IMG/VR virus record: IMGVR_UViG_3300045256_000050
Coordinates: 62,001-126,000 of that record
Reading direction: 5' to 3' (one strand)
Length of the DNA: 64,000 bases
How positions within the stretch are numbered: the stretch's first letter is position 1; the number at the start of each line of letters is the position of its first letter. Under the pieces are notes generated by a model. The model did no database searches, had not been told where the DNA came from, and saw only the letters and a list, made by a program, of their open reading frames with translations. Of this stretch, positions 1 through 64,000 are shown piece by piece. Made by a program: the position numbers and the translations under genes.

Positions 1-78
1 CCGAGTGCTGAGTTCAAACAGCTTTTGGATGTTCTCCGACGCTTGGGTCAATATCTGCATTTGTAGGTCTTCACGCAT
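1..78 (-). CDS. Partial hypothetical protein (5' end only; runs off left edge)
   Basis: Manual translation MREDLQMQILTQASENIQKLFELSTR..., AGGGGA SD-like sequence upstream; divergent from the 132 gene. Confidence 0.45.
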   Translation of the reverse strand, partial: MREDLQMQILTQASENIQKLFELSTR

Positions 79-131
79 GGTATTCCCCTAATATGTGGCT
101 TCGCAGCTATATACCATTAACAGGAGCAAAG

Positions 132-641
132 ATGGCAGAAACCAAGCAAGAAGTTAAGGTTGAGGAAGTGGATGAGGACGTGTTCGCCATCCCGACGGCC
201 GAAGTTATGGAAGACATGGGCGAGATCATGCCGACCATGAACGTCAACCCGTCCCTCCCCGCCCCGCAGCAAGAAGAGAAGTGCATCGTAGAAGACGAGA
301 AGATTCTGGGCCTCTACGACGAGATTCTGGTCAACTGTCGAGACGACCGAAAGCAATGTGACGAAATCCTCGTTCAGTTAATCAACATGGTGCTGAACGA
401 CGGTGACGCCTCCAGTGCGACGAAGGAGGCGATGGTCAACGTCCTCAAGGCGAAGACCGACGTGAGTGACAAGATGGCGAAGGTCGCCGATCTGATGACT
501 CGTATTAAGCTCAAGGACAAGGACACGTTCCCACGCTACCTCGCCGCTCACCAGCACAACAACGTGACGATTGAGAGTAACAACACGAAGCGTGACATCC
601 TCAAGGCACTTCAGACCGCAAAGAAAAAGGGTGGCAAATGA
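132..641 (+). CDS. Hypothetical helical protein
   Basis: ORF track 93..641; ATG at 132 follows GGAG SD; stop overlaps next start (ATGA). Confidence 0.75.
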   Translation: MAETKQEVKVEEVDEDVFAIPTAEVMEDMGEIMPTMNVNPSLPAPQQEEKCIVEDEKILGLYDEILVNCRDDRKQCDEILVQLINMVLNDGDASSATKEAMVNVLKAKTDVSDKMAKVADLMTRIKLKDKDTFPRYLAAHQHNNVTIESNNTKRDILKALQTAKKKGGK

Positions 642-1924
642 CAAACAGAATCAATGAGATGTACTGGCTCGCCGAAATGGACATTCCGGCCGCAGGTGGT
701 CAGCCCGACCCCGGTGCCGGTGGTCCGCCCACGTCGATGCCGGGCGGGCCGGGCGACCCGATGGCTCAGAACCCAGGCCAGTTGCCGCCGCAAGGTGGCG
801 GCTCGCCCGTCCCACAGCAAGAGCCGATGGAAGAACCGGACGCCCCGGACATGCCGGACATGGGCGAAGACGTGAACTTCGAGACATGGAAGAAGGAGTA
901 CATGAAGGCGTCCGTCAAGGGCGACCCGAACGTGCTGCTCGACATGATTGGTCAGGTGCGTGACAAGGAACTCGACCCGAACCCCCGTAAGTTCGTGGAA
1001 GACAACCTCCAGGTCTGTTTCCTCCGTCAGCACCAAGACTTCCTCATCCCGTCGAAGAAGCTCCGCACGATGGTCAAGGATCAACTCGACCGGACGGCCC
1101 CTGGTACTTCACTGATTCAATACTTGACACAGGTACTCGACGAGTCCCCGCTGGTCGCACAAATCCTCCTGAAGCTCCCGAACACGGGCGGCGGCAAGGG
1201 TGACTACCACCGGAAGTTCCTGGCGGCGATGCTCGGGGCCGTTCAGGTCGGTAGCGGTGCTGGCAACGAAGACTTGGTTTACAACGAGAAGGATTACAGC
1301 ATCCTGGTCAGCACCCGGTTCAACACCCGCTGGGGTGACGTGAACCTGGGCCGCTGGTCGATGAAGGAAGACGACGCTCAGCGGTACTTGAAGCCCGCCG
1401 AACTGCAACGCCTCGAAGGCGGCAGCCCGGAGGAGCGTGACGTTCTGCGTCGGCGTGTCGTGATGGAATCCATCTCCGAGACGTTCAAGCTGCGGGCGTA
1501 TTTGATTAACGCCGTGTCGGACGACGGCACCATCGGCCACCTGGGACTCGACCTGGGGAACTGCCTGCGTGCCGCCTACACCGACGGCAAGCTCGTGGTG
1601 CGGACGAAGGACAGTGACGCCCGGAGTGCGTTCATTGACGAAGAGGGTCAGGTCGTGCCGATCCCGGACATGAACATCTACTACGTCAAGCAGGCCGAAG
1701 ACATGGACGAGAAGGGCCAGCAGGACACGGAAGAGATCGAGTTCATCGCCTACCGGGACGGGAACCTGTACCTGACCGCCCAGCCGGACGTGTTGAAGGA
1801 AGCCGCCAGCACCTTGCAGGGGTTGGTGTACAAAGAGACGCCGTTCCAGGGCAACCCGACCGATCTGGTTCGGATCAGCCGGTGCGTGCCGTCGGCAGCA
1901 GAAGTCCTCATGAAGCAGTGCTAA
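638..1924 (+). CDS. Hypothetical protein with Gly/Pro/Gln/Met-rich N-terminal low-complexity region
   Basis: 428-aa ORF, translationally coupled, phage-like codon usage. Confidence 0.8.
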   Translation: MTNRINEMYWLAEMDIPAAGGQPDPGAGGPPTSMPGGPGDPMAQNPGQLPPQGGGSPVPQQEPMEEPDAPDMPDMGEDVNFETWKKEYMKASVKGDPNVLLDMIGQVRDKELDPNPRKFVEDNLQVCFLRQHQDFLIPSKKLRTMVKDQLDRTAPGTSLIQYLTQVLDESPLVAQILLKLPNTGGGKGDYHRKFLAAMLGAVQVGSGAGNEDLVYNEKDYSILVSTRFNTRWGDVNLGRWSMKEDDAQRYLKPAELQRLEGGSPEERDVLRRRVVMESISETFKLRAYLINAVSDDGTIGHLGLDLGNCLRAAYTDGKLVVRTKDSDARSAFIDEEGQVVPIPDMNIYYVKQAEDMDEKGQQDTEEIEFIAYRDGNLYLTAQPDVLKEAASTLQGLVYKETPFQGNPTDLVRISRCVPSAAEVLMKQC

Positions 1925-1927
1925 CCT

Positions 1928-2155
1928 ATGGCAAGTAGTGACAGCCGCAAGGCGACGGAAGATTTAGTGAAGGGCTTTAAGGATGTGTTCTCTCGGTACA
2001 CGAAGGGGACACGTCAGACGGCGTTTGACCGAATCTTCAGTGCAAAGGGGAAGGAAGAGATACATAGATTGGTAGACAACCCGTCCCGTTCGGTCGGGTT
2101 GTTCCGTAGCTTGATTACGTTCAAGGAGTGGTATGCTGCACAAGAGCTTCGGTGA
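1928..2155 (+). CDS. Small hypothetical protein
   Basis: 75-aa ORF filling the gap between neighbours; ends ITFKEWYAAQELR. Confidence 0.5.
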   Translation: MASSDSRKATEDLVKGFKDVFSRYTKGTRQTAFDRIFSAKGKEEIHRLVDNPSRSVGLFRSLITFKEWYAAQELR

Positions 2156-2642
2156 TTTCGTAGATAAGAAAAAGCGTGACGCCATGAAGCAACTGAAGCT
2201 CGTCGAGAAGTTGTTGCAGAAGGGCGGGTTCAAGGTTGAAGGGTTCTTGGCAGAGGACGCCGAGACGGAACCGTACATTTTTTGCTACAATCCACGTCGG
2301 CACGCCAGTTTCGACGGCGTGCGGATATATAAGATTGGCAACTCACTCGCCTTCCGCATCCAGCAGGAGGCAGAAACTCACCCCTACGGCAAGGCTTACC
2401 CGCTCAACATCGAAGAGATGTTTCAGGACTTTCTTTCGGACGACGGTGTAACCCAGCGGCAGGCAGCCGAGAAGTGCATCGAGGCCGTCAGCAAGGAACT
2501 CCGAATGTTCTTCGAGAAGAGTGAGGCGGCAGAGCGGGACGCCTACAAAGCCCAAGTGTTCGACCGGGACAACGGCGATGGCGACATCGGCATCAAGTCA
2601 ACTGGTACGGATTACTCGGCCATGATCTATAATAAGTCATGA
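2133..2642 (+). CDS. Hypothetical protein (start 2133 or 2184)
   Basis: 169-aa ORF, N-terminus MLHKSFGDFV. Confidence 0.75.
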   Translation: MLHKSFGDFVDKKKRDAMKQLKLVEKLLQKGGFKVEGFLAEDAETEPYIFCYNPRRHASFDGVRIYKIGNSLAFRIQQEAETHPYGKAYPLNIEEMFQDFLSDDGVTQRQAAEKCIEAVSKELRMFFEKSEAAERDAYKAQVFDRDNGDGDIGIKSTGTDYSAMIYNKS

Positions 2643-2884
2643 GAAACACCTGGGTATTGAAGCACCAGTTCCCCGTGGGAACGACGGTCGAAGTAGTTGG
2701 TGAAAGATTGTCCTTGTTCGGTTACGTCGGGGTGGTGGTGGATCACCACCGCTCAGGCTACATCGAAGTTCGTTTTGCAACGAGCGACATCGACGAGTTG
2801 TTTGCGGGCGACGAATGTATGCGTCCGCCGAACGACGACTTCATTTTCACGACTAATCAATTGAAGGTCTTAGTCAAATGGTGA
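2639..2884 (+). CDS. Small hypothetical protein
   Basis: 81-aa ORF with ATGA overlap. Confidence 0.6.
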   Translation: MRNTWVLKHQFPVGTTVEVVGERLSLFGYVGVVVDHHRSGYIEVRFATSDIDELFAGDECMRPPNDDFIFTTNQLKVLVKW

Positions 2885-2887
2885 GAT

Positions 2888-3562
2888 ATGGCCGGGCTAT
2901 TTCAGGACTGGAACCCGTTCGAGCGGGTTGCCAGTAATCAGTTCGGCTTCCAGGCCAATACCCTCGGGCGGGGCAGTTTGATTGCGTTCCAATACCCGAT
3001 CAGCCACGCCAGACGCCCGAACACCATCCACGACCCCTACCCGCTGCTCATCGTCACCGACATCTGGCCGCAGTACGTCCGGGGAGTGAACTTACACTAC
3101 CTGACGTTTCCCTACATAAAACGTGTTCTGACTTCCAATTGTAACAACAGAACATTCTCTTATTACAACGTCCGGCCGGATAAATACTTGGCGAGTGCAT
3201 TTCGCATGTACTACCGGACCGGCATGAGTCGGATTCGGGTGATGGATTGCCAGTTCCTTGTTCAACTACTGAACGGAATCCGGTCCTGGTCCGAGTCGGA
3301 GATCGAAAGGGTCCGGCTGGAAATCCGCCAGCAGATTCGCCAGCGGCTACAGGCTAAGGCGGACGAACTGGCGAACCTCAACAAGAGCCAGTACGAGCAG
3401 ATGCGGAGGAAGGCCGCAGACATTCAGCAGGCCGTGCAGTCCGGTGCGTTGGACAACCTAACCACCCTGCCGTCAGCAAGGAACCCGGCGAACTTCAACA
3501 CAGACGCAGGCCCGTTCGAGACGGGCGACATGACCCCGAATTTACCCGAAGGTACTGAGTGA
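2888..3562 (+). CDS. gp2: DNA end protector protein, T4 gp2-like
   Basis: HDPYPLLIV...RGVNLHYL matches the gp2-family YD.FPL...GLNLHYL motif; next to tail genes. Confidence 0.7.
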   Translation: MAGLFQDWNPFERVASNQFGFQANTLGRGSLIAFQYPISHARRPNTIHDPYPLLIVTDIWPQYVRGVNLHYLTFPYIKRVLTSNCNNRTFSYYNVRPDKYLASAFRMYYRTGMSRIRVMDCQFLVQLLNGIRSWSESEIERVRLEIRQQIRQRLQAKADELANLNKSQYEQMRRKAADIQQAVQSGALDNLTTLPSARNPANFNTDAGPFETGDMTPNLPEGTE

Positions 3563-6500
3563 TCTCCGATAGCATCAGAAGTTACGTTGACGTGATGAAC
3601 GGCGAGGAGTTGGCGAAAGCCCTCATGGCCGAAGTACGTCGTGACGCAGAGATTCGTGTTACCGACGACGACACTCACACCAAGCTCGACGACATCAAGC
3701 GTATTCTGGAAAATTGGGACAAGAACCTCACCAAAGAACTTAAGGAACTGTCCGATACGGTCGAACGCAACTTGAAGGAGTTGGCGAACCGTGTGCCGGG
3801 TGCTTCTACGTCTGCCGCCAAGACCAAGCCGCTCAATATGGGCAACCTCGCTGTGGTCATGGGCCGGACCTACAACGCCATCAACAACCTGAACAAGACA
3901 CTCCTCGGCGGCATCAACATTAACATGTCGAAGGCCGTCGAACGTGCCCTCGCCGGGGGTGGCGGCGGTGGAGGGGGCGGCGGTGCCGGTCCTACTGGTG
4001 GTGGAGGAGGGGGCGGTGGCGGGGGTTCCTTGCCTGCTGCTCTCGGTGACGCCGGGGACGCAGAAGCGAAGCGGATGACGAAGATCACGGGCGTGTTGGT
4101 GGCGACGAACATGGTCGTCAACAAGGCTCTCGGGATGCTCTCCAGTGGCCTCCAGAAGATCGGCCTCGACTGGCAAAACACGTTCAAAGGCATCGGGGAC
4201 GGGGTAAAGTTCACTCAAGACATGCGTATGTTCGCCTACGAAACGCAGGGTGCGGGCGTGGCGATGACGAACATGGAGCGTGAGTACATCAACCTCGCCA
4301 ACGTGGCAAGAGAAACGGGCCAGGAGTGGGGCAAGGCCGCAACCCTGTACCGGAAGGAAATGCAGCGTGGCTTGACCACGGAAGTCGTGGCCGGACGGGT
4401 GCATCAACGGACCGCCCAAGATGCGATGAGATTGACTAAGAACAGCTTGCGTACCGCCAACATGATCGGTGCGTCCGCCGAAGGTACGGCCGAGTTGTTC
4501 AGCGAGTGGAACCGGCACCTGGGGTTGACCAACGAGCAGTTGAGCTTCGTGGGTCGTGAAATGGAACAGGTTGCCCGGAACAGCGGCGTGACCGGCGACG
4601 AACTGTTGCAGGCCACGAAGGCTGCGTCCGTTCTCGTTAAGGAAGTCCGAAACTTCGCCGGTATCAGCCAGCAGGCTATGGCCCAGATCATTCAGACCCA
4701 GACTTCGTTGCAGAAGTTCGGTGCTGAAGACATCGGGGCACGGTTCAACCAAGCTATGTCCCAGGGTGTTCGTACTCTCGCACAGGCCGAGCCAGCCATC
4801 GCAAGCATCATCGCCGAGTCGGCACAGCGGGCGGGTCAGAGCATGACCGGCTCGATGTTGACGGGCGGACAGCAGCAGCGGCGGATGCAGCAAGAGATCA
4901 TGCGGACCCTGCGAGGGCGTTTGGCTTCCATCGGTCTTGGCGGCGTAGACCCATCTCAGTTGCTTGACCGACTCCAGCAGATGCGTGACGCCGGTCAGGA
5001 CACGGGCGTTCTTGAACAACAGATTCGGAACGTCACGGGTATGGGTGCCGGTGAACTTCAGAACTTGTACAAGGCGTACCAAGAATCCTCCATGTCGTTC
5101 GGCGACCGGATGAGAGGGTTCGAGGAACGCATCAACCGGGCCACAACCCCAGAAGGTCGTCAGCTTGCCGAGCGGCAGCGTGACACGTTCGTTCAGACCG
5201 ACCGTCGGCAGCAGGCGTCTCAGTTGACCGACCTGCTCAGCAGTCGTGGCAACTTGGGGCAGGCGTTGGAACAGTTCAACCAGCGGATGCGGCGGGAAGG
5301 CCGTGCCGACGCACAGCTACAAGGCCCGGAAGCGGCAGCGAGACTTATTCAACAAAGCGTCGGCGACCTTGCCAACAGAAGCCGGGCGTCCGGTGTCGAT
5401 TTCAACGCCGCACTACGCCGACGTGGTTTGACGCAGGAAGGGTTGCAGCGTGGGTTGCTTGACCCGGCGTCGGCCCGTGAATTCGGTGCGATCTTGCAGG
5501 AGGTTGAGAACGAGGTAATGACCCAGGAACGGGCCAACCAAGACCCGGTGGCGAAGGCCAACCTGGAGTTGAAGAAGGTTAACGAAATGTTGACCCAGGC
5601 CGTGACACGGCTTTATACGGCGTTTGCATCCTTCGAACTCATCATGGGTGCGGCTGTTGCACTGATGGCGGCTAAGGCGGGCATGGGCCTGTTGAGCCTG
5701 CCGACGGGTCTGCTCGGCCGTGGCGGAAGAATGCTTGGCGGTTTGGGTCGTGGTGCCGGTCGCATGTTGGGTATCGGCGGACGTGCAGGTGCCACCGTTG
5801 CTGCCGAAGCCGGGACTGCCGCAGCCGGTCAAGTTGCCGGGCGTGCCGCTGGTGCAGCCGCAGGTCGGGCCGGTGGTGCTGTTGCTGGACGTGCTGCCGG
5901 TGCAGCCGCTCCGGGTCTACTCGGACGGGCTGGTGCGGGCCTCGCAGGTATGGCGGGTCGTGCCGGTGCCGGTCTTATGGGTGCAGGCCGGGCAGTCGGC
6001 GGCGTTGCAATGCGTGCCGGTGGTGCTGTCGCTCGTGTTGCTGGCGGCGTCGGTAGCCGTGTGCTGGGTGCGATGGGTGTTAAGGCACTCGCCGGGGCCG
6101 GTGCTAAGGTCGCAGGTCTTGCTCTTGGTGCAAGCAACCCGATTGGCTGGGTCGTTACCCTCGCTACGGCGTTGGGCGGCGGCTTCGTCAACGCTATGGA
6201 AGCGGCAAGCAAAGCTACCGAAATCTTCAACGTTCGGCAGGAAGAACTCACCTACACGCAGAAGGCGGCTGCCAAGTCGGCTGGCTTCTTGACGGGTATT
6301 CTGGACTTCATCACGTTCGGTATCTTCTCCGAGTACATCGGGCCGACGGGCACATGGACCGTGGCCCTCGCCAAGTTCTTCGACAAGTTCTGGCCGCTCG
6401 CCCTGCTGGGTGACATGTTGCTCAAGCCGTTCGAAGTGTTGTGGGCGGTCATCAAGGGTATCGGTCTGGGCATTTGGGAATACTGGAAGGGTCTGTGGGA

Positions 6501-9084
6501 CGGCTTCAACGCTGTCTGGGAGCCGATCAACGAAGCCTTCCAGATGTTCAAGACGGAAGTCCTCGTGCCGATCAGCGGGGCGTTCGACGAAGTGTTCGGT
6601 GCCGGTGCTTCGACCTTCGACATTATGCAAGGTATTTCCGACGCCCTCAAGTGGGTCGGCAAACAGTTCGGTGACTTCGCACGCTGGATCGGTAAGGGTC
6701 TGGGGGATGCGATCCGCTTCCTGATGCCGTTCATCAAGACAACGGCTCAGTGGATCGCAGGCTTCCTCGTGCCTGCATTGAAGGGCGTGTTTGTCTTCTT
6801 CAAGGGGCTGTGGCAGGTGTTGTCGGGTATCTTCACCCTGGACGGCAGCAAGATTTGGGAGGGATTGACAAACATCTTCAAGAACTCTGGCGAGTTGTTC
6901 GGCAAGGCCATCAAGGCGTTCTTCAGCTTGTTCATTCAGGGCATACCGCTCGTGGTGAACTGGATCGTGAACGGCTTGAAGCAGGCGTTCAACTGGCTGA
7001 TCTTCGAGTTGCCTAAGTATCTCGCACAGGGCTTCATGTGGCTTGTGACGGGTATCGGGGAGTTGTTGGTGCAGGGCTTCAACTGGCTCGTTACCGACCT
7101 GCCCAATTTGGTATCTGGAGCATTCCAGTGGGCTATTGACCAAGTGCCTCAAGCAATTTGGGACGCACTCGGGGCGGGCTTCAACTGGATCACTACGGAC
7201 CTGCCGAGAATCTTGCAGGAGACGTTCCAGAAGGTCATGGACTTCATCCTCAGCCTCATTCCGGGCGGACAGCGAGTTGCGGAAGCGGCGGGCGGCGTAA
7301 GCGACATCATGAACGGAGACGTTCTCACGGGCGGGCGGAAGATTCTGAGTGCCGGAGCCGGGCTGGCAGCCGACGCTGCGAACACCGTCACGAACAACGC
7401 TGTCACTCGTGCCCTGGGCATCGACTTTGAGTTGTTCGACATCGGGTCGATGGGCATTCTGCAAGACGGTTTGGCGTTCCTGCACCGTGGCGAAATGGTC
7501 GTCCCGGAAGAGGACGCACAGGCATTGCAAGGCAAGGCCACGAGCCGTGGTGCCTTCAACGGCGGTCGGGTGTTCGGCGGCTTCGCTCGCAGCCTCGGCT
7601 TAGGTTTGTTCGGTAACGAACAGGGCGGCGAGGCCATGACGAGTGGCCTGGACTCGTTCATTACAACGCTAACTGCTCCGGTTTCGTCCATCGTGGACGG
7701 CATCGGCAGCATGTTCGGGTTCGGCGGCGGACGCCGTGAAGAACAACCGGCACAGGGCGGCGGTGGCACTGGCGGTGCTACCGGCGGCTCGTGGTGGGAT
7801 CGCATGTTGAACATGGTCGGCGTGAGAACGCCGCAGCCTGCCGCTGCCGTACAGCCGGAGCCACGTCGTAAGACCGTCGAAGAATTCCTCGGCGAGATCG
7901 CCTCGAACGGGGCGGAAACGAACCGTCTGTTGCAACAGCAGGCCAGCGTCGTGAACAGCGGCTTGTTCGACAACACGCAGGTGTCGGAGGCGATCTACGA
8001 GACGAGCGAGCAGGCCAACAAGGAGTTCTCGAACATGTTCGGGGAAGTCAACAGTGACGCCCTCGAATCGGTCATCATTGAAGCACAAGAAGTCCTCCTC
8101 GGCGACTTCGAGTTCCCGGAGATGGAATTCGAGATGCCCGAACCGCCGGGAGTCGTGGACGGTATCTTGGCGAGCGTGCAGGACATGGGTCTGTTCGCCC
8201 GTAACACCGTGACGGAAGCCCTGGACACGGTGAACAGCGAGACGATCCAACAGGGGTCGTTGTGGGAAAACGCCGTCAGCATGTTCGACCGGATGTGGAA
8301 CAGTTCTGAAACCGACCCGTCCCGTAACAACGGCAACCAGCCGACGTTCTGGGACCGGGCGACTCAGGTCTGGGACCAACTGACCGGCCGTACCGAGCGG
8401 GCAGCCTCGAACCCGGTGGAAACCGGCTTGTTCGCTGCGTCGAACGTGCGGGAGTCGTTCTTCGAGTCGATGCGAAACGGGATCAGCAACAGCCCGATTG
8501 GGGCGTTGGCTGACATGTTCGGCTTCGGCCCGACCGGCGGCACGGGCACCAACGCCACCACTAACAACAACAGCACGGCGTCGGCCGGTAGCGGGTTGTA
8601 TTACAACAATCAGAGCGAGTACCAGGAAGCGACTACGCAGGGCAACGCTTCTAGCGGCACGACGAATAACTACATTAACCAGTCACGCCGGGTGCGTGGT
8701 CTGCCGGTCCGGGGACGTGTTTCCTCGAACCTGCTGGCTTCCTCCGGGGACGTTGAGGAATACATCCTCCAGCGTCAGTTGCTCGACCAGCCGAGCGGCG
8801 GTAGCGGCGGCGGGATGGCTCTGCCGATCCTCGAACGGATTGCCGAAGCCGTTGAGAGCGGTCGCCTAGACGAGATCATCAACCTGCTCACGGCCATCCG
8901 TGACAAGGACACGAATGTTCTGGTTGCTGCCGGTGGCAGCAGTCCTGGCGGCGGTGCCCCGAGCGTCGAGAACTCCGGCCTGCGTGACGGCTACAACAAG
9001 TCGTGGCTGAACGGCGACTGGACGCACTTGGCCGACATGTCCTACAGCGACAACGCTAACATCCTCGGCACGTCCCGTGGTTAA
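3559..9084 (+). CDS. Tail tape measure protein
   Basis: 1841 aa, helical Ala/Gly/Gln-rich, amphipathic F.W repeats, FDIG...DGLAFLHRGEMVVP motif, directly upstream of baseplate genes; GTG start. Confidence 0.85.
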   Translation: MISDSIRSYVDVMNGEELAKALMAEVRRDAEIRVTDDDTHTKLDDIKRILENWDKNLTKELKELSDTVERNLKELANRVPGASTSAAKTKPLNMGNLAVVMGRTYNAINNLNKTLLGGININMSKAVERALAGGGGGGGGGGAGPTGGGGGGGGGGSLPAALGDAGDAEAKRMTKITGVLVATNMVVNKALGMLSSGLQKIGLDWQNTFKGIGDGVKFTQDMRMFAYETQGAGVAMTNMEREYINLANVARETGQEWGKAATLYRKEMQRGLTTEVVAGRVHQRTAQDAMRLTKNSLRTANMIGASAEGTAELFSEWNRHLGLTNEQLSFVGREMEQVARNSGVTGDELLQATKAASVLVKEVRNFAGISQQAMAQIIQTQTSLQKFGAEDIGARFNQAMSQGVRTLAQAEPAIASIIAESAQRAGQSMTGSMLTGGQQQRRMQQEIMRTLRGRLASIGLGGVDPSQLLDRLQQMRDAGQDTGVLEQQIRNVTGMGAGELQNLYKAYQESSMSFGDRMRGFEERINRATTPEGRQLAERQRDTFVQTDRRQQASQLTDLLSSRGNLGQALEQFNQRMRREGRADAQLQGPEAAARLIQQSVGDLANRSRASGVDFNAALRRRGLTQEGLQRGLLDPASAREFGAILQEVENEVMTQERANQDPVAKANLELKKVNEMLTQAVTRLYTAFASFELIMGAAVALMAAKAGMGLLSLPTGLLGRGGRMLGGLGRGAGRMLGIGGRAGATVAAEAGTAAAGQVAGRAAGAAAGRAGGAVAGRAAGAAAPGLLGRAGAGLAGMAGRAGAGLMGAGRAVGGVAMRAGGAVARVAGGVGSRVLGAMGVKALAGAGAKVAGLALGASNPIGWVVTLATALGGGFVNAMEAASKATEIFNVRQEELTYTQKAAAKSAGFLTGILDFITFGIFSEYIGPTGTWTVALAKFFDKFWPLALLGDMLLKPFEVLWAVIKGIGLGIWEYWKGLWDGFNAVWEPINEAFQMFKTEVLVPISGAFDEVFGAGASTFDIMQGISDALKWVGKQFGDFARWIGKGLGDAIRFLMPFIKTTAQWIAGFLVPALKGVFVFFKGLWQVLSGIFTLDGSKIWEGLTNIFKNSGELFGKAIKAFFSLFIQGIPLVVNWIVNGLKQAFNWLIFELPKYLAQGFMWLVTGIGELLVQGFNWLVTDLPNLVSGAFQWAIDQVPQAIWDALGAGFNWITTDLPRILQETFQKVMDFILSLIPGGQRVAEAAGGVSDIMNGDVLTGGRKILSAGAGLAADAANTVTNNAVTRALGIDFELFDIGSMGILQDGLAFLHRGEMVVPEEDAQALQGKATSRGAFNGGRVFGGFARSLGLGLFGNEQGGEAMTSGLDSFITTLTAPVSSIVDGIGSMFGFGGGRREEQPAQGGGGTGGATGGSWWDRMLNMVGVRTPQPAAAVQPEPRRKTVEEFLGEIASNGAETNRLLQQQASVVNSGLFDNTQVSEAIYETSEQANKEFSNMFGEVNSDALESVIIEAQEVLLGDFEFPEMEFEMPEPPGVVDGILASVQDMGLFARNTVTEALDTVNSETIQQGSLWENAVSMFDRMWNSSETDPSRNNGNQPTFWDRATQVWDQLTGRTERAASNPVETGLFAASNVRESFFESMRNGISNSPIGALADMFGFGPTGGTGTNATTNNNSTASAGSGLYYNNQSEYQEATTQGNASSGTTNNYINQSRRVRGLPVRGRVSSNLLASSGDVEEYILQRQLLDQPSGGSGGGMALPILERIAEAVESGRLDEIINLLTAIRDKDTNVLVAAGGSSPGGGAPSVENSGLRDGYNKSWLNGDWTHLADMSYSDNANILGTSRG

Positions 9085-9098
9085 GACTAAGGAGTAAT

Positions 9099-9632
9099 AT
9101 GCCAAAGGCAACAACTCCACTCGGGCAGATGCGGCAACTTGAAAAGTGCTACATCGACATTCCGGGTGCGATCAAGATTACGTTCACCAACCTGCCCGAC
9201 TTGAGTGATTCCAAGTCGGTCGTGTACAACGGCGAGGGCATCATCGGCCGGTCCTCGCCGCTCCACACCTACTCGCACTCCGACACCCGCAGCCTCTCGA
9301 TCCAGTTGCACTTCTTTGTTCTGGAAGAACAGGACATCCAGCGTAACTTCCAGGCGTTGCGGGCCATCCAGAGTGCCGCCTACCCCCGGCCGGGGACGGG
9401 CGGTGCCCCGTTCCTCCCGCCGGTGATCTGTAAAGTCCGGTGCGGCGACCTGTTGGCGACGGAAGACCTGTGCTGCACGTTGCAGCAGTACAGCGTGAAG
9501 TTCCCGACGGACGTGGCCTGGGACGAGGAAACCTACCTGCCTTACAAATTCGACGTTGATACGACTTGGCAGGTTGTATATTCCTCTTCCGAGCTACCTT
9601 ATAACAACCGAATCTTCCAGTCAGGTAGGTAA
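9099..9632 (+). CDS. Baseplate tube-initiator / CIS tube-like protein
   Basis: TRSLSIQLHFF...ALRAIQSAAYP...PPVICKVRCG pattern typical of tube-initiator proteins; lies between tape measure and LysM gene. Confidence 0.65.
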   Translation: MPKATTPLGQMRQLEKCYIDIPGAIKITFTNLPDLSDSKSVVYNGEGIIGRSSPLHTYSHSDTRSLSIQLHFFVLEEQDIQRNFQALRAIQSAAYPRPGTGGAPFLPPVICKVRCGDLLATEDLCCTLQQYSVKFPTDVAWDEETYLPYKFDVDTTWQVVYSSSELPYNNRIFQSGR

Positions 9633-9634
9633 AC

Positions 9635-9955
9635 ATGACAGTCCCCATCCAAGTGACCGACATCCGTGCCGAAACCCTCGTCACGGGGTCGAGTCGGTAT
9701 GCCACACGCAAGGTGATCTACTACGGCGAACAGAAGTTCATCACGTTCGACACCTACATCCGAACCAAGTACGAGCCGGATGGTAAAGAAAAGATCATGG
9801 TCATCAACAAGGGTGTTGAGTTCCGCCCGGACTTGGTTTCTTACGACTTCTACGGGTCCGTTGACTACTGGTGGAAGATCATGGAAGCCAACAACATCAA
9901 AGACATCTACGACTTCAAAGCGGGTCGTACCATCCTCCTTCCCCATTTGTTCTAA
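9635..9955 (+). CDS. gp53: Baseplate wedge protein gp53-like (LysM-type)
   Basis: RPDLVSYDFYGSVDYWWKIMEANNI...GRTILLP. Confidence 0.8.
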   Translation: MTVPIQVTDIRAETLVTGSSRYATRKVIYYGEQKFITFDTYIRTKYEPDGKEKIMVINKGVEFRPDLVSYDFYGSVDYWWKIMEANNIKDIYDFKAGRTILLPHLF

Positions 9956-9961
9956 GAGATT

Positions 9962-11479
9962 ATGTCAGGAGCCTGTAATTTAGCAACCGATTGCATCAAG
10001 CGTCCGCCCGAGGGGCACACGCTTTCGCCGTTCGTCCGCATCAAGTTCAAGGTGTCGGGCATCGAGATCAGCGTGGGCAACGACTCCGCTCCGTCCATCG
10101 AGAACCGTGCCTGCATCAAGGACTTCGAGTTCGGGCACGGCAACGGGTTCGAGTGCCGTGTTACGATTCACGATGACTTCGGCGGCTCGTTCACGAAGTT
10201 CATGGAAGACATTCTGAAGGACGCCAAGTGCGCCACGCCCGCCGGTGGCGTGACGATGGAGGTTGACTTCGGGTGGATCAACTCGCTGTGCGGCGGGGGC
10301 GGCGGCATCGTCGAGAAATCTCCGAAATATCACATGATGTGCATGGACATCGTGTGTAACTTCGCCGGTGGTAAGTTCATGTTCGAGGTTACGGGCAAGG
10401 ACATTACCGCCGTGGCTGCCGACGCCAAGTTCACGAAGATTTACGGCGGCGAGGGCGATCAGGCCGAGTTCTTGACTGAGGCTATCAAGAAGATGTTCAA
10501 GGAGGGACCGACTGAACCCATCGTGGCGGACGTGAAGTTCCTCCGGGTGGGTAGCGGGTCGTGCGGCGGCAGCCCCGAGCCGTGCGGGTTCGATAAGTTC
10601 GACAACGGCGACCGGATGAGGGGGCCGAAGGGCAAGTGGGAGGCCAACAACGTAGACAAGATCACGGCCGCACTGAACTGGCTGAAGGACTACAACACGG
10701 ACCGGAAGAAGGGCTGGATTCCCGCCTACAACTCCGAGGCCGAGGGCGGCGAGATGATCTTCTGGGAAGACACGAAGCCGAACTGCGGCGAGACGCTGGA
10801 TTGGGAAGGCCGGATGTTGGGTGCCTACGTCATCAACGGCGGGCAGTACAGCAAGGTCGTCGAGTTCAACCCGAAGATCAAGTGGAACTTCTCTTCACTG
10901 ACGAACGCCGGTGGTAGCATGGGTGAAGCCCAGACCAGCGGCAACCCGGACACGGGCGGTCGCAACGAGGGCATCTACGACTGCGAATCTTTGCGTCGTG
11001 AACGACTCGGCGACACGGGTTCGCAAACAACTTCCGCCGCCGACGAGAACATGGTCAACCGGGAAGGCGGGCGGGCCAACATCGAAACCGAGCGGGCGCA
11101 AAGTAAGCAGCAGAAAGCCTTTAAGTTGGATCACTACCCCATCGAGGCGGACCTTGTGGTGGTAGGCGAGCCGACGCTGCTGCGGCCGAGTTTGTGTCTT
11201 TACCGCAATCTCTGGCTTATCTTCTTCAACCCTTTCTTTATTAACGGAGGGGGGCAGGGTAGGTGTGGGGACTGGTTGTCGGTCCCGCCGCCGGGCTGTA
11301 ACCCCATCTTGAGTAACAAGGCTTGGTTGATTAAGCAGGTGGTTCACCGAATCACCGGGGACGGGAAGTTCACCACCAACTTCCAGGTCTTCTTGACAGG
11401 CCCAGGCGTTGACACGAACGTGGGCGAGCCGGTGGGTGGATTGGGATCGGGCGGCTGGGTGCCGCCTGCGAATTGCTAA
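9962..11479 (+). CDS. Baseplate hub protein (gp27 / late control D-like), Cys-rich
   Basis: Synteny between LysM and spike genes; C-terminal IEADLVVVGEP...WLIKQVVHRI...FTT resembles hub proteins. Confidence 0.6.
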   Translation: MSGACNLATDCIKRPPEGHTLSPFVRIKFKVSGIEISVGNDSAPSIENRACIKDFEFGHGNGFECRVTIHDDFGGSFTKFMEDILKDAKCATPAGGVTMEVDFGWINSLCGGGGGIVEKSPKYHMMCMDIVCNFAGGKFMFEVTGKDITAVAADAKFTKIYGGEGDQAEFLTEAIKKMFKEGPTEPIVADVKFLRVGSGSCGGSPEPCGFDKFDNGDRMRGPKGKWEANNVDKITAALNWLKDYNTDRKKGWIPAYNSEAEGGEMIFWEDTKPNCGETLDWEGRMLGAYVINGGQYSKVVEFNPKIKWNFSSLTNAGGSMGEAQTSGNPDTGGRNEGIYDCESLRRERLGDTGSQTTSAADENMVNREGGRANIETERAQSKQQKAFKLDHYPIEADLVVVGEPTLLRPSLCLYRNLWLIFFNPFFINGGGQGRCGDWLSVPPPGCNPILSNKAWLIKQVVHRITGDGKFTTNFQVFLTGPGVDTNVGEPVGGLGSGGWVPPANC

Positions 11480-11488
11480 TGAGGATAG

Positions 11489-13699
11489 ATGACTCAACAA
11501 CAGAACGTGAGCCTGGGCAGTTACATCGACGCCCTGCATACAAAGATTACGCAACTGGAGGCAACGGTTAACGAGATGGCGGTGGACGTGAAGTCTGCCC
11601 GCCGCACCAAGTTCCCGAAGAAGACCCAATCTCCGTCGTTGCACAATATGTCCCGTGCCCTGTGCGTGTCCACCCTGGACCCGCTGAAGGAGAACCGGGT
11701 CCGCTTCTACCACCCCGTTTTACACTCCCCGGACACGCCGATCAAGTCCCTGCCGTTCGCCAAGCCCGTCAGCACGATGGGCGGGTTCGACGACTGCGGC
11801 TTGAATTGGGTGCCGCCGCCGGGATCGACCATCTGCATGTTGTTTGAGAACGGCGTCCGGTCGCAGCCGTACTACATCGGGACGATGTGGCACCGGGACC
11901 GTGGGCCGGGCGGGAGCAAGTTCGGCTTCCCGGTTCAGGAATACTATCAGGTCTACAGCGGCCACCGGAAGGGCTACCTCGTCGGCCCGAACGACGAGTC
12001 CCAGGTTCTCCCGCCGTGGAACACCGAGTCGTACAACGGCAAGGACTTCAACTCCCTGCGTGAGTTCGTGAACAACTCCGAGGAGCAACGCCGCCTCACA
12101 TACCCGAACATCTACGGGTTCAAGACGCCTGAAAAACACATGCTGAAGATGGTGGACGGTGACGCCAAGTGTAACCGCCGCTGGAAACGTATCGAGATCA
12201 TGTCCGGTTGCGGCAACTGGATGATCTTCAAGGACGATCACATCCACTACGGCGGGCAGTGGTCCCACCCGAGTTGTCCGCCGACCCCCGGCGGTAGCGA
12301 CCTGGGGCCGTGTTCGGAAAACCAGGGGGCGTTGCCGTACTTCACCGACCCGCACGGCAAACCGATTGAAAAAGAGGACAACTGCGACGACCCGATCCTG
12401 GGCGGGCACCCGAGTACGCCCGACCCGAACTCGAAGTATTACAAGTCGCAGAAGGGTGCCAACAAATACTTCAAGCACCAGAACGAGTGCCGCCCGTACC
12501 GTGGGCCGGGTACGCCGCAGAACAACAAGTGCGACCTGCCGCAGTCGGGTGTGCAGATTCTCTCGATTGGCGGGCACACGATGGTGTTCGACGACTCGGT
12601 TGAGGAACCCCGTGGCAAGCCGATCTGGGAGCGGTCGATGGATCAGTTCGACTTCGGCTGCACGGACAAGTTCGAGGGCCGGATGTACATCAAGTCGGCC
12701 ACGGGTCACGCCTTCATCATGAACGATAAGGAGGAGGACACGGGCCTGCGTGGGAAGGACAACTACATCCGTTTGCAGACGGCGACGGGCAACAAGATCG
12801 AGATGAACGACGAGACGATTGGCTCGCCGGGGTGCATCCCGTGTCCGCCGAACTACGCTGGTGAGAACCGTGGTATTCACCTTCAGTCCACGAGCAACCA
12901 CCAGATCAACATGGTTGACCACATGAACAAGCAGTGCGGCCCGTGCCGCACCGAGGGTGGCACGCCGCAGGCGAAGGCGACGAAGGCGTACATTCAGATT
13001 CGGTCCGGGTACGGGCTGGAGATGCGGTACAACGACGACAACAGCCAGGAGGAGACGCAGAACCAGTGGATTCAGATCACGCACCCGCAGTGCGTGGACC
13101 CGCAGAACGACCCGAAATGTAACCGGGAGCGTGGGCCGCACTTCCTGCGGTTCCAGGGTCGGCCGCAGGGCCAGCCGGGCGTTGTTATGCTACGGGCCGG
13201 TGGTCACGCCATCCGACAGACGTATGACATGGACATTGTTTTGGTCGGGGATAAAGATAAGAACCCGTCCGACAAGTTTACATATGTTTCTAAGCGGCAC
13301 ATTCGGGCGACGGAGGAAACTGACTTCCGGTATGCCGGTGATCTACATATTCTCTTTGCCGAGAAGTACATATTGCTGATGGCCGGTCGGGACTGCCCGC
13401 CGCCTGCTGGCAAGAAGTGTTGTGGTCCCTGCCTTTACCCGGTCATTCTCGGCCGGTGCCCGGTCATCTGTCCTCTCACCGGCATTGTTCACTGGACCGA
13501 GATGGCTATGAGCGAGCGTGTGTTCGCCTCCGGTTACATGGCACCGCCGTGTCCGCCTGCTCCTGGTTGCTCGGGTCCGGGAGCCAAGAAGGGCTGCAAG
13601 GAGGATGACGAGCAGACGCAGGACATTGACACGGGCAACGGCTCGGTCACTGTCGGCGGCGGCTTGAACTTTAACGCCACCGGAGGCCCGACCTTATGA
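11489..13699 (+). CDS. gp5: Baseplate central spike, gp5/VgrG-like OB-fold plus beta-helix repeats
   Basis: DPLKENRVR...WVPPPGSTICMLFENG...PYYIG OB-fold motif; repeated G/H-x-hydrophobic-x-M/F-x-D strands. Confidence 0.8.
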   Translation: MTQQQNVSLGSYIDALHTKITQLEATVNEMAVDVKSARRTKFPKKTQSPSLHNMSRALCVSTLDPLKENRVRFYHPVLHSPDTPIKSLPFAKPVSTMGGFDDCGLNWVPPPGSTICMLFENGVRSQPYYIGTMWHRDRGPGGSKFGFPVQEYYQVYSGHRKGYLVGPNDESQVLPPWNTESYNGKDFNSLREFVNNSEEQRRLTYPNIYGFKTPEKHMLKMVDGDAKCNRRWKRIEIMSGCGNWMIFKDDHIHYGGQWSHPSCPPTPGGSDLGPCSENQGALPYFTDPHGKPIEKEDNCDDPILGGHPSTPDPNSKYYKSQKGANKYFKHQNECRPYRGPGTPQNNKCDLPQSGVQILSIGGHTMVFDDSVEEPRGKPIWERSMDQFDFGCTDKFEGRMYIKSATGHAFIMNDKEEDTGLRGKDNYIRLQTATGNKIEMNDETIGSPGCIPCPPNYAGENRGIHLQSTSNHQINMVDHMNKQCGPCRTEGGTPQAKATKAYIQIRSGYGLEMRYNDDNSQEETQNQWIQITHPQCVDPQNDPKCNRERGPHFLRFQGRPQGQPGVVMLRAGGHAIRQTYDMDIVLVGDKDKNPSDKFTYVSKRHIRATEETDFRYAGDLHILFAEKYILLMAGRDCPPPAGKKCCGPCLYPVILGRCPVICPLTGIVHWTEMAMSERVFASGYMAPPCPPAPGCSGPGAKKGCKEDDEQTQDIDTGNGSVTVGGGLNFNATGGPTL

Positions 13700-14127
13700 C
13701 AACGAAACCGAAGTTCATCGGGTGCCAGTACCCGTTGATGAAGACGCCTCGGGGCATCATGGCCCAGAAGAACGGCGTTGACCAGATCAAGGCCGACATG
13801 CTCCAACTCCTGCTCACCAACCCCGGCGAGCGGGTGATGTTGGCTGACTACGGTGTGCCGTTGCGGAAGCTGATCTTCGAGCCGAACGACGTTGGGCTGG
13901 AGATTCAGGCCCGGAACATGATCGCCGAAGCTATTACTAAATGGGAGCCACGGGTTGTTCTGCAACAGGTTCAGGTGAGTTCGGTCGTCGATATCGGCGA
14001 CCTCGCCCCGGACGACCCCCGTGAAGACACGCCGCACGTCTTGTCGATCAAGATATTGTTCTACGACCCGCAGAACATTACGGAAGTGCAGGAATTGAAA
14101 CTCGAAGTGCCACTAGGGAGCGTCTAA
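13696..14127 (+). CDS. gp25: Baseplate wedge protein gp25-like
   Basis: LLLTNPGERVMLADYG...AITKWEPRV. Confidence 0.9.
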   Translation: MTTKPKFIGCQYPLMKTPRGIMAQKNGVDQIKADMLQLLLTNPGERVMLADYGVPLRKLIFEPNDVGLEIQARNMIAEAITKWEPRVVLQQVQVSSVVDIGDLAPDDPREDTPHVLSIKILFYDPQNITEVQELKLEVPLGSV

Positions 14128-15680
14128 TGCAAGCAGGATGTCCGGTAGTAGTCGTACCTTACGACCAGAGTAGGTTAATCAAGAATCCGAACTTGGTGTC
14201 CATCAACTACACCAACCAGGACTTCTGGTCGATGAAGGCACGCCTTGTGGACTACATCAAGGAGAAGTTTGCGGACGATTTCAATGACTTCGTTGAGTCG
14301 TCCATCGCCATCATGTTGATCGAGAATTGGGCGTATATCGCAGACACGCTCTCGTTCAAGATCGACCAGATCGCAAACGAAATCTTCATCGATACCGTCA
14401 GTGAAACCGACAACGCCTTCCGCCTGTCGCAACTCGTCGGGTTCAAGCCGACCCCGCCGATTGCGGCCCGGAGCTTGTGGAGCGCCACGTCCACCCAGGT
14501 TCTCGAAACGGACCTGACCATCGACGTGCCGGTAGCCATCGACATCACGACCGAAGTCGGTGCCCGGACCATCGAGCTTTTCGCCGCCGACAGCAACAAC
14601 AACCCGATCTTTAACGAGCCGATCATCATCCCGGCCGGGAGCTTCATTAACACGTCCATCGTGGGCGTCGAGGGGCAGACCCGTGAGCAGATCGAACGGG
14701 GCGACGGGTCGATCAACCAGTTCTACCAGTTGGGCTTCGGCCCGGTGATCTGGAACTCGATCCGGGTGTACGTTGACGGGGTGCCGTGGGAGCAGGTGGA
14801 TTACTTCACCGATTCGCAACCCCGGCGGGAGTTCCGGGTGGAATATGACCCGGATTACAACGCATTCATCTTGTTTGGAAACAACCGGGCGGGTATGATC
14901 CCGTCTAACAACTCCGAGATTCGGATTCTGTACCGGACGGGCGGTGGCGTGGCCGGTAACATCGTGACCGGATCGGTGGAATTGCAGAGAAACTTCGTCC
15001 TTCCTGGGTTCGATTTGCGTATCCCGGTGACGTTCCGAAACTATACTAAGGGTGAGTTCGGGTACGCTGGCGACGGCATCGAAGACATTAAGAGAAAGCT
15101 GCCGCCGTACCTCAGAACGCAGAACCGCTGCGTGACGGGCGACGACTACCAGACGTTCGCCAACCAGTTCGTGACGCCGTACAACGGCCAGATCGGCAAG
15201 GCGACGGCGGTGTTGAGAAACTACGGGTGTGCGGCGAACATCGTTGACATCTACGTTCTGGCCCGATCCGAGGAAGACCAGTTGGTCGAGGCCGGGAACG
15301 AACTGAAGCGGGCGTTGAGCGATGCCCTCAGTGAAGTCAAGATGTTCACCGATTACGTCTGCATCAAGGACGGGTCGGTCATCGAGGTTGACGTGCAGAT
15401 CGACCTGACGATGGACAAGTTCTATAAGAAGTTCGAGGACGAGTTTAAGCAGCGGGTGACGAACCGGCTGGTGACGTTCTTCTCACTGAACAATTGGGAC
15501 TACAGCCAATCGCTGAAGGCCATTGACATTGTGAAGGAAGTGTCCGACATCAAAGAGATCAGGACGGTGGACGTGAACCTCGTGACGGACGACGAGGACA
15601 ACTCCGGGCAGTTGGTGGTGGCTCAGTTCTACCAAATCATCCGTCCCCAGGTGGTCGAAGTTAACTTCATCTACGAGTGA
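14127..15680 (+). CDS. gp6: Baseplate wedge protein gp6 / baseplate J-like
   Basis: NYTNQDFWSMK...DFNDFVESS..MLIE; YRTGGGVAGN; QNRCVTGDDY. Confidence 0.9.
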   Translation: MQAGCPVVVVPYDQSRLIKNPNLVSINYTNQDFWSMKARLVDYIKEKFADDFNDFVESSIAIMLIENWAYIADTLSFKIDQIANEIFIDTVSETDNAFRLSQLVGFKPTPPIAARSLWSATSTQVLETDLTIDVPVAIDITTEVGARTIELFAADSNNNPIFNEPIIIPAGSFINTSIVGVEGQTREQIERGDGSINQFYQLGFGPVIWNSIRVYVDGVPWEQVDYFTDSQPRREFRVEYDPDYNAFILFGNNRAGMIPSNNSEIRILYRTGGGVAGNIVTGSVELQRNFVLPGFDLRIPVTFRNYTKGEFGYAGDGIEDIKRKLPPYLRTQNRCVTGDDYQTFANQFVTPYNGQIGKATAVLRNYGCAANIVDIYVLARSEEDQLVEAGNELKRALSDALSEVKMFTDYVCIKDGSVIEVDVQIDLTMDKFYKKFEDEFKQRVTNRLVTFFSLNNWDYSQSLKAIDIVKEVSDIKEIRTVDVNLVTDDEDNSGQLVVAQFYQIIRPQVVEVNFIYE

Positions 15681-15682
15681 GA

Positions 15683-18600
15683 ATGGCTGAGAAGAACTAC
15701 AATGACAATCCAAGAGTAACCGACACGGTTGTCTTCGATTTTACAACTCCCGACGCAGAAGGGTGCCTCACGTCCGATCCGTACAAGGTGGATCGGCTGG
15801 TGGTCTACTACGTCGAGCGGAACTTCCTCGGCAACAACTTCGGCGAATACGAACAAGTAAAATACAACGACACGCTCCTGTCTCAGACCCTTGCGGCCGA
15901 GCAGTTGGCGTGTACCGCACCTACCCCGGCGAACATTTTCGCTGCCCAGCAGCTAAGAAACGAATTGGAGTCGAAAGCTCAACGGAACCAGTTCTTCTTC
16001 AAGGATGCCGTGCCGGTAGAAACCGTTGGGACTCCACTTAACCCGGCGTGGCTCTCGTCTGACGAGGCCAACGCCCAAATCGAACACGTCACTGAAGATG
16101 AGGATGGGAACCCTCAGTTCGGCCGGTTCCGATTTAAGTGGATGCCCAACGGCTCCGTGCGGGAAGGCGACTACTTCATCTGTTGGACGTGGACCCCACT
16201 GCCAGCGGGTGACAGCCTTTCCGCACACGAATCATTCAGTATGTTGGGCGACCCTCGGGCCGTCATCACCATCCCGTCCCACATCACCCCGGAAGAGAAG
16301 TACGAGGTTCTGTTAGAACGCTACCTGCCGGAGATGTACAAGAACTATCTGGCGGACAAGGACATCACGCCCGAGACGACCGACAAGCTCAACCGGGCGG
16401 TGGCGAAGGGCTTCAAGTACCTGGAAGACTTGGCGAACCAGATCATCGACCTGTACGACGCCAACGCCCTCCATGAGAGCCTGTTGATCTACCTGTCGAA
16501 CCTGTTCAACCTCAAGCTGAAGTCCGACGACCCGACCCTGTGGCGGCGTCAGATCAAGGAGGCGATCACCCTGTTCAAGAAGAAGGGGACGCTCCAGGGC
16601 TTGCGGGATGCGTTCGCCCAGGCGGGGATGAAGCTCGAAAAACTGACTCAACTGTGGCAGGTGGTTTCGCCTTACACCTGGGTGGAGTCGTTCCGTGTTA
16701 AAGACAGCCCGGTGTTCACCCTGAGCAAGCGGGCACTGCCGGTTGACCCGGACAACTTCGGCCTGTGGATTCGGCGGGAGGGCGACGGCGTTTACCAAGA
16801 AGTGCAGAGCGACTGCGTGATCTTCGAGGATACCGATTGCAACTTCGCCACCCGGATGACCTGGGTTGGGGACGAACTGTCGTCGAACCCGATCAGCCTG
16901 TTCGAAGGCGACATCATCAAAGTGATGTACAAGTACAAGGAAGTCCCGGCCGGGCAGCAGTCCATCGAGAACTACATCCGTTCTCTGGAGTTGGCCGACG
17001 AGCGGGACGAGGTAGACCAGGAGTTCCCGCCGAAGAACTGGAACGTGAGAGTGATTGAGGAAGATGACCCGCTGTTCAGCGTGGTCGTCCCGGTCCGCCA
17101 CCCGTTCCACGAGGCGTTGGTGTTCGGGTGGATTCGCACGGAATTCCCGTACTCCGAAAACGTCTATAACATGGAAGAATATAACGGTTCGACCCGTGAG
17201 ACGGGCGACCCGTGTTTGATTGACAAGTCGTTCACCGACCCGTGCGGGGCGTGTATCGGCAGCAAGTTTAACATCGACGTGTCGGTGGAGTCGCTGAGCG
17301 ACGACCGGCTGAGCGAAGTCCGGGACATCATCCGGGAGTACACGCCGTTCCACGCCCAGGTTCACCGCATCAACTTCTACGGCTCGGTCAACGAGTTCGT
17401 GCCGCCGCCGGTGGAAACCATCGAATGCCTCGTGACCTACCGTGTCACAGACATCGTTCTGTCGGGTAACTCCAACCCATTCTTCACCCGCATCATGCCG
17501 GACGGCTGGAACCTGGAAACTCTCGGCGTGGCCCGTGACGCCCTGGCCGAGAACACGCTTGTTGTTAGTGAAACTTCCGGTATTGGCTACAACCCACGGA
17601 TTGCGGTCGTCACGCCGAACGTGAACCTTCAGAAGATCGGGTTGAACCTAGCGAAACACGTCTTCGAGGTACTGTCCCCGTCGTCGAACGCCGGGTCGTA
17701 CACAATCAGCAATCCGATCATGGAGACGGCGACGGTGGACGGCGGGGTGAGCGAGCCGATCAACGAGGCCATGTTCACCTTCCAGTTGTCTAACATCACC
17801 TACGACAACAGCCAGACGATCATCACCCAGGACGACAAGTTCAGCTTCACGTCCGACTCGGTTGACTTTGTATCGCTCGGCGTGAAGACGTTGTGGGACG
17901 TGGACAACACCCCGAACTACACGGGCGGGTCGTGGAAGGTGTCGATCCCGGCCTATGACGCCACGCCGTATGAGATTAAAGAAATCGTCGAGGGCGTGCT
18001 GATCCTGGCCGACCCGAACCGGACGCTGCCGACGACGGCCACTTCGAGCATCACGTTCGAGTTGTTGGATGACACGGACGTGACACGGGGCAGTGCCGTG
18101 GACGGCAGTCTGGAAGTCGAACGGTACGGTCGGGTGGACTTGAACGACACGGCCATCGTGGACATCCGGGAGTTCGTGCAGGTGAACGACAAGTTCATCT
18201 ACAACAACTTCGAGTACCGGGTGAGCGGGCTGGACGATCAGGAATTCATCATCGAAGACTATGTTGATGGTGATGTCAGCGGGGCGACCGTCGAGATTCG
18301 GCGGCGGCTGGTTGAGAATGACATCGGCTTCTTCGGCTACGCCGGGTTGAAGCTCCAGACGGCGGTTGACTACGAGAACTCGTTGGGGATTCTGAACGGC
18401 GAGAACGGCCCGGAAGACGAGGACGAGATCACTGACAACAGCCAGTTCAAAGAGAACTTTCTGGTGAAGATCGGGGACGACTACTACAAGATCGTCGCCA
18501 TCAACGCCACGGACATCACGCTGGACGGGCCGTCGAACGACTGGATGACGCTGGATGCGGGCGGGACGCTCGTCAACTTCTCGATCCACCAGTTCGTTGA

Positions 18601-18829
18601 GACGCCCGTCGCTACCTCGTTCATGGTGTTCGATCAGATCGACCGGCGGGGGCGTGACACGGTGGTGCGGGAAACCTTCTCGACCGTCACCGAGGATACC
18701 GAAGTGGTGGCGTTCGCCACGGGGGAAGAACCCCGGCCGACCGGCTTCTTCGATAAGGTCGAGCAGAGCGAGAAGGTGAGTTACACAATCGAGTATAAGA
18801 GTGGCAAGAAGTCCACCGGAGAAGTATGA
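15683..18829 (+). CDS. Baseplate wedge gp7 / gpI-like tail protein
   Basis: YLPEMY...LLIYLSNLF...WRRQIKEAITLFKKKGT motif; follows gp6. Confidence 0.75.
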   Translation: MAEKNYNDNPRVTDTVVFDFTTPDAEGCLTSDPYKVDRLVVYYVERNFLGNNFGEYEQVKYNDTLLSQTLAAEQLACTAPTPANIFAAQQLRNELESKAQRNQFFFKDAVPVETVGTPLNPAWLSSDEANAQIEHVTEDEDGNPQFGRFRFKWMPNGSVREGDYFICWTWTPLPAGDSLSAHESFSMLGDPRAVITIPSHITPEEKYEVLLERYLPEMYKNYLADKDITPETTDKLNRAVAKGFKYLEDLANQIIDLYDANALHESLLIYLSNLFNLKLKSDDPTLWRRQIKEAITLFKKKGTLQGLRDAFAQAGMKLEKLTQLWQVVSPYTWVESFRVKDSPVFTLSKRALPVDPDNFGLWIRREGDGVYQEVQSDCVIFEDTDCNFATRMTWVGDELSSNPISLFEGDIIKVMYKYKEVPAGQQSIENYIRSLELADERDEVDQEFPPKNWNVRVIEEDDPLFSVVVPVRHPFHEALVFGWIRTEFPYSENVYNMEEYNGSTRETGDPCLIDKSFTDPCGACIGSKFNIDVSVESLSDDRLSEVRDIIREYTPFHAQVHRINFYGSVNEFVPPPVETIECLVTYRVTDIVLSGNSNPFFTRIMPDGWNLETLGVARDALAENTLVVSETSGIGYNPRIAVVTPNVNLQKIGLNLAKHVFEVLSPSSNAGSYTISNPIMETATVDGGVSEPINEAMFTFQLSNITYDNSQTIITQDDKFSFTSDSVDFVSLGVKTLWDVDNTPNYTGGSWKVSIPAYDATPYEIKEIVEGVLILADPNRTLPTTATSSITFELLDDTDVTRGSAVDGSLEVERYGRVDLNDTAIVDIREFVQVNDKFIYNNFEYRVSGLDDQEFIIEDYVDGDVSGATVEIRRRLVENDIGFFGYAGLKLQTAVDYENSLGILNGENGPEDEDEITDNSQFKENFLVKIGDDYYKIVAINATDITLDGPSNDWMTLDAGGTLVNFSIHQFVETPVATSFMVFDQIDRRGRDTVVRETFSTVTEDTEVVAFATGEEPRPTGFFDKVEQSEKVSYTIEYKSGKKSTGEV

Positions 18830-19302
18830 AACTTGAATCAAGAGTAGATGTATACGGTCACGTCTTTGGCGTGATCGATTACAAAGACGGACGGAGCGAG
18901 AGGTTCGACTTCCCCAACACGATCCTTCGTGGTGGGCGTCGTGCCCTGGCCCTGGGCCTCGCCAATCAGGTCGGGGACGCCTTCGAGTTCTACGTCACCC
19001 GCATGATGTTCGGGGACGGCGGGACGTTCAACGGCGTGAAGAAGTTTGTGAACGCCGACCGGAATGGGTTGTTCGGCGTTACCCGGCTGTCGAAGCCGGT
19101 GATTGCAAACATCGACATCAACGTGCCGACGCAGGTCATCTTTACCTCGGTCATCACGTTCGACGAGGCGGTTGGCGTCGTCCTGAACGAGATGGCCTTG
19201 CAGATGGCGACCGGCGACTTGTACAGCATGGTGACGTTCCCGGACTTGAGCAAGACTGAGGAAATGCAGATCACCTGGAACTGGCACATCTCTTACAGCT
19301 AA
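18826..19302 (+). CDS. Tail fibre attachment / tail-collar-type protein
   Basis: NTILRGGRRALA...VTRMMFGDGG...VIFTSVI...LNEMAL pattern found at fibre N-termini; follows gp7-like gene. Confidence 0.55.
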   Translation: MKLESRVDVYGHVFGVIDYKDGRSERFDFPNTILRGGRRALALGLANQVGDAFEFYVTRMMFGDGGTFNGVKKFVNADRNGLFGVTRLSKPVIANIDINVPTQVIFTSVITFDEAVGVVLNEMALQMATGDLYSMVTFPDLSKTEEMQITWNWHISYS

Positions 19303-19310
19303 AAGGTAAC

Positions 19311-19754
19311 ATGAAGACTGTTGAAGAATGGATTGCGAAGTGGAATGAGACTCGGCTGTTGACCAACCTGCCGGAAGAGAAAGTCAGGCCGACGGCCTGT
19401 GCGTTGTCCAACCAGATCGGCTACAACGAGCGGAGTCAATTCCTGCCTGCGTTCCAGCGGTTGTCCATCCCCATCCTGCGGCGGGTGTTCGGCGGGATGA
19501 AGGCTAAGAATGTGACATCCAAGTTGGTTGAGACGCCGACCAAGAGCCACGTCGTCAACCTAGACCCTTTCAACGTTACGGAACTACAGTATGACGGTCA
19601 TGGTGGATACAACCTTGAGTTTGAGGCCCAGCGGACCGCCGAATACTGTGTCAAGCTCGCCGAGTACATCGACGAGTTGGCTTCGAAAGTTGATGAATTC
19701 GTCCTGCTCGGGATCGGGTGGAACGGATCAAACGTCGTCCTCTATACTGAATGA
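19311..19754 (+). CDS. Small protein whose N-terminal half is paralogous to the N-terminus of the major capsid protein
   Basis: KWNETRLL...TACALSNQ...FQRLSIPILRRVF aligns with KWAKTKLL...TAVLLENQ...FKRISIPLVRRIY of the capsid gene at 63114. Confidence 0.75.
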   Translation: MKTVEEWIAKWNETRLLTNLPEEKVRPTACALSNQIGYNERSQFLPAFQRLSIPILRRVFGGMKAKNVTSKLVETPTKSHVVNLDPFNVTELQYDGHGGYNLEFEAQRTAEYCVKLAEYIDELASKVDEFVLLGIGWNGSNVVLYTE

Positions 19755-19761
19755 AGGAAAG

Positions 19762-20433
19762 ATGAAGATTTACTTAGCAGACATCAAGCCGCAACTGCGG
19801 ATCGCCTGGAAGAATGCCTTCAGGGGCGTAGAGAACGTCCAGGTGTACGAGCGGGGCATTGGCTCCATTCTCGACCTGGAGGTTGACGCCCTGGTCAGCC
19901 CGGCCAACAGCTTCGGGTTTATGGACGGCGGGATCGACGAGTTGTACTCGGAAACCCTCGGGTGGCATGTTTCGGAACGTTTGCAGGATCACATCGTCAA
20001 GGATTTCAACGGCGAGTTGCTGATCGGGCAGGCGACCATCGTGCCGACCGACCATGCGGTGTTCAAGTATTTGATCGCCGCCCCGACGATGCGGGTGCCG
20101 ACCCGTCTGCCGGACAACACGGTGAACGTGTTCCTGGCGACTCGGGCGGCGTTGTTCCTGGCGGACAAGATGGCAAAGCGTGGGCTACTGACTTCCGTGG
20201 CGTTCCCCGGCTTGGGGACGGGCATCGGGGCGGTATCCCCGGAGAAGTGCGCACTCCAGATGCGTGCGGCTTACGATTGGGTGTTCAACAACGAACGCCC
20301 GGAGATGGAGTGGAAGAAGGTTCTCGACCACCACACCTACCTCTACACTGGACTTCGGGCAACTAACACTTGGGAGATGTCCGATAACGACCCAGACCCG
20401 GAACTCGGGTGGGAAGACGAACTAGAACAATAA
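19762..20433 (+). CDS. Macrodomain (ADP-ribose binding/hydrolase) protein
   Basis: DALVSPANSFGFMDGGID and SVAFPGLGTGIG motifs; ATG at 19762 after GGA SD. Confidence 0.9.
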   Translation: MKIYLADIKPQLRIAWKNAFRGVENVQVYERGIGSILDLEVDALVSPANSFGFMDGGIDELYSETLGWHVSERLQDHIVKDFNGELLIGQATIVPTDHAVFKYLIAAPTMRVPTRLPDNTVNVFLATRAALFLADKMAKRGLLTSVAFPGLGTGIGAVSPEKCALQMRAAYDWVFNNERPEMEWKKVLDHHTYLYTGLRATNTWEMSDNDPDPELGWEDELEQ

Positions 20434-20445
20434 GAAAGGACGAAC

Positions 20446-20694
20446 ATGGACATTTCGCATGTAATGATTGGTTTCGACAAGCTGGAGGAAGCCCTGGGTC
20501 TGCGGGGCTACGCAACCATCGTGGCTTGTAAGGAACACGAAAGTGGGCGGCACTTAACTCTGCGTTTGATTTCAGAACGTGCCCCGAGAGAGATAAATAT
20601 CCAAGAAGGAGAGCCGCTGTCCAAGCTGGGTGAAGCCTACCGTCCGGTAGAAGTCGCCGAAGTGCAGGTGGTGAAGGCTCCCGCCATCGAGTAA
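20446..20694 (+). CDS. Small hypothetical protein
   Basis: 82-aa ORF with AAGGA SD. Confidence 0.7.
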   Translation: MDISHVMIGFDKLEEALGLRGYATIVACKEHESGRHLTLRLISERAPREINIQEGEPLSKLGEAYRPVEVAEVQVVKAPAIE

Positions 20695-20704
20695 AAGGTG
20701 AAGA

Positions 20705-21490
20705 ATGCCTCGTATTGAGCTAATCACAGTCCCACTGTACAACCCGACTGACCCGTACCACTTTGAGTTCGACAACATCCCGTTGAAGAACATCTTGCGG
20801 CGGCAGAACCTCATCAATCTGTCGCTCGACAACGTGATCGAGCAGATTCGGGATGCCATCGGCACGCAGGGGAGCATGGCGAACCGGCTCAACCAGTCGA
20901 TCAACGCCGACGGTAGTCTGAAGACGGACGCCATTGACGAGGCACTTCACAGCGTTGAGGAACACGAAGACACGGTAGACTATGTTCGTATGCTCCGGTC
21001 CGAGTCCGACAAGCTGGCGTTGATCGCCGACGAGGCGACCAACACTTCTTTGGAAATTCAGCTTGACGACGACGGGGATGATGTCGTAACATTAGACAAT
21101 GGTCCGGCGAGACTCGTCCCCAGCAACACGGTGACGTGGAGCGTCGAGTCCCCGAACAAGATCAGTGCAAATCTGGCGTTCCCGGCCGAGGCTGCCCACA
21201 AGCATTACTACGACCAGGAACCAGTTCCCGCCGATCTCACCGAGCCGGACTACATTAACTACAAGGTAAACTCAGCGGCCACGCCGTTCGTCGAAGGCAC
21301 CCTGCGTGTCTACATCAACGGCGTGCGGTTGTCCGCCACAACTTCCATCTACGTCCCAGGCGCACTGGTAAACGACCCCTGGACGCTGATGACCTACACG
21401 CCCGACTTCGAGAACGGCACGTTCGCCCTTTCTACCGCCGTGTCCGAAGAGGACGTAGTAAGAATTGACTATGACATCTCGTACATCTAA
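20705..21490 (+). CDS. Putative virion structural (tail-associated) protein
   Basis: C-terminal GTLRVYINGVRL...VVRIDY beta-domain common in tail proteins; acidic. Confidence 0.6.
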   Translation: MPRIELITVPLYNPTDPYHFEFDNIPLKNILRRQNLINLSLDNVIEQIRDAIGTQGSMANRLNQSINADGSLKTDAIDEALHSVEEHEDTVDYVRMLRSESDKLALIADEATNTSLEIQLDDDGDDVVTLDNGPARLVPSNTVTWSVESPNKISANLAFPAEAAHKHYYDQEPVPADLTEPDYINYKVNSAATPFVEGTLRVYINGVRLSATTSIYVPGALVNDPWTLMTYTPDFENGTFALSTAVSEEDVVRIDYDISYI

Positions 21491-22046
21491 GAAAAAGGCA
21501 GAGGTAGTACGTCCCGAGTTCGGGTTCGTGATCCTCTGCCCGGAACGCAACCTCGGTGGGTTAAAGAACACCGTCAACTCGATCAAGAGCCACTTCCCGG
21601 AATGCTCCTACGTCTGCACCGTCGGCGACGACGTGCAGAAGGACGAGTTGGCCGAGATGATCGGGATTTGCAACACCGTCAAGGCCGGGAACACGATCAC
21701 GTCCCTCATCAACGTGGGGATGAAGCACTCGGACGCCGAGTGGAACATCATCGTCTTTTCCGGTAGCTGGCTCCGCACCAGCCTCATCAACAAGGCCAGG
21801 ACGTTCATCAAGAGCGACCGGGATGTGTTGTTCCCGGTGGTTGACTGGAAGACGAACTTCGTGGACGGCTCGATGAACGGCATATTCCTGCACCGCAAGA
21901 TGTTCGAGGACGCCGGTGAGTTCCCCGCCGGGGCGATGGAGAAGGCGGGCGTGAGCGACATCGAGATGGCGAAGCTGTTTTGGGCGGCTGAGGCCATCGA
22001 GAAGGGTGCGATCTTCAAAGCCATCGTGGGAATGCGAGTGTGTTAA
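21471..22046 (+). CDS. Degenerate GT-A (family 2-like) glycosyltransferase-fold protein
   Basis: FVILCPERN...LINVGMKHSDAEWNIIV resembles the GT2 N-terminal domain; no clear DxD. Confidence 0.45.
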   Translation: MTSRTSKKKAEVVRPEFGFVILCPERNLGGLKNTVNSIKSHFPECSYVCTVGDDVQKDELAEMIGICNTVKAGNTITSLINVGMKHSDAEWNIIVFSGSWLRTSLINKARTFIKSDRDVLFPVVDWKTNFVDGSMNGIFLHRKMFEDAGEFPAGAMEKAGVSDIEMAKLFWAAEAIEKGAIFKAIVGMRVC

Positions 22047-22556
22047 ATGCCAGTCCTGTCCGACGTTACCCGTGCCCGCCTCCTAGACGCCAACCAGAAC
22101 CCTCTTACGGAATGGCACGCAGTTTATAACCTAAAGCCGGAACTGTCGGGCGGGAACAGCATGTTCCTGGTGGACTTGGCCGTTGCCGCCCGGAACGACA
22201 GCTTCGGCTCGGCAATCGTCACCCGTGACCCGTTCAGCAACATGATGCTACTGGTGCAACGGTCCGGCGACAACCACCACAACTACTACCTGTTCAAGAA
22301 CTGTATCTTCCAGAGCTTCAATGCCCTGGATATTGCGGAAGGGGTTTGGTACGGGGAGACGACGTTCTACTGTCAGTTTTACGAGATTCACACGGGGGAC
22401 AGGCTCCAAATCATCCGGCCCATCAGAAGTCAACAATCACGGACCCAGGCTAATCCCGACACCGAGATTAGAAACAGGTTGCAAGACCTGGGGAGAAACC
22501 CGGATTGCGGCAGAGACTCTGATGGGCCGGTGGATTGGCTCAACAACGGCTTTTAG
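22047..22556 (+). CDS. Hypothetical protein ending in DWLNNGF
   Basis: 169-aa ORF abutting the previous stop. Confidence 0.65.
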   Translation: MPVLSDVTRARLLDANQNPLTEWHAVYNLKPELSGGNSMFLVDLAVAARNDSFGSAIVTRDPFSNMMLLVQRSGDNHHNYYLFKNCIFQSFNALDIAEGVWYGETTFYCQFYEIHTGDRLQIIRPIRSQQSRTQANPDTEIRNRLQDLGRNPDCGRDSDGPVDWLNNGF

Positions 22557-23092
22557 ATCAAGCCGTAGGTGAACGACCAGCGGTCATTCTCCTTATGTTT
22601 ACCCTGGTTCACTTCGTCCAGGTAGTTATACAACTCGTCCCAAGACCCGAACATGAAGTCCAGCGGGATGAACCCGTAGTACCACAGCGGGACGTATTCC
22701 TTGCCCTGCGGACACATCAACAGTGTGGGCTTCTTTTGGTTGCTGCTGTTGATGATCTCGTGGTGCGTGCCGGTCGTGGGCACCTTCCGGGGAAGGTACG
22801 AGATCACGATGTCGGCCCGGTCCACCATCTTCAGGTCTTTCTTCACGAACTGGCGGGCGATCCGCTGCATCGTGTCGAAGTCCTTCTCGGCCTGAGCTTT
22901 CGTGAGTGAAGGCACCCACTGCTGCTTCGGGTCGTCGAACGGGTCGAACAGATCGAGGCCGAACCGCTCGGTCAGCACCTTCTTCGGTTCGGTCCGCCAG
23001 TTGTGGCCGGACGTGTCGTGTTCAATCGGCCCGGACAGGTAGACTCGCTGTCCGGCCAAGTAACTTGTCTTTCCTTCCGTGGACACGAACAT
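22553..23092 (-). CDS. Nucleoside 2-deoxyribosyltransferase / nucleotide N-glycosidase-like protein
   Basis: VYLSGP, DLKMVDRADIVI and TGTHHEI...KKP motifs; GGAGG SD. Confidence 0.8.
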   Translation of the reverse strand: MFVSTEGKTSYLAGQRVYLSGPIEHDTSGHNWRTEPKKVLTERFGLDLFDPFDDPKQQWVPSLTKAQAEKDFDTMQRIARQFVKKDLKMVDRADIVISYLPRKVPTTGTHHEIINSSNQKKPTLLMCPQGKEYVPLWYYGFIPLDFMFGSWDELYNYLDEVNQGKHKENDRWSFTYGLI

Positions 23093-23141
23093 TCCTAGTC
23101 CTCCTTAACTTTCATAATCACAGTACCGAAACGAGGAAAAT

Positions 23142-23876
23142 ATGTCAAGCATCGACCCCCAGAAGTTGTTCGAGAACATTCAGGAACTCCTGGCGAAAGC
23201 CGAAATGCCGGAGCGGCACACCTTCTTTCAGATGAAAAACTTCATCGTCGGCAAGGAATGCACGGTACAAGGCCAGTTGTGGCAGATCACCCGTGAACTC
23301 CGTGCCCGGTCGGACTCCCTCCTGGCCCTCCACGACCAGATCGCCGACTCCCAGGATAGCATCGAATTGCTGAACATTGCAACTGAGCGGCTGCGGATTA
23401 ACCACAAATCCTCCGGCACGATGGGGAACGACGAACTGGACGAGCGGGAAAAGCAGGTCAAGTTGCGGAAACTGGACCGGGAGCGGGCTTCCCTGGAAAG
23501 AACCGTGGAAACCCTGAAGAATAAATCTAAATACCTTCTGGAAGAGATGGCTTACCTTTACAACGCCCACGAGACGTTGAGTAAGGTTCAGGCCATGAAG
23601 CCGCTGGATGACGTGCAGGCACAGCAGGAATACTGGAACGAAAAGCTCACCGAAGAACTCAATCTTCGCCTACTCCTCCGTAACCCGCTCGACAGCGATT
23701 TTGTAAAGACCATCCTGGCCCTCGAAGACACGTCGCCTGTCAAGAAGCAGATGGTCGAAATCCTCGGCAAAGTTCAGAAAAACATGCTCGAAGAACGTGA
23801 CCGGCAGTTGGCCCTCGCCGCCGACAAGCAGACCGGCCAGCACAAGGCTTTACTGAGAAAACAAGGTGGTAAGTAA
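23142..23876 (+). CDS. Hypothetical coiled-coil protein
   Basis: 244-aa ORF, GAGG SD, heptad-rich centre. Confidence 0.8.
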   Translation: MSSIDPQKLFENIQELLAKAEMPERHTFFQMKNFIVGKECTVQGQLWQITRELRARSDSLLALHDQIADSQDSIELLNIATERLRINHKSSGTMGNDELDEREKQVKLRKLDRERASLERTVETLKNKSKYLLEEMAYLYNAHETLSKVQAMKPLDDVQAQQEYWNEKLTEELNLRLLLRNPLDSDFVKTILALEDTSPVKKQMVEILGKVQKNMLEERDRQLALAADKQTGQHKALLRKQGGK

Positions 23877-24919
23877 TGGCTATCGACAGAATCTCCTCAC
23901 TGGATGAAGGTTACGCAACAGGGGATTTGTCCGTCTTCCCGACCGCCCTGGACGACAAGAACATTCTGTACACGGCCACGAACAACTCCAAGACTTCACT
24001 GAAGCAAACCCTGTCCTACAACGGCCAGATCGTCGTCGTGGACGACACGACCGGGTTCCCGGACCGGGGCATCATCCGCATCGGGTTCACCGGCGAGGGC
24101 GAGGGGAACTTCGAACTGATCGCCTACAACAAGAAGACGGGTAACACCTTCCAGCAGTTGAAGCGGGGGTTCGCCGGGTCCAAGCAGGGCGTATGGCGTC
24201 CGGGGCAGGCGTACATCACGAACAGCGTCGTGGCGGAACACCACAACGCCATCAAGGACGCCATCCTGAACATTGAGAAAGACCTGGGGACGAAGGAAGA
24301 CCCGGACCCGCTGTCGCTCAACGGCATTCTGAAACAGCAGGAAGTACGTTTCCTAACGCCGAAACCCCTGTTCCGGGCGTTCCCGACGAAGGGGCCACCC
24401 CCGCATCAGGTCCGGTTCCAGAACTTCACGACGGGGCACATCGTCCGCAACCTGTGGGACTTTGGCGACGGCGGTACGTCCCTGGAGAAGAACCCGGTCC
24501 ACACCTATCTGCAAGAGGGTGTGTACACGGTGAAGTTGAACATCATCACTTCGACGGGTGCCCAGGGGGTTGCGACGAAGACCGGCTACATCACTGTGGA
24601 CAAGGACGAGAACATTCCGTTCGTCTACGTTGACTCGCTGCTCAACCCGTACTCCGTGGAGACGGCCTCGGCGTTGACCGACGGCGGCAACCCGACGGAG
24701 CCGAAGACGTTCGTCTTCGTGGATCAGTCGGACGGCGACATCGTTCAGCGGAATTGGGTGTTCGGCGACGGACAGCAGTTCACTGAGAACGACCCGGACA
24801 TCCATACGATCTCCCACGTCTACGACAAGCCCGGAACGTATGACGTGACTCTGATCTTGATCTACAGCAACCGGCGGCTGAAGAAAGTGAATTTGTCTGA
24901 AGAACTGGTGGTTTTGTAA
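23876..24919 (+). CDS. PKD-domain virion/fibre protein, paralog 1
   Basis: Two WDFGDG / WVFGDG PKD motifs; N-terminal VAEHHNAIKDAI block. Confidence 0.85.
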   Translation: MAIDRISSLDEGYATGDLSVFPTALDDKNILYTATNNSKTSLKQTLSYNGQIVVVDDTTGFPDRGIIRIGFTGEGEGNFELIAYNKKTGNTFQQLKRGFAGSKQGVWRPGQAYITNSVVAEHHNAIKDAILNIEKDLGTKEDPDPLSLNGILKQQEVRFLTPKPLFRAFPTKGPPPHQVRFQNFTTGHIVRNLWDFGDGGTSLEKNPVHTYLQEGVYTVKLNIITSTGAQGVATKTGYITVDKDENIPFVYVDSLLNPYSVETASALTDGGNPTEPKTFVFVDQSDGDIVQRNWVFGDGQQFTENDPDIHTISHVYDKPGTYDVTLILIYSNRRLKKVNLSEELVVL

Positions 24920-27204
24920 TGACGATCCCTACAGCGAGTGACTACCCGGACGCCTTCGACTCGGACACTAACCTGTTCGCAGTTCATGACGGTCTGCGGG
25001 TCCGTCTTGCCGAAGATTACAACCCCGGCGATACCGAGATCACGGTGGAGGGCGACCTTCTCATCCTGTCTCGGTTCCCGCCGACGGGCATCATCACGCT
25101 CACCGAGCAGTGCAGCGACATCGACAAGCGGGCCATCTCGCTGTTCTACTCGAACATCGACACGGCCACGGGCGTCATCAGCGGCCTCGAAGTCCTGCCG
25201 ACGTTCGTAGATGTTCCGAAACTCAAGCGGATCACGAACGTCACGCAGAACGTCATGGCTCAGCACCACAACGCCCTGAAGGACGCCCTGATCGCTATCG
25301 AAGAGTTCATCGGCGTCAAGGGCACCGTGGACGACCTGCCGTTCGGGCCGACGATGGAAGGCCGGGTCAACTTCTTACGCAAGGTGGTTCTCATCCCCCG
25401 TGCGTGGTTCACCGCCGACAAGCGGACGGGCATCGTCCCGCTCGACATCGAGTTCCGTGACCTGAGCTTCCGCCTGGGTACTGACGGCACCGCCGGTCCC
25501 GTGACGATCTCCTGGGACTTCGGCGACAACACGACCAGCAACATCTCGCTCATCAGCGTCATCAGTGAAACCTCCGTAGTTCCAGAGGACGCCGAGAACG
25601 TGTTGGTTTACGACACGGACGGCGGGACGATCAAGAAGACCTACCTGCGGCCCGGCATCTTCGACGTGACCCTGACCGTCACGAACGACTTCGGCAGCGA
25701 CTCCTGCACCTTCCCGGCCTTCATCAAGGCTCGGGTGAAGGCACCGGACGAGGCCATCATCAAGTTCCAGAACGGCGAAGGGCAGACGATCACCCCAGGC
25801 GTGCCGGTCAACGGACCGTACACCGTGAACCCACGGGTGCGGGCACCGATCAACACCATCATCAATCTGTTCATCCCGGACGGAGAGAACCTGTCCACGC
25901 CGGGAATCAGCTTCGGCGGGGAACCGCTCGACGGCAGCGGCTCGCCGATTGACCCGATTGTGAACTACACCTGGAGTCTGGGTGACGACCTGAACCACCC
26001 GAACGCCTCCAGCACGAAGGCGTCTTACTCTATCGGCGGGTTGTACGACCTGAAGCTGCGGGTGGACACGGACTTCGGGGCTTACAGAATCACCACCTAC
26101 GAGAACTGCATCGACGTGGTGGAGAACGTGAACCTGTGGCTGTGGACGTTCGACACGGGCGTTACGGTCCGGGCCTACGAGTATGGGTTGATTAGCGAAA
26201 CATTCAAGCTCAACAGCAACTCGTCGCAGATCGTGTTGCGGGACGACAGCTTCTTGGACAACGTGCCGTCGGCCTCGCAGCAGAAGCGGGAGTTCAAGCG
26301 GAACACCGGCTTTGCTCCCCGTGGTACGCTGGAGTCGGGCCGTGGCGGCTCTGTGTTGCTTTATTGGGCGAGCGGCCGGTCTGGTTCCGACCCGATCAGT
26401 GCCGAGGAGATTCGGTTCGTTGAGTACACCGGGTTCAGCGACACCTACATCACCCGGTCCGAGGTTAGCCGCCCGTGGAATTGGGCGACGTTCAATTCCG
26501 CCGGGGCTGCGTTCTTCGTGTTCGGTGCCCCGACCACCGTGCCCTCGCCATCGACTTCGCCGACCAACCCGACGAAGACGATCCTCGACCTGACGTTCTT
26601 GACGACCACGGACGAAACGCTGACGGTGGACAACTTCAGCAACGGTGCCCAGGAATTGTTGAGTAACGTGGCCTCGTATGACGACGACGGCAACAGCATC
26701 TACGGTAACTTCAGCGTGTACCGGACGGCCTGGAAGGACAACACCGGGTACATCACCCGGAACTCGGGCATCGGCCCGTTCTTCCGCATCAAGAGCTTCT
26801 ACCGGACGGAGGGGACTGTGGGCAACCCGTTCCAGACGATCCGCAAGCTGACGGACATGCAGGGGCCGACGAAGACCGAGGGCCAGTTGACTAACTTGAG
26901 CCAGGGTGTGTACTTCTTCAACAACTCCGGGTCGATCTCGGCGTTCAGCGACACGAGCTTCACTTGGTCTACGGGCGGTCCTGGGTTTAACTCCGTGGCG
27001 TACCGGGCTTTGCAAGATACCGGCGTTCCGGGATACGATAATACATCGAACACGCTGCTGTGTACCTCGGACGGGGACAAGCGGGCGTACCTGAGCTTCG
27101 ACTACAGCGAGAACGTGTTCCTGAAGTTCTCTGAGACGGACCTAACATTCACCGCCCTGGGCGCACGGCCGAGCGGCGAGCAATGGATCATGGGAGTTTA
27201 CTAA
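24919..27204 (+). CDS. PKD-domain virion/fibre protein, paralog 2
   Basis: WDFGDN and WSLGDD PKD motifs; MAQHHNALKDAL block; beta-rich C-terminus. Confidence 0.85.
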   Translation: MTIPTASDYPDAFDSDTNLFAVHDGLRVRLAEDYNPGDTEITVEGDLLILSRFPPTGIITLTEQCSDIDKRAISLFYSNIDTATGVISGLEVLPTFVDVPKLKRITNVTQNVMAQHHNALKDALIAIEEFIGVKGTVDDLPFGPTMEGRVNFLRKVVLIPRAWFTADKRTGIVPLDIEFRDLSFRLGTDGTAGPVTISWDFGDNTTSNISLISVISETSVVPEDAENVLVYDTDGGTIKKTYLRPGIFDVTLTVTNDFGSDSCTFPAFIKARVKAPDEAIIKFQNGEGQTITPGVPVNGPYTVNPRVRAPINTIINLFIPDGENLSTPGISFGGEPLDGSGSPIDPIVNYTWSLGDDLNHPNASSTKASYSIGGLYDLKLRVDTDFGAYRITTYENCIDVVENVNLWLWTFDTGVTVRAYEYGLISETFKLNSNSSQIVLRDDSFLDNVPSASQQKREFKRNTGFAPRGTLESGRGGSVLLYWASGRSGSDPISAEEIRFVEYTGFSDTYITRSEVSRPWNWATFNSAGAAFFVFGAPTTVPSPSTSPTNPTKTILDLTFLTTTDETLTVDNFSNGAQELLSNVASYDDDGNSIYGNFSVYRTAWKDNTGYITRNSGIGPFFRIKSFYRTEGTVGNPFQTIRKLTDMQGPTKTEGQLTNLSQGVYFFNNSGSISAFSDTSFTWSTGGPGFNSVAYRALQDTGVPGYDNTSNTLLCTSDGDKRAYLSFDYSENVFLKFSETDLTFTALGARPSGEQWIMGVY

Positions 27205-27206
27205 AG

Positions 27207-29078
27207 ATGCCATTTCCGCCGATTCCTGCGTACCCGAATGCGATTGACTCGGACTACACTTTGTTCCTGGTGTACAACACCACGGAGACGAAGCTGTGCG
27301 CAGACAACGCCGCCTGGGCGGAAACCATCGAACTCCTGCCCGTGGCCTCCGACAAGCCGGAAATCTGGGCCGACAACGGGTTCGGAAACATCGACGGCGA
27401 GTTGTTCTACTACGACTCCGTGGAGAAGGACTCCAACGGCAAGGTGAACAAGCTCAAGGGCTGTGCCCGAGCGTTGCTCGGCAAGTCCAAGTTCAACCCC
27501 CGTGGCACCTGGGTTCGCAGTTACGTCATTGCCGAACACCACAACCAGTTGGTCGATGCGATCCTGAACGTCGAGAACTTCGTGGGGTTCAACTTCGACC
27601 CACGGCAGGAAACCCTCGACTGGCGTATCCGCAACCTTCAGGCGTTGGCGATCATCTTCGACGACTACGCCTGCCCGGACGTGAACTTCACGTTCAACAT
27701 CGTGGAGAACGACAAGGAAACGGGTATCCTCGCCAACTATATCGTCGAGCTTACACAACCCACGACGGCCAACTCGTTCCGCTTGGACTTCGGCGACGGC
27801 GAGTCCACGACGACGGCCCTGTCCGGCAGCCACCGCTACGCCCTGAACGCCACGATTGACCCCGTGGTGACTTTGAGTAACGACAAGTGCCAGATCATCG
27901 TGACGCCGGTCGAGCGTGAGAACCCGAGTGAACCGCCTGCCGTCATTGAAGACGTGTTCGACATCCCGATTCCGACCGTGCCGGATATCCCGGACTTCAC
28001 CTTCGTCCCGTGCGAAGTGCCGGAGCCGAACATCAACCTGCCGCCGCTGGTCTTCCCGTGCATCTCGCTGGAAGGTCAGATCGGCCCGCTGCCGTCGGTC
28101 ATCATCGGCCCGGACATCCAGTTGGTTTCGAACGTGGTGATCGAGGGGCCGGACAACCCGGTACAGATTCTCCACAGCACCGTTACGATTGAGGGCGGGT
28201 TCAGCCTGCCGTCGATCATCTTCGTTGACGTGCCGCCGACGATTGTCATCGACCCGCCGATCCCGCCGACGATTGTCATCGTGGCTCAGTCGAGCATTGC
28301 GATGGGCATCGACTACGGCGAGTTGCCGAAGTTCGAGATCGACTGGAGCAACATGCCGGAGATGACCATGCAGATGACGATGGTCCGTCCGGTCACGAAG
28401 CCGCAGTTGATGGCCCAGAACGTGCAGAACGAGTTCGGCGACGAGTTCGCCGACTTGTTCCAGGCGTCCGAGCAACTGAAGGTGGAGTACGAGACGGTCG
28501 GGATGCCGGAAGAGATCAGGATCGTGATGCCGGACGAAATCCCGGACATCAAGATCGACGCCACCAGTGTGCCGAAGACGATCAAGGTTGTTACGGAAGA
28601 TTGCCACCTGCCCGAGATCATCCGAATCTTCGGCCCGGACAAGCCGCTGCCCGACGTGATCCACATCCACGGGCCGGAGACGCCGCTGCCGGACCAGATC
28701 GAGTTGGTGAACCGTGACGTTCCCCGTCAGATCGAATTGGTCAACAAGGACGTGCCGCACGAGATGGTGTTGCGGATGGAACACCCGATCCCCGAGAAGA
28801 TCACGGTCGAGATGGTCGAACCCATTCCGAGCAAGATCATCTTGGACGCCTCGGGTGTGCCGACATCGCTGCCGGTCACGGGTATCCCGGAAGCCCTGAC
28901 GGTCGTGGGCTTCCCGGAGGGCATCCCGATTCTCTTCCCGAAGGAAGAAGATATGCCGAAGATGGAGCTAGTTTATAAAGGTGCCCCGCTGGAACTGAAG
29001 ATCACGATGGACAAGATGATCGCAGCAGCGGAAGGCGAAGACGCACCGTGCGTGCGGATCATGCCTTGTATAAAGTAA
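27207..29078 (+). CDS. PKD-domain virion/fibre protein, paralog 3, with Pro/Ile repeat stalk
   Basis: LDFGDG PKD motif; IAEHHNQLVDAI block; repeated P-x-x-I-x-hydrophobic units. Confidence 0.85.
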   Translation: MPFPPIPAYPNAIDSDYTLFLVYNTTETKLCADNAAWAETIELLPVASDKPEIWADNGFGNIDGELFYYDSVEKDSNGKVNKLKGCARALLGKSKFNPRGTWVRSYVIAEHHNQLVDAILNVENFVGFNFDPRQETLDWRIRNLQALAIIFDDYACPDVNFTFNIVENDKETGILANYIVELTQPTTANSFRLDFGDGESTTTALSGSHRYALNATIDPVVTLSNDKCQIIVTPVERENPSEPPAVIEDVFDIPIPTVPDIPDFTFVPCEVPEPNINLPPLVFPCISLEGQIGPLPSVIIGPDIQLVSNVVIEGPDNPVQILHSTVTIEGGFSLPSIIFVDVPPTIVIDPPIPPTIVIVAQSSIAMGIDYGELPKFEIDWSNMPEMTMQMTMVRPVTKPQLMAQNVQNEFGDEFADLFQASEQLKVEYETVGMPEEIRIVMPDEIPDIKIDATSVPKTIKVVTEDCHLPEIIRIFGPDKPLPDVIHIHGPETPLPDQIELVNRDVPRQIELVNKDVPHEMVLRMEHPIPEKITVEMVEPIPSKIILDASGVPTSLPVTGIPEALTVVGFPEGIPILFPKEEDMPKMELVYKGAPLELKITMDKMIAAAEGEDAPCVRIMPCIK

Positions 29079-29081
29079 ACT

Positions 29082-29987
29082 ATGCTCAACCTACCTATCG
29101 ACCTGACTCAATCCAAGAACACCTTGTTCTTGGGCATCGGGGGCGGCTTCGACATCTACGGGGCCGTCCCTTTGTTTGCGCAAAACCACAACGCCAACAC
29201 GAGACTCTTCTTCGCCAATGTCAACGCCTCGGTCAAGAGCGTGTTGAAGTTCCCCAGGGACGATCACCCGTGTCCCGAAGGCTTCCTGGCCGGGTGGCTG
29301 GAGAAGCAGGAATACAAAACCACCGTCTACGCCCTACCTCGTGCCGGTGTGATCCCAACCCGGAACATCCTGCACACCATCATGAAAGAACACGCCATTG
29401 ACACGATTGTGTGCGTGGACGGCGGGGTGGATTCACTGATGGTGGGCGACGAGGAAGGGGCCGGGACGATTCTGGAGGACTTCGTGACGATGCAGGCGGT
29501 GAGTGCCCTGCGTGTGGCGAAGGTTCTGGTCTGCCTGGGTTTCGGCACGGAGACGGACGAGGACGTGTGCCACAACCATGCGTTACAGAACATGGCGGCT
29601 CTGGCTGCCGACGGGGCGTTCTGGGGTTGTTCTTCACTGACGAAGGACGACCCGGAATACCAAGCCTATCGAGAAGTGTGCGAGTACGCATGGGCCGACG
29701 GGAGGCGTAAGAGCCACGTCCACACGAAAGTCATCTCGGCCGTCGAGGGGAAGTTCGGGAACGACTCTCTGTACTCGGACGTGGACCCGCAACTCGCCGG
29801 GAAGACGAACACAGTAAACTACATTAACCCGTTGATGCCGATCATGTGGTTCTACGATCTCGACAAGGTGCTGGCCCGTAACAAGCTGGCGAAGTTGTTC
29901 GAGAACACCAACCTCAGCACCGACGTGTTGATGTTGTACAGGTCTAACAAGTTACCACTGAGGGAGCGACAAGCTATTCCGCTATGA
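29082..29987 (+). CDS. DUF1152-like protein
   Basis: GIGGGFD and VDGGVDSLMVGDEEGAGTILED motifs. Confidence 0.75.
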   Translation: MLNLPIDLTQSKNTLFLGIGGGFDIYGAVPLFAQNHNANTRLFFANVNASVKSVLKFPRDDHPCPEGFLAGWLEKQEYKTTVYALPRAGVIPTRNILHTIMKEHAIDTIVCVDGGVDSLMVGDEEGAGTILEDFVTMQAVSALRVAKVLVCLGFGTETDEDVCHNHALQNMAALAADGAFWGCSSLTKDDPEYQAYREVCEYAWADGRRKSHVHTKVISAVEGKFGNDSLYSDVDPQLAGKTNTVNYINPLMPIMWFYDLDKVLARNKLAKLFENTNLSTDVLMLYRSNKLPLRERQAIPL

Positions 29988-30847
29988 GAATCCGAAAAGA
30001 CGAAAAGACTCGTAACAATTTCATTCGTGCAGGCGGGGTCTGGGTCCGGGACTTCACTAAACCCAACTCCATGCCCGTGACGCCGAACGCCCTGGTCCGT
30101 CCGGCCGACAAGCCGTTGATCGTGCAGAACGAGTTCCAGAACCGGGCGTTGAACATCGGCAACATCTGCGACGAGAAGTTGGTGTTCCCGAAGGTGGTCA
30201 TCATCTCCGACGGCTACTCGTTTGCCAAGCGGGTAGACTTCATCAACAGCCTGCCGAACGACGTGGCGGTCTTCGCCGTCAACCATGCGTTGAACAAGTG
30301 GCGGACGACCGGGTTCAAGAAGCCCGTAAACCTGTATGTGGTGAATAACCCGTACCCGGAGGCGACAAGCTACCTGCCGAGAAAGTCGAAATACTACCCG
30401 GCGTGCGTGGCGTCAATGCGGACCAATGCGAAGTTCCTGAAGGACTACAAGGGGACGACGTATGTGTACGAGCCGGTTCCCGAGGAAGGGTTCGGACAAA
30501 AGGGTGACAGTCTTTACTATGTTGATGACTACCGAAACCCGGTGTGTGCGGCGATTGGCCTCGCCTACCGGATGCGTGCCCAGAAGATCATGCTCGTCAG
30601 TTGCGACGAGTCATTCGGTGAGAAGAAGGACGGGGCTGAGGAATTACCGAACGGCCTCTATACCTATCCGCAGCAGTTGATGGCCCAGGAGTTGATCGAC
30701 GCCAACCTGTACTGGTTTACTAAGAAGAAGACCGGCGAGGCGAAGGCCGCAAACTACTCAGACGGCCCAGAAAACAAGCATGCTACATATATAACCCAAG
30801 ACGAGCAGGCATTGGCATTCTTTGCGGATGAAGATGAAGACGCCTAA
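29984..30847 (+). CDS. Maf / DUF115 (MptE-like) fold protein, possible glycosyltransferase
   Basis: VIISDGYS...VFAVNHAL and PVCAAIGLAYRMRAQKIMLVSCD motifs. Confidence 0.55.
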   Translation: MRIRKDEKTRNNFIRAGGVWVRDFTKPNSMPVTPNALVRPADKPLIVQNEFQNRALNIGNICDEKLVFPKVVIISDGYSFAKRVDFINSLPNDVAVFAVNHALNKWRTTGFKKPVNLYVVNNPYPEATSYLPRKSKYYPACVASMRTNAKFLKDYKGTTYVYEPVPEEGFGQKGDSLYYVDDYRNPVCAAIGLAYRMRAQKIMLVSCDESFGEKKDGAEELPNGLYTYPQQLMAQELIDANLYWFTKKKTGEAKAANYSDGPENKHATYITQDEQALAFFADEDEDA

Positions 30848-30911
30848 AGGATGTGCTGTGCGGGCCTGAATGAATGCAGTGCTTACACGGGTACATTCTT
30901 CGGAGGACTTA

Positions 30912-31244
30912 ATGAGTAACGAACGACCATCGTTTTCGCTACACGATTTCAAGAACTGGCTGTCCCAACAGAAGGATATGTCCGAGTTCTTCAACATCGA
31001 GAAACCCACCGCCTCGAAGGCAGAGGGCTTCATCGGGATGAGTGTGACCCCAAAGGTGGGGATGAAGAAGTTGCTTGAGAAGGCTCACGCCGACGACGGC
31101 GATGCGGAACAAATGGTTCACGAACTCGTCGAGGAAGGCGGCGTGATCGTTGACACGAAGGGCAAAGAACTCTTAATTGAGGTTGATTCGGGTTGTTTTT
31201 ACCTGCCCCGCTTCTGCGTCCGACTGGTTAAGGACGAGGAGTAA
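30912..31244 (+). CDS. Hypothetical protein
   Basis: ATG at 30912 after GGAGG; N-terminus contains DFKNWL. Confidence 0.75.
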   Translation: MSNERPSFSLHDFKNWLSQQKDMSEFFNIEKPTASKAEGFIGMSVTPKVGMKKLLEKAHADDGDAEQMVHELVEEGGVIVDTKGKELLIEVDSGCFYLPRFCVRLVKDEE

Positions 31245-32036
31245 CGCCTTCCACATGTCGTCCACCGAAACCCGGCTGATGCACGCCTGATCGCCGGTTT
31301 CGCAAACATCCGTGCAATACGTTAGCCCTGTCTTGCGGCTGTGACAGCCCAGACAGGGCAATTCTTTTGCCGTCACCGGCACCACGTTACTGTTGAACAC
31401 CCGAGTGTTCGGGGCCACGCTCCCGAAGAACACCACCGCCGGAGTCTCGACGGCCTGGGCGACGTGGAACGGGAACGAGTCTACCCCCACGAACGCCTTC
31501 GCATCTTTGATGATGGTCGCCAGTTCGCCGACCGTCGTCTTGTTCCTCACGTCAACGTGGCTCGGGACGAAGTGGTCGCCCTCGCCGCCCACGCACACGA
31601 TCTGGTAGCCCGCATTATACAACCGAAGGGCGAGTTCCCGCCACTCGTTCTTGCCCCACGCCCGGCCGACCCAGCCTTCCGAAACACCGGCGTGGACGAC
31701 GACGTAGTTCACCACTTCCGGCTTGTTCACCGGGTCGTTCTTGACGAACAGTTCGCAGTCCTCGACGGGAACCCCGGCCTTGTCGGCGTAGCACTTCAGG
31801 AAGTTCTCGCTCTGGCGGGCCTCGTAGGCGGCGTCCAGGTTGATGACGAGATCGAACTGTCGTTGTGGGTCCGGCTTGATGATGAAGTCCACGAACGGGT
31901 TGCCGTGGAGGGAGTGGTGGCACTCGGTAGCGAAGTAGATTCGGCAGTCCGGGTACTTCTTTTTGAGGGCGGGGCAGACGGCGGCGGCTACGAAAACGTC
32001 GCCGGTCGAACCCATTCGGTTGATGAGGATGTCCAT
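31173..32036 (-). CDS. Glycosyltransferase family 9 (heptosyltransferase-like)
   Basis: RMGSTGDV...KKKYPDCRIYF; FVGVDSFPFHVAQAVETPAVVFFG; C-terminal CxxC...C...C. Confidence 0.9.
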   Translation of the reverse strand: MDILINRMGSTGDVFVAAAVCPALKKKYPDCRIYFATECHHSLHGNPFVDFIIKPDPQRQFDLVINLDAAYEARQSENFLKCYADKAGVPVEDCELFVKNDPVNKPEVVNYVVVHAGVSEGWVGRAWGKNEWRELALRLYNAGYQIVCVGGEGDHFVPSHVDVRNKTTVGELATIIKDAKAFVGVDSFPFHVAQAVETPAVVFFGSVAPNTRVFNSNVVPVTAKELPCLGCHSRKTGLTYCTDVCETGDQACISRVSVDDMWKALLLVLNQSDAEAGQVKTTRINLN

Positions 32037-32404
32037 TACGATTCTTTCTTTCTGAGCATTGTCTTCACCACCTTACACCCGCTCGTGTTGGCCTTCGGGG
32101 CTTTGTGGATGTTGGTGAAGTGGATCATGGGGATTTCCCCCATCGGTAGATTAGTGAAACCACGGTCTTTTAGCCGCTGTCGAAGGTCGGCGTAGGAGTT
32201 GGCCGTCTCCAGGCGGGCCTCGTACATCATCTTATTTTCATTCAAGACCCGGCCGACTGCCATCTTCCACTGCGGCGGGAGTTCCAGTTCCTCCAGGCTC
32301 GCCAGCGGCGAGTTCACTTCCTTGTCCGTGTCCGCCTTGAAAGTGGTCACTATCTTGACCCCCTGTTTGGACCGACTCGCCAAGTAGAGATACAACTTTC
32401 GCAT
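32036..32404 (-). CDS. Hypothetical protein
   Basis: 122-aa ORF with GAGGAG SD, coupled to the GT9 gene. Confidence 0.75.
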   Translation of the reverse strand: MRKLYLYLASRSKQGVKIVTTFKADTDKEVNSPLASLEELELPPQWKMAVGRVLNENKMMYEARLETANSYADLRQRLKDRGFTNLPMGEIPMIHFTNIHKAPKANTSGCKVVKTMLRKKES

Positions 32405-32528
32405 TAAACAACTCCTCTAGTAGTATAGAAAGTAAATCGAAGGTGTACTTCCCGTCGGGTCCGCCGAACTGCTGGAAGAAGTCCTTCACGGTGACGGCGG
32501 CGAGTGCCGCTTTTTCTTGTTCATTCAT

Positions 32529-33185
32529 ATGATACCGTTCCCGAAATACGCCAAGATCAAAGACAACTACTGCGTGGCCTACCTGGGGCAGTGCAACGAG
32601 TACCTGTTGTTATTGAACTACTTCGTGCCCCGGCTGGAAGTGCTACACCCCGGCATCAATATCTATCTCTGCTGCCGTGACGAATATCTGCCAATTCTGA
32701 CCCACCCCCGGTCCTTCCCCATCTCCCTGCTCAAGCAGAAGAAAGAAGAACTCGTCTACGTCAAGGAGATCGTTTACGACGGGAACGGGCACCCCATCGA
32801 GAATTTCCTGACCGAGAGCGGGCTGACCAACGTCCGGGTGGACGTGACCCCGCCGCCAGTGACGACGAGGGCCGTGGTCTTGACTAAGGGCAACTTCCCG
32901 ACGACCGGCCTGAACACGCAGGAGACGGAGTGGCTGCTGATGAAGGCCCAATCGGAAGGGTTCCACCCGGAGGTAGACGTGCCGGTGGACAACGCAGGGT
33001 ACGTCCTGGGGGTGGAATGTTACGAAATGTACCGGGCCGGGTTCGCTGGGGTGCGGACGGCGTTGGTCGCTAACGGCGTTGGGACGGGGTTCTACAAAAA
33101 GTTGTTCCCCGAGTCGGAGATTTTAGAACTGGCGGGATATATAAAATCGAAGACGGGCAAAGTACCTAACACTCTTAGGAGATAA
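32529..33185 (+). CDS. Hypothetical protein, possibly a degenerate GT9-like fold
   Basis: LEVLHPGINIYLCC and YVLGVECYEMYRAGFAGVRT loosely echo GT9 motifs. Confidence 0.5.
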   Translation: MIPFPKYAKIKDNYCVAYLGQCNEYLLLLNYFVPRLEVLHPGINIYLCCRDEYLPILTHPRSFPISLLKQKKEELVYVKEIVYDGNGHPIENFLTESGLTNVRVDVTPPPVTTRAVVLTKGNFPTTGLNTQETEWLLMKAQSEGFHPEVDVPVDNAGYVLGVECYEMYRAGFAGVRTALVANGVGTGFYKKLFPESEILELAGYIKSKTGKVPNTLRR

Positions 33186-33190
33186 AGAAT

Positions 33191-33766
33191 ATGTCAGTAT
33201 TCAAGGTCAAGTTGAACAACGTCGGCCAGGGTCGTCTGGACATCGATCCGACCACGGGTGTTCCTTTTGCTACGTCGAACCAGCGTAGCATCTACGTCGC
33301 TGGTCCGGGCCGCAAGTACCGGAAGCTGCGTGACGGTGAAACCTTCACCGACAACAACTACTGGAAGCAGTTCACTGCCGAGATCGCTGGCTACGAAGCC
33401 GCTTTCATCGAGGTTGTGAGCGACGACGGTTCGGTTTACTCGGACATCCCGGAAGAGAACACGTTCGCTATTGGTCACACGTTCACGAACCTCTCGACGA
33501 GCTTCAGTGACAACGTTATCGACTTCGTTGACACCTACGGCGGTCCGGCAACGTTCCTCCAGGTCACGAACACGACTGGCTCGACCCGTTCGATCCAGGG
33601 CGAAGTCAACGGCGACACGAACGTCATCTTCACCCTCGCTGACGGCGAAACCCAGGTCTTCAACACCGGCGATGTTCGCATCACCATGTTGCGGCTCAAG
33701 GGCGTTGGCGGCACCGACGGTGACGCTCAGGTTATCGGCTCCGTCCGGTCCCTGTCCCAGAGCTAA
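33191..33766 (+). CDS. Putative abundant virion protein (beta-rich)
   Basis: Uses GGT/GCT/CGT/GTT codons as the capsid gene does; TATATAA upstream and terminator downstream. Confidence 0.6.
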   Translation: MSVFKVKLNNVGQGRLDIDPTTGVPFATSNQRSIYVAGPGRKYRKLRDGETFTDNNYWKQFTAEIAGYEAAFIEVVSDDGSVYSDIPEENTFAIGHTFTNLSTSFSDNVIDFVDTYGGPATFLQVTNTTGSTRSIQGEVNGDTNVIFTLADGETQVFNTGDVRITMLRLKGVGGTDGDAQVIGSVRSLSQS

Positions 33767-33786
33767 GTTTGACAAGACAAACAACG

Positions 33787-33819
33787 AACACCCGGCAGAA
33801 ATGCCGGGTGTTTTCTTTT
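33787..33819 (+). terminator. Rho-independent terminator
   Basis: AACACCCGGCA-GAAA-TGCCGGGTGTT followed by TTCTTTT. Confidence 0.9.
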
Positions 33820-33826
33820 ATACGGC

Positions 33827-34066
33827 ATGAACGCCGGTTACTTTTACTGCCCGTACATCCCGTTGCAAGATTCACCCACGGTTCTTGCGCCGGAGGGGAC
33901 GGAGTTCCCACAGGATGACGCCAGAACCATTAACGACATCGTGAACGGTCATGAGCGGTGGCGGTACGACGAGGACGACTACGACCCGTACTTCGATCCG
34001 GCCTCCGTGTTCTACATGGGTGGCAGTCTGCCCATCGACTTTGACTGGCTAAAGGAAGGATTCTGA
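33827..34066 (+). CDS. Small protein with gp23 C-terminal motif and DWLKEGF end
   Basis: MNAGYFYCPYIPL matches the gp23-family AG.FYCPY.PL motif. Confidence 0.65.
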   Translation: MNAGYFYCPYIPLQDSPTVLAPEGTEFPQDDARTINDIVNGHERWRYDEDDYDPYFDPASVFYMGGSLPIDFDWLKEGF

Positions 34067-35046
34067 TGAAGATTGTTACCCGACGGGTAGAGAACCGCAG
34101 GCCCGACAAGCTCCAGCGAATCATGTCCCTGGGCGACTTCGCCGAGAAGCGTAACCAAGTGCTGATTCAGCGGAACGTCGGCGGGTTGGGCGACATCTTC
34201 ATGCACCGGATGATGTTCGAAGATTTCAAGCGGGTCATGCCCGACGCCAAGATTCACTTCGCTTGCCCCCGTCAGTACCACGACGCCGTGACTGACCACC
34301 CGTTCGTGGACAAGGTACTGGACTCGGCGACGGTGGATCGGTTTCAGTACATCGTCTCGTACAACACCACCACCGCCTGTGGCCGGTACGAACTCCGTAT
34401 GTTCCCCTATTCCGGCTTGCACCGGAGCGACATCTGGGCGCAACACTGCGGGGTTCACCTGACGAACCACAACATGCACATACGCATGACGGCCGAGGAA
34501 GTCGCCTGGGGGCGAGCGAAGTTGGAGGAGAACCGGGACCGGCCGGGGCCGATTGTCCTGATGTCGCCGGTGAGTGCGATGGAGAACAAGAACCTGCTCT
34601 ACCACCAGACGGAGGGGACGGTGAAGGGGCTTTGGGAGCGGGGGAATTGTGTGATCGGACTGCACTACAACCCGCTCATGCACTTCACCAAGTTAAACGC
34701 CCCGTGTATCTACAAGCTCTCGGTTCGGCAGTGGATGAGCGTGATTGCGGCGGCGGATTACGTCGTGAGCGTGGACACGGCGGCGTTCCACTGTGCAGGC
34801 GGGATGGGGAAGCCGCTGACGGGCATCTTTACTTTCGCCGACGGGAAGGTGTACGGGCGGTATTACAAGGGGTTCGAGTTGGTTCAACGGCACCGGGACG
34901 ACGGGGATTGGGACTGCGGGCCGTGTTACGATTGGGGCCGTTGCACGAAGACGAAGGCAAACCCGAAGCCGTGCCTGACCGAGATCACTTCGGACATGAT
35001 TCTGAAGGCAACTGACAAAATGTTTGCGAAACACTCATCTAAATAA
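34066..35046 (+). CDS. Glycosyltransferase family 9 (heptosyltransferase-like)
   Basis: GGLGDI...PDAKIHFAC; VVSVDTAAFHCAGGMGKPLTGIF; C-terminal CxPC...C...C. Confidence 0.9.
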   Translation: MKIVTRRVENRRPDKLQRIMSLGDFAEKRNQVLIQRNVGGLGDIFMHRMMFEDFKRVMPDAKIHFACPRQYHDAVTDHPFVDKVLDSATVDRFQYIVSYNTTTACGRYELRMFPYSGLHRSDIWAQHCGVHLTNHNMHIRMTAEEVAWGRAKLEENRDRPGPIVLMSPVSAMENKNLLYHQTEGTVKGLWERGNCVIGLHYNPLMHFTKLNAPCIYKLSVRQWMSVIAAADYVVSVDTAAFHCAGGMGKPLTGIFTFADGKVYGRYYKGFELVQRHRDDGDWDCGPCYDWGRCTKTKANPKPCLTEITSDMILKATDKMFAKHSSK

Positions 35047-35049
35047 GAC

Positions 35050-35292
35050 ATGCCTCAGCGTATTACACCCGTGAAGGTCATGTCCGTGAGCCAGAATGGC
35101 GAGTGCCATCTGACGATCACGTTGGAGTTGAACATCAATTTGACCGCCAACGGTGAGATCGGTGCGTCACTGCAAGCTCAGGGAGAGAAGCCTATGAAAG
35201 CCCGGCCGATTCAGGAAGACGATGATGTCGAACTTACGGTCCCGGATTTCGTATCGGGTATGAAGCTGGACTTTGGTAAACAAGTGGAGTGA
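35050..35292 (+). CDS. Small hypothetical protein
   Basis: 80-aa ORF directly upstream of the actin-like gene. Confidence 0.7.
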   Translation: MPQRITPVKVMSVSQNGECHLTITLELNINLTANGEIGASLQAQGEKPMKARPIQEDDDVELTVPDFVSGMKLDFGKQVE

Positions 35293-35297
35293 AAGAA

Positions 35298-36308
35298 ATG
35301 GCTATTGGATTCGACGCCGGAACCTACAACTTGGTGTGCTGCCACCGCAACGATAAGGGAGACTTCCTTTACCGCCGGGAGGTTAACGCCTTCTTGGAAA
35401 TGCCTCTTGAGAACAAGTTCGTCTACAACATGATGAAGAAGGCAGGCGTGCCGCTGATCCTCCGGGAAGATGCGAACGTCGCCTACGCCATCGGTGAGGC
35501 CGCTGTCGAGATGGCTTACACGATGCCCCAGATCGAGCTTCGCCGCCCGATGAAGGACGGCTGTGTCAACCCGAAGGAGCGTGACGCTTTTCAAATCTTG
35601 AACATCATGGCCCACAGCCTGATCGGGGACGTTGCGGAAGACAAGACGACCCTGTACTACTCCGTCCCGGCCAACGCCGTGAACACAGAGACGGACGCTG
35701 ACTACCACCGCAAGATTCTCGACGCCATCTTCAAGGCGTACAAGAGCAAGAATGGGTACATCGTCAACGCCCACCCGATCAACGAAGCCCTCGCCCTGAT
35801 CTACGCCGAGTTGGCGAACAAGGCGTTCACGGGCATCGGCATCAGCTTCGGGGCCGGTATGGTCAACCTGTGTTACTCGATCTTCGCCGCCCCGGTGTTC
35901 CAGTTCTCGCTGGTCAACTCGGGCGACTGGATCGACAAGCAGGCCGCTAAGGCTCTCGGCGAGAGCGTGGCGTTCGTCAACAAGGAGAAGACGAAGATTG
36001 ACCTGGGCAAAGAGCCGACGAACAACACCGAGCGGGCCATCGGCACTCAGTACAAGCTCATGATCGAGAAGACCGTCGCCGGGATCAAGAAGGGTCTGGA
36101 AGACAGCAAGAAGGGTAACACCGCCGAGGCCGTTGACGTGGTGATCGCCGGTGGCACGTCGAGTCCTCCGGGCTTCGACAAGCTGTTCGAGACGGTGCTG
36201 CGTGAGGCCGAACTGCCGATCAAGATTGGCAAGGTCATCCGCCCGGCCGACCCGCTGTACAGTGTGGCCCGTGGCTGCCTCGTAGCAGCGGAGAACGCCA
36301 ATGTCTAA
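35298..36308 (+). CDS. Actin-fold ATPase (MreB/FtsA/ParM-like)
   Basis: Phosphate-1 IGFDAGT, phosphate-2-like GISFGAG, adenosine motif IAGGTS, terminal PLYSVARGCL. Confidence 0.85.
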   Translation: MAIGFDAGTYNLVCCHRNDKGDFLYRREVNAFLEMPLENKFVYNMMKKAGVPLILREDANVAYAIGEAAVEMAYTMPQIELRRPMKDGCVNPKERDAFQILNIMAHSLIGDVAEDKTTLYYSVPANAVNTETDADYHRKILDAIFKAYKSKNGYIVNAHPINEALALIYAELANKAFTGIGISFGAGMVNLCYSIFAAPVFQFSLVNSGDWIDKQAAKALGESVAFVNKEKTKIDLGKEPTNNTERAIGTQYKLMIEKTVAGIKKGLEDSKKGNTAEAVDVVIAGGTSSPPGFDKLFETVLREAELPIKIGKVIRPADPLYSVARGCLVAAENANV

Positions 36309-36717
36309 CCGTCAGATGGCGTGCCTCGTCCCGATCTTCTGTTTCGTTGTCGGCGTGGCGGTGATGCTCAGTTGTATGGTCTGGCGGGTGGTTCCACCCG
36401 TCGGCCAGCCGATGAACCAACCCGCCCCGACAGCCCCGCCCGAGTTGAAGGGCAACAGGACGGTGATGGGCCACATCAGCACTCACCGCCTGGACGCCGA
36501 CGGGTTGATGCTGATGGTGTGTACGGACCAGTCCTGTCACAACGTTAAGATCACGAACAAATCCGAGATCATCGTAACCAACCTCAACGGTCGGCGTGAA
36601 CTCCACCACTCCTACGAGTCGGTTGCGGACATCTTGAGCAAGACCAAAGACTGTAACGCCGCCGTAGGAATCAGCGGCGGGAACGTGGAGATGGTCATCA
36701 TCTACTTGCCTGAATGA
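36301..36717 (+). CDS. Membrane-anchored hypothetical protein
   Basis: N-terminal hydrophobic segment LVPIFCFVVGVAVMLSCMVW; overlaps the actin-like gene stop. Confidence 0.7.
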   Translation: MSNRQMACLVPIFCFVVGVAVMLSCMVWRVVPPVGQPMNQPAPTAPPELKGNRTVMGHISTHRLDADGLMLMVCTDQSCHNVKITNKSEIIVTNLNGRRELHHSYESVADILSKTKDCNAAVGISGGNVEMVIIYLPE

Positions 36718-36726
36718 AAGGAAACA

Positions 36727-37191
36727 ATGGCAGCTAACATGTTTGGAATCGATATGGAAGAGAGTTTCTTGGATCACGACGAAGTGGTCAAGATGCTGGA
36801 GGCGGCGGGCACCCGATGTGCCTGGGATTTCAACACGGCCCTGGGCGACACGATCCGTGAGAAGTACGAATCCCTGTACATCAAGGTTGTGGAAGTCACC
36901 AACGTCCTGATTCGTAAGGGGGCGAGCGGGTTGTTCTGGATTTGTGCCTCGCCGGAAGTCGCCTCGATCTTCGAGGTTGCGACGATGGGCTTCTACCCGA
37001 CCAGTGCGGAACAGATCGAGTTGGGCACCAAGAAGGTTTACAAGCTCGGGGTCATGCAACGCCGGTGGAGCATCTACGTTGACCCGTCGCTCGACGGCAA
37101 CAAGGTTTTGATCGGGTGTGGCGAACACAAGATGCACGAGGGCGACGAAAAGAGCTACGCCGCAATGACCGTGGCTAACTTTGTCATCTGA
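36727..37191 (+). CDS. Small protein paralogous to the C-terminal half of gp23 major capsid protein
   Basis: WICASPEVASIF...GVMQRRWSIYVDP...NKVLIG resembles gp23-family FII.S..VAS.L...G.L.G.Y.VY.D...VGYKG. Confidence 0.7.
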   Translation: MAANMFGIDMEESFLDHDEVVKMLEAAGTRCAWDFNTALGDTIREKYESLYIKVVEVTNVLIRKGASGLFWICASPEVASIFEVATMGFYPTSAEQIELGTKKVYKLGVMQRRWSIYVDPSLDGNKVLIGCGEHKMHEGDEKSYAAMTVANFVI

Positions 37192-37217
37192 TATTCACTG
37201 ATTGTCTTTCTTAACAA

Positions 37218-37258
37218 GAGCCGCAGCATTTTCGGGTGCTGCGGCTTATATATTTCTT
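37218..37258 (+). terminator. Rho-independent terminator
   Basis: GCCGCAGCA-TT-TTCG-GG-TGCTGCGGC followed by a T-rich tail. Confidence 0.8.
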
Positions 37259-37312
37259 GTCTTACACCTGGGTAACGTGTGGGACATAGGTAAAAAATGT
37301 CAAAGGCAGTCT

Positions 37313-37858
37313 ATGAATTACACCGAAACGAAGGACGTGAAATCCGAGCGCACTAAGTGCGCATCAATTCCATTCCACTCACTGAATAACATTTGGAACA
37401 TGGACGGGCGAGAAGTGCGCCTGATCTATGAGCGTGAGTTCTTGAAGCAGATGAGTGCGTTCGGCATGCCGACGCTCGTCCGTCTTCCCGTCGATCCCAA
37501 TTTCGAATATCCGTTAACGTTCGAGCAACTGGTTGCTGCCGGTGTCGAGCAGTACGTCGTCGAGGACTACAAGGGTTACTCCTGGTATCCGCACGACCTG
37601 CTGGTGTTGGCGGGTGTCGTGGCGTCGTCGGAGCCGGAAGTGGTGGAAGAGGAAGAAGAAACCTTCGAGGAACCAGTCGTCCTCACCTACGTCGAACCAG
37701 AATCTCGTGCAACCCGCTACTCTAAGTTGATCGGCGGTTGCCTGAAAAATTGGTATCGGAGTTGTGTCGCCGGGACTAGATACCTGCGAAATCATCTGGT
37801 GCAAGCCAAGCGGTTTGCCCGGAAGAAACTGAAATGCCTGTACAAAGAAAGAGAGTGA
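37313..37858 (+). CDS. Hypothetical protein with acidic stretch (start uncertain)
   Basis: ORF track 37202..37858; the track start overlaps the terminator, so ATG 37313 is preferred. Confidence 0.6.
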   Translation: MNYTETKDVKSERTKCASIPFHSLNNIWNMDGREVRLIYEREFLKQMSAFGMPTLVRLPVDPNFEYPLTFEQLVAAGVEQYVVEDYKGYSWYPHDLLVLAGVVASSEPEVVEEEEETFEEPVVLTYVEPESRATRYSKLIGGCLKNWYRSCVAGTRYLRNHLVQAKRFARKKLKCLYKERE

Positions 37859-37862
37859 AAAG

Positions 37863-38363
37863 ATGGTTGAAGAACGTACCTTTATCCACAAGTTCGTGAA
37901 CGACTTGGGCGTTGCCGCCTACCTGCTGATGCACGGGTACACCGTGATCGGGAAGAAGGCTAAGTCGATCTTCTTCGAGTGTCATAACGAAGAAGAGGCC
38001 CAGGAGTTCGATAAGATGGTTCTCGAATATCAGCCGCCAAACGAGTTCTACACGTTTGATAGCTGTCTGATGTTCTTGAAGAAGATCAACGAGCAAGTCC
38101 CTGCTCAACTGGACGATTCCATCCACAAGGTCGTCAGTGACCTGGGTGTGGCTGCGTACTTGCTAATGCACGAGTACCGGCCGAATGCGATGGGCCTGAA
38201 GGTGATCGGGAAGCGTGGTAAGCACGTTTACTTCGAGCATCCGGCTGGTCGGGGCGAGGACTTCAAGCGGCTGAGCTACGAGTATCTGCCGAGCCAGTTC
38301 CAGACCTACGACAGCAACCTCATGGCATTGAAGAAGATTGGGGAATATCTACCCGACGAGTGA
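37863..38363 (+). CDS. Tandem two-domain protein (DUF5659-like)
   Basis: Internal duplication IHKFVNDLGVAAYLLMHGY / IHKVVSDLGVAAYLLMHEY. Confidence 0.7.
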   Translation: MVEERTFIHKFVNDLGVAAYLLMHGYTVIGKKAKSIFFECHNEEEAQEFDKMVLEYQPPNEFYTFDSCLMFLKKINEQVPAQLDDSIHKVVSDLGVAAYLLMHEYRPNAMGLKVIGKRGKHVYFEHPAGRGEDFKRLSYEYLPSQFQTYDSNLMALKKIGEYLPDE

Positions 38364-38381
38364 TTTTGATCCTTTTTCGGG

Positions 38382-38388
38382 TATATAA
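38382..38388 (+). promoter_or_regulatory. Candidate late promoter box TATATAA (also at 2326, 30788, 33138, 41760, 59483)
   Basis: AT-only heptamer recurring upstream of gene starts in a GC-rich genome; resembles the T4 late promoter TATAAATA. Confidence 0.5.
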
Positions 38389-38410
38389 ATCATTCGAGAG
38401 GGGAAACGTT

Positions 38411-41005
38411 ATGCTATTGAGTTTTGACGATTTCCGAAAGACTCGGCGGCAATCCGCCATTGCCGAGTCTTCGGTACTGGAAGCAATCGACCACATGTTC
38501 GACCAGTTCAAGGTCGATCTGTCCGAGTCCGCACGGCTCAACGTCGTTCTTACTGAACACTACGACCCGCTGGCACATTTCGTAATGGAATCGGTTCTGC
38601 GGGAAGACGAGCGTCAAAACAAAATCTTCCTCGAAGCCTACATCGACTACTGCAAAAAGAACTTCCATAACTACATTATCGAGGCGACCAGCACGGGCGG
38701 GGCGTTCGACGCAACTGCGTTGAAGAAGAACCTCGTCAATGCACTGAACCAATTCTCCAAGCAGGTTAAGGTTCAGATCGCCAAGATCATCAATACATCT
38801 CGTACATCAGCCGATCCGTCAGCGGATTCGTCTTTAAGTCCTCCTCCTCATTCTCACAGCGGAGACGAGGGCGGGTCGGCTGGTATTACACCCCCAGGTC
38901 CGAGTGGTATGCCGAAACCGGCAACCGCCGCTGGGTTGGCGGGGGCAGGGTTCAAACCTGCCGGTTCCGCCTCGACTCCACCGTCTGCCCCGGCACCGGG
39001 TTCTGAAGAAGAAGCCCCGACATCCGCAGCCGCACCGGCACCCAAGAAGGGAGGCTGGCCGTGGCGGCGTTTCGATACGTCTAAGGGCAACCTCCTGAGC
39101 CGTGGCCTGAAGGGCGTGGCGAACCTCGTTCGCACCCCGCTCCATTGGGCTGCTAACAAAATCCGTAGTGCGTGGAGAGGCGACAGCCTGCCCGAAAACG
39201 TCGTCAATGCGATGGCCCTCCTGTTGGAAGAGGCCGCTAACGAGCAGCTTGAGAAGCTGATGAAGGACGTTGACGAGTTGACGGCAACTCTTGAGAAATA
39301 CATCAGCGACCAGATCGACAAGTACGCTGCGGCCCTCGGTGCGATGCCGAAGCCGACCGGCCCGACTGGCACGCCTGAAGTGACCCCGACCGGCCCGGCC
39401 GGTGCCGCTGATGCGGTCAAGCCGGAAGCTCCGGCCGAGAAGGCATTGCCGCCTGAGAAAGTTGCAGCCGCTACGGGCGTTGACCCCGAAGCTGCTAAGG
39501 CTGGTGCGGCTGAAGGTGCAGACCCGCTCGCAGAACGGGTGAAGTTCCTGAAGTCCATCCTCGGCGGGCATCGGTTGAACAACTCGTTCCTGAAGGCTCT
39601 CCAGGCCGCACTGACGAGCGTGGACAGCGGGGCCGCTATCCGTGCCCGGCCGATGATTAAGAAACTGATCGCTGGCATCGCCAGCGACACTCCGAACGAC
39701 GACTGGAGTCGGTTCGGCGGCACCGCTAAGAAGTGGCGTAGTCGGGCCATCCCGGCTATGGATATTCTGAAGCAGGCCGTGTACAACGCCATGCAGAAGA
39801 AGAACGCCGGTCAGCCGGTTGACCTGTCCGACGAGATCATCGACCTGATGCGTAACGAGGACAAGCGGGCGAAGGTAGACATGGCTGGCATCTTTGACAA
39901 GATCAAGGGTAAGGCCGCTGCCGCTACCGGCACCACGCCTCCGGCCGCAAGCACGCCGCCGCCTGCTGGCTCTAAGCCAGCAGCAGGTTCGCCGCTCCCG
40001 AAGCCGCCGCTTCCGGGTACGGCACCGATGGATACCCGTAAGCCGGGTCAGCCGCCAGCCCCGGTTAGCGGCACGGCCCCAGGGGCGGGTGCGTCGAAGA
40101 TTAAGGGCGATGCCAACACCGACGTGACTGGCAGCGGTACACAAACCGTCAACGTGAACGGCAAAGAAGTTGATCCGACGACTGCTGTGAAGGCGGTGGT
40201 GGCAAGCGTCACGAACGCCAAGCCGGGTTCGCCGCTCGAAGTCTTCGCCGACATGGACGAGAACGACGACTTCTTCACCAAGTACCTGCCGCCGCTCGCA
40301 CAGCGGGCCGTCAGCCTGTCCTTGTTGAAGAACGACCCGTTGACGCCGGACAAGATCGTTGAACTGGTGAAGGCGGCTGTTCGCAACACGAAGGACAAGG
40401 TTCCGTTCCCACCGGAAGTGCTGGCGTTCGCCGGGGTTGATGCAACTCCGTCGTCCACGCCTCCGGCAAAGCGTCCGGGGTCTGAAGCCCCGACCGCTGC
40501 TCCCGAGGCTGGCAAGGTTGCTCCTGAAGCCAAGCCGGAAGCCGGTAAGCCAGAAGCACCGAAGGTTGCTCCTGAAGCCAAGCCGGAAGCCGGTAAGCCA
40601 GAAGCCCCGAAGGCTGGCGGCATGAAGATGTCGGAAGACCCGAATGCCCAGAAGGCGTTGGAAGCGTACCTCGCTGCTAAGAACCCGAAGGCTGCGGGCA
40701 ACGCACACTACCCGGTTTCGATCCGGCTGACGGCCATCCGTAACGCTATGGCGAAGGACGGCCTGGGTTCGATTGAAGAACTGGAAGGCATGTCGCCGGA
40801 ACAACTGGCACTCAAGATTAAGGGTGCGGAAGTCGGCGTAGAGAAGCCGACCGAAGCCCCGAAGGAAACTCCGAAGGAGGCTCCAAAGGAAGCCCCGAAG
40901 CCAGAGGCTAAGAAGGGCGAGGAGAAGAAGCCGGAAGAGAAGAAGGAAGCTCCGAAGCCGGAAGAGAAGAAGAAGGACGGCGAGGGCGACGTAAAAAAAA
41001 AGTAA
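38411..41005 (+). CDS. Large Pro/Ala/Lys-rich low-complexity protein, putative internal head protein (864 aa)
   Basis: N-terminus MLLSFDDF; TATATAA 29 nt upstream; capsid-like codon usage. Confidence 0.8.
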   Translation: MLLSFDDFRKTRRQSAIAESSVLEAIDHMFDQFKVDLSESARLNVVLTEHYDPLAHFVMESVLREDERQNKIFLEAYIDYCKKNFHNYIIEATSTGGAFDATALKKNLVNALNQFSKQVKVQIAKIINTSRTSADPSADSSLSPPPHSHSGDEGGSAGITPPGPSGMPKPATAAGLAGAGFKPAGSASTPPSAPAPGSEEEAPTSAAAPAPKKGGWPWRRFDTSKGNLLSRGLKGVANLVRTPLHWAANKIRSAWRGDSLPENVVNAMALLLEEAANEQLEKLMKDVDELTATLEKYISDQIDKYAAALGAMPKPTGPTGTPEVTPTGPAGAADAVKPEAPAEKALPPEKVAAATGVDPEAAKAGAAEGADPLAERVKFLKSILGGHRLNNSFLKALQAALTSVDSGAAIRARPMIKKLIAGIASDTPNDDWSRFGGTAKKWRSRAIPAMDILKQAVYNAMQKKNAGQPVDLSDEIIDLMRNEDKRAKVDMAGIFDKIKGKAAAATGTTPPAASTPPPAGSKPAAGSPLPKPPLPGTAPMDTRKPGQPPAPVSGTAPGAGASKIKGDANTDVTGSGTQTVNVNGKEVDPTTAVKAVVASVTNAKPGSPLEVFADMDENDDFFTKYLPPLAQRAVSLSLLKNDPLTPDKIVELVKAAVRNTKDKVPFPPEVLAFAGVDATPSSTPPAKRPGSEAPTAAPEAGKVAPEAKPEAGKPEAPKVAPEAKPEAGKPEAPKAGGMKMSEDPNAQKALEAYLAAKNPKAAGNAHYPVSIRLTAIRNAMAKDGLGSIEELEGMSPEQLALKIKGAEVGVEKPTEAPKETPKEAPKEAPKPEAKKGEEKKPEEKKEAPKPEEKKKDGEGDVKKK
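40514..40612 (+). repeat. 48-bp tandem duplication (KVAPEAKPEAGKPEAP x2)
   Basis: AAGGTTGCTCCTGAAGCCAAGCCGGAAGCCGGTAAGCCAGAAGC at 40514 and 40562. Confidence 0.95.
40982..41005 (+). other. Candidate -1 programmed frameshift / slippage site (A9 run, A_AAA_AAG)
   Basis: Codons GTA AAA AAA AAG TAA; GAGGG 9 nt upstream of the heptamer; -1 frame open to 41280. Confidence 0.6.
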
Positions 41006-41280
41006 TTGACGCCGGAGACGAGTATGTCGCCCCCGACAGCGTGGACGCAGTGATCGATAACGTGAGCGACGAAGACTTGCTCGGCAAGGTCGATGTGGTG
41101 CTGGGTAGCCGCTGGGGCGAAAAGTTCAGAGACTACCTGCAAGACATGCTCGACCAGGAGATGACGGGCACGCCCGACAAACTGGTCAGACGTGCCCTGG
41201 CTAAAGTCTCTGCGGCTCGGAAGGCGAAGAAGAATCGGTTCGCCGACGATCACGACGACGACGCCTGGGGTGAAGACTAA
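41002..41280 (+). CDS. -1 frame extension (about 92 aa) of the 38411 gene, or a separate small ORF from GTG 41041
   Basis: Open frame VIDAGDEYVAPDSVDAVIDNVSDEDLL...WGED; no SD near GTG 41041. Confidence 0.6.
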   Translation, partial: VIDAGDEYVAPDSVDAVIDNVSDEDLLGKVDVVLGSRWGEKFRDYLQDMLDQEMTGTPDKLVRRALAKVSAARKAKKNRFADDHDDDAWGED

Positions 41281-41738
41281 CGCTTCTTGTTGTCGAAGCC
41301 TTCTTTCGATTGCTTCGCCAACTGCGTCAGACGCCGAATATCAACGAACGCCGCCTCTTGCTGGGGCGGCGTTTCTTCTTTTACGGCCGGGGGCGTGGCG
41401 GTGGTCGGGGCAAGGTGCGGACTCACGTCGCTGACGACCTTCTTGCCGGACTTCTTCTCGTACTCCTCGATCATCTTTCGGTGTTCGGGGTTGTTCACCG
41501 GGTCCAGCACGATCTCCTCTTGGATGCTGATGACGCTCTGCATCGGGAAGAAGGCGACGGTCCCGTTGTAGGGGTGCGTCCCCCAGATGCACTCACGGCC
41601 GATTTCCTGAACTTCCACAACGAAGTGTTCTCGGGCGAACGTCTCGTTGAACTCACGGTTGATGGGGCTGGTCAGGATGGTGCAGACCTTGCCCTTGAAG
41701 TATTGCAGCCTCTCGACTGTCTTGGCGGTGATTTCCAT
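41277..41738 (-). CDS. Hypothetical protein
   Basis: 153-aa ORF with GAGG SD. Confidence 0.75.
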   Translation of the reverse strand: MEITAKTVERLQYFKGKVCTILTSPINREFNETFAREHFVVEVQEIGRECIWGTHPYNGTVAFFPMQSVISIQEEIVLDPVNNPEHRKMIEEYEKKSGKKVVSDVSPHLAPTTATPPAVKEETPPQQEAAFVDIRRLTQLAKQSKEGFDNKKR

Positions 41739-41770
41739 ATGATCCTCAATTCGGGTTGATATATAAGAGC

Positions 41771-41998
41771 ATGCCAGCTAAAAGTAAATCCCAACAACGG
41801 TTCTTCGGCATGGTACACAAGTGCCAGAAGACCGGCAATTGCGCCAGCCCCGAAGTCAAGAAAGTTGCGGGGGACATCAGCTACGACGATGCGGACGACT
41901 TCGCCTCGACCAAGCACAAGGGCTTGCCCGAAAAGAAAGAAGAGGGCTACAAAGGCCCGTTTAGCCGGTGGCTAGAAGCTAAGCTCGCTTCATCCTAA
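41771..41998 (+). CDS. DUF3008-like small basic protein
   Basis: MPAKSKSQQ...FASTKHKGLPEKK. Confidence 0.7.
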   Translation: MPAKSKSQQRFFGMVHKCQKTGNCASPEVKKVAGDISYDDADDFASTKHKGLPEKKEEGYKGPFSRWLEAKLASS

Positions 41999-43028
41999 GC
42001 ATCTCTTCGGTCCACATGTTGAAAGGCATCTCGAACTTCTCGATGTATGCCTTGACGACGGCATCGCCCTTTTTCTGGTAGAGTTCGTTCCAGTCCTTGT
42101 ACCCCTTCGGGGGTCGGACGTAATGGACTTCAGTGAAACCGGCAGCCAGCAGCTTGTTTCCGTTCTCGATGGTGGCCTCGAACCCCGTGTCCTTCCGTTT
42201 CCCTTCGTCGTTGTCGTAGGCCAAGACCGGGATGTAACCCCGGAGCATGTTGATCTGGGCGTCGGTGATCGACTTGCCGCCCTGCCCGCACCCGTTCAGC
42301 CCGCACAGGTCTAGCACGATGGCGTCGAACTCGCCCTCGGTGATGTAGAGCTTCTTCCCTTTTCTCGGCCACTGACGACAGAACAGGACGTTTTCCTGTG
42401 ACAGATTCGGGTCGTCGGGCTTCATGTATTTCAGCCCGCCCTCTTTCACGTTCCGGGCGTTCCAGTAGATCAATCGGCCTTGCTGGTCGAAGTACGGGAT
42501 AACGATCCGGTTGCGGTAATCCCCGTCCGTGCAGTAGTACAGCCCGTCGCTCGGCAGGTTCCGGGAGCGGAGGTAGTTGCAGGCGATTCGCTTGTTACGA
42601 CTCAGTGAGGGCATGTCGTCGATCTTGTAGGTGTCCGGCGGGAACTCGATCCCGGCGTTCACCGGCTCGTCGGGGGCCGGGGCCACTTCGTCCATCGGGC
42701 TGTTGAAGAAGGCATGGACACGGGCTTCGAGTGCCCTCAGTGAAGGGATGTTGCAGATCGTCTCTTCGGCTTCCTCGAAGGTGCATTTATCGACGTAGGC
42801 GACGAGGGAGACGAGACTTCCGGCCTTGTGGGTCTTCCAGCAGCGGTAGGAGCCACGCTCGCCGTGCTTCGACTTGCCGCCGCTGGGGTTCATCCACAAG
42901 TGGAACTTGTGGTCGTCGTTGACGAACACGGAGTTCACTTTGATTTCGTCGCCGTGGACACGCACGTTTTCAACGCCAAAGCGTTCTTGTGCCCACTTCA
43001 GGAATGTTTCGTAATCGACGTTGCTCAT
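41979..43028 (-). CDS. DNA primase (DnaG/Toprim type)
   Basis: RNRIVIPYFD, LYITEGEFDA, VLAYDNDEG and KDWNE motifs; N-terminal Zn-binding-like HLWMN...YRCWK. Confidence 0.9.
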   Translation of the reverse strand: MSNVDYETFLKWAQERFGVENVRVHGDEIKVNSVFVNDDHKFHLWMNPSGGKSKHGERGSYRCWKTHKAGSLVSLVAYVDKCTFEEAEETICNIPSLRALEARVHAFFNSPMDEVAPAPDEPVNAGIEFPPDTYKIDDMPSLSRNKRIACNYLRSRNLPSDGLYYCTDGDYRNRIVIPYFDQQGRLIYWNARNVKEGGLKYMKPDDPNLSQENVLFCRQWPRKGKKLYITEGEFDAIVLDLCGLNGCGQGGKSITDAQINMLRGYIPVLAYDNDEGKRKDTGFEATIENGNKLLAAGFTEVHYVRPPKGYKDWNELYQKKGDAVVKAYIEKFEMPFNMWTEEMLRMKRA

Positions 43029-43102
43029 TAGTGAATCTCGTCTGGACTTACGCCCTGCAAATAGCTATATTACTTTAGTCTCTAACAGGAAACAAGTGCA
43101 GG

Positions 43103-43945
43103 ATGCTTATCGAACACATTTCCATTAGCCGGTCGAAAAGCTGGAAACAGTGCGACTGGTACTATAAACTCAAGTACCACGAGAAAATCCCCAACCCTGG
43201 GCCGGAGCAGTGGTACTTCACCTATGGTAAGATCGTCCACAAGTGCGCCGAACTTTACGTCCAGTCGAAGGGCGAGCGGGCGATGGGCGAGATCATGACC
43301 GACGTGACCCGAGGGAAGGTCGAGCTAGAGCCGGGCAAGAAAGCCCCTCCCCGCCACCCCGATTATACCACAAGACTGCCCACCCAATTGCGGAACATCC
43401 AGAAGATTTCGCACCAAATGGGGTTCGACGGGCACTGCGAGTACAAGTTCACCTACGACCTGGACCCGCCGCACAACCGGAACATCCTGGGGTTCATCGA
43501 CCGGATTATCATCCGGGACGACAAGGCGTGGATTCTCGACTACAAGACGACCAAGAAGGGGCCGTACCGGGAGACTCGGGAAACCATCGTGCGTGACCCG
43601 CAGCTTCGGATGTACGCCCGTGTCGTTAACAAAGACTTCGGGATCGCCCCGGAGAACATCAAGTGCGCCCTGTACTACGTTGACGGCGGCGACCTTGTGG
43701 GATCGACCTACAGCGAGGAGTCCATCCTGGCGATTGAGCAGGAGCTTCTGCAAGTCTACAAGGACATCCAGAACAAGCCGCCGGAGGCCGCTCGTGGGAA
43801 GATCGGCCCGCACTGTACCCGGTGCGAGTACAACAACATGTGTACGTTCTACCAGAACAGTGCATACGGCAAGGCGGGCGGCGTCTCGGCCTCGGAGGCG
43901 TGGGACGGCGACCTGAGCAAGCTCGGCAGAACCAACCTACTGTAA
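43103..43945 (+). CDS. PD-(D/E)XK RecB-family / Cas4-like nuclease
   Basis: GKIVH, GFIDRI, ILDYKT and QLRMYA motifs; N-terminal Cys plus C-terminal CxxC...C. Confidence 0.9.
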   Translation: MLIEHISISRSKSWKQCDWYYKLKYHEKIPNPGPEQWYFTYGKIVHKCAELYVQSKGERAMGEIMTDVTRGKVELEPGKKAPPRHPDYTTRLPTQLRNIQKISHQMGFDGHCEYKFTYDLDPPHNRNILGFIDRIIIRDDKAWILDYKTTKKGPYRETRETIVRDPQLRMYARVVNKDFGIAPENIKCALYYVDGGDLVGSTYSEESILAIEQELLQVYKDIQNKPPEAARGKIGPHCTRCEYNNMCTFYQNSAYGKAGGVSASEAWDGDLSKLGRTNLL

Positions 43946-43954
43946 AGGAATATC

Positions 43955-44203
43955 ATGAACGAAACGATTGTGTGCCCGACGTACATCCTGACCGACACGA
44001 CGCAGATTGCTTGTCACGGGATGAGCTTCCCGTCGGTCGAAGATGCGATTGCTTACGCCAAGCAGTTGCAGGAGTTGGGGCTGTGTCAAACGTTTACCGT
44101 CGGAGGTTACTCCGACGGCAAGTACGTTAACGTCTTTACTTCTTCCCCGGAGTCGGGATATAGTCCGGCGGATACTGTCCTTGCGGGTTGTTTCGGTCTT
44201 TGA
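43955..44203 (+). CDS. Small hypothetical protein
   Basis: 82-aa ORF with AAGGA SD; 3' end overlaps the convergent protease gene. Confidence 0.55.
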   Translation: MNETIVCPTYILTDTTQIACHGMSFPSVEDAIAYAKQLQELGLCQTFTVGGYSDGKYVNVFTSSPESGYSPADTVLAGCFGL

Positions 44204-45077
44204 TCGGAATACGGCGAACCGGATTCTGACCAACCTCGTTCAACCAGTCGTACCCGTTGATCTTATTCTGATTACGGACGGTTCCTAGTGGGGTGAACAG
44301 GCCGATGCCGTTGCCGGTCTTATCGGACGTACCCCAACAGATACCGACGTAATACCCGTCGTCACTCATCAGCCCGCCGCCGGACCGCCCCGGCCGTGGG
44401 CTGTTGTTCTTCGTAATCAAATCCTGGTACTGGCCCCGAGCGGCCTGCATACCGACGACCTGTACTTCGTAGTGGGCAACTTCCCGCCCGCCGTCACATC
44501 CGACCGAGTGCAACTGCGTCCCTGCGTTGAGGGTGTAGTTCTCAGGGGCAATCGGGAAGTAGTCCGGTGCGTAGTCCGGGTTGAACTTCACGAGGCTGCT
44601 GTCCCGACCACGGTCGTTGCAGTAGTACAGCACGGTGCCCTTGTAGGTCTTCGTTTGCGGAAGCTTGTTCATGTTCTGATACCAGATGATGATCTCGCAT
44701 TCCACGTTCTTCTTCTTAGCCTCCTCGCCAGACATGTTCCCGTTCCACAAGTGGCCGCAGGACTGGACGTAGGCGGTGTTATCCTTCGTGTCGTAGTAGA
44801 CGATGGTGCCTGAACCGGACGCCCCACGGACGCCGATCTTCACCGACGGTGCGAGCCACTTGCGCACGGCCTCGTCCCGCTGTTCGATGGGAGCCATGTT
44901 GCTCCCATAGATCGCAAGCGGGTGGTCCGGCACAACAGGCATGCCCTCGATCAATTGAAAGTTCCCGTAGTCACGCTGAACCACGGGCGGCTTTACTTGT
45001 TTATCTGAGACGACCACGATGGTCATGCACAGTAAACTCAGGGCGATGGACGTAATGGCAATAGCTATTTTCTTCAT
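44136..45077 (-). CDS. Trypsin-like serine protease with signal peptide
   Basis: SGSGTIV, SCGHLW (His), RDSSLV (Asp), PGRSGGGL (Ser); hydrophobic N-terminus. Confidence 0.9.
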   Translation of the reverse strand: MKKIAIAITSIALSLLCMTIVVVSDKQVKPPVVQRDYGNFQLIEGMPVVPDHPLAIYGSNMAPIEQRDEAVRKWLAPSVKIGVRGASGSGTIVYYDTKDNTAYVQSCGHLWNGNMSGEEAKKKNVECEIIIWYQNMNKLPQTKTYKGTVLYYCNDRGRDSSLVKFNPDYAPDYFPIAPENYTLNAGTQLHSVGCDGGREVAHYEVQVVGMQAARGQYQDLITKNNSPRPGRSGGGLMSDDGYYVGICWGTSDKTGNGIGLFTPLGTVRNQNKINGYDWLNEVGQNPVRRIPIKDRNNPQGQYPPDYIPTPGKK

Positions 45078-45103
45078 AGCGCCCTCCTTCTCACCGGATA
45101 GCT

Positions 45104-45643
45104 ATGACTAATAACACCCAACCTCTCACCCTCGCCGTTCATCACCTGATTCACCTGACTCGGGAGCAGCGGTACGCACTTCACGCAGGAGAACAAGTGA
45201 AAACGGTGGGCGTGAGCGTCCCGGTGTGGTTCATCGGCGAGAACTCGACCGAACCGGCCAAAGAAGTGTTCTGTAACTACTACCTGTCGAACCCGAAGGG
45301 CGACTTCCCGATTGGGATAAGAAAAGACGGCTATTCGATCCCGCTGCCGCACAAGCCCGCCCCGCCGCTACCGGAAGTAACGGACGAGGAGTGGTTCAGG
45401 ATGAACAAGGAGGAGCGGGCGGCTTACGATGAGCAGGTGAAACCGGGGTTCACGTCGGAGAACTTGCTGGACATCCCGGACGGCGGCAGCAAGTTCCTGT
45501 ACTACCGTGAACACAACAGGATCAAGCACGAAGGGCGGTGGCTGACCATCATCCACTTCGTACAGATATCGGACATGGCGGACCTGACGGAATCTCTTAC
45601 TCTACAGGACAGTCCCGAAGCTGAATCGCCAGCCGAAGAGTGA
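45104..45643 (+). CDS. Hypothetical protein
   Basis: 179-aa ORF. Confidence 0.7.
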   Translation: MTNNTQPLTLAVHHLIHLTREQRYALHAGEQVKTVGVSVPVWFIGENSTEPAKEVFCNYYLSNPKGDFPIGIRKDGYSIPLPHKPAPPLPEVTDEEWFRMNKEERAAYDEQVKPGFTSENLLDIPDGGSKFLYYREHNRIKHEGRWLTIIHFVQISDMADLTESLTLQDSPEAESPAEE

Positions 45644-46121
45644 CCGTCTCGCCGTCGTTAACGGTGATCGGCGTCTGGATCGTGGCCGTGGCGATGAGGA
45701 AGCCCGTGTTGTCCGTGCGGTCCGTCAGGAAGAGGTTCTGCACCGGCCCCCAGCTACCGCCTGCCGCCTGGAACGCCACGATGGGCGACACGGCCCGGAA
45801 GTGACTGCTGTCTTCCACTACCGTGAAGTCACCGGCCGAGCTAATCGGCTGCCTCGTATAGCCGTTCGCCGTCGGCTCTGCGATCAGGCTGTCCATCGTG
45901 TCCGAGGCCACCGGGGTCTGGCGGTTGTCCAGACCCATGTAGAAATTCTCGGGGATGATATTACTGACCCGCCCGCCGTTGAATGCGGCCCGTAGGACGA
46001 ACTCTTCGCCGTCGTTGTGGAGCAGGTTGAGGATGTTCTTCTGCTCCCAGATTACTTTACCGTCTCGAATGTGTTGGATTTCCAACACCTTCATGATGCC
46101 ACGCCAGTTTGGATTACTCAT
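45597..46121 (-). CDS. Putative tail/virion structural beta-protein
   Basis: FYMGL...EPTANGYTRQ...F.AAGGSWGPV..LFL...GFLIA pattern seen in phage tail proteins. Confidence 0.55.
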   Translation of the reverse strand: MSNPNWRGIMKVLEIQHIRDGKVIWEQKNILNLLHNDGEEFVLRAAFNGGRVSNIIPENFYMGLDNRQTPVASDTMDSLIAEPTANGYTRQPISSAGDFTVVEDSSHFRAVSPIVAFQAAGGSWGPVQNLFLTDRTDNTGFLIATATIQTPITVNDGETVTLRLAIQLRDCPVE

Positions 46122-46129
46122 GACAATAT

Positions 46130-46366
46130 ATGAGTATGCTGAGTTTCAAATCGTGGTTCTTGAAAGAAGTGGGGGACGGCGGATACGCCGAGCCGATGAA
46201 GGAACTGCCGAACCTGTTCTTTAAGGCGAATCCGGGTGAAATCAGGCCGAAAGAGTACCCGCCGAAGGGTCCGCAGACGGCGACTTCGAAGTATGTTCTG
46301 AAACAAGACCCGAACAAGAAGGCGATGCGTCCCGAGCCGAATATCGGTCTAAGTAGACAGGGCTAA
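46130..46366 (+). CDS. Small protein with SFKSWFLKE N-terminus
   Basis: 78-aa ORF. Confidence 0.6.
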   Translation: MSMLSFKSWFLKEVGDGGYAEPMKELPNLFFKANPGEIRPKEYPPKGPQTATSKYVLKQDPNKKAMRPEPNIGLSRQG

Positions 46367-46973
46367 ACGCCAACTCTCCCGCCACGCCCCGCTCGGTCAG
46401 CTTCATCATGCTCTCGGGCATGATGATCCGCTTCCAGAGCAGCCAGTGCGTCCACAGGTACTTGTCCTTCCGTGCGAAGTCCTTCGCATTCATCCGCACG
46501 AGTTCTTCTTCCAGTTCGTCCCAGGCGGCTCCCTTGCTCTCAGTGAAGGGGAGCATGTAGATTTCGTAGAACGCACGCCACAGCCAGCTTTCCTTGACGC
46601 TGCGGTGGTAGCCGCTGTTGAGCAGGTTCAGGGCGTAGTAGTGGTAGACTTCGGACTCGATGGGTCGTCGTGGTGAGTTGAGGGAGGCTTCGACGGGTTC
46701 CTCGACATACGAGATCGGGTGCATGCCATCGATCACGATGCGAGGGTCACTGAACATCGCACTGGACTTGATGACAAACTCATCGCAGGGCGGTAGGGCG
46801 GCTTTGGTGTCGGTTCGGTCGATCAGATAGCGGCGAACCAGAAGCTTCGTATTACCCTTCCGGTCGAACGTGAGAGCAACCCGCTCAGCCCCTTCGAGGA
46901 ACAGGCTGAGCGGGTATTCCACCATATCTTCGACGATGCGGTGACGGATCAGGTACTCCATGCCAAGCGTCAT
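46242..46973 (-). CDS. Hypothetical protein
   Basis: 243-aa ORF; 3' end overlaps a convergent small ORF. Confidence 0.65.
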   Translation of the reverse strand: MTLGMEYLIRHRIVEDMVEYPLSLFLEGAERVALTFDRKGNTKLLVRRYLIDRTDTKAALPPCDEFVIKSSAMFSDPRIVIDGMHPISYVEEPVEASLNSPRRPIESEVYHYYALNLLNSGYHRSVKESWLWRAFYEIYMLPFTESKGAAWDELEEELVRMNAKDFARKDKYLWTHWLLWKRIIMPESMMKLTERGVAGELAFSPVYLDRYSARDASPSCSGLVSEHTSKSPSADPSAGTLSA

Positions 46974-46976
46974 GGA

Positions 46977-47321
46977 TTACTCATCCTCTTCGTCGTCGTC
47001 CAGGTCCGAGTCGAAGTCGTCGTCATCGTCGTCATCGAGATCGGAGTCCCAATCGTCGTCGTCGTCATCATCGAAGTCATCGTCATCGTCGAAGTCGTCG
47101 TCGTCTAGGTCCGAGTCCCAATCGTCGTCATCGTCGAGATCGGAATCCCAATCGTCGTCGTCGTCCAGGTCGCTGTCGAAGTCGTCGTCATCATCGTCGT
47201 CGAGATCGGAGTCGTAGAACTCGTCATCGTCGTCGTCATCATCCACGGAGGCCGTCATGAACGACCCCTCGTGGCGGGCCAGGATTTCGTCTTCCAGGGC
47301 TTCGTTGAACAGATCGGACAT
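46977..47321 (-). CDS. Extremely acidic Asp-rich repeat protein
   Basis: GGAGG SD 7 nt before ATG 47321; six [FWY]DSDLDDD units. Confidence 0.75.
   Translation of the reverse strand: MSDLFNEALEDEILARHEGSFMTASVDDDDDDDEFYDSDLDDDDDDDFDSDLDDDDDWDSDLDDDDDWDSDLDDDDFDDDDDFDDDDDDDWDSDLDDDDDDDFDSDLDDDEEDE
46980..47240 (-). repeat. Imperfect tandem repeats encoding [FWY]DSDLD(D)n
   Basis: Recurring GAGTCCCAATCGTCGTC-like units on the + strand. Confidence 0.85.
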
Positions 47322-47363
47322 CACCGAACCTCCGTGCTTGGTTGGACCGAACTTAAGGTAGTG

Positions 47364-48911
47364 TTACTTAACCACCTTGTACCGTGTAAAGCAACCCCGT
47401 TTCACTTCGGGTTTCTTAGGTTCTACCACGTTCGTGTTTTGTTGGCAACCACATCCTGCGTTATTTTGCGGTTTGTATCTTCTCATGTACTCGGGAGAAG
47501 ATTTAGCCGGTTGGCGGCAGCCGCATCCGCAGGCAAAGTGCGATCTCGTGATCTTGTTGTCACAAACCTCGAACGGGGTGAACTCCGATTGAGATACTTT
47601 ACCTCGGGTGTGGAGGTAATGCAACGCCGCACCTAGCTCCTCGCCGTCTTCTTCAGGAACGTGGCAGTGGAACTGGTGGAGCGGGTTGTGGCCGCTCTGT
47701 GCGGAAACGCAGAGATCGCAGGCCCGAACCAACTTTGGGGCCGAAGGTTGTTCCGAAACTGCCTGGGCCTGGACGCCCGAAATGATCTGGCGGTCTTGGA
47801 AAACCTCCCACATCATGTCGTGGTACGGCCGGAGCGGGCTGGTGTAGTCGGCCCACAGGAGGGTGTTGGCGAACGAGGCGTACAGTTTGTTGCTCAAAGG
47901 CATGTAGCGGATCGCCCGAAGAACATACCGCATCATCGTGTCACGGGCCACCTTGATCGCCCCTGCCTGCCCGTGGGCGTTGATGTTTGTCTCATAAATT
48001 CGGACGAAACAGTCGTACAGTGCCCCGCTCATGACACGGGAGAAGCTGTGGGGTTCGCCCGTCAGTACAGTGTCCGGGCCGTCCGTACCCAGCAGGGCTG
48101 GCGGGGTGTACTTGTAGCCGTTGTACGCACACCGTAGGTAGTTCTGGCTCAACCGACCCTTCCCCTGCTTCTGGTGCCAGATGACAAGGCCGAACTCTTC
48201 TGCGAGGTTGCTGCACAAGTTGCCCGTGCGGAGGTTGCCCCCGGTTTGATTCAGTAAATAGGCGATGGCCTCGTCGCACATGATTGCGTTCATGGCGGAC
48301 CAGAAGTCCCCGAACGCTTCGTGGAATGCCCATACCTCCAGTGAAACCATGTTCCACAACTCCGGGCGGTAGGAGTCGAGGATGGCGTGGCCGAGTTCGT
48401 GGGATACCACGTCGGCCGAGTCGGCACAGAAGAAGGTCTTATTCGTCACCGGGTCTACGTCGTAGAAGAACGCAAGGTTCCGCCGGTCGTAGAAGGCGTT
48501 CATCATCTGTCCGGCCCGTGGGATCACGTTCAGTTGAGAAACAGCGGCCCACCGGGTTATCGGGGCGTCCGACGAGTAAAGGTTGACGTTGTTGATGCCG
48601 TTGGCGACGGTGACGTACACGCCACCGGCCTGTGCCCCGACGGTGCCGAGGGCGAAGCCGGGGCCGGTGTAACCGATCACCTTGAAGGCGGGCTTTGCCG
48701 GGACGACTGGCGGCACGACTTCCTTAACCAGCGTCGGGTTCACCGGATCGCTGAGGTAGTATTTGATCGTTTTCGGAGCGGCCGGTGTGCCGACCTTTCG
48801 GGTCACGGTCGAAGGCGTGACCACTTTCTTACGGATGACGGGCGTCCGTTTTACAACGAAACGCATGGCCTGATTCTCATCTAGGCGGCGAAGTTTGTGT
48901 AACCAATCCAT
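47364..48911 (-). CDS. Zinc metallopeptidase (M4/M36 thermolysin/fungalysin-like)
   Basis: NAFYD, VVSHELGHAILD (HExxH), FHEAFGD third ligand; Cys-rich C-terminus. Confidence 0.9.
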   Translation of the reverse strand: MDWLHKLRRLDENQAMRFVVKRTPVIRKKVVTPSTVTRKVGTPAAPKTIKYYLSDPVNPTLVKEVVPPVVPAKPAFKVIGYTGPGFALGTVGAQAGGVYVTVANGINNVNLYSSDAPITRWAAVSQLNVIPRAGQMMNAFYDRRNLAFFYDVDPVTNKTFFCADSADVVSHELGHAILDSYRPELWNMVSLEVWAFHEAFGDFWSAMNAIMCDEAIAYLLNQTGGNLRTGNLCSNLAEEFGLVIWHQKQGKGRLSQNYLRCAYNGYKYTPPALLGTDGPDTVLTGEPHSFSRVMSGALYDCFVRIYETNINAHGQAGAIKVARDTMMRYVLRAIRYMPLSNKLYASFANTLLWADYTSPLRPYHDMMWEVFQDRQIISGVQAQAVSEQPSAPKLVRACDLCVSAQSGHNPLHQFHCHVPEEDGEELGAALHYLHTRGKVSQSEFTPFEVCDNKITRSHFACGCGCRQPAKSSPEYMRRYKPQNNAGCGCQQNTNVVEPKKPEVKRGCFTRYKVVK

Positions 48912-48940
48912 AGAAATCTCCTCCTACCCTAGATATTATT

Positions 48941-49465
48941 ATGAACCCCAAAGAGATAATGATTGCCGAGAAGCGTCAGATCGAGGCCACCCGGAAGAAC
49001 CTGATGGGTGCCAGCGGTAAGCTCGGCATGATCGCCAAGACGCTCGGGACGCCGATCCAGCGGCAGGGCAGTCCGTTGTTTGATATGTCGTACCTGGACG
49101 ACCCGTTCGCCCTGCACGACCCGGACGAGATTCCGATGTTCAACGGCACCCAGGACTACGTTGTTACGGAAGGCTTCCTGTTCGACGGGACGACCAGCGG
49201 CATCCACATGGAGATCAAGCTGATGGCGGCTGAGAACAAGCTGCGGGTGACGTGGAAGGGCCACACCGTCTTCGAGGAGAAAGCGGGCGACCTGCTCGGG
49301 TATGTACCGAGTGAAGAGTGGGAGGGCTGGGTGGACAAGCTCTACAAGCGGGCCAAAGAGAAAGGCCAGCGTGAGATGGAGCGACTGAAGCCCGAGATCG
49401 AGGAGCAGACCAAGAACCAGTTAGGTCGGTTCATGGATCGGCTTCGTCAACGCTGGGGCATATAA
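48941..49465 (+). CDS. Hypothetical protein
   Basis: 174-aa ORF, no SD, TAGATA 11 nt upstream. Confidence 0.75.
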   Translation: MNPKEIMIAEKRQIEATRKNLMGASGKLGMIAKTLGTPIQRQGSPLFDMSYLDDPFALHDPDEIPMFNGTQDYVVTEGFLFDGTTSGIHMEIKLMAAENKLRVTWKGHTVFEEKAGDLLGYVPSEEWEGWVDKLYKRAKEKGQREMERLKPEIEEQTKNQLGRFMDRLRQRWGI

Positions 49466-49615
49466 GTGGTCGAACATCCCGGCGATGTCCTCGTCGGGGA
49501 CGACCGGGATTTCCGGGACCGATTGAAGCTCCAGATAAACGAACGGCCCGCTCTGTTGAGCGGGCCGTACTTCTGTTATACCTGGAGGAAAGTTAACGAG
49601 TTCGTATTTCCACAT
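49421..49615 (-). CDS. Small hypothetical protein
   Basis: 64-aa ORF starting 3 nt after the upstream stop. Confidence 0.4.
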   Translation of the reverse strand: MWKYELVNFPPGITEVRPAQQSGPFVYLELQSVPEIPVVPDEDIAGMFDHLYAPALTKPIHEPT

Positions 49616-49617
49616 GG

Positions 49618-50175
49618 TTACTGGCCGAACAACAAGTAGCCGAAGAAGCCGACTTGTGCGATCAGTGCGATAACCATGACGCCGATCCAGAGGGCGTCAT
49701 TCTTTTTCTTGGCAGCAACGTTTTCTTCCACAACGCTCTGCGCCCGGAACAGCGGCTTCGGAGCCGGGGCGGGCTGCTGAACGGCGACCTGCTGGGGCTT
49801 TGCAGCCGCAACACCGGCGACGACAGCCTGGGTTACTACATCGATCAAGTCCTTCTTCGTAGCATAATTGAGTGCCCCGATCTCAGACTTGTCGGTCTTT
49901 GCGATGTGTTCACGAAGTTCCATCTTCACGTTCGGCTCGGTCGAGAGAACCTTCACTTCGACGACTTCGCCGTCCTTGATGGTTTCGACCTTCTGCTCGT
50001 GAACGACTTCCTTTTTCTTTTCCGTGATACGCTTTTCGAGCTTCAGCGGCAGCTTTTCTTGTACGAAGACTTCTACAACCTTCTCACCGGCTGGGTTGAG
50101 AGTGATGTGACGCTCGGCCATCCGGCCGTCTTCCAGCGTGAACTTCTCGACGGTTTTGGTTACTTTGTTGTCCAT
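49618..50175 (-). CDS. Tail-anchored membrane protein
   Basis: Charged N-terminus, C-terminal hydrophobic helix ALWIGVMVIALIAQVGFFGYLLF; GGAGG SD. Confidence 0.8.
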   Translation of the reverse strand: MDNKVTKTVEKFTLEDGRMAERHITLNPAGEKVVEVFVQEKLPLKLEKRITEKKKEVVHEQKVETIKDGEVVEVKVLSTEPNVKMELREHIAKTDKSEIGALNYATKKDLIDVVTQAVVAGVAAAKPQQVAVQQPAPAPKPLFRAQSVVEENVAAKKKNDALWIGVMVIALIAQVGFFGYLLFGQ

Positions 50176-50197
50176 ATCCCCCTCCGAGGTTGACTAT

Positions 50198-50267
50198 GCA
50201 CAATCTGAAAGAGTTGTGCGACAACGATATTTATGCCGCATCGGTAGGAATTCTACCGTGCGGCATA
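50198..50267. promoter_or_regulatory. Two adjacent intergenic inverted repeats
   Basis: GCACAA-TC...GA-G-TTGTGC (50198-50219) and TATGCCGCA-T-CGGTAG-GAATT-CTACCG-TGCGGCATA (50232-50267). Confidence 0.6.
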
Positions 50268-50294
50268 GTAGGAAAGGGAAGTTGCTTAATAACC

Positions 50295-50645
50295 TCACGC
50301 ACCGTTCTTGACCAGATCGAACATCTCGGCCCTGGTCAGGGTGCTTTCGCTGTCGTTGCGGTTGTAGTTCTGACGGTTCTTACGGAGGCGGCTGTAGTCG
50401 CCGAACTTGGCGATCCGGTCCTTGCGGTAGCTGCGGATCACGGCGTCCCCGTAACTGCGGATGGTCTTGCCTTCACGCAGTTCGTAGCCGGTCAACATGG
50501 TCGGGGTTTCGTCCACAATCAGCACCGTCCGGCGGATCGGGTGGCTGTGGCTGCCCTGGTAGTAAAATCGGGCCACCGGCATGCTCGATACCGGCTCGTA
50601 CTGCTTCGTCGTCTCAGTCCTGCGTTGCGTCCTTGCGTTAGACAT
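50295..50645 (-). CDS. WYL-like domain protein
   Basis: FYYQG...RTV...LTGYELRE...IRSYRKDRI resembles the WYL R.F..DRI signature. Confidence 0.55.
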   Translation of the reverse strand: MSNARTQRRTETTKQYEPVSSMPVARFYYQGSHSHPIRRTVLIVDETPTMLTGYELREGKTIRSYGDAVIRSYRKDRIAKFGDYSRLRKNRQNYNRNDSESTLTRAEMFDLVKNGA

Positions 50646-50648
50646 TGG

Positions 50649-51185
50649 TCACTCCTTTTGTTTGCCAAGCGTCTCGTAGAGATTCTTGGCATATTCCAAG
50701 TCTCCCAATCTTTTATTCGCAAAACGGTCATCTGTCAAGGGGACTTCGTACACCAAGTAGTCCTTAATGAATCTTGGCGTGGCCGGTCGGCCGTGCCCCT
50801 CCTCGACTTCCACTTCCGCCATTGCGAAGTACAGGCATTGTAGCGGGTCGTAGAAGAAATCCAACTCCCACTTGTGCCCTACACTGTCTTCGAGTTCGTA
50901 GCGGTATTTCTTTAGCTTTCCGATGCAGGTTGCCCAGAGTTCCTGGCCGTCCCGCTCGTCCAGTTTTTGTTCTAATTCGATGACCCGATCCCCGACCTTC
51001 TGCTTGTAAGTGAAGAAATACTTCTTCTTCCCGCTGTCCTTCGTCACCACCCGGATTCTGGCCGAAACCCCCTTGTTGAACACCGTGTACCCCTGCTCTA
51101 TCTCCTCGACCTTCTTCGCCAGTCGCTTAGCGTTGTCCAGGGCATCCTTGCGGATCACATACTTGTACTCGTGTTCGGTCGGCAT
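50649..51185 (-). CDS. CYTH / triphosphate tunnel metalloenzyme
   Basis: EHEYKY (ExExK), IEQGY, RIRV, KYRY, WELDFF, AEVE. Confidence 0.9.
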   Translation of the reverse strand: MPTEHEYKYVIRKDALDNAKRLAKKVEEIEQGYTVFNKGVSARIRVVTKDSGKKKYFFTYKQKVGDRVIELEQKLDERDGQELWATCIGKLKKYRYELEDSVGHKWELDFFYDPLQCLYFAMAEVEVEEGHGRPATPRFIKDYLVYEVPLTDDRFANKRLGDLEYAKNLYETLGKQKE

Positions 51186-51613
51186 CAGTCGTCCTCTCGG
51201 TAGGAATCGCTCCAGCAGTTGACCCGCTCGTGGCCGTCGTCGTAGTCCTCGACTTCGGCAAAGACTTTCACTTTGACCACCTTCAACCCGTGAATGTGGC
51301 CGTAGTAGGACTCCGGGTAGGAGTCGTCTTTGTGAACTTCGTGCAGTGCCCGAACGCAGTCGATCAAGTCCTTCTGCGTGCGAAAGGCGAGGCTTTCCGA
51401 CCGGGGGTGATAGTACCAGTCGGAGAAGCCTTCAACGAGGTAGTTAAGCGGCCAGTCGCCCTTCTTGTTGTAATCGTATTCCGATTCTTTAACGACCTTC
51501 CAGCCCCGGTTCTCCATCAGCCACAGAGCCATCTCCGTGTCGATGTGGAACCCGCCGTACTTTCGGTGAAGGACGACTTCCATCTCGAAAACCGGGCCTG
51601 ACTTGTCGAACAT
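51185..51613 (-). CDS. Conserved-looking phage hypothetical protein
   Basis: VVLHRKYGGF...DLIDCVRAL...EVEDYDDGHE pattern. Confidence 0.7.
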   Translation of the reverse strand: MFDKSGPVFEMEVVLHRKYGGFHIDTEMALWLMENRGWKVVKESEYDYNKKGDWPLNYLVEGFSDWYYHPRSESLAFRTQKDLIDCVRALHEVHKDDSYPESYYGHIHGLKVVKVKVFAEVEDYDDGHERVNCWSDSYREDD

Positions 51614-51614
51614 T

Positions 51615-52067
51615 TTACAACCTCGCAAGCATCATCTGGACTTCATGCACCGTCTTGTGCGAGTCCATGATCTGATCCTCGTAGAAGATGTGGAGAAGCT
51701 GGCCGAACGGTCCCGGCCACCCTTCCGTCTCTTTCAAACGATCTGAGAAGATGGTAACGACTTCTTTCTCCATTAGCAAGACTTGTTGCAGAATCTCCTT
51801 CGGCCCGCCGTTGACGTAGCTCGGCAGGTTTTCGGTGACTTGTTTCGGTAAAAGCGGCACGCCGCCGTGGGCCAGGATTTGATCCGTGAACTCCCGGACG
51901 TGTTTCAACTCGCTCTGAGCCTCTTCGAAAAGGAACTCGCTGATCTCGTGCCGGTGCAGGCCGGTGACGAGGGCACTGGAGTGGAGGTAGAACAGCATGT
52001 GCTGGTACTCCCGCTTCAGGTCTTCGTTCATCAATGCAAGGAATTCTTCTTGAGTCATTCTTTTCAC
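51615..52067 (-). CDS. Ferritin / bacterioferritin-like protein
   Basis: REYQHMLFY, EEAQSELKH (ExxH), ILAHGGVP, LLMEKEV. Confidence 0.85.
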   Translation of the reverse strand: MKRMTQEEFLALMNEDLKREYQHMLFYLHSSALVTGLHRHEISEFLFEEAQSELKHVREFTDQILAHGGVPLLPKQVTENLPSYVNGGPKEILQQVLLMEKEVVTIFSDRLKETEGWPGPFGQLLHIFYEDQIMDSHKTVHEVQMMLARL

Positions 52068-53131
52068 TTCCTGTTTGAGTTCACGCCCAGCACTTGCTGG
52101 TCGTACTGGTATACCAAATCCATGCCCGTCTTGGCAACCGCTACGAGGCCGTCGAAGTTAATCAACGCCACCTTATCGGTCGCCCGGTGGTACTGCGGGT
52201 GCATCCCCGTGAAGAAGAAGCACACCGGAATCCCCCGGTCGTAGAACGGGGCGTGGTCGCTGTTCCCCTGGCCGTCGCCGGTCTTCGGGTCGAGCGTCTT
52301 GATCGGCGGGTACTTGCCGTCGAGTTTCTGCAACAAGCTGGTGACGGTGGCGGACTTGCGTGCCCCGACGCACTCGACGTAGCCGTTGTCCTTCAGCCGA
52401 CCGATCATGTCATAGTTCACCATCAGGTCGATCTTCTTCAACTTGTCGGCCCCGAGTTGCGAGACGTAGTGCTTCGACCCGAGCAGCCCCATCTCCTCGC
52501 CGCTGAACAGCACGAAGATGATGCCGTGCCGCAGGGGAGGCAGCTTACTCATCGCCTGTGCCGTCAGTAAAACCCCCGTCGTGCCCGAGCCGTTGTCGTC
52601 GGCACCGGGGTGAATGGCGATGCCCTGGTCGAGTGCCATCGCCGGGCCGTAGCCGACGTGATCCAAGTGGGCACCCACGATGATCCAGTAGTCGGTCGTC
52701 CCCGGCTTGTAGGCGATCACGTTCTGCGTGAAGTCGTCGCCCTGTTCGCCCTTCGGTCCGGGGTTGACCCGTCGGATGTTGAACTTTTGCAATTCGGTTT
52801 TGTAACCCCAGCCCTCGAACTTCTTTTGGGCGAAGGCGGCGGCGAGCTTGTTGCCCGCCTTGCCGGACATCCGCCCTTCGAGTTCATCGGACGTGAGGTA
52901 GGTCAGCCATTCTGTAGCGTCGGCCTTGTTGACGAGGGCGAGTGCGTCGTCGAACGTGTACGTCTTCGGCCCGACCGGAGGTACGGGCGAGACAGGTTGC
53001 ACCGGAGTAACCGGACCGGCTTGCGGCCCGTATTTGCTCTCGGGTTGTTTCTTGTGTGATTGTTTGTAAAGGTAGAGGCCACCCGTCATCAGCGTGCTGA
53101 AGATCAAGGCGACGAATAGAAGTTTCTTCAT
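52064..53131 (-). CDS. M28 family peptidase with signal peptide
   Basis: GAHLDH, GADDNGSG, FSGEEMGLLGS, NYDMIG, SDHAPF, YHRATD. Confidence 0.95.
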   Translation of the reverse strand: MKKLLFVALIFSTLMTGGLYLYKQSHKKQPESKYGPQAGPVTPVQPVSPVPPVGPKTYTFDDALALVNKADATEWLTYLTSDELEGRMSGKAGNKLAAAFAQKKFEGWGYKTELQKFNIRRVNPGPKGEQGDDFTQNVIAYKPGTTDYWIIVGAHLDHVGYGPAMALDQGIAIHPGADDNGSGTTGVLLTAQAMSKLPPLRHGIIFVLFSGEEMGLLGSKHYVSQLGADKLKKIDLMVNYDMIGRLKDNGYVECVGARKSATVTSLLQKLDGKYPPIKTLDPKTGDGQGNSDHAPFYDRGIPVCFFFTGMHPQYHRATDKVALINFDGLVAVAKTGMDLVYQYDQQVLGVNSNRK

Positions 53132-53234
53132 TTGCCCCTCTGGCGTAAATGCCCCATAAGTTAGTTCAAAAATGAACGTTTCTTATTATCTACTTCCAGG
53201 TAACTGAAAGGCTCTATGATTTAAGGAACACCAA

Positions 53235-55028
53235 ATGCCATACAAACCGCAAGATGCTGTAGACCCGAACTGGAGGGGCAAGTACGACTCTCTGGAGGCG
53301 TTTTACAAAGACAACTACCCGGACGACTACTACGAGTTTGAGAAGTTCGAGTACACCATCGACCCGATGGAGACGGAAGACTCCATCGAGGCTTACGACG
53401 AGAAGCGGCAGCAGCTAGAGATCAAACGTTGCGCCCTCTCGTTCAACTACTTCTGCCACAAGTACGTTAAGATCGCCCACCCGAAGAAGGGTCTTCTGCC
53501 CTTCATCACCTACGCCTACCAGCGTTACGCAATCCGCAAGTACGACGAACACCGCTTCAACATCATCCGTAAGTTCCGGCAGGGCGGTCTGACTACGGTC
53601 ACGACCATCTGGGCACTCTGGCGGTGTTTGTTCAAGATGGACGAAACGATCATGGTCGTGTCGAAGACCGACCGTGAGGCCATCGCCGCCGGTGAAATCG
53701 TGAAGCGGGCCATCGAGGAGCTACCGAGTTGGATGGCCCCGGTGATGGAGAAGAACAACGACCACCAGAAGATTTTCAACGACACGGGCTGCAAGCTGTT
53801 CTTCTACACCCCGGAAGCTGCCCGTGGTCGTGCTATCTCCTACCTCATCATCGACGAGGCGGCGTTCATCCCGAACATGCACAAGTTCTGGAACGACGTG
53901 TTCCCGACGATTAGCACGGGTGGTAGCGTTATCGTCGTCTCCACGGTGAACGGCGTCGGCAACTGGTACGAGGAAATGTACCACCAAGCCGAGCGGGGCG
54001 AGAACGACTTCAACATCATCCAGTTGGATTACAAGCAACACCCGGAATACAACGACGACGAGTGGGTGAAGGTCATCCGCTCGCAGCTTGGCGAGAAGGG
54101 CTTCGCCCAGGAAGTCTTGGGCGACTTCCTCGGTGGTGGTGACACGTTCATCCCGTCCAACATCCTGAACGACCTGGACTTGGCGGTCCGGGAGATCGAA
54201 CCCGTCCGCTATCTGTTCGAGGATTGGGCGAACAAGGCGACCAAGTTCCAGGCCCGAGCGGACAAAGCCGCCATGTTGGTCTGGCGGGAACCGATTGAAG
54301 GCCGGGAGTACATCATGGGCGTGGACGCCGCCGAAGGCGTCGGCGACGACGGCGACAACTCCACGATTGAGGTTATCGACGCCAACACGGGCGAGCAGTG
54401 CGCTCAGTTCTACAGCAACAACTGTCCGCTGCACATCTTCTCGCAGATCGTGGCCCAGGTCGGGATCATGTACAACACCGCCCTGTGCGTGGTCGAAAAG
54501 GAAAAGTGCGGCCTGACCGTGTTGAGTAAGCTCGAACACGACCTGGACTACGAGAACCTGTACTACGACGAGAACCACCAAGCCGGGCTGAAGACGACCA
54601 AGAACAGTCGGCCGATGCTGCTGGAAACCCTCCAGACCCGGTTGTTGATGAAGTCCATCATCCTCCGCAGCCGCCGGACGGTGTACGAGTTGAAGCACTT
54701 CATCTTCAACAAGGCGACGAAGAAGGCCGAGGCACCGAAGGGCTACCACGACGACTCGATCATGAGCCTGTGTTTCGCCCTGTACATCCGGGAAATCTCC
54801 GGCCGGTCCGCCCCGATTGTCGGCGACGGCATGCCGGAGGAGTTGACCGAGACGTTCAAGGCGAAGGTGTACGAGGAAATCAAGAAAGAACTCGAAAGAG
54901 GGGCACCGGAAACTTGGTTAAGTCCGCAGGACTTGTACAAGGACGAGTTCGACGTGGAAGTGGACGAGGCCGTGAAGAAAGAATACAAACGGCCGTTCGA
55001 CACGCTGTTCAAGGAATTCGGGTGGTAA
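53235..55028 (+). CDS. gp17: Terminase large subunit (T4 gp17-like)
   Basis: KFRQGGLTT Walker A, LIIDEAAFI Walker B, VSTVNG, MGVDAAEG nuclease motif, HDDSIMS. Confidence 0.95.
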   Translation: MPYKPQDAVDPNWRGKYDSLEAFYKDNYPDDYYEFEKFEYTIDPMETEDSIEAYDEKRQQLEIKRCALSFNYFCHKYVKIAHPKKGLLPFITYAYQRYAIRKYDEHRFNIIRKFRQGGLTTVTTIWALWRCLFKMDETIMVVSKTDREAIAAGEIVKRAIEELPSWMAPVMEKNNDHQKIFNDTGCKLFFYTPEAARGRAISYLIIDEAAFIPNMHKFWNDVFPTISTGGSVIVVSTVNGVGNWYEEMYHQAERGENDFNIIQLDYKQHPEYNDDEWVKVIRSQLGEKGFAQEVLGDFLGGGDTFIPSNILNDLDLAVREIEPVRYLFEDWANKATKFQARADKAAMLVWREPIEGREYIMGVDAAEGVGDDGDNSTIEVIDANTGEQCAQFYSNNCPLHIFSQIVAQVGIMYNTALCVVEKEKCGLTVLSKLEHDLDYENLYYDENHQAGLKTTKNSRPMLLETLQTRLLMKSIILRSRRTVYELKHFIFNKATKKAEAPKGYHDDSIMSLCFALYIREISGRSAPIVGDGMPEELTETFKAKVYEEIKKELERGAPETWLSPQDLYKDEFDVEVDEAVKKEYKRPFDTLFKEFGW

Positions 55029-55029
55029 C

Positions 55030-55461
55030 ATGAAAGAAAAGAAAATACAAGAAGCTCTGGCCCATAGCCAGCACGCCGTTCGGGTACTCAGTCAATTGGC
55101 CCAGGGCAGCCAGGAACTCCGGGAGGCTTACGGCCACCTGAAGATGGCGGTTCAGAAAATGGAACACCAAGCCCACAAGGCTGCCAAACGGCAGGAGGCC
55201 AACCAGACCGCCGCCCAACAGTGGTGGGGGACGGTGCAGTCCGGGGCGACGAGCATGGCTGCGACCGCCAACCAGCCGTCGAGCAAGATGGCCGAGCAAG
55301 CCGCCATGCGGACGCTTAAGGAACTCGACCGGATGCTCTCCGTGGAGCAGAAGAAGCTCAACGAGTTGGAAAACAAGGTCAAACCTCAGCCGAAGCCGGA
55401 CCAACAACCGGCCGACGACGGCCCGTCCGACCCGCAATCCGGTCAGGTGTTTTTTGGATGA
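55030..55461 (+). CDS. Hypothetical coiled-coil protein
   Basis: 143-aa ORF. Confidence 0.75.
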   Translation: MKEKKIQEALAHSQHAVRVLSQLAQGSQELREAYGHLKMAVQKMEHQAHKAAKRQEANQTAAQQWWGTVQSGATSMAATANQPSSKMAEQAAMRTLKELDRMLSVEQKKLNELENKVKPQPKPDQQPADDGPSDPQSGQVFFG

Positions 55462-56015
55462 TCCGGCTAGATACCGGAATCATGCCTGCTCGACACGGCT
55501 TTTCTTCCGTCTACATCCCGATTACCGGCTCCCTCGCCGAAGCGATCTTAACCTTCGGCGAGGATTCCGTTGGCGAGGGCGACCTGTTCATCGACAACGA
55601 GACGCAGTTCTACGGCCGGGAGGACGAACCCCACATCACCGTCGCCTACGGGATGCACGCCGACTCCCCGGAGGAGATCGCCCGCATCTTCGAGAAGCAC
55701 TTGCCGTTCACGGTCACGCTCGGTCAGGTTGACATGTTCAACCGGATGGAGTTCGACGTACTCATCATCCGGGTACACGGCAGGCAACTTCACGAACTCC
55801 ACCACGAAGTCATGAAGGCGACCAAGACCACATCCAAGTTCAAATACTACGAGCCGCACTGCACTCTGGCGTACATCCAGAAGGGGAAGTGTAAAGACAT
55901 GCTGGGGGACGAGACGTTCGTGGACGTGGAGTTGGAAGTCGAGAAGCTGGTCTTCTCGAACAAGGTCGGGGTTAAGACAACTCTGCCGTTGGGAAAGCGG
56001 CCCTCACTAACTTGA
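55458..56015 (+). CDS. 2H phosphoesterase, T4 57B / Acb1-like
   Basis: Two HxT motifs: GREDEPHITVAYG and YEPHCTLAY. Confidence 0.85.
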   Translation: MIRLDTGIMPARHGFSSVYIPITGSLAEAILTFGEDSVGEGDLFIDNETQFYGREDEPHITVAYGMHADSPEEIARIFEKHLPFTVTLGQVDMFNRMEFDVLIIRVHGRQLHELHHEVMKATKTTSKFKYYEPHCTLAYIQKGKCKDMLGDETFVDVELEVEKLVFSNKVGVKTTLPLGKRPSLT

Positions 56016-56424
56016 CCAGCCGGGGCGACTGCTCTCCGGGTTCACTGATGACAAGTGCCTTCTTGCGTGCGACGAACTGGCTGATGCCCGTCAGCCGGTT
56101 GACGTAGTAGTCCTGTGCCCTCTCCCGGTACACACCTTTCAGTATGTCCTCGCACACCTTAGTGGTGCTGACGTAGGCGATCACGTCCACGAACGGTAAC
56201 AGGAACCGACTCAACCCGGCGTTGTCGAGGATCACGTCGCCCCAGACGGCGGCGGCGTTCTTGGCGTGGTGGGGCAATGAGCGGAGATATTGCAGGTCGT
56301 CGTAACTCTGATACTGAGTGCCGTTACAGAACAGATGGACGTTGGGCCGGACGGCGTAGATGGCTTCTTTGAGGGAGGCGATCTCTGCCCCGGTGTGGGT
56401 CAGAACGAATAAAACGTTGCGCAT
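55972..56424 (-). CDS. Hypothetical protein
   Basis: Likely start MRNVLFVLTH at 56424; the track's longer start overlaps the portal gene. Confidence 0.6.
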   Translation of the reverse strand: MRNVLFVLTHTGAEIASLKEAIYAVRPNVHLFCNGTQYQSYDDLQYLRSLPHHAKNAAAVWGDVILDNAGLSRFLLPFVDVIAYVSTTKVCEDILKGVYRERAQDYYVNRLTGISQFVARKKALVISEPGEQSPRLVKLVRAAFPTAELS

Positions 56425-56488
56425 ATACAGAGAAATAGGGTGTTTGTTAATACCTAACTCCAGGTAACAGTCTACAGGAGTTTCATTT

Positions 56489-59065
56489 ATGGCTTGGTAC
56501 GATTTCTTCAAGCTTTTTACACGGGCGTTCCAGAACGACCCGCTCGCCCAGAAAGACGGGCGGGACTTCCCGAACGCCGGTGTTTCACAACCGGACGCCA
56601 TGCCCGACGTGCGGGCGATGGCCGACGGCACGCTGGGTGGCCGTGGGTCCGTTCGCCTTCGTGACACGAACGAGATGGTTGACCTGTCCACGGTCACGAA
56701 CCGCCTCCACCGTTATAAAGAGTACGAGCGGTTGCGAAACATGCCCGAGATCGAGATGGCGATGACCGTCTTCGCCGACGAGGCGTGTCTGGCGGGCGAT
56801 ACTAAGATCGCTACCCCGGCATACGACGGGGGGTTTCGCACTCTCGAATGGCTCGCAGAGAACAAGAAGGGCGAACGCTTCCTGGTATATTGCTGGGACT
56901 TCGCAAAAGAAGACTACACGTTGGGCTGGGCCTACGACCCCCGGCTCGTTAAGGAAGAGGAAACCGTCCGGGTCATGCTCGACGACGGTAGCTCGTTCGT
57001 CGCCACCCGTGACCACCGTATCTTGACTAAGGATCAGAAGTGGCGGAACGCAGGCGAACTGAAGGAAGGCGACCTGCTGATGCCGTTCTACCGGGTGAAC
57101 CCTCGGGTCGGCGAGGATCAGCCGAAGGTCCGCCAGTTCCCCCGAATCTTCACCAACCGCAAGGGGTGGATCAACGAGCGGCAGTTCGTGGACGAATGGA
57201 AGACCGGCCGGGACGACCCGTTCTACGAGAAGGGTAACAAGTTCTGCCGAATGCTGTGCGAGGGCTTGACCGTCCGTCAAATCTACGGCGGCGGGCACGG
57301 CGACTTCGACACGATCAAACGGCACATGGAGAAGTGCGGGTTTAGTAACGCTGAACTCAAACAACTGGCGAAGAAGGAACCGGCTCGGCGGGTGATCGGG
57401 GTTGCCCCGAACGGCGTCCAGAAGGTGTACGACCTGTCGGTTGAGAAGCACGAGAACTTCTGCACGGATTGGGGTGTAGCCCACAACTGCCAGAAGGACG
57501 ACAGCGGCCGGGCGTTCCAGATCGTTTGCAAGAACCAGGACATTCAAGAAGAACTGGAGTTCCTGTGCTTCCACCGCAAGATGCTGAACCTGGATCAGAA
57601 GAAGTGCTGGAACCGGGCGAAGCAGTTGTTCATCAACGGCGACGACTTCTGGGAAGTCGTGATCGACCCGGAGAACCCGTCTCGGGGCATCGTTAACATC
57701 GTCCCGCTCCCGCCGGACACGATGTACCGTATTGAAACCACGAAGGGGCGGCTGGTCGAGTTCCAGCAGTCTAAAGAAGGCCCGGACTACGATTCGCTGG
57801 CCCGTGTCGAGGTTACGAAAGCGACTGACCTGGACTTGATGCAGGCGAAGGCCATCCGGTTTGCGCCTCAGCAGATCGTCCACATCCGTATCGGCGACGA
57901 CCGGAAGACGTTCTACCCGTATGGTGTTTCACTGATCGAAGCCGCCCGTGGCCCGGCCCACCAGTTGCGGCTGATGGAAGACGCCATGTTGGTGTATCGG
58001 TTGACCCGTGCCCCAGAACGGCGTGTGTTCTATATTGATACACAACAGTACAGCGGTGCCCGTGCCGAAGCCTTCATCGAGCGGATGAAGGATCAGTTCA
58101 AGAAGAAGAAGGTTCCGAAGCAGTTCAACGCCGAAGGGGCGAGTGCGGTTGAAGAACGGTGGCACGCACCGGCTGCGGACGAGGACTACTGGATTCCGAT
58201 CCGGCCGAACTCGAACACCCGTATCGAAACCCTCCCAGGGGCACAGAACTTGGGCGAAATCGACGATACGGTCTACTTCCGTAACAAGCTGTTCGTGTCG
58301 ATGAACTTCCCGAAGAACTACTTCAACAACGAGGACGCCCAGGCGACCAGAATCAGCCTGTCCGCCCAGGACGTGAAGTTCGCCCGGATGATCGAGCGGC
58401 TTCAGAGCCACATGGAAGACGGGCTGTGGGAACTGTGTGACCGCCACCTGAAGCTCCGTGGGTATCCCGAGGAGATGTACGAAGACCTTGAGATCAAGAT
58501 GACCCCGCCGAGCGATTGGCGGGAACTCACCCGGTCCGAGGTTGTTACGGCTCGCATCGGTAACGCCGGGTCGTTGAAGGGTTCTCAGTTGATGAGCGAC
58601 TTCGACATCCTGACGAAGTGGATGAAGTACCCGGACGACGAGGCCAAGATCATGCTGGCCCGGCTGAAGATTCAGAAGATCGAAGACCTGAAGTTGCAGA
58701 TCATCGCCCAGAACCCGCAGTTGTTGGGTGTTGGTCTACCGTCGGATGACGAACAACAGGTCGGTGCCGAGGCCGGGTTGGGCCAGCCGATGTTGGGCGG
58801 CGACCCGATGGCTGGTGGCGGTGCCCCTCCGGGCGGTATGCCACCGGCTCCGGGTGGTGCCCCGATGGGTGGCGCTCCTGGTGCGGCCCCGCCGCCTCCG
58901 GGTGGCGGTATGCCTGGGATGAGCATGGCGGCGGAAACCCCGCCTGTGGGTGGCGGTCAGCCGCTCCCCCAACCGGCGTTGGACGACATCGCCAAGTACG
59001 ACCTGGAGATCAAGGATTACGGGTCGGAGCAGGACGAAGAAGAGATCGACAACTCGGAGATGTAA
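56489..59065 (+). CDS. gp20: Portal protein (T4 gp20-like) with intein
   Basis: PEIEMAM..FADEA, FINGDDFWE, QLRLMEDAMLVYRLTRAPERRVFYID, EDYWIPIR...IETLPGAQNLGEIDD. Confidence 0.95.
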   Translation: MAWYDFFKLFTRAFQNDPLAQKDGRDFPNAGVSQPDAMPDVRAMADGTLGGRGSVRLRDTNEMVDLSTVTNRLHRYKEYERLRNMPEIEMAMTVFADEACLAGDTKIATPAYDGGFRTLEWLAENKKGERFLVYCWDFAKEDYTLGWAYDPRLVKEEETVRVMLDDGSSFVATRDHRILTKDQKWRNAGELKEGDLLMPFYRVNPRVGEDQPKVRQFPRIFTNRKGWINERQFVDEWKTGRDDPFYEKGNKFCRMLCEGLTVRQIYGGGHGDFDTIKRHMEKCGFSNAELKQLAKKEPARRVIGVAPNGVQKVYDLSVEKHENFCTDWGVAHNCQKDDSGRAFQIVCKNQDIQEELEFLCFHRKMLNLDQKKCWNRAKQLFINGDDFWEVVIDPENPSRGIVNIVPLPPDTMYRIETTKGRLVEFQQSKEGPDYDSLARVEVTKATDLDLMQAKAIRFAPQQIVHIRIGDDRKTFYPYGVSLIEAARGPAHQLRLMEDAMLVYRLTRAPERRVFYIDTQQYSGARAEAFIERMKDQFKKKKVPKQFNAEGASAVEERWHAPAADEDYWIPIRPNSNTRIETLPGAQNLGEIDDTVYFRNKLFVSMNFPKNYFNNEDAQATRISLSAQDVKFARMIERLQSHMEDGLWELCDRHLKLRGYPEEMYEDLEIKMTPPSDWRELTRSEVVTARIGNAGSLKGSQLMSDFDILTKWMKYPDDEAKIMLARLKIQKIEDLKLQIIAQNPQLLGVGLPSDDEQQVGAEAGLGQPMLGGDPMAGGGAPPGGMPPAPGGAPMGGAPGAAPPPPGGGMPGMSMAAETPPVGGGQPLPQPALDDIAKYDLEIKDYGSEQDEEEIDNSEM
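56786..57487 (+). mobile_element. Intein (234 aa) in the portal protein
   Basis: Block A CLAGDTKI, block B VATRDHRIL, block F VYDLSVEKHENF, terminal HN followed by +1 Cys. Confidence 0.95.
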
Positions 59066-59067
59066 CG

Positions 59068-59098
59068 AAAGAACCCGGCGAAAGCCGGGTTCTTTTTT
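59068..59098. terminator. Bidirectional rho-independent terminator
   Basis: AAAGAACCCGGC-GAAA-GCCGGGTTCTTTTTT between convergent genes. Confidence 0.9.
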
Positions 59099-59417
59099 AA
59101 CCTTCGCCGCCGTTGGACCCCCGGTCGGCCATCGGGGCTACAACCTCGTCGGGTTCCTTGTTACGCAAGTCCCCGTCCCGGAATGCGCCCTTCCGCTCGT
59201 GGGCCACCTTGTCCATCAACTCTTGGAGTTCCGAGTTGCCCTCGTCGTCGGCTAATTGCTGGAGAAACGTGAAGAATTCGGTGTGGTAGGTACTCACTAA
59301 TAACTTAGCGAGATTCTTCAGGTCGTTTTCGTAGTCTCCAGCCTTGTCTTGGTCGAGGCCGTACTTCGCTCCAAATGACTCCCGATGCTGCCTGACCCAA
59401 TCTTTGAATTTGCCCAT
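59097..59417 (-). CDS. Small acidic protein with MGKFKDW N-terminus
   Basis: ORF track 59097..59447; ATG 59417 preferred. Confidence 0.7.
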   Translation of the reverse strand: MGKFKDWVRQHRESFGAKYGLDQDKAGDYENDLKNLAKLLVSTYHTEFFTFLQQLADDEGNSELQELMDKVAHERKGAFRDGDLRNKEPDEVVAPMADRGSNGGEG

Positions 59418-59567
59418 GATGCCTCTGAAAAAACGACCGTGCGGCATAACTACAGGTTAGTAGGCATTATTTGCCGCCACCGTATATAAGCGAACGTACC
59501 GTCAAATCGGCCGCACGGACCATAGATAATAGCGAGAGTGGCAAACATTATCGAGGAGTTAAGAGAT

Positions 59568-61400
59568 ATGCGACGTAAACTCATCAAGCAAGATGCCTTC
59601 GAGCAGATCGCCAATACCTCAATCAATGCAGCAGCTACCGAGTTAGTCGAAGCCGGTGATGTCCTAGCCAAGAAGCTTGGCAAGGGCACTCTCTCGCTTC
59701 ACTGCTTTAATGAATCCACTGCTGTTTACGAATCGGATGACGAAACCTACGTCCACGCCGGTTACGAGATTGAGAATGGTAAGATCACCTTCCAGAACAT
59801 CGAGGAACTGGTTGTAGACCACGACTCGAAGAAGGAAAAGCAGAAGGCAATTCTGTCGGAAGTTCTCGATGCCGTTTTGACGGATAACAACGAGAAGGCA
59901 TCCGAACTGTACAAGGGCTACCTGGGCCTTCACTCGTGGAACGAGTCGAAGAAGATGTTGTTCGGTAAGGACGACAAGAAGGACGGCAAGAAGATGCCGC
60001 CGTGGCTCAAGGGCAAGAAGGATAAGGATGGCGATGACGAGAAGGACGGCAAGAAAGTTCCGGCCTTCATGAAGAAGAAGGGCGACAAGAAGGACAAGAA
60101 GGGTGACAAGAAGTCCCCGGAGTTCATCAAGAACCTGAAGGGTGCTGGCAAGAAGATCGAGGAAGCTTGGCACGTTGCTAACAACGTCCTCAGCTACGTC
60201 GAGTTCGTCAACCTCGGCCCGGTTCTGTCTGAGTCCGCAGTCGCTACCGACGACAACGGCAACGTTGTTGGCGTTCAGATTCCGACCGTTAAGGTTCGCA
60301 ACGAGGGTAAGGTTCTCAAGTTCAACTGGCGCACTCTCAACGAGAAGTGCAAGAGCCTGCGTGAGTCCGCTCTTTCCCTGTGGGAGAACCAGAAGTTCTG
60401 CAAGTTGGTTGCGGAACTGAAGAAGCAGAACAACGTCTCCAACCCGCAGGCTCTCGAAGAGTCGCTGGAAGAGATTGTCAAAGAATTCCCGCAAGTCCTC
60501 TACGCCACCCAGAGCGAACTCGCTCAGGTGATCGGCGAGTCGCTGCGTCTTGTTGGTGTTACCAACTACGGCGACCGGGACTGTGAATTCTTGGCCGAGG
60601 GCGTTCTGCGTCACGCACACGGTTCGTACTCCGAGCGTGTTAACCAAATCCTGCATCTCGCTTCCGCCCCGAAGGTTGAAGAAGGTACTGATCCTTACGA
60701 GTTCTTCCAGAGCGTCGTAGAGCAGTTCTTCCCGGCCGTGGACGAGAAGTTCGAGTTGGAGCAGCGTGTGTTCAGCGACTTGTACGAGTCGTTCGAGAAC
60801 ATCTACAAGGCCGCAGACCGTCGTGGCGACCGTGAAACCATGAAGGTTTCCGCCAGCTACCTGAACGATCTGGCCGACGTACTCAACGGCGATGCGAAGG
60901 CAGATGTCTCGCTGGCCGAAGAAGCTGCCACCTTCCTCGTTGACTTCATCGAAGCCAACCTGCCGGGTGCTGGTAGCTGGAACGTAAGCAACAAGCCGCA
61001 CGTCACGGTTGTGGGCGACCACCCGGACATGGCTAAGAAGGCTTCCGTTGACGGCGTGCCGGGCAAGTACAAGGGCGATTGGGGTGACGAAGCCCCGATG
61101 ATCGGCCAGGACGACAACAACTACAAGGGCAAGCACTCCAAGACCGCACGCAAGTCGTCGTGGGGCAACGAGGGTGGTAGCGATACCTTCCCGAGCTTGA
61201 AGAACCCATACGTTCCGAAGCCTTTCGGTGATTACACAATGAAGGGCGAGAAGGGCGTTGATAAGGAAGCAACCGGCCAGCACCACTCGACGTGGCAGTC
61301 TAAGGACACTTGGCCGACCCTCCAGAACCCGTATGTCCCGAAGGCCGAGACTCCGAAGTCTTACAAGATGAAGGAAAAAGACCTGATCGTAGACAAGTAA
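59568..61400 (+). CDS. Large putative prohead core protein
   Basis: Lies between portal and protease; GAGGAG SD; Lys/Asp low-complexity block; capsid-like codon usage. Confidence 0.6.
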   Translation: MRRKLIKQDAFEQIANTSINAAATELVEAGDVLAKKLGKGTLSLHCFNESTAVYESDDETYVHAGYEIENGKITFQNIEELVVDHDSKKEKQKAILSEVLDAVLTDNNEKASELYKGYLGLHSWNESKKMLFGKDDKKDGKKMPPWLKGKKDKDGDDEKDGKKVPAFMKKKGDKKDKKGDKKSPEFIKNLKGAGKKIEEAWHVANNVLSYVEFVNLGPVLSESAVATDDNGNVVGVQIPTVKVRNEGKVLKFNWRTLNEKCKSLRESALSLWENQKFCKLVAELKKQNNVSNPQALEESLEEIVKEFPQVLYATQSELAQVIGESLRLVGVTNYGDRDCEFLAEGVLRHAHGSYSERVNQILHLASAPKVEEGTDPYEFFQSVVEQFFPAVDEKFELEQRVFSDLYESFENIYKAADRRGDRETMKVSASYLNDLADVLNGDAKADVSLAEEAATFLVDFIEANLPGAGSWNVSNKPHVTVVGDHPDMAKKASVDGVPGKYKGDWGDEAPMIGQDDNNYKGKHSKTARKSSWGNEGGSDTFPSLKNPYVPKPFGDYTMKGEKGVDKEATGQHHSTWQSKDTWPTLQNPYVPKAETPKSYKMKEKDLIVDK

Positions 61401-61418
61401 TCGAATGGGAAGTCCAAC

Positions 61419-61447
61419 AGGGGGCGGTTCGCCGCCCCCTTATTTTC
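61419..61447 (+). terminator. Rho-independent terminator
   Basis: AGGGGGCGG-TTCG-CCGCCCCCT followed by TATTTT. Confidence 0.8.
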
Positions 61448-61467
61448 ACAATCTGGAAAGAGGTTAA

Positions 61468-62133
61468 ATGGACAAGATTTTGCTGATCGATTGCTGTGAC
61501 CACGGCGGGGTTACTCTCAATCTTAATGAATCAACTACCGTGCGCAACGGTAAGACCATCTTCCGTGGTAAGTTCCAAGAAGCGGAAGCCGTCAACAAGA
61601 ACAAGCGTAGCTACCCATTCGACGTGTTGGACGAGAACGTTCACGGTCTTCAGGCAGCTATCAAGGACCGTCGTCTCATCGGTGAATTGGATCACCCGAC
61701 GGACTCTATCGTACACTTCGCCAACGCATCTCACCTTGTTACGAAACTGTGGTGGGAGGGCAACATCCTGATGGGTGAGGGCGAAATCCTGAACACCCCC
61801 AGCGGCAAGGTTCTTAAGGCACTCCTTGAGGACGGCGTGAAGGTGGGTATTAGCTCCCGTGGCGTAGGCAACGGGAAGGTAAACGAGGACGGCGTACTCG
61901 TTATTGGTGAAGGCTACAAGCTTATTACCTTTGACGCTGTTGCTGATCCTTCCACGTTCGATGCCTTCCAAGAGAAGGTTGTATCGGGCCGTCGGAACGA
62001 AAGCCGTGAAACGAAGGAAATTGCTAAGAATGTGACTGTGAAAAATGAGAGCAGTCGCATAGATACCACCGTAATCAAAGAGACGTTGATCGCAGCCCTC
62101 GGTGGGATCGTGAACTCAAAGGTTGCTGAATAA
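61468..62133 (+). CDS. gp21: Prohead core protease (T4 gp21-like)
   Basis: GELDHP, SHLVTKLW, NTPSGKVL, VGISSRGVG, TFDAVADPS. Confidence 0.95.
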   Translation: MDKILLIDCCDHGGVTLNLNESTTVRNGKTIFRGKFQEAEAVNKNKRSYPFDVLDENVHGLQAAIKDRRLIGELDHPTDSIVHFANASHLVTKLWWEGNILMGEGEILNTPSGKVLKALLEDGVKVGISSRGVGNGKVNEDGVLVIGEGYKLITFDAVADPSTFDAFQEKVVSGRRNESRETKEIAKNVTVKNESSRIDTTVIKETLIAALGGIVNSKVAE

Positions 62134-62152
62134 CATAGGCGAGGTTAACAAT

Positions 62153-63076
62153 ATGAACAAGGTACTAGAAGCTTTGAAGAAGATTCTGCCTGCCGAGCAT
62201 GTGCAAGAAGTCGCAACGGCCGTTGAAGCCATGATCGCTGAAGCCGAGGCGAAGATCGAAGCTAAGAAGGAAAAGGAATTCAACGCTAAGCTCCTCGAAG
62301 CTTACGACAAGGTTTCGGCTGAACTGCAAGAAGCAGAAGCAACGGCCGAGACGGGTTACAAGCAAGCTTTCGCTCACATTCAGGAGTTGACTCTGCGTCT
62401 GGAACGCCAGCAGGAAGAGTTCGACAACCTGATGGACGAGGGCTTCAGCGAAGCATACGAGATGCTGGAGAAGGAACAGGCCAAGAACAACAATCTCGAA
62501 GTCGAGATGTACGAAGAGTTCAACAACCGCCTGAAGCGGATGAAGGACATGTTCGTCGAGAAGTTCGACCAGTTCAGCCAAATCCAGTACGCCGAAATCT
62601 ACGAAGCCGCTCGTCGGGACATCATGAATGACCCACGGATGGTGGAACACAAGGTCGCTCTGGACAAGATCATCGACATCGTTGGCAACTACGTTAGCGA
62701 AGAAGACTTCGCTGGTGTAAACAGCACGAAGGTCAATGAGGCGTTCAAGGCGGTCGAAGACCTGAAGGGTCAAGTCCGGGTGCTGGAAGCCCGTAACGTG
62801 CGTCTGTCCACTCAGAACAACAAGCTCAACGAGCAGGTTCGTGAGATGAACAACATGCTTACGGAAAGCACCAAAGTTGAAAAGCAAGAACGGAAGCGAG
62901 TAGCAGGAACAGCAAGTGGGCGTGGAAGCAAGGTGCTTGGTGGTAAGGAGCAGATCATTGCCGAATACCACAATCCGCAGGCACAACAACAAGATGATGA
63001 CGGTCAATCGTTGGTTGAAAACAACGCAGCGTTGGAAGACCTGCTCGCTCTCGCCGGTTTGACGGAGCAAAAGTAA
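62153..63076 (+). CDS. gp22: Prohead scaffolding protein (gp22-like)
   Basis: Acidic coiled-coil protein between protease and capsid genes; GAGG SD. Confidence 0.75.
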   Translation: MNKVLEALKKILPAEHVQEVATAVEAMIAEAEAKIEAKKEKEFNAKLLEAYDKVSAELQEAEATAETGYKQAFAHIQELTLRLERQQEEFDNLMDEGFSEAYEMLEKEQAKNNNLEVEMYEEFNNRLKRMKDMFVEKFDQFSQIQYAEIYEAARRDIMNDPRMVEHKVALDKIIDIVGNYVSEEDFAGVNSTKVNEAFKAVEDLKGQVRVLEARNVRLSTQNNKLNEQVREMNNMLTESTKVEKQERKRVAGTASGRGSKVLGGKEQIIAEYHNPQAQQQDDDGQSLVENNAALEDLLALAGLTEQK

Positions 63077-63113
63077 GGTTCACTAACACTGAGAAATAAA
63101 GGAAACATAACCT

Positions 63114-64000
63114 ATGATGAATTCCCGATTCTTGAACGAAGCTAAGGCCATCGAACAAAAGTGGGCCAAGACTAAGCTTCTCAACAAGATTGAAGACCGC
63201 TTCACTCGTTCCGCCACTGCTGTTCTTCTGGAAAACCAGTGGTTGATGAATGAAGCGATGACGGATACGGGCGACATTGCCAGCTTCAAGCGTATTAGCA
63301 TTCCGCTGGTTCGCCGTATCTACCCGCAGTTGATTGCGAACAAGATTGTGTCGGTTCAGCCGCTTCTCGGCCCGACGGGTCTTGTGTACTACCTCCGCTT
63401 CCGCTACTCGTCCAACAAGGGCGGCATGCGTGGCGCAAGCCTCCAGGGCGGCTACCCGAGCGACGACGCAGCATCGCTGCAACAGTTGGCTTCCGGTGAC
63501 GGCAACCTGGAAATCTACTACACCCACCAGTTCGTACAGAACGAAGTTTCTTCGACGCATCCGGGTGGTAGCAGCGTAGCAGCAGTGTACGCACCGCTGG
63601 AACACACTCCGGTTCTTCCGGGTGCGTTCACCGGCACCGTGTACGACGGCAGCACCGCAATCCAGACCTTCATTGTGTCCACGTCTGGCGTGTTCACCTT
63701 CACGGACATCGGCACCCCGACCGTCAAGGCTCAGTCGAGCGGTTCGTCCATCGACCTGAACACCGGCGAAGTTGTTCTGCAATGGACCGGCGGCGATCCT
63801 GGTGACAACCACTTCGTTGCCTCCTACGAGTACAACATGGAGTGCAACCAAGACCTTCCTGAAGTCAACCTCGTCGTTGAGTCGGAAGAAATCGCAGCCA
63901 AGACCCGTAAGTTGAAGGCTGTGTGGAGCTACGAGGCTCAGCAAGACCTGCGTTCCCAGCACAACCTGGACGCCGAAGCTGAGTTGACGAGCGTCCTGGC
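63114..64000 (+). CDS. gp23: Major capsid protein (gp23-like), partial; runs off right edge
   Basis: Manual translation (absent from ORF track): TAVLLENQ, IPLVRRIYP, VSVQPLLGPTGLVYYLR, AAKTRKLKAVWSYEAQQDL...LDAEAEL. Confidence 0.97.
   Translation, partial: MMNSRFLNEAKAIEQKWAKTKLLNKIEDRFTRSATAVLLENQWLMNEAMTDTGDIASFKRISIPLVRRIYPQLIANKIVSVQPLLGPTGLVYYLRFRYSSNKGGMRGASLQGGYPSDDAASLQQLASGDGNLEIYYTHQFVQNEVSSTHPGGSSVAAVYAPLEHTPVLPGAFTGTVYDGSTAIQTFIVSTSGVFTFTDIGTPTVKAQSSGSSIDLNTGEVVLQWTGGDPGDNHFVASYEYNMECNQDLPEVNLVVESEEIAAKTRKLKAVWSYEAQQDLRSQHNLDAEAELTSVL

What the first reader, a model, noticed from the sequence alone, without database searches (positions are those of the whole stretch)
19311..19754. 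gp23 N-terminal paralog fused to an unrelated C-terminal half, placed at the end of the baseplate operon
In-window alignment: KWNETRLL/KWAKTKLL, TACALSNQ/TAVLLENQ and FQRLSIPILRRVF/FKRISIPLVRRIY. Similarity stops around residue 65; the remaining ~80 aa are unrelated. It also begins MKTVEEWIAK, close to the T4 capsid-targeting sequence MKTYQEFIAE.
Basis: seen in the sequence. Interest (0 to 1): 0.65.

Follow-up and report, generated by a model that had tools for sequence, protein, structure and literature searches.

The report
Miniature capsid-protein copy in huge phage
This 147-residue gene of an uncultured huge T4-like phage from a hot-spring mat is a shrunken copy of the phage's own major capsid protein that keeps only its N-terminal propeptide and inner "P-domain" parts, and it belongs to a previously unnamed family of such mini-capsid proteins whose role in head assembly is still unknown.

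Summary
ORF147 residues 2-70 match gp23 residues 11-80 (33% identity; Smith-Waterman 88 against 32 +/- 5 for shuffles, 0 of 5000 as high).

The claim of an "unrelated C-terminal half" is wrong. An exhaustive HMMER search found about 38 small proteins (111-231 aa) that align over the whole length. A profile of their C-halves alone hits the gp23 strand and spine helix (residues 272-305) at 28 bits, against at most 6.4 bits for 5000 shuffles. Two members also keep the gp23 C-terminal hairpin.

AlphaFold gives one compact domain (pLDDT 94, pTM 0.88). Its best shape match is a T4-type capsid protein model (TM 0.62 over 120 residues).

ORF147 is therefore a stand-alone "propeptide + P-domain" excision of the HK97-fold capsid protein. 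It is old and diverged, not a recent copy. It sits in a strain-variable island after the baseplate genes.

The same window also encodes the exact complement, an A-domain-only gp23 derivative at 36727-37191, and a hairpin-tagged 79-aa ORF. A 595-kb relative has similar spin-offs.

Function is inferred only. The likeliest role is an accessory head-assembly protein that mimics the scaffold-facing side of gp23. The likeness to the T4 capsid-targeting sequence is suggestive, not shown.

The parts
19311..19754 (+). ORF147 (P0001), 147 aa plus stop: stand-alone propeptide + P-domain derivative of the T4-type major capsid protein ('mini-gp23')
   Evidence: ORF and translation. Family of about 38 representatives aligned over the full length. 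AlphaFold pLDDT 94.1, pTM 0.88. Best shape match is a Gp23-family model, TM 0.62.
19303..19307 (+). Purine-rich AAGGT just upstream of the ATG. The upstream gene stops at 19302, so the genes are tightly coupled.
   Evidence: Sequence read directly. No promoter- or terminator-like site between the genes.
19314..19520 (+). Residues 2-70: three helices homologous to the gp23 propeptide and first conserved segment of mature gp23. Shared motifs are W..T.LL, ENQ..NE and F.R.SIP..RR.
   Evidence: BLASTP E 2e-8; shuffles; hhalign E 2e-15 and 2e-23; helices 4-12, 22-41, 46-62.
19572..19685 (+). Residues about 88-125: strand and long helix homologous to gp23 272-305 (the P-domain strand and spine helix of the HK97 fold)
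   Evidence: C-half profile 28.3 bits against at most 6.4 for 5000 shuffles. Genome search E 5e-5. P0134 aligns 158-185 with gp23 271-298. Helix 102-124.
19695..19751 (+). Residues 129-147: beta-hairpin, inferred to correspond to the gp23 C-terminal hairpin (about 429-460)
   Evidence: Strands 130-137 and 142-146. In family members P0134 and P0142 the same place holds a clear gp23 440-459 match. Not detectable from ORF147 or the family hairpin profile alone.
19311..21490 (+). Strain-variable island opened by ORF147: ORF147, a Macro-domain gene (19762-20433), an 82-aa ORF and a 261-aa ORF
   Evidence: In LR756511.1 the homologues of 18826-19302 and 21465-22046 are adjacent. A second strain in the source sample follows 18826-19289 at about 87% identity and then diverges. 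Macro domain Pfam hit.
63114..64000 (+). gp23 major capsid protein gene (first 295 of 481 codons lie in the window), the full-length relative of ORF147
   Evidence: Pfam Gp23 109 bits; full length from the genome record.
36727..37191 (+). P0280, 154 aa: A-domain-only gp23 derivative (gp23 303-428 plus the C-terminal tail), the exact domain complement of ORF147
   Evidence: Genome search E 1.9e-30; BLASTP 47% identity, E 1e-27; Pfam Gp23 34.8 bits.
33827..34066 (+). P0281, 79 aa: the first 23 residues copy gp23 425-447 (first strand of the C-terminal hairpin); the rest is acidic and unrelated
   Evidence: Genome search E 1.1e-5; BLASTP 65% identity, E 1e-10.

Best explanation
ORF147 is a real gene for a miniature derivative of the phage's T4-type (HK97-fold) major capsid protein.

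What it keeps and loses:
- It keeps the N-terminal propeptide helices, the first conserved helix of mature gp23, the P-domain strand and spine helix, and a C-terminal beta-hairpin.
- It has lost the E-loop and insertion domain (gp23 about 81-271) and the A-domain (about 306-428).
- These pieces fold into one compact domain that equals the inner, scaffold-facing part of a gp23 precursor subunit.

Where it belongs:
- It is a member of an old, unnamed family of 110-230-aa proteins scattered through huge T4-like phage genomes.
- It is one of several capsid-protein 'spin-offs' in this genome. The A-domain-only ORF at 36727-37191 is its exact complement.

Inferred mechanism (not shown): it is made with the late structural genes and acts as a gp23 mimic in head assembly. 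It would occupy the contacts that the gp23 propeptide and P-domain make with the scaffolding core, the prohead protease or neighbouring gp23 subunits. That would make it either a minor prohead component or a modulator of shell assembly. It is accessory, not essential.
For: Shown:
- N-terminal homology.
- C-half homology to gp23 272-305.
- Three collinear gp23 segments in member P0134 and two in P0142.
- A family of 38 representatives aligned end to end, with near-invariant W11, T14, L17, Q35, N39, F48, R50, S52, P54 and R58, all in segments that are also conserved in the gp23 alignment.
- One confident domain (pLDDT 94.1, pTM 0.88).
- The top shape match is a Gp23-family model, TM 0.62, 120 residues, rmsd 3.4.
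- T4 gp24, the 80alpha capsid protein, encapsulins, and phi29, P68 and SaPIbov5 capsid proteins are among the top 32 of 48,161 chains, though only at Z 3.2-4.3.
- Tight coupling to the baseplate operon.
- Complementary A-domain-only and hairpin ORFs in the window, and similar ones in LR756511.1.

Inferred: the partner. The most conserved residues are shared with the part of gp23 that T4 removes after assembly (65-residue N-terminal region, PMC9958956). This argues for a shared transient assembly contact.
Against: - No experiment or expression data exist. Only contigs were available, and there are no variants inside the gene.
- The one complex prediction (ORF147 with gp22) gave no answer.
- The gene is absent from the complete 595-kb relative and from a co-occurring strain, so it cannot be a core assembly factor.
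- Family members have no fixed neighbourhood: after peptide deformylase, before DNA polymerase III, after a baseplate gene. That pattern fits accessory or conflict genes as well as structural ones.
- Structural matches to solved HK97 folds are weak (Z about 4).
Confidence: 0.6

Rival explanations
1. One reading: a gp23 N-terminal propeptide with a T4-like capsid-targeting sequence serves as a detachable tag. It loads an unrelated C-terminal cargo into the prohead, as T4 does with its internal proteins IPI-III.
For: - It starts MKTVEEWIAK, against the T4 CTS MKTYQEFIAE (bioRxiv 10.1101/2021.01.19.427310).
- A CTS-like start occurs in 13 of 55 family members against 1 of 684 ORFs of this genome.
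- The T4 targeting determinants are residues 4 and 7 (PMC9026906). ORF147 has V4 and W7; the extended members have F4 and F/W/Y7.
- The locus is variable, as internal-protein loci are.
Against: - The C-half is gp23-derived, not foreign.
- N- and C-halves are predicted to pack into one domain, so there is no separable cargo.
- Positions 8-10 are I-A-K, not the L/I-x-E that gp21-type proteases cut (PMC9026906).
- The motif was defined after seeing the data.
Confidence: 0.1
2. Conflict gene: a capsid-protein mimic that works as a decoy or antagonist for host immunity that senses capsid protein, or as a dominant-negative that poisons head assembly of competing related phages.
For: - It is sporadic and strain-variable, and it opens an island next to a Macro-domain gene.
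- It keeps the start of the segment that, from my own knowledge of T4, corresponds to the Gol region of gp23 sensed through EF-Tu by the Lit protease (Gol described in PMC3014915).
- Capsid-sensing defences are known (PMC9712102).
Against: - No defence or anti-defence family matched. PADLOC was not run.
- A mimic of a trigger would be expected to trigger, not block.
- It is co-transcribed with late structural genes, not early genes.
- Nothing here tests it.
Confidence: 0.15
3. Split subunit: ORF147 (propeptide + P-domain) and the A-domain-only protein P0280 (36727-37191) join in trans to rebuild a compact HK97-like subunit, for example a special vertex or minor capsid subunit.
For: The two are exactly complementary. 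ORF147 covers gp23 11-80, 272-305 and the hairpin. P0280 covers 303-428 and the C-terminal tail, and lacks just the hairpin. No full-length gp24-like paralogue was found in the 245 kb held.
Against: - Their ages differ. P0280 is 47% identical to the resident gp23, with near-identical stretches. ORF147 is 33% identical and groups with distant minis.
- LR756511.1 has an A-domain-only ORF but no ORF147-type gene.
- ORF147 folds confidently alone.
- The genes lie 17 kb apart.
- The record is only about 48% complete.
Confidence: 0.1
4. Non-functional remnant of a decayed capsid-gene duplicate that happens to stay open.
For: It is unique to this strain: a cluster of one sequence on two contigs. There is no expression evidence. 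Other gp23 pieces are scattered in the genome.
Against: - About 50 intact relatives of similar length keep the same conserved motifs across very divergent sequences.
- Co-variation is strong enough for pLDDT 94.
- The excision is clean at domain borders.
- It has a start codon with a purine-rich site and operon packing.
Confidence: 0.05

Closest known systems
T4 gp23 major capsid protein precursor (Pfam PF07068, HK97 fold)
   Same: The N-terminal propeptide helices, the first conserved helix of the mature protein, the P-domain strand and spine helix, and the C-terminal hairpin are homologous and collinear. The predicted 3D arrangement is the same.
   Different: It is 147 aa against 481 aa. It has no E-loop or insertion domain and no A-domain, so it cannot build capsomers. 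It does not reach the Pfam model at all. The T4 genome itself gives no hit to the family profile.
T4 gp24 vertex protein (the classical gp23 paralogue)
   Same: An extra gp23-derived gene in a T4-like genome. The solved structure 1yue is among the best structural matches (Z 4.3, 102 residues).
   Different: gp24 is a complete HK97-fold subunit that replaces gp23 at vertices. ORF147 is a one-domain excision.
T4 internal proteins IPI-III with their capsid targeting sequence
   Same: Small, non-conserved, strain-variable head-related genes. They share a similar first ten residues, and hydrophobic residues at positions 4 and 7 matter in T4 (PMC9026906).
   Different: In T4 a 10-residue tag sits on unrelated basic cargo and is cut at I-A-E. 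Here the N-terminus is part of a folded capsid-derived domain, position 10 is Lys, and there is no cargo.
N-terminal delta/scaffolding domains of capsid proteins (HK97 gp5 type) and scaffold-binding N-arm and spine-helix surfaces (80alpha, P22 type); from my own knowledge
   Same: The retained parts are those that face the procapsid interior and meet the scaffold. The 80alpha capsid-with-scaffold entry 6b0x is rank 3 in the structure search.
   Different: Those are parts of full capsid proteins. A free-standing version is not among the families I could find.
Capsid-protein homologues that redirect assembly (SaPIbov5 Ccm)
   Same: An additional capsid-protein-derived gene that could alter shell assembly. 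7rwz appears among the structural matches (Z 3.2).
   Different: Ccm is a full HK97-fold protein encoded by a satellite. ORF147 is a fragment-sized domain encoded by the phage itself.

Membership tests
T4-type major capsid protein (Pfam PF07068 Gp23, HK97 fold) | Scores above the Pfam gathering threshold | tested here: not met
   No Pfam hit for ORF147 even at E 1. Only 1 of 38 family members touches Gp23, at E 1.8e-4.
T4-type major capsid protein (Pfam PF07068 Gp23, HK97 fold) | Homologous N-terminal propeptide and N-arm segment | tested here: met
   BLASTP E 2e-8, z about 11 against shuffles, hhalign E 2e-23.
T4-type major capsid protein (Pfam PF07068 Gp23, HK97 fold) | P-domain strand and spine helix | tested here: met
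   C-half profile 28.3 bits on gp23 272-305 against at most 6.4 for shuffles. E 5e-5 in the genome. Long helix 102-124. Shape match TM 0.62.
T4-type major capsid protein (Pfam PF07068 Gp23, HK97 fold) | A-domain (axial domain) that forms the capsomer centre | tested here: not met
   No counterpart of gp23 306-428 in ORF147. The model has only four helices and three strands. That segment is found instead in a separate ORF, P0280.
T4-type major capsid protein (Pfam PF07068 Gp23, HK97 fold) | E-loop and insertion domain | tested here: not met
   gp23 81-271 has no counterpart. ORF147 has about 25 variable residues there.
T4-type major capsid protein (Pfam PF07068 Gp23, HK97 fold) | Assembles into hexamers or pentamers of the shell | not testable with these tools
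   Needs expression and electron microscopy.
T4 internal proteins carrying a capsid targeting sequence | N-terminal ~10-residue motif with targeting residues at positions 4 and 7 (PMC9026906) | tested here: inconclusive
   ORF147 has V4 and W7. 13 of 55 family members carry an MKTF.EF-like start, against 1 of 684 background ORFs. The pattern was chosen after the fact.
T4 internal proteins carrying a capsid targeting sequence | Protease site L/I-x-E ending at residue 10 | tested here: not met
   Residues 8-10 are I-A-K.
T4 internal proteins carrying a capsid targeting sequence | Cargo unrelated to head shell proteins | tested here: not met
   The C-half is gp23-derived and packs with the N-half.
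T4 internal proteins carrying a capsid targeting sequence | Packaged in the head and ejected | not testable with these tools
   Needs virion proteomics.
Mini-gp23 family defined here (alignment A1) | 110-230 aa; end-to-end alignment with the W..T.LL, ENQ..NE and F.R.SIP..RR motifs, an NLD.EA helix and a terminal hairpin | tested here: met
   ORF147 is the query of the search that found 38 representatives at E below 1e-3. The best are 45% and 38% identical. The profile scores 149.6 bits on ORF147.
gp24-type vertex paralogue | Full-length HK97 fold able to replace gp23 in pentons | tested here: not met
   Length and domain content.

The most novel reading that the evidence does not exclude
Huge T4-like phages have repeatedly cut their capsid protein into free-standing structural domains: propeptide + P-domain, A-domain, and the C-terminal hairpin fused to other modules. 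They would use these as docking pieces that plug into the prohead lattice or core. On this reading the 10-residue capsid targeting sequence of the T4 internal proteins is the last vestige of the same mimicry of the first gp23 helix. ORF147 bridges the two, sharing K-T-x-x-E-hydrophobic-hydrophobic-x-K-W with the T4 gp23 N-terminus and M-K-T-x-x-E-aromatic-I-A with the T4 CTS.
Probability: 0.15. Interest if true: 0.8.

Novelty: new variant of a known kind. Interest (0 to 1): 0.6.

Why it matters
Capsid proteins of the HK97 fold are normally seen as indivisible subunits, with whole-gene paralogues such as gp24 as the only variants.

Here a clean, confidently folded excision of the propeptide plus P-domain forms a family of its own. 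The same genome also carries the complementary A-domain-only protein and hairpin-tagged small proteins.

If these take part in head assembly, they offer small soluble probes for a question T4 reviews call unresolved: how the inner face of the shell and the propeptide meet the scaffolding core (PMC9958956). They may also bear on how very large capsids are built or regulated.

If instead they are decoys in phage-host or phage-phage conflict, they would be a new kind of capsid mimic.

Tried and rejected
Searches that found no relative of ORF147:
- tblastn and megablast of ORF147 and its locus against 50,697 phage records found nothing.
- The same searches for members P0128 and P0141 found only a gp23 N-terminus.
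- The word-indexed protein search found only the query itself.
- Pfam and PHROGs gave no hit.
- The family profile against PDB sequences gave only chance hits to haemagglutinin HA2 at E about 0.5.
- The T4 genome has no hit to the family profile.

Structure searches and models that did not help:
- Foldseek against PDB and BFVD gave nothing significant.
- The ESM Atlas's own single-sequence model of ORF147 is poor (pLDDT 0.45), so its neighbours (GGDEF proteins, kinases) are meaningless.
- The AlphaFold model of full gp23 from a shallow alignment is poor (pLDDT 55). I used it only for secondary structure.
- Complex prediction of ORF147 with the gp22 scaffold gave no answer (score 0.00). This is no evidence either way.

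Locus and context searches that led nowhere:
- The search for related loci with the alignment failed for lack of a conserved word.
- Its hit L007 is a chance pattern match inside an unrelated protein.
- P0125, a 1330-aa repeat protein in the HMMER list, is a compositional artefact.
- The contigs of P0124 and P0134 are too short to show context.

Other negative tests:
- A hairpin-only profile does not detect gp23.
- The T4 late-promoter word TATAAATA is absent from the window.
- Laid contigs show no variants inside ORF147, so no test of selection was possible.

I considered and rejected the idea that the 158-aa upstream gene is a conserved partner. The gene before the closest mini (P0130) is not its homologue but a second mini.

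Full report
**Setting.** The window is bases 62001-126000 of a 244,986-base IMG/VR virus record that CheckV puts at about 48% complete. GC content is about 58%. It carries a T4-like structural module:
- gp5-like, gp25, gp6 and a gp7/P2-I-like baseplate gene;
- large terminase, an 858-aa portal and the gp21-type prohead protease;
- a coiled-coil scaffold candidate, and gp23 (Pfam PF07068, 109 bits).

The nearest deposited genome is the 595-kb uncultured phage LR756511.1. Its gp23 is 67-77% identical. Hundreds of metagenomic gp23 sequences at 80-98% identity lie on contigs up to 634 kb. This is therefore a huge T4-like phage. Public runs that hold the locus are hot-spring and microbial-mat metagenomes.

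**The observation.** ORF147 (19311-19754, +) is read as described.
- Residues 2-70 align with gp23 11-80 at 33% identity, E 2e-8.
- The Smith-Waterman score of 88 compares with 32 +/- 5 for shuffles of either partner. None of 5000 (or 3000) shuffles reaches it.

**The C-terminal half is not foreign.**
- The word-indexed search found only the query. The exhaustive HMMER search of 1.84 billion representatives found 38 small proteins of 111-231 aa that align with ORF147 from end to end, plus one compositional artefact. A profile search added about 14 more.
- The family conserves the gp23-like N-terminal motifs. In the C-half it conserves a Q-Y-D-G-H-G-G / N-L-D-x-E-A helix start followed by a hydrophobic hairpin.
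- A profile built only from the C-half columns scores 28.3 bits on gp23 residues 272-305, the P-domain strand and the start of the spine helix. The best of 5000 shuffled gp23 sequences scores 6.4 bits.
- The whole-family profile, searched in six frames, hits gp23 twice and collinearly in this genome (1.6e-20 and 5e-5). It does the same in LR756511.1 (1.2e-14 and 3.9e-5).
- Member P0134 shows three collinear BLASTP segments against this gp23: the N-terminus, 271-298, and the C-terminal 440-459. P0142 shows two.
- For ORF147 itself the hairpin correspondence rests on the family alignment and the model. A hairpin-only profile does not find gp23.

**Structure.**
- With the family alignment, AlphaFold gives a single compact domain: pLDDT 94.1, pTM 0.88, helices 4-12, 22-41, 46-62 and 102-124, strands 78-81, 130-137 and 142-146.
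- The shape search of the ESM Atlas ranks a cluster of T4-like capsid proteins first (100% PF07068): TM 0.62 by query, 120 residues, rmsd 3.4.
- The Foldseek-independent scan of 48,161 PDB chains places nine HK97-fold proteins among the top 32. They are T4 gp24, the 80alpha capsid protein, three encapsulins, the phi29, P68 and SaPIbov5 capsid proteins and the Pyrococcus virus-like particle. All are at low Z (3.2-4.3), so this is only supporting evidence.
- Foldseek alone found nothing. This is expected, because solved T4 heads lack the cleaved propeptide.
- A low-confidence model of full gp23 has the same three N-terminal helices and the long helix at 279-314.

**What it is.**
- From my own knowledge of the HK97 fold, the P-domain is discontinuous in sequence (N-arm, spine helix, late strands). 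The A-domain is inserted after the spine helix and also takes the C-terminal tail.
- ORF147 keeps exactly the first set plus the propeptide. It lacks the second set, the E-loop and the insertion domain.
- It is not a recent copy. In a tree of the N-terminal segment its nearest row is the mini P0130 (46% identity). The resident gp23 sits deep inside a 41-row gp23-only clade (SH-aLRT 91). Minis and gp23s can be separated by one branch, though with weak support.

**A wider pattern (found in passing).** Searching the genome with gp23 revealed two more small ORFs made of gp23 pieces.
- P0280 (36727-37191, 154 aa) is 47% identical to gp23 303-428 (E 1e-27) and then jumps to the C-terminal tail. It lacks just the hairpin that ORF147 keeps.
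- P0281 (33827-34066, 79 aa) begins with a 65%-identical copy of gp23 425-447.
- LR756511.1 has a 168-aa A-domain-only ORF of the same architecture.
- It also has a 99-aa ORF that joins a CxxC...CxxC module to the gp23 423-467 hairpin.
- It has two ORFs with pieces like the insertion domain, but no ORF147-type gene.
- Free-standing capsid-protein domains thus seem to be a feature of this clade.

**Genomic position.**
- ORF147 starts 8 bases after the stop of a 158-aa gene and ends 7 bases before a Macro-domain gene. No promoter- or terminator-like site lies between them.
- In LR756511.1 the homologues of the 158-aa gene and of 21465-22046 are adjacent. A second strain in the source sample follows the 158-aa gene at about 87% identity and then diverges at 19289. 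ORF147 therefore opens a strain-variable island (19311-21490).
- Other family members lie on huge-phage-like contigs but in different neighbourhoods. One contig has two minis in tandem.

**Mechanism (inference).**
- The best-conserved residues of the family lie in the propeptide helices and the following helix. These are also the conserved N-terminal segments of gp23.
[quoted passage not shown] Contacts between the shell interior and the core are held to be essential but remain unresolved (PMC9958956).
- A soluble domain that presents this face should bind what gp23 binds there: the scaffold, the protease or neighbouring subunits. My preferred reading is therefore an accessory head-assembly protein that mimics gp23, either built into the prohead or tuning shell growth.
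- The one complex prediction allowed (with gp22) returned no answer and counts for nothing.
- Rivals are set out in their own section: a CTS tag with cargo, a conflict or decoy gene, a split subunit with P0280, and a dead remnant.

**CTS likeness.**
- T4's CTS is MKTYQEFIAE (bioRxiv 10.1101/2021.01.19.427310). Targeting depends on residues 4 and 7, processing on residues 8 and 10, and gp21 cuts after L/I-x-E (PMC9026906).
- ORF147 shares M-K-T, E6, an aromatic at position 7, and I8-A9. It has K10, so the T4-type cut is not expected there.
- Thirteen of 55 family members carry an MK[T/S/K/R]F.[E/D].[F/W/Y]-type start, often as an extra 8-10 residues ahead of the W..T.LL motif. Only one of 684 ORFs of this genome does, and that one is ORF147 itself.
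- This is enrichment seen after the fact. It is a lead, not a result.

**Novelty.** Pfam and PHROGs hold no model for the family, and my paper searches found no description of it. I rate it a new variant of a known kind: a domain-excised paralogue of the major capsid protein.

Noticed in passing
window 36727-37191 (+): 154-aa ORF (P0280) that is an A-domain-only derivative of gp23: 47% identical to gp23 303-428, then the gp23 C-terminal tail, skipping 429-469. It is the exact domain complement of ORF147. Pfam Gp23 34.8 bits.
   Followed up: partly
window 33827-34066 (+): 79-aa ORF (P0281) whose first 23 residues are 65% identical to gp23 425-447 (first strand of the C-terminal hairpin). The rest is acidic and unrelated. 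Its stop overlaps the start of the next gene, a GT9-like glycosyltransferase.
   Followed up: partly
L031:1423-1929 and L030:1339-1638 (LR756511.1); also W01 306713-306955 and 125932-126165: The 595-kb relative also has capsid-protein spin-offs: a 168-aa A-domain-only ORF, a 99-aa ORF joining a CxxC...CxxC module to a gp23 423-467-like hairpin, and two ORFs with pieces like the insertion domain. It has no ORF147-type gene.
   Followed up: partly
window 19311-21490: ORF147, a Macro-domain gene, an 82-aa ORF and a 261-aa ORF form an island missing between the conserved flanking genes in LR756511.1. A co-occurring strain in the source sample diverges at 19289.
   Followed up: partly
window 18826-19302 (+): The 158-aa gene upstream (phrog_5417, unknown function) has about 97%-identical short contigs in wastewater DNA and RNA libraries, although the phage comes from a hot-spring mat. 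The match stops within 26 bases of the ORF147 start.
   Followed up: no
window 35289-36308 (+): 339-aa actin-like protein matching Pfam Volactin (PF25216, 230.9 bits), encoded between the two other gp23-piece ORFs.
   Followed up: no
window 59538-61400 (+): 620-aa lysine-rich protein between the portal and the prohead protease, with no PHROG family and a repeated NPYVPK-containing motif near its C-terminus. By position it is a possible core or scaffold component.
   Followed up: no
L011:9509-10402: Two mini-gp23 genes in tandem (P0166, 160 aa, very diverged; P0130, 133 aa, the closest relative of ORF147) directly after a T4_baseplate (PF12322) gene. So a second phage also places minis at the end of baseplate genes.
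   Followed up: partly
L013:3538-4545, L014:1395-2402, L024:9459-10435: In three contigs a mini-gp23 gene follows a peptide deformylase gene, in a conserved block that also holds IF3, a dCMP deaminase and DnaJ.
   Followed up: no
protein P0181 (370 aa; metagenomic): A compact full gp23 homologue that lacks the insertion domain. It carries E-A-Q-Q-D-G-H before the spine helix, closer to the Q-Y-D-G-H-G-G motif of the minis than this phage's gp23 is.
   Followed up: no

Follow-up and report, generated by a model that had tools for sequence, protein, structure and literature searches.

Three short ORFs in the genome of a jumbo phage from a hot-spring mat resemble separate segments of the phage's own T4 gp23-type major capsid protein (MCP), which raises the question of whether they are genuine genes derived from the MCP or the debris of partial duplications and, if genuine, what they might do. 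The window analysed is a 64,000-nucleotide stretch (positions 62,001 to 126,000 of IMG/VR record IMGVR_UViG_3300045256_000050), and its features are collected in Table 1. A sequence-only reading had proposed that the ORFs starting at 19311, 33827 and 36727, lying 26-44 kb from gp23 and each with its own start, match non-overlapping gp23 segments. That observation is confirmed, and the distances are correct. The three ORFs are small, intact and selectively maintained, each a precise copy of one structural module of the MCP; similar genes occur in related huge phages, and we found no description of them in the literature. They probably work by mimicking parts of the capsid protein, although any function is inferred only.

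Table 1. Features of the window (coordinates in the window; all comparisons are with the phage's own MCP unless stated)
Coordinates	Strand	Feature	Details
19311..19754	+	N-type mini-gene (147 aa)	MCP 10-77 (propeptide helices and N-arm, motif F.R.SIPL.RR.F) joined directly to MCP 260-305 (strand and spine helix), then its own C-terminal beta-hairpin; N-terminus MKTVEEWIAK
19762..20433	+	Macro-domain protein	Immediately downstream of 19311, in the same 2.2-kb lineage-specific island (19311-21490)
22047..22556	+	Unrelated 169-aa accessory protein	Ends in the same C-terminal tag (..VDWLNNGF) as 33827; absent from LR756511.1
33786..33813	+	Strong terminator-like hairpin	12-bp stem plus T run, ending about 4 nt before the 33827 start codon
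33827..34066	+	P-strand mini-gene (79 aa)	Residues 1-23 copy MCP 425-447 (GYFYCPY..PL, first P-domain strand); acidic/aromatic linker; C-terminal tag ..IDFDWLKEGF
36727..37191	+	A-type mini-gene (154 aa)	MCP A-domain (298-428) joined by a short loop to the last MCP strand (468-481), with the P-domain hairpin cleanly excised
37218..37247	+	Strong terminator-like hairpin	13-bp stem, 27 nt after the 36727 stop; with the hairpin at 33786 it brackets a six-gene unit (33827, GT9, an 80-aa gene, volactin, a 138-aa gene and 36727)
59097..59447	-	Small conserved head-module gene	An internal start gives a CTS-like N-terminus (MGKFKDWVRQHRE); counterparts in relatives start MKTFQDYVSLKE
61468..62133	+	Prohead protease (Peptidase_S77, T4 gp21 type)	In T4, the enzyme that removes MCP propeptides and capsid-targeting sequences (PMC5694885, PMC8442874)
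62153..63076	+	Scaffold (gp22-like) protein	C-terminal tail ..LEDLLALAGLTEQK belongs to a clade-wide tail motif D/N-E/Q-L-L-x-L-S/A-G-phi-K
63114..64000	+	T4 gp23-type MCP (parent gene)	Only the first 295 codons lie inside the window

Homology and module boundaries of the three mini-genes

Because the MCP gene runs off the end of the window, its full 481-aa sequence was recovered from a second contig of the same phage (L002:11647-13089), which differs at 3 of 12,533 overlapping bases. A tblastn search of the full MCP against all six frames of the window returned exactly three significant extra hits: 36769-37143 (E 1.75e-27, 46% identity to MCP 303-428), 33827-33895 (E 3e-6, 65% identity to MCP 425-447) and 19314-19520 (E 4.6e-5, 33% identity to MCP 11-80); the next best hit has E 0.63. 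BLASTP of the individual products against the MCP gave E 1e-27 (47% identity) for 36727, E 1e-10 (65% identity) for 33827 and E 5e-8 for 19311.

The Pfam family PF07068 (Gp23) is matched above its gathering score by 36727 only (34.8 versus 24.4 bits, E 1.6e-8, profile 191-311). 33827 scores below the cut-off (16 bits), although its match (profile 313-332) is directly contiguous with that of 36727 in the profile. 19311 has no Pfam or PDB match, but its family profile matches the MCP with an hhalign probability of 98.7% (E 2.9e-16). Two features had escaped the sequence-only reading, namely that 36727 also keeps the extreme C-terminal strand of the MCP and that 19311 also keeps the strand plus spine helix.

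The genes are not assembly artefacts, as 33827 and 36727 are 100% identical on IMG/VR contigs from another sample as well as on the source contig, and 19311 is likewise 100% identical on a contig from that sample; DNA sequencing runs hold 98% of the sampled words.

The fragment boundaries coincide with modules of the HK97 fold rather than being random: the family HMMs map to MCP 10-77 plus 260-305 (as two collinear segments), 298-421 plus 468-481, and 425-448. AlphaFold (AF2) models predict autonomous folding, with pLDDT 94.1 and pTM 0.88 for 19311 and pLDDT 80.6 for 36727. The listed Foldseek matches of the 36727 model are almost all HK97-fold capsid or encapsulin shell proteins, with the P1 head at E 3e-6 and TMq 0.67 and T4 gp23/24 at TMq about 0.57. 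No ORF covers the whole HK97 fold (N-arm, E-loop, P-domain and A-domain), as a shell subunit must; the E-loop and insertion domain (MCP 78-259) are absent from all three.

The three matches tile the MCP almost without overlap, with junctions agreeing within a few residues: 19311 ends at MCP 305 where 36727 starts at 298, and the 36727 excision starts at about 428 where 33827 starts at 425. This raises the possibility of a capsid protomer in pieces, in which the three products would reassemble non-covalently into one minimal HK97-like subunit lacking the E-loop and insertion domain, for example a vertex or special-vertex subunit replacing the missing gp24. T4 gp24, the head vertex protein and classical paralogue of gp23, is likewise a duplicate of the MCP gene kept in the same genome, and it aligns with gaps across most of the gp23 insertion region. 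It is, however, a full-length HK97-fold shell subunit (427 aa) encoded next to gp23, whereas the proteins here are single modules of 79-154 aa that cannot form a shell subunit alone. No second full-length MCP paralogue was detected in the window, in L002 or in the whole of a 595-kb relative (LR756511.1), and 33827 and 36727 are the first and last genes of one terminator-bracketed unit. Nonetheless, we consider this reading unlikely, since the families do not co-occur strictly (LR756511.1 has A- and P-type genes but no N-type), the second P-hairpin strand (449-467) is missing from the set, 19311 carries a terminal hairpin and 33827 a 55-aa tail that are not MCP-derived, 19311 is predicted to fold alone, relatives hold other, overlapping fragment types, and 19311 lies 14-17 kb from the other two genes.

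Conservation, selection and genomic setting

Each ORF belongs to a length-conserved family. The 19311 family comprises 38 representatives at 50% clustering, of 130-190 aa, and the 36727 family consists of proteins of 148-168 aa that all share the same excision. For 33827, homologues P0021/P0022 have 78-84% identity, and a distant homologue (L005:13713-13949) has the same architecture. Lengths and excision points are conserved across 29-91% identity. Where close relatives exist, dN/dS is 0.09 (36727) and 0.04-0.15 (33827), like that of neighbouring genes, over whole ORFs including the non-MCP parts. On a tree, all 17 MCP representatives form one tight clade (100/100) apart from 15 A-type minis, which are not sisters of their own genome's MCP; the minis are thus not recent copies, which points to an old duplication.

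These results contradict the view that the ORFs are non-functional relics of partial MCP duplications, or silent cassettes for gene conversion of the MCP gene. Nucleotide identity to the MCP gene is only 61-65%, with longest exact matches of 10-16 nt, which is too low for homologous exchange. Partial copies of structural genes do arise in large phages: a truncated terminase paralogue lies downstream of the MCP here, and a conserved truncated large-terminase paralogue, CBB_274, is reported in Rak2-like phages (PMC5259590). Those cases of fragment paralogues and 'genes in pieces' in T4-like and Rak2-like phages involve one fragment or adjacent halves, whereas here several non-overlapping domain-level fragments of one protein are dispersed and carry added tags. 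The outcomes named beforehand as fatal to the idea (no HMM or structural match; sporadic, frameshifted, neutrally evolving orthologues) were not observed.

The interpretation offered by the sequence-only reading is therefore partly supported: its core inference, selected modules rather than decay, holds, while the functions it proposed (assembly modulators or chaperones, minor vertex components, decoys for host sensors) remain hypotheses, none of which is shown here. Its suggestion of one coherent undescribed system is only weakly supported. The window is collinear with LR756511.1, and all three mini-genes sit in different lineage-specific insertion points of this otherwise collinear block. 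Relatives, moreover, carry other fragment types, including insertion-domain (in LR756511.1 among others of its MCP-fragment genes), spine-helix-only and propeptide-only pieces.

Possible roles by mimicry of capsid modules

Our favoured, though tentative, explanation is that the three ORFs are functional, old, MCP-derived module proteins of a clade of T4-like jumbo/huge phages, acting by molecular mimicry of MCP surfaces on the phage's own head-assembly pathway. Each keeps one self-contained interaction module of the HK97-fold capsid protein: 19311 keeps the inner, scaffold-facing part of the MCP; 36727 the isolated A-domain, which forms the subunit-subunit contacts around the capsomer axis; and 33827 a P-domain beta-strand peptide fused to a C-terminal short linear tag. 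Each would occupy, cap or bridge sites on MCP, scaffold or prohead core that an MCP module normally occupies, making them accessory morphogenetic or prohead-resident proteins, that is, assembly regulators or chaperones, or minor or packaged head components. Our analysis establishes the homology, the module boundaries, the autonomous (predicted) folds, family conservation, purifying selection, old origin and accessory genomic position; binding partners (including any EF-Tu or sensor binding), prohead location, targeting, cleavage, packaging and any effect on assembly are inferred, for an uncultured phage that has no proteome and that no RNA run was found to hold.

The residues invariant across the A-type minis and the LR756511.1 MCP segment include a continuous run, W33..E56 (W-D-F-N-T-A-L-G-D-T-I-x-E-K-Y-E-S-L-Y-V-K-x-V-E in the consensus), which we place by inference on the A-domain helix region. 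The run is clade-specific, as T4 differs there, and suggests a conserved phage-side partner.

The N-terminus of 19311 matches the T4 capsid-targeting sequence (CTS), MKTYQEFIAE (PMC8442874), at 6 of 10 positions, and by our reading of the alignment about 9 of 29 family members start MK[TS]F..[WFY]. The motif heads 11 ORFs of 58-156 aa in LR756511.1, against about 0.2 expected from a rough hand estimate, as well as a conserved gene inside the head module, although the resemblance is confined to a 10-residue motif, and a short motif alone is not proof. 19311 would enter the prohead core as do the MCP propeptide and the CTS-bearing proteins of T4, such as the internal proteins and Alt; the T4 internal proteins, however, are not MCP-derived. 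There is also a parallel with HK97-type delta domains and phage scaffolding proteins, in that the N-terminal two-thirds of 19311 is homologous to the MCP propeptide/N-arm, which in T4 is removed or rearranged at maturation and is thought to face the scaffold. Here the propeptide-like part is free-standing, fused to a spine-helix copy and a new hairpin, and the family HMMs do not match the T4 core proteins gp67, gp68 or gp22.

MCP-fragment proteins in relatives carry recurrent terminal tags: RSIDDPW.. occurs at the C-terminus in all 9 ORFs with the motif, and MKNHWL at or near the N-terminus in six distinct ORFs. The 33827 tag (D-W-L-x-x-G-F) only loosely resembles the clade-wide scaffold tail (D-x-L-L-x-L-S/A-G-phi), and the two do not co-vary, as loci with RSIDDPW tags have ordinary LL-type scaffold tails; 36727 has no tag. 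The genomic setting also weighs against a role in assembly, since the genes lie outside the head module and in relatives sit among replication, proteostasis and small-ORF arrays, a pattern more typical of accessory or host-interaction genes.

This setting leaves room for a more unusual, and in our view less likely, alternative: counter-defence by capsid mimicry. Domain-precise copies of the MCP, some possibly packaged through a T4-like targeting sequence, would bind EF-Tu or host receptors that recognise unassembled capsid protein (Lit/Gol-, CapRel- or Avs7/Dsr1-type), blocking or saturating them without activating them, and so allow an extremely conserved MCP to persist despite being an immune target. 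19311 shares its island with a macro-domain gene, and in LR756511.1 the P-type gene lies in an array of 70-120-aa ORFs near the genome end. The minis have far longer tree branches than the MCPs (0.3-2.3 against a median of 0.066), and the extreme conservation of the MCP makes it a good immune target. Avs7 and Dsr1 sense MCPs together with EF-Tu (PMC13581612). In T4, proteins fused to the CTS are packaged and stay in the expanded capsid (PMC8442874). Such proteins are then ejected with the DNA and include anti-restriction factors.

The Gol region of T4 gp23 (residues 93-122), the EF-Tu-binding trigger of the Lit protease, aligns to MCP 60-89 of this phage, the most conserved MCP segment. It is retained only in part by 19311, of which residues about 49-70 align to MCP 60-77 (the first 18 residues of that segment), while a mini-gene of the sequence designated L003 spans the whole of it; Gol itself is a segment of the full MCP and not a separate gene. 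In one review's account, the Gol region (29 residues in the first quarter of gp23) defines the function that lets Lit cleave EF-Tu, and a faithful copy of a trigger would be expected to activate the sensor. In addition, no precedent for MCP-fragment decoys was found in the literature, fold cores and buried positions are conserved and not only surfaces, and family members span phages of very different GC content (42% versus 57%), and presumably different hosts, yet keep the same invariant run as the MCP.

It is also conceivable, though very unlikely, that the fragments are dominant-negative poisons of the capsid assembly of co-infecting related phages, whose MCP is nearly identical. The MCP is highly conserved across at least 319 IMG/VR relatives, so a mimic would cross-react, and the genes occupy accessory, variable positions; but the carrier's own MCP is just as similar to the mimic (47-65% identity), so self-poisoning would have to be avoided, and no immunity mechanism is evident.

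Capsid-protein paralogues are so far known only as full-length shell subunits such as gp24. Here, a whole clade of jumbo and huge phages keeps, under purifying selection, free-standing copies of single HK97-fold modules (propeptide/N-arm plus spine helix, A-domain, P-hairpin and, in a relative, the insertion domain), with recurrent terminal tags on some of the P-hairpin, propeptide and insertion-domain copies. Whichever role applies, they provide three small, easily expressed proteins, predicted to be well folded, with clear binding hypotheses. If they act in assembly, they are a new class of trans-acting capsid-assembly factors for very large T4-type heads, and natural tools for dissecting HK97-fold interfaces; if they act on host sensors, they would be the first capsid-mimic anti-defence proteins, and would bear directly on how bacteria sense the 'core phage proteome'.

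The capsid-protein gene and its matches within the window

The window, positions of about 62,001–126,000 of a 244,986-bp IMG/VR contig from a hot-spring or microbial-mat metagenome with a GC content of about 57%, encodes first a baseplate/tail block with a gp5-like OB domain, gp25 and a P2 gpI-like protein. There follow PKD-domain proteins, a GT9 glycosyltransferase and a volactin-type actin homologue, and then a T4-style head module consisting, in order, of the large terminase, an intein-containing portal, a 620-aa protein, a Peptidase_S77 prohead protease, the scaffold and a gp23-type major capsid protein (MCP) which runs off the end. The full 481-aa MCP was read from a second contig of the same phage (L002), which differs at 3 of 12,533 overlapping bases.

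A tblastn search of the full MCP against the six frames of the window gave exactly three significant extra matches, in the mini-genes 36727, 33827 and 19311 (named by their start positions; coordinates and E values are in the table), with everything else having an E value of at least 0.63. A weak match of the MCP insertion domain to a further ORF is not significant. In pairwise BLASTP, 36727 is 47% identical to MCP 303–428 and its last 12 residues match the last MCP strand; residues 1–23 of 33827 are 65% identical to MCP 425–447, and residues 2–70 of 19311 are 33% identical to MCP 11–80. The Pfam Gp23 profile hits 36727 above threshold at profile positions 191–311 and 33827 below threshold at the directly adjoining positions 313–332.

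Family HMMs refine the map on the MCP to residues 10–77 plus 260–305 for the N-type (19311), 298–421 plus 468–481 for the A-type (36727), and 425–448 for the P-type (33827). The three therefore tile the MCP with junctions that coincide within a few residues, and only the E-loop/insertion-domain region (78–259) and the second P-hairpin strand (449–467) are left out. By the established topology of the HK97 fold, the pieces correspond to the propeptide/N-arm plus strand and spine helix, to the A-domain with its P-domain excursion excised, and to the first strand of that excursion.

Coordinates of the mini-gene matches, gene islands and neighbouring or related features
Feature	Location	Strand	Description
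A-type mini-gene 36727	window 36769-37143		tblastn match to the MCP, E 1.75e-27
P-type mini-gene 33827	window 33827-33895		tblastn match to the MCP, E 3e-6
N-type mini-gene 19311	window 19314-19520		tblastn match to the MCP, E 4.6e-5
ORF with weak insertion-domain match	window 33191-33766		E 3.2
Full-length MCP	L002:11647-13089		481 aa
N-type island	window 19311-21490		Gap in collinearity with LR756511.1: N-type gene, macro domain and two small genes
A-type island	window 36301-37858		Gap in collinearity with LR756511.1: 138-aa gene, A-type gene and 218-aa gene, after volactin
Macro-domain protein	window 19762-20433	+	Pfam E 3.3e-11; phrog_2613 E 2e-56; starts 8 nt after the 19311 stop; reading frame stays open upstream to 19591 and overlaps the end of 19311
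Accessory protein	window 22047-22556	+	C-terminal D-W-L-x-x-G-F-COOH motif (..DWLNNGF)
P-type protein	window 33827-34066	+	C-terminal D-W-L-x-x-G-F-COOH motif (..DWLKEGF)
Volactin-family actin homologue	window 35289-36308	+	Pfam E 3.6e-68
Ferritin and peptidase M28 genes	window 51615-53131	-	Just upstream of the terminase
2'-5' RNA ligase/Acb1-like gene	window 55458-56015	+	Between terminase and portal
T4-type portal gene with intein	window 56489-59065; L002:5022-7598	+ (window)	PF14890 Intein_splicing together with Portal_T4
Truncated large-terminase paralogue	L002:16432-17181	-	249 aa, weak Terminase_6N; downstream of the MCP, about 4 kb past the window end
Distant P-type homologue	L005:13713-13949		Same architecture as 33827
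N-arm-type sequence	L003:19976-20443		Included in the alignment for the 36727 model
Second A-domain-like fragment	L011:4144-4362		29-30% identity, E 4e-4 to 4e-3; 1.3 kb downstream of the MCP
Peptidase_C39 genes	LR756511.1 429897-430852 (L162:37897-38852); L177:10001-11169		Directly beside MCP-fragment genes in two different huge phages

Conservation and predicted structure of the mini-gene families

Homologues of the A-type gene are 148–168 aa long, share 29–91% identity, and all have the same excision and the same retained terminal strand; they include genes on a 90.8-kb NCBI contig, on contigs that reach 331 kb, and in the 595-kb phage LR756511.1. In one relative (L011), which has a clear A-type mini-gene, a second and weaker A-domain-like fragment is also present. 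The P-type gene has close homologues, together with a distant one on another genome (L005), which has the same architecture and lies 3.3 kb from that genome's A-type gene. For the N-type, an exhaustive profile-free search found 38 cluster representatives of 130–190 aa, the alignment of which has invariant W11, Q35, R50, P54 and R58; hhalign gives 98.7% probability against the MCP. A 1330-aa protein (P0025) with '12 repeats' of the 19311 C-terminal half was treated as spurious, since it is a repetitive protein with many incoherent Pfam hits.

A DNA search of positions 33000–38000 against 50,697 phage records found nothing, as did tblastn of 19311 against phages. PHROGs and NCBIfam gave no informative family for any of the three genes, and Pfam gave none for the 29 N-type family members. 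PDB sequence-profile searches with the N-type and A-type alignments found nothing significant, and an ESM Atlas look-up for 19311 was uninformative. Searches for related loci with the family alignments mostly returned full-length MCPs or only the source contigs, which precluded a clade-wide table of co-occurrence.

The dN/dS value is 0.09 for 36727 (dS 0.67) and 0.04–0.15 for 33827, comparable to the flanking genes. Nucleotide identity to the MCP gene is 61–65%, with exact matches of at most 16 nt. On an ML tree, 17 MCP representatives form one tight clade (100/100), whilst the 15 minis lie outside it on long branches, and the minis of this phage and of LR756511.1 do not group with their own MCPs. 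This indicates an old origin and faster but constrained evolution, and neither recent duplication nor gene conversion. Decay of the copies, or their maintenance as silent cassettes for recombination, is excluded by this evidence.

The AlphaFold2 model of 19311 is a compact fold (pLDDT 94.1, pTM 0.88) with no PDB counterpart; the best Foldseek match in the PDB has an E value of 0.79, and in BFVD only one uncharacterised 166-aa myovirus protein was found. The model of 36727 has pLDDT 80.6, and its listed Foldseek matches are almost all HK97-fold capsid or encapsulin shell proteins, including P1 head (E 3e-6, TMq 0.67) and T4 gp23/gp24 (TMq about 0.57). The alignment used for the 36727 model wrongly included one N-arm-type sequence, from the relative L003; a cleaned version was used for the HMM work.

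Fragment genes, terminal motifs and genomic context in related phages

The phenomenon is wider than the three ORFs. The whole of LR756511.1 was retrieved, and tblastn of its MCP against the genome shows dispersed fragment genes, namely a 168-aa A-type gene, a 99-aa zinc-ribbon plus P-hairpin gene, and two insertion-domain genes of 227 and 123 aa. Other relatives carry further types, including an 87-aa strand and spine-helix fragment (MCP 247–305, E 9e-16), a 65-aa propeptide fragment, P-hairpin fragments of 66–103 aa, and a 156-aa N-arm/Gol-region fragment in L003. Of the two Peptidase_C39 genes found directly beside MCP-fragment genes in different huge phages, one sits next to an insertion-domain fragment and the other next to an N-type gene, although this may be coincidence.

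Many of these fragment proteins end in a C-terminal motif, [RK][ST]I[DT][DE]xW..., and all nine distinct ORFs with the motif have it within their last 17 residues; others start with MKNHWL. In the window, 33827 and the otherwise unrelated accessory ORF 22047–22556 end in the same D-W-L-x-x-G-F motif, whilst relatives use ..RSIDDPWL.F-COOH; this is probably a short linear docking motif. We first suspected that the RSIDDPW tag equals the scaffold C-terminus, but the link is weak: the 132 scaffold tails share D/N-E/Q-L-L-x-L-S/A-G-phi-K, only 3 of them carry a W-type motif, and the tags do not co-vary with the scaffold tails.

The N-terminus of 19311 (MKTVEEWIAK) resembles the T4 capsid-targeting sequence (CTS) MKTYQEFIAE (PMC8442874). 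Related MKTF..W/Y.. starts occur in about a third of its family. The motif MK[TS]F.[EQDN][WFY], often continuing ..L.LKE, heads 11 ORFs in LR756511.1, against about 0.2 expected from a rough hand estimate, and a conserved small gene inside the head module of many relatives. Its close resemblance to the T4 sequence suggests a large set of prohead-targeted proteins in this clade, although this is inferred from a short motif.

The window is collinear, gene by gene, with LR756511.1 from 580 kb down to 523.5 kb, and all three mini-genes fall in gaps of that collinearity. Two of these gaps are the N-type and A-type islands listed in the table; in the third, 33827 stands alone between a conserved 191-aa gene and GT9. 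In closer relatives the local synteny is kept, with volactin, a small gene and then the A-type gene, and with the P-type gene followed by GT9. Volactin is part of a conserved block (191-aa gene, GT9, ~80-aa gene, volactin) between the tail and head modules, and is 98% identical in protein to the copy in the related locus L008 despite a dS of 1.8, and 62% identical to the copy in LR756511.1.

Strong terminator-like hairpins lie just before 33827 and just after 36727, and bracket the unit 33827, GT9, 80-aa gene, volactin, 138-aa gene and 36727. The T4 late-promoter box TATAAATA is absent from the window, and so gave no indication of timing; no RNA run contains the locus. In other huge phages the families sit in non-structural regions, where their neighbours include DnaJ, ClpX, peptidases, peptide deformylase, IF3, DNA polymerase and arrays of small ORFs.

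Possible roles and relation to known counterparts

Whilst the homology of the three genes to the MCP, their module boundaries, their conservation and their genomic positions are established by the analyses described here, what the proteins do, including any binding or targeting to the prohead, is inferred. We tentatively favour action on the phage's own head assembly by mimicry of MCP modules. The fragment boundaries are those of interaction modules; the residues invariant across the A-type minis and the LR756511.1 MCP segment, in the alignment of the two, include a continuous, clade-specific run that T4 lacks; the N-type family keeps the propeptide and a CTS-like start; and a gp21-type protease is present.

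The main rival, which we consider less likely, is counter-defence by capsid mimicry. The position of the genes is accessory and lineage-specific, next to a macro-domain gene. In addition, the N-type (in part) and L003 genes retain the segment which aligns to the Gol region, a region that binds EF-Tu and is the most conserved part of gp23 (PMC3014915), and Avs7 and Dsr1 sense MCPs together with EF-Tu (PMC13581612). However, a faithful copy of a trigger should activate the sensor, and no precedent for this reading was found in full-text searches. A split minimal protomer is suggested by the tiling and by the lack of any gp24-like gene in the window, L002 or LR756511.1, but appears improbable, being weakened by imperfect co-occurrence, by the missing segments, and by the autonomous, high-confidence predicted fold of 19311.

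The nearest known counterparts are gp24, which is a full-length MCP paralogue; the T4 CTS-bearing internal proteins; delta-domain and scaffold proteins; the Gol segment; and truncated paralogues of packaging genes in Rak2-like phages (PMC5259590), which the truncated large-terminase paralogue downstream of the MCP recalls. None of these is a conserved family of free-standing single-module copies of an MCP, and full-text searches found no description of such genes. We regard the mini-genes as related to the capsid-protein paralogues or prohead accessory proteins already described, from which they differ in being free-standing copies of single modules, and there is a substantial chance that their function is something new.

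What the first reader, a model, noticed from the sequence alone, without database searches (positions are those of the whole stretch)
21471..35046. Glycosylation-type gene cluster interleaved with fibre and virion genes
Two clear GT9 (heptosyltransferase-like) genes, a degenerate GT9-like gene, a GT2-like gene, a Maf/DUF115-like gene and a DUF1152 gene sit among PKD fibre genes and a putative abundant virion protein. Known: GT9 enzymes use ADP-heptose for LPS cores, Maf proteins glycosylate flagellin, and virion glycosylation is documented in some mycobacteriophages. Inference: the phage glycosylates its own virion proteins or remodels host surface glycans. No nucleotide-sugar synthesis genes are in this window.
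Basis: partly seen in the sequence, partly recalled or inferred. Interest (0 to 1): 0.62.

Follow-up and report, generated by a model that had tools for sequence, protein, structure and literature searches.

The report
Huge-phage tail-fibre glycosylation gene module
A very large uncultured phage from hot-spring mats carries, wired into its tail-fibre genes, a conserved set of sugar-transferring enzymes plus a swappable slot for extra ones, which most likely coats a virion surface protein with sugars, a trait so far shown only in mycobacteriophages.

Summary
The observation largely holds. The window is part of a 245-kb fragment (CheckV 48% complete) of a huge myovirus. Right after the baseplate genes lie a GT-A-fold protein (21471-22046), three PKD fibre genes, DUF1152, a Maf-type transferase (29984-30847) and two GT9 genes (31173-32036 on the minus strand; 34066-35046).

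- **Corrections.** The "GT2-like" gene is GT-A by fold only: it has no Pfam hit and no acidic DXD site. The "degenerate GT9" (32517-33185) is weakly supported (hhalign 61%). DUF1152 is a strain-specific insert of unknown function.
- **New.** The order baseplate, GT-A-like, PKD fibres, Maf-like, 33191 protein, GT9-like is kept across about 20 related large-phage contigs down to 35-40% identity. Between two conserved genes sits a variable minus-strand slot. It is empty in some relatives and in others holds GT9, GT2-GT9 fusions, UDP-sugar dehydrogenase, aldehyde dehydrogenase or TnpB.
- **Catalytic residues.** The Asp residues aligned with E. coli WaaC D13/D261 are invariant in both GT9 families. 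Both carry a Cys4 cluster placed like the iron finger of the protein heptosyltransferase TibC.
- **Reading.** Cytoplasmic glycosylation of a fibre or virion-surface protein using host sugar donors (confidence 0.45). LPS remodelling, DNA glycosylation and non-catalytic roles remain open.

The parts
13696..19302 (+). Baseplate wedge and tail genes (gp25-like 13696-14127, gp6-like 14127-15680, 1050-aa tail protein 15677-18829, 18826-19302) that precede the module
   Evidence: PHROG baseplate wedge and tail hits. The same order is seen in L001, L121 and L122.
21471..22046 (+). It has no canonical DXD. It belongs to a family conserved in huge phages and always lies between the baseplate and the PKD fibres.
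   Evidence: No Pfam hit. 54 homologues on contigs up to 691 kb. Model pLDDT 90.8. Foldseek and VIA top hits are all GT-A glycosyltransferases, Z 18.1. The site after beta4 is acidic in only 0-2% of members.
22553..23092 (-). Nucleoside 2-deoxyribosyltransferase-like gene, on the minus strand inside the fibre module
   Evidence: PF05014 33.2 bits and PF15891 31.2 bits. 58-64% identical in L001, L016 and L018.
23142..23876 (+). Conserved 244-aa charged protein ahead of the fibres; possible fibre assembly or connector protein
   Evidence: Weak phrog_1409 hit. Conserved in L001, L011, L016 and L018.
23876..29078 (+). Three paralogous fibre genes (23876-24919, 24919-27204, 27183-29078). The first two have PKD domains and all three share an N-terminal region.
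   Evidence: PKD_4 88.5 and 54.7 bits. Cross-hits between paralogues. Conserved in nearly all relatives.
29082..29987 (+). DUF1152 protein. It is an accessory insert between the last fibre gene and the Maf-like gene, and its function is unknown.
   Evidence: PF06626 55.3 bits. Found only in the nearest relatives, at 61% identity, and in run X7. L009 has a GIY-YIG homing endonuclease at this position.
29984..30847 (+). Maf-type (MptE-like / sialyltransferase-like fold) transferase. Its start overlaps the DUF1152 stop codon.
   Evidence: PF01973 22.4 bits, below cut-off. 8 of 13 family members hit it. Model pLDDT 90.9. 5mu5 Maf Foldseek E 3e-7 and VIA Z 21.6 over residues 193-514. Invariant SDG, NNPY, DDYRN and CD motifs.
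30870..31244 (+). Conserved 124-aa acidic protein; last gene of the plus-strand fibre-Maf unit and left border of the variable slot
   Evidence: 29-90% identical in 15 loci.
31173..32036 (-). GT9 glycosyltransferase; cargo gene of the variable slot
   Evidence: PF01075 54.8 bits. Family profile against WaaF 39.4 bits and TibC 23.5 bits. G12/D13, D186 and H191 invariant, with a Cys cluster at C228/C231/C245/C252. Present in only some relatives.
32036..32404 (-). Conserved basic 122-aa protein; first gene of the minus-strand unit and right border of the variable slot
   Evidence: Present in all 16 loci with enough flank. No family hit.
32517..33185 (+). About 200-aa protein family, possibly a reduced GT-B/GT9-like remnant. 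The likely true start is 32529.
   Evidence: At least 128 homologues, none with a Pfam domain. hhalign against the GT9-like family gives 61%, E 8e-5, with GVE aligned to the VDT motif. Lost or truncated in L001, L016 and L018.
33191..33766 (+). Conserved 191-aa Ser/Thr-rich (19%) protein with a conserved N-terminal half and a variable C-terminal half. It is a candidate acceptor or virion-surface protein.
   Evidence: Present in all relatives at 33-78% identity. Atlas places it only in viral clusters, with weak beta-sandwich likenesses. No PHROG or Pfam hit.
33786..33813 (.). Strong bidirectional intrinsic terminator hairpin after the 33191 gene
   Evidence: 12-bp stem, 7 G-C pairs, followed by a T run.
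34066..35046 (+). Divergent GT9-like glycosyltransferase, a core member of the module, with a C-terminal Cys4 cluster
   Evidence: PF01075 24.8 bits. Profile against WaaC 27.5 bits over both lobes. hhalign against the other GT9 family 98%. D43, K175, D237, H242 and C287/C293/C303 are invariant and C284 nearly so. 44-92% identical in 17 loci.

Best explanation
This is a conserved late-gene module of a clade of very large myoviruses that most likely glycosylates a virion surface protein in the host cytoplasm before or during tail-fibre assembly.

- **Core parts.** A GT-A-fold protein just after the baseplate genes; three PKD fibre proteins; a Maf-type transferase coupled to the last fibre gene; a small conserved Ser/Thr-rich protein (33191-33766); and a divergent GT9 enzyme (34066-35046), possibly helped by a reduced GT-B-like partner (32517-33185).
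- **Variable slot.** A minus-strand slot between two conserved small genes carries interchangeable extra enzymes. In this genome it holds one GT9. In relatives it holds GT2-GT9 fusions, further GT9s, a UDP-sugar dehydrogenase or an aldehyde dehydrogenase. These would extend or vary the glycan from strain to strain.
- **Donors.** They would come mainly from the host. ADP-heptose for the GT9s is inferred from the family. A CMP-ulosonic acid for the Maf-type enzyme is inferred from the fold.

**Shown:** gene identities, folds, conserved catalytic-position residues, synteny, slot variability, and absence of membrane segments.

**Inferred:** that the acceptor is a protein, which protein it is (fibres or the 33191 product), the donors, and the biological pay-off (masking or tuning of the adsorption apparatus).
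For: - **Placement and coupling.** The genes sit directly after the tape-measure and baseplate genes, on the same strand as the fibres. Junctions overlap or nearly abut (29078/29082, 29984-29987).
- **Synteny.** The order is kept in a 595-kb phage (L001) and 17 IMG/VR loci at 33-92% identity. In more distant contigs the order baseplate, GT-A-like, PKD fibres, MptE-like persists (L121, L122).
- **Maf-type fold.** VIA Z 21.6 to the flagellin glycosyltransferase Maf, well above HPPK at 14.2, with invariant polar motifs.
- **GT9 residues.** The residues aligned to WaaC D13 and D261 are invariant in both phage GT9 families.
- **Not LPS orthologues.** Scores are far below the WaaC, WaaF and WaaQ equivalog cut-offs.
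- **Cys4 cluster.** Both GT9 families have one 12-14 residues after the shared C-lobe block, where TibC has its iron finger at C339/C342/C358/C370.
- **Slot content.** In relatives the slot holds sugar-related genes. Co-occurring strain variants diverge by about 12-14% exactly over 30.8-32.4 kb, while the flanks assemble cleanly.
- **No DNA-modification route found.** No hydroxymethylase, TET/JBP or C5-methylase in 245 kb.
- **Solubility.** All transferase-like proteins lack membrane segments.
- **Precedent.** Phage-encoded transferases next to structural genes glycosylate mycobacteriophage capsid and tail proteins (Freeman et al. 2023, as cited in PMC12619734).
Against: - No acceptor, donor or activity is demonstrated.
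- The phage is uncultured and no RNA runs were found.
- GT9 is classically an LPS inner-core family, and the core GT9-like protein is basic (net +10). That charge would suit an anionic lipid or a nucleic-acid acceptor.
- The GT-A-like protein lacks the canonical DXD and may be inactive.
- The Maf-like protein lacks the flanking domains that Maf uses with flagellin, and it stays below the Pfam cut-off.
- The fibre proteins show no long Ser/Thr-rich tracts apart from two short patches in 24919-27204.
- No CMP-sugar or ADP-heptose synthesis genes were found, although the genome is only about 48% complete.
- The enzyme-acceptor complex test could not be run.
Confidence: 0.45

Rival explanations
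1. Host envelope remodelling. The GT9 enzymes, and perhaps the Maf-type and GT-A-like proteins, add sugars to the host LPS inner core or another envelope glycan during infection. This could block superinfection or stop progeny from sticking to debris.
For: The best sequence matches of both GT9 families are the LPS heptosyltransferases WaaF and WaaC. The 34066 protein is basic. GT9 genes in huge phages are usually read as LPS auxiliary genes (PMC10747093). The slot contents resemble polysaccharide clusters.
Against: Scores are far below every LPS equivalog cut-off. Tight, long-conserved linkage to fibre genes and late-operon coupling is not expected for an early or host-directed function. There is no flippase, Wzy/Wzx, GtrA/B or any membrane protein in the module. 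The Cys4 cluster is not a feature of WaaC or WaaF as aligned here.
Confidence: 0.2
2. DNA hypermodification. The GT-B enzymes attach heptose, Kdo or other sugars to modified bases of the phage genome, as shown for other phage glycosyltransferases.
For: Phage GT-B enzymes can put bulky sugars such as Kdo or heptose on 5hmC (bioRxiv 10.1101/2023.12.21.572611). A nucleoside 2-deoxyribosyltransferase-like gene sits in the module. The 34066 protein has net charge +10. Replication genes follow a few kb downstream.
Against: No thymidylate-synthase-type hydroxymethylase, TET/JBP dioxygenase or C5 methyltransferase was found in the 245 kb held, though the genome is incomplete and the TET search had no positive control. 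The module is embedded in tail genes, not in nucleotide-metabolism genes. A Maf-type fold has no DNA precedent.
Confidence: 0.08
3. Non-catalytic roles. Some or all of the transferase-fold proteins are fibre assembly factors or virion components that keep the fold but not the chemistry. They might, for example, be sugar-binding adhesins or chaperones.
For: The GT-A-like family lacks the DXD. The 32517 family is a shrunken, barely recognisable GT-B-like protein. Both keep fixed positions relative to the fibres.
Against: The Maf-like and both GT9 families keep invariant polar or acidic residues at catalytic-type positions across 40-50% sequence divergence. Slot cargo includes intact GT2-GT9 fusions and sugar dehydrogenases, which makes sense only if chemistry is done.
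Confidence: 0.12

Closest known systems
Mycobacteriophage virion glycosylation (phage-encoded glycosyltransferases next to structural genes; Freeman et al. 2023, as cited in PMC12619734)
   Same: Phage-encoded soluble glycosyltransferases sit inside the structural gene block, and the presumed targets are virion surface proteins.
   Different: The enzyme families differ: GT9, Maf-type and a DXD-less GT-A here. The host type differs (57% GC huge myovirus from hot-spring mats). The genes are linked to baseplate and fibre genes rather than to capsid and tail tube. There is a variable cargo slot. Nothing has been shown experimentally here.
Bacterial autotransporter heptosyltransferases (TibC/AAH, BAHT family; PMC4358343)
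   Same: GT9-type C-lobe similarity (TibC 23.5 bits; TIGR04414 hit). A four-cysteine cluster follows the C-lobe at a position like the TibC iron finger. Both are soluble enzymes, and TibC acts on a protein acceptor.
   Different: The phage proteins lack the N-terminal beta-barrel; they begin with the G-D motif at residues 12-13 and 42-43. The score is far below the family cut-off (20.8 against 200). The Cys spacing differs. No autotransporter-like acceptor is present.
LPS heptosyltransferases WaaC/WaaF/WaaQ (CAZy GT9)
   Same: Pfam GT9 membership. Both lobes align. The residues aligned with WaaC D13 and D261 are conserved.
   Different: Equivalog cut-offs are missed by a wide margin. The phage proteins have an extra Cys4 cluster. 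The genomic context is tail fibres, not core-oligosaccharide genes.
Maf flagellin glycosyltransferases (PDB 5mu5) and GT42-type sialyltransferases
   Same: The whole phage protein superposes on Maf residues 193-514 (Z 21.6). Sialyltransferases follow at Z about 8. It shows weak Pfam MptE-like similarity.
   Different: At 287 aa against 632 aa, it lacks the terminal domains of Maf. No flagellin or CMP-nonulosonate genes are nearby. It stays below the Pfam cut-off.

Membership tests
CAZy GT9 / Pfam PF01075 (gene 31173-32036, minus strand) | Profile score above the curated cut-off | tested here: met
   54.8 bits against a cut-off of 22. The family profile hits WaaF at 39.4 bits, E 4e-9.
CAZy GT9 / Pfam PF01075 (gene 34066-35046) | Profile score above the curated cut-off, with both GT-B lobes alignable to a solved GT9 | tested here: met
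   24.8 bits against 22, so marginal. The family profile hits WaaC at 27.5 bits in two stretches, covering WaaC residues 2-57 and 238-292. hhalign against the other phage GT9 family gives 98% over 248 columns.
CAZy GT9 | Acidic residues at the positions of WaaC D13 and D261. Their catalytic role is taken from my own knowledge of E. coli heptosyltransferase I. | tested here: met
   D43 and D237 are invariant in 14 sequences. D13 and D186 are invariant in the 31173 subfamily.
LPS heptosyltransferase I/II/III orthologues (NCBIfam equivalogs) | Score above the equivalog cut-off | tested here: not met
   Best scores are 53.5, 43.8 and 38.9 bits against cut-offs of 170, 185 and 135.
CAZy GT9 | Use of ADP-heptose as donor | not testable with these tools
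   No assay is possible. No ADP-heptose pathway genes (SIS_2) were found in the 245 kb held.
BAHT (TibC/AAH) protein heptosyltransferases | TIGR04414 equivalog score and N-terminal beta-barrel | tested here: not met
   20.8 bits against a cut-off of 200. The phage proteins start with the G-D motif at residues 12-13 or 42-43, leaving no room for a 97-residue barrel.
BAHT (TibC/AAH) protein heptosyltransferases | Four-cysteine metal finger inserted after the C-lobe | tested here: inconclusive
   CxxC-x13-C-x6-C is invariant in the 31173 subfamily. CxxC-x5-C-x9-C is conserved in the 34066 family, with C287/C293/C303 invariant and C284 nearly so. The first Cys lies 12 residues after the end of the TibC-aligned block, against 10 in TibC. 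HMMER did not align the clusters, and metal binding is untested.
Maf / MptE-like (PF01973) | Pfam score above the cut-off | tested here: not met
   22.4 bits against 34.6. 8 of 13 family members hit at E <= 0.01, best E 3.9e-5.
Maf glycosyltransferase | Fold of the central catalytic domain | tested here: met
   Model pLDDT 90.9. 5mu5 gives Foldseek E 3.1e-7 and VIA Z 21.6, rmsd 4.4, 246 residues aligned (model 2-283 to Maf 193-514). The next hit is HPPK at Z 14.2.
Maf glycosyltransferase | Flanking N- and C-terminal domains, and linkage to flagellin and CMP-nonulosonate genes | tested here: not met
   287 aa against 632 aa. No CTP_transf_3 in the genome fragment. The neighbours are fibre genes.
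GT2 (gene 21471-22046) | Pfam GT2 profile match | tested here: not met
   No hit at E <= 5. A PF00535 search of the genome does not find it. hhalign against phage GT2 domains gives 0.4%.
GT-A fold glycosyltransferases (gene 21471-22046) | GT-A fold | tested here: met
   pLDDT 90.8. VIA Z 18.1 to WrtF, with 168 residues aligned at rmsd 2.9. All 50 listed entries are GT-A glycosyltransferases.
GT-A fold glycosyltransferases (gene 21471-22046) | DXD metal and nucleotide-sugar motif after strand beta4 | tested here: not met
   Positions 96-99 read F-[A/S]-G-S, with 0-2% acidic residues in 48 members. The position was assigned from the model's secondary structure, not from a residue-level superposition.
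GT9-like remnant (gene 32517-33185) | Detectable homology to GT9 | tested here: inconclusive
   hhalign 34% with 12 sequences and 61% (E 8e-5) with 62 sequences, in the same register. No Pfam or PDB hit. The Atlas model is poor.
DUF1152 (PF06626) | Pfam score above the cut-off | tested here: met
   55.3 bits against 27. Among the control genomes only Sulfolobus has it. No papers mention it.

The most novel reading that the evidence does not exclude
The phage uses the two universal LPS inner-core donors of its Gram-negative host to build an inner-core-like glycan on its own fibre or surface protein. CMP-Kdo would serve the Maf/sialyltransferase-fold enzyme and ADP-heptose the GT9 enzymes. The hypervariable minus-strand slot then diversifies this glycan between strains, giving a protein-linked, phage-encoded counterpart of O-antigen variation on the virion.
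Probability: 0.12. Interest if true: 0.85.

Novelty: new variant of a known kind. Interest (0 to 1): 0.55.

Why it matters
Virion glycosylation by phage-encoded enzymes has so far been shown only in mycobacteriophages.

This conserved module is linked to tail fibres, uses different enzyme families (GT9, Maf-type, an atypical GT-A) and has a plug-in slot for extra sugar enzymes. It occurs across a widespread clade of huge environmental phages. If it does glycosylate the virion, sugar coating of the adsorption apparatus would be an old and diversifying trait of large phages. That would bear on host range, on how virions behave in mats and sediments, and on how 'auxiliary metabolic' LPS genes in viromes are annotated.

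It also supplies defined, clonable enzyme-acceptor candidates for testing protein heptosylation outside the autotransporter systems.

Tried and rejected
- **Nucleotide search against phage records:** no match. tblastn of the best GT9 against phage records: no match.
- **Single-sequence PDB searches:** for 21465, 32517 and the Maf-like protein these gave nothing useful. The haemoglobin-protease hit is spurious. Family profiles of 21465, the Maf-like family and 32517 against PDB sequences also gave nothing.
- **hhalign of the 21465 family against phage GT2 domains:** 0.4%. The GT-A assignment therefore rests on fold alone.
- **Alternative genetic code:** 36301-36717 and 36727-37191 are in one frame, separated by a TGA. 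I considered recoding and rejected it. The genome has only two tRNAs and no suppressor. A Shine-Dalgarno sequence plus ATG follows the TGA. The second ORF is a fragment of a capsid paralogue. No other code was used.
- **Archaeal virus idea:** the Volactin and DUF1152 Pfam hits suggested it. I dropped it because the relatives are huge-phage records and the baseplate genes are T4-type.
- **Atlas search for 32517:** no usable hit.
- **Host inference from cellular GT9 homologues:** inconclusive. The best hits are MAG contigs (Neisseriaceae, Pirellulales) that may themselves be phage-derived.
- **Expression:** no RNA runs hold the locus.

Full report
**What the window is.** The window is bases 62001-126000 of a single 244,986-bp viral contig. 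IMG/VR classes it as linear, and CheckV estimates 48% completeness. GC content is about 57%. The genome fragment has two tRNAs and no suppressor tRNA, and ORFs are dense under code 11. The closest named records are metagenomic 'uncultured phage' genomes of 595 kb and 485 kb. Public runs that hold the locus are hot-spring and microbial-mat metagenomes. Diverged relatives occur in soil and bioreactor sludge. No RNA runs were found.

**Gene content of the flagged region.** Upstream lie a tape-measure gene (3559-9084) and T4-type baseplate wedge genes (13696-18829). The gene order then runs as follows.

| Coordinates | Strand | Product |
|---|---|---|
| 21471-22046 | + | No Pfam hit; GT-A fold |
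| 22047-22556 | + | Unknown |
| 22553-23092 | - | Nucleoside 2-deoxyribosyltransferase-like |
| 23142-23876 | + | Unknown, charged |
| 23876-24919, 24919-27204, 27183-29078 | + | Three paralogous fibre genes, the first two with PKD domains |
| 29082-29987 | + | DUF1152 |
| 29984-30847 | + | MptE-like, 22.4 bits (below cut-off) |
| 30870-31244 | + | Conserved, unknown |
| 31173-32036 | - | GT9, 54.8 bits |
| 32036-32404 | - | Conserved, basic, unknown |
| 32517-33185 | + | Unknown family |
| 33191-33766 | + | Unknown, followed by a strong terminator at 33786-33813 |
| 33827-34066 | + | Short ORF |
| 34066-35046 | + | GT9, 24.8 bits |
| 35050-35292 | + | Short ORF |
| 35289-36308 | + | Actin-like protein |

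The plus-strand genes abut or overlap, which fits one late transcription unit running from the fibres through the Maf-like gene.

**The two GT9 genes.**
- The minus-strand gene is a clear GT9. Its subfamily profile hits WaaF at 39.4 bits and TibC at 23.5 bits.
- The 34066 gene is divergent, but its 14-member family profile hits WaaC in both lobes. It also aligns with the other phage GT9 family at 98% hhalign probability over 248 columns.
- The residues aligned with WaaC D13 and D261 are invariant in both families: D43/D237 in one and D13/D186 in the other.
- Neither gene comes near the NCBIfam equivalog cut-offs for LPS heptosyltransferases I, II or III.
- Both carry a conserved four-cysteine cluster just after the C-lobe. 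TibC, a protein heptosyltransferase, has an iron finger there, formed by C339, C342, C358 and C370 (PMC4358343). The first cysteine lies 12 residues past the shared aligned block here, against 10 in TibC. This is a positional likeness, not an alignment. The phage proteins also lack TibC's N-terminal barrel.

**The Maf-like gene.** Pfam support is sub-threshold, although 8 of 13 family members hit PF01973. A model built on 13 homologues has pLDDT 90.9. Its best match is the Maf glycosyltransferase of Magnetospirillum (5mu5), with Foldseek E 3e-7 and VIA Z 21.6 over 246 residues, covering Maf residues 193-514. Archaeal HPPK follows at Z 14.2, SteA at 11 and sialyltransferases at about 8. Invariant SDG, NNPY, DDYRN and CD motifs suggest a live active site. 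The protein is only the central domain of Maf.

**The 'GT2-like' gene.** It has no Pfam or NCBIfam hit, and hhalign against phage GT2 domains gives nothing. The word search found 54 homologues without any Pfam domain, on contigs up to 691 kb. The model (pLDDT 90.8) is a GT-A fold: VIA Z 18.1 to the fucosyltransferase WrtF, and all 50 listed entries are GT-A glycosyltransferases. However, the site after strand beta4, where GT-A enzymes carry DXD, reads F-[A/S]-G-S in 47 of 48 members. The fold is confirmed; canonical chemistry is doubtful.

**The 'degenerate GT9' gene.** The 32517 family has at least 128 members of about 200 aa, none with a Pfam domain. hhalign against the GT9-like family gives 34% with a shallow alignment and 61% (E 8e-5) with a deeper one, in the same register. 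An invariant G-V-E lies opposite the V-D-T motif. The gene is lost or truncated in L001, L016 and L018. I treat it as a possible reduced GT-B relative, and perhaps an accessory subunit. This is not established.

**DUF1152.** The Pfam match is solid. The gene occurs only in the nearest relatives, and at lower identity (61%) than its neighbours (about 90%). A related phage has a GIY-YIG homing endonuclease at the same spot. No literature mentions the family. Only its location ties it to glycosylation.

**Synteny and the variable slot.** tblastn and blastp of the window's proteins against L001 and 17 IMG/VR loci show a conserved block: fibres, Maf-like, the 30870 protein, a slot, the 32036 protein on the minus strand, the 32517 protein, the 33191 protein, GT9-like, the 35050 protein, and the actin-like protein. 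The slot is empty in L011 and L016-L020. Elsewhere it holds minus-strand cargo:
- this genome's GT9;
- GT2-GT9 fusion proteins of about 575 aa;
- a second GT9 subfamily;
- a UDP-glucose/GDP-mannose dehydrogenase;
- aldehyde dehydrogenases;
- a TnpB gene.

In more distant contigs that carry the GT-A-like family at 40-46% identity, the order baseplate hub, gp25, wedge, GT-A-like, PKD fibres, MptE-like is again seen (L121, L122).

In the source sample, Logan contigs cover the flanks cleanly. They break into co-occurring variants about 12-14% apart exactly over 30.8-32.4 kb. That fits a strain-variable locus, though contigs cannot rank abundance.

**The rest of the genome.** The 245 kb hold further glycan genes:
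- a 541-aa GT9 protein at C1:55422-57047;
- a TPR protein with a weak GT9 match at C1:193322-194980;
- a minus-strand trio of epimerase/dehydratase, methyltransferase and weak GT9-like at about C1:221.1-223.6 kb;
- a GT2 at about C1:228.9-229.7 kb.

No NTP_transferase, CTP_transf_3 or SIS_2 genes were found. Nor were a thymidylate-synthase-type hydroxymethylase, TET/JBP or a C5 methyltransferase. These absences are weak evidence because the genome is incomplete, and the TET search had no positive control.

**Interpretation.** The strongest fact is the long-conserved physical linkage of transferase-fold genes to the fibre genes, in a late, same-strand, coupled arrangement. Added to this are enzyme types whose known relatives act on proteins (Maf; the TibC-like feature of the GT9s), and soluble products without membrane segments. 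I therefore favour glycosylation of a virion surface protein. The three fibre proteins and the conserved Ser/Thr-rich 33191 product are the candidate acceptors. The 33191 protein has a conserved N-terminal half and a variable C-terminal half. Donors would come from the host. The slot would diversify the glycan.

This reading is an inference. LPS-core remodelling, DNA glycosylation (phage GT-B enzymes can attach Kdo or heptose to 5hmC) and non-catalytic roles for the DXD-less and shrunken members all remain open.

**Comparison with what is known.** The nearest functional precedent is mycobacteriophage virion glycosylation, as cited in PMC12619734. That paper also notes several core glycosyltransferase groups in another lineage of large aquatic phages, without assigning targets. 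A wastewater huge-phage study reads a phage heptosyltransferase as an LPS auxiliary gene (PMC10747093). I found no description of a module linked to tail fibres that combines Maf-type and GT9 enzymes with a variable slot. I rate it a new variant of a known kind, unproven.

Noticed in passing
window 35289-36308 (+): An actin-like gene matches Pfam Volactin over its full length (230.9 bits) and is 57-96% identical in all relatives. In L009 the gene is 708 aa and carries an intein (Hint + LAGLIDADG); the L011 and L018 genes are of similar length (716 and 709 aa). A phage-borne member of the haloarchaeal volactin family, always next to the GT9-like gene, seems undescribed.
   Followed up: partly
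window 36727-37191 (+) and 33827-34066 (+); true capsid gene at window 63111 to beyond 64000: Two fragments of a major-capsid (Gp23) paralogue flank the GT9-like-actin block. The first matches capsid residues 304-429 (47% identity) and the second matches residues 426-448 (65%). Their order on the genome is inverted. They are absent from the relatives examined; a faint Gp23-like 82-aa ORF lies near homing endonucleases in L121.
   Followed up: partly
window 22553-23092 (-): A nucleoside 2-deoxyribosyltransferase-like gene lies on the opposite strand inside the fibre module. It is 58-64% identical in distant relatives. Its role (nucleotide salvage, base modification or something else) is unknown.
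   Followed up: no
G000:C1:221134-223638 (-), about 228.9-229.7 kb (+), 55422-57047 (-), 193322-194980 (-): There are further glycan genes outside the window: an epimerase/dehydratase, methyltransferase and weak GT9-like trio; a GT2; a 541-aa GT9 protein; and a TPR-repeat protein with a weak GT9 match, an architecture that recalls protein O-GlcNAc transferases.
   Followed up: partly
window 37863-38363 (+): A 166-aa protein made of two tandem copies of an approximately 80-aa domain is 73-81% identical in the closer relatives (L008-L014; 40-53% in L001 and L016-L021). It lies downstream of the actin-like gene (directly adjacent in L009, separated by other ORFs here and in several relatives) and has no Pfam hit. 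It could be an adaptor for the filament.
   Followed up: no
window 33786-33822: Several contigs in three runs match only the terminator hairpin and diverge on both sides (loose ends at 33779/33787 and 33822). The hairpin may therefore be a repeated element shared between different genomic contexts or phages.
   Followed up: no
L012:6816-7961 (+); L009:1321-2286 (+); L017:12879-15179 (+): Relatives carry mobile or extra genes at the same junctions: a TnpB (IS605 OrfB) in the slot, a GIY-YIG homing endonuclease where DUF1152 sits here, and a GT2-methyltransferase fusion downstream of the actin gene.
   Followed up: partly
L039 (Neisseriaceae MAG contig), L040-L042 (Pirellulales MAG contigs): The closest 'cellular' homologues of the slot GT9 (34-40% identity) lie on MAG contigs. 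One of these shares at least five other genes with this phage, including a subtilase at 57% identity. The others have tandem GT9 genes next to a methyltransferase that is 48-53% identical to a phage gene. These contigs may be mis-binned phages or hints to the host.
   Followed up: partly
window 36301-36717 (+): A 138-aa protein with the only clear transmembrane segment of the region (residues 9-27). It is present in the nearest relative only, and it overlaps the end of the actin-like gene.
   Followed up: no
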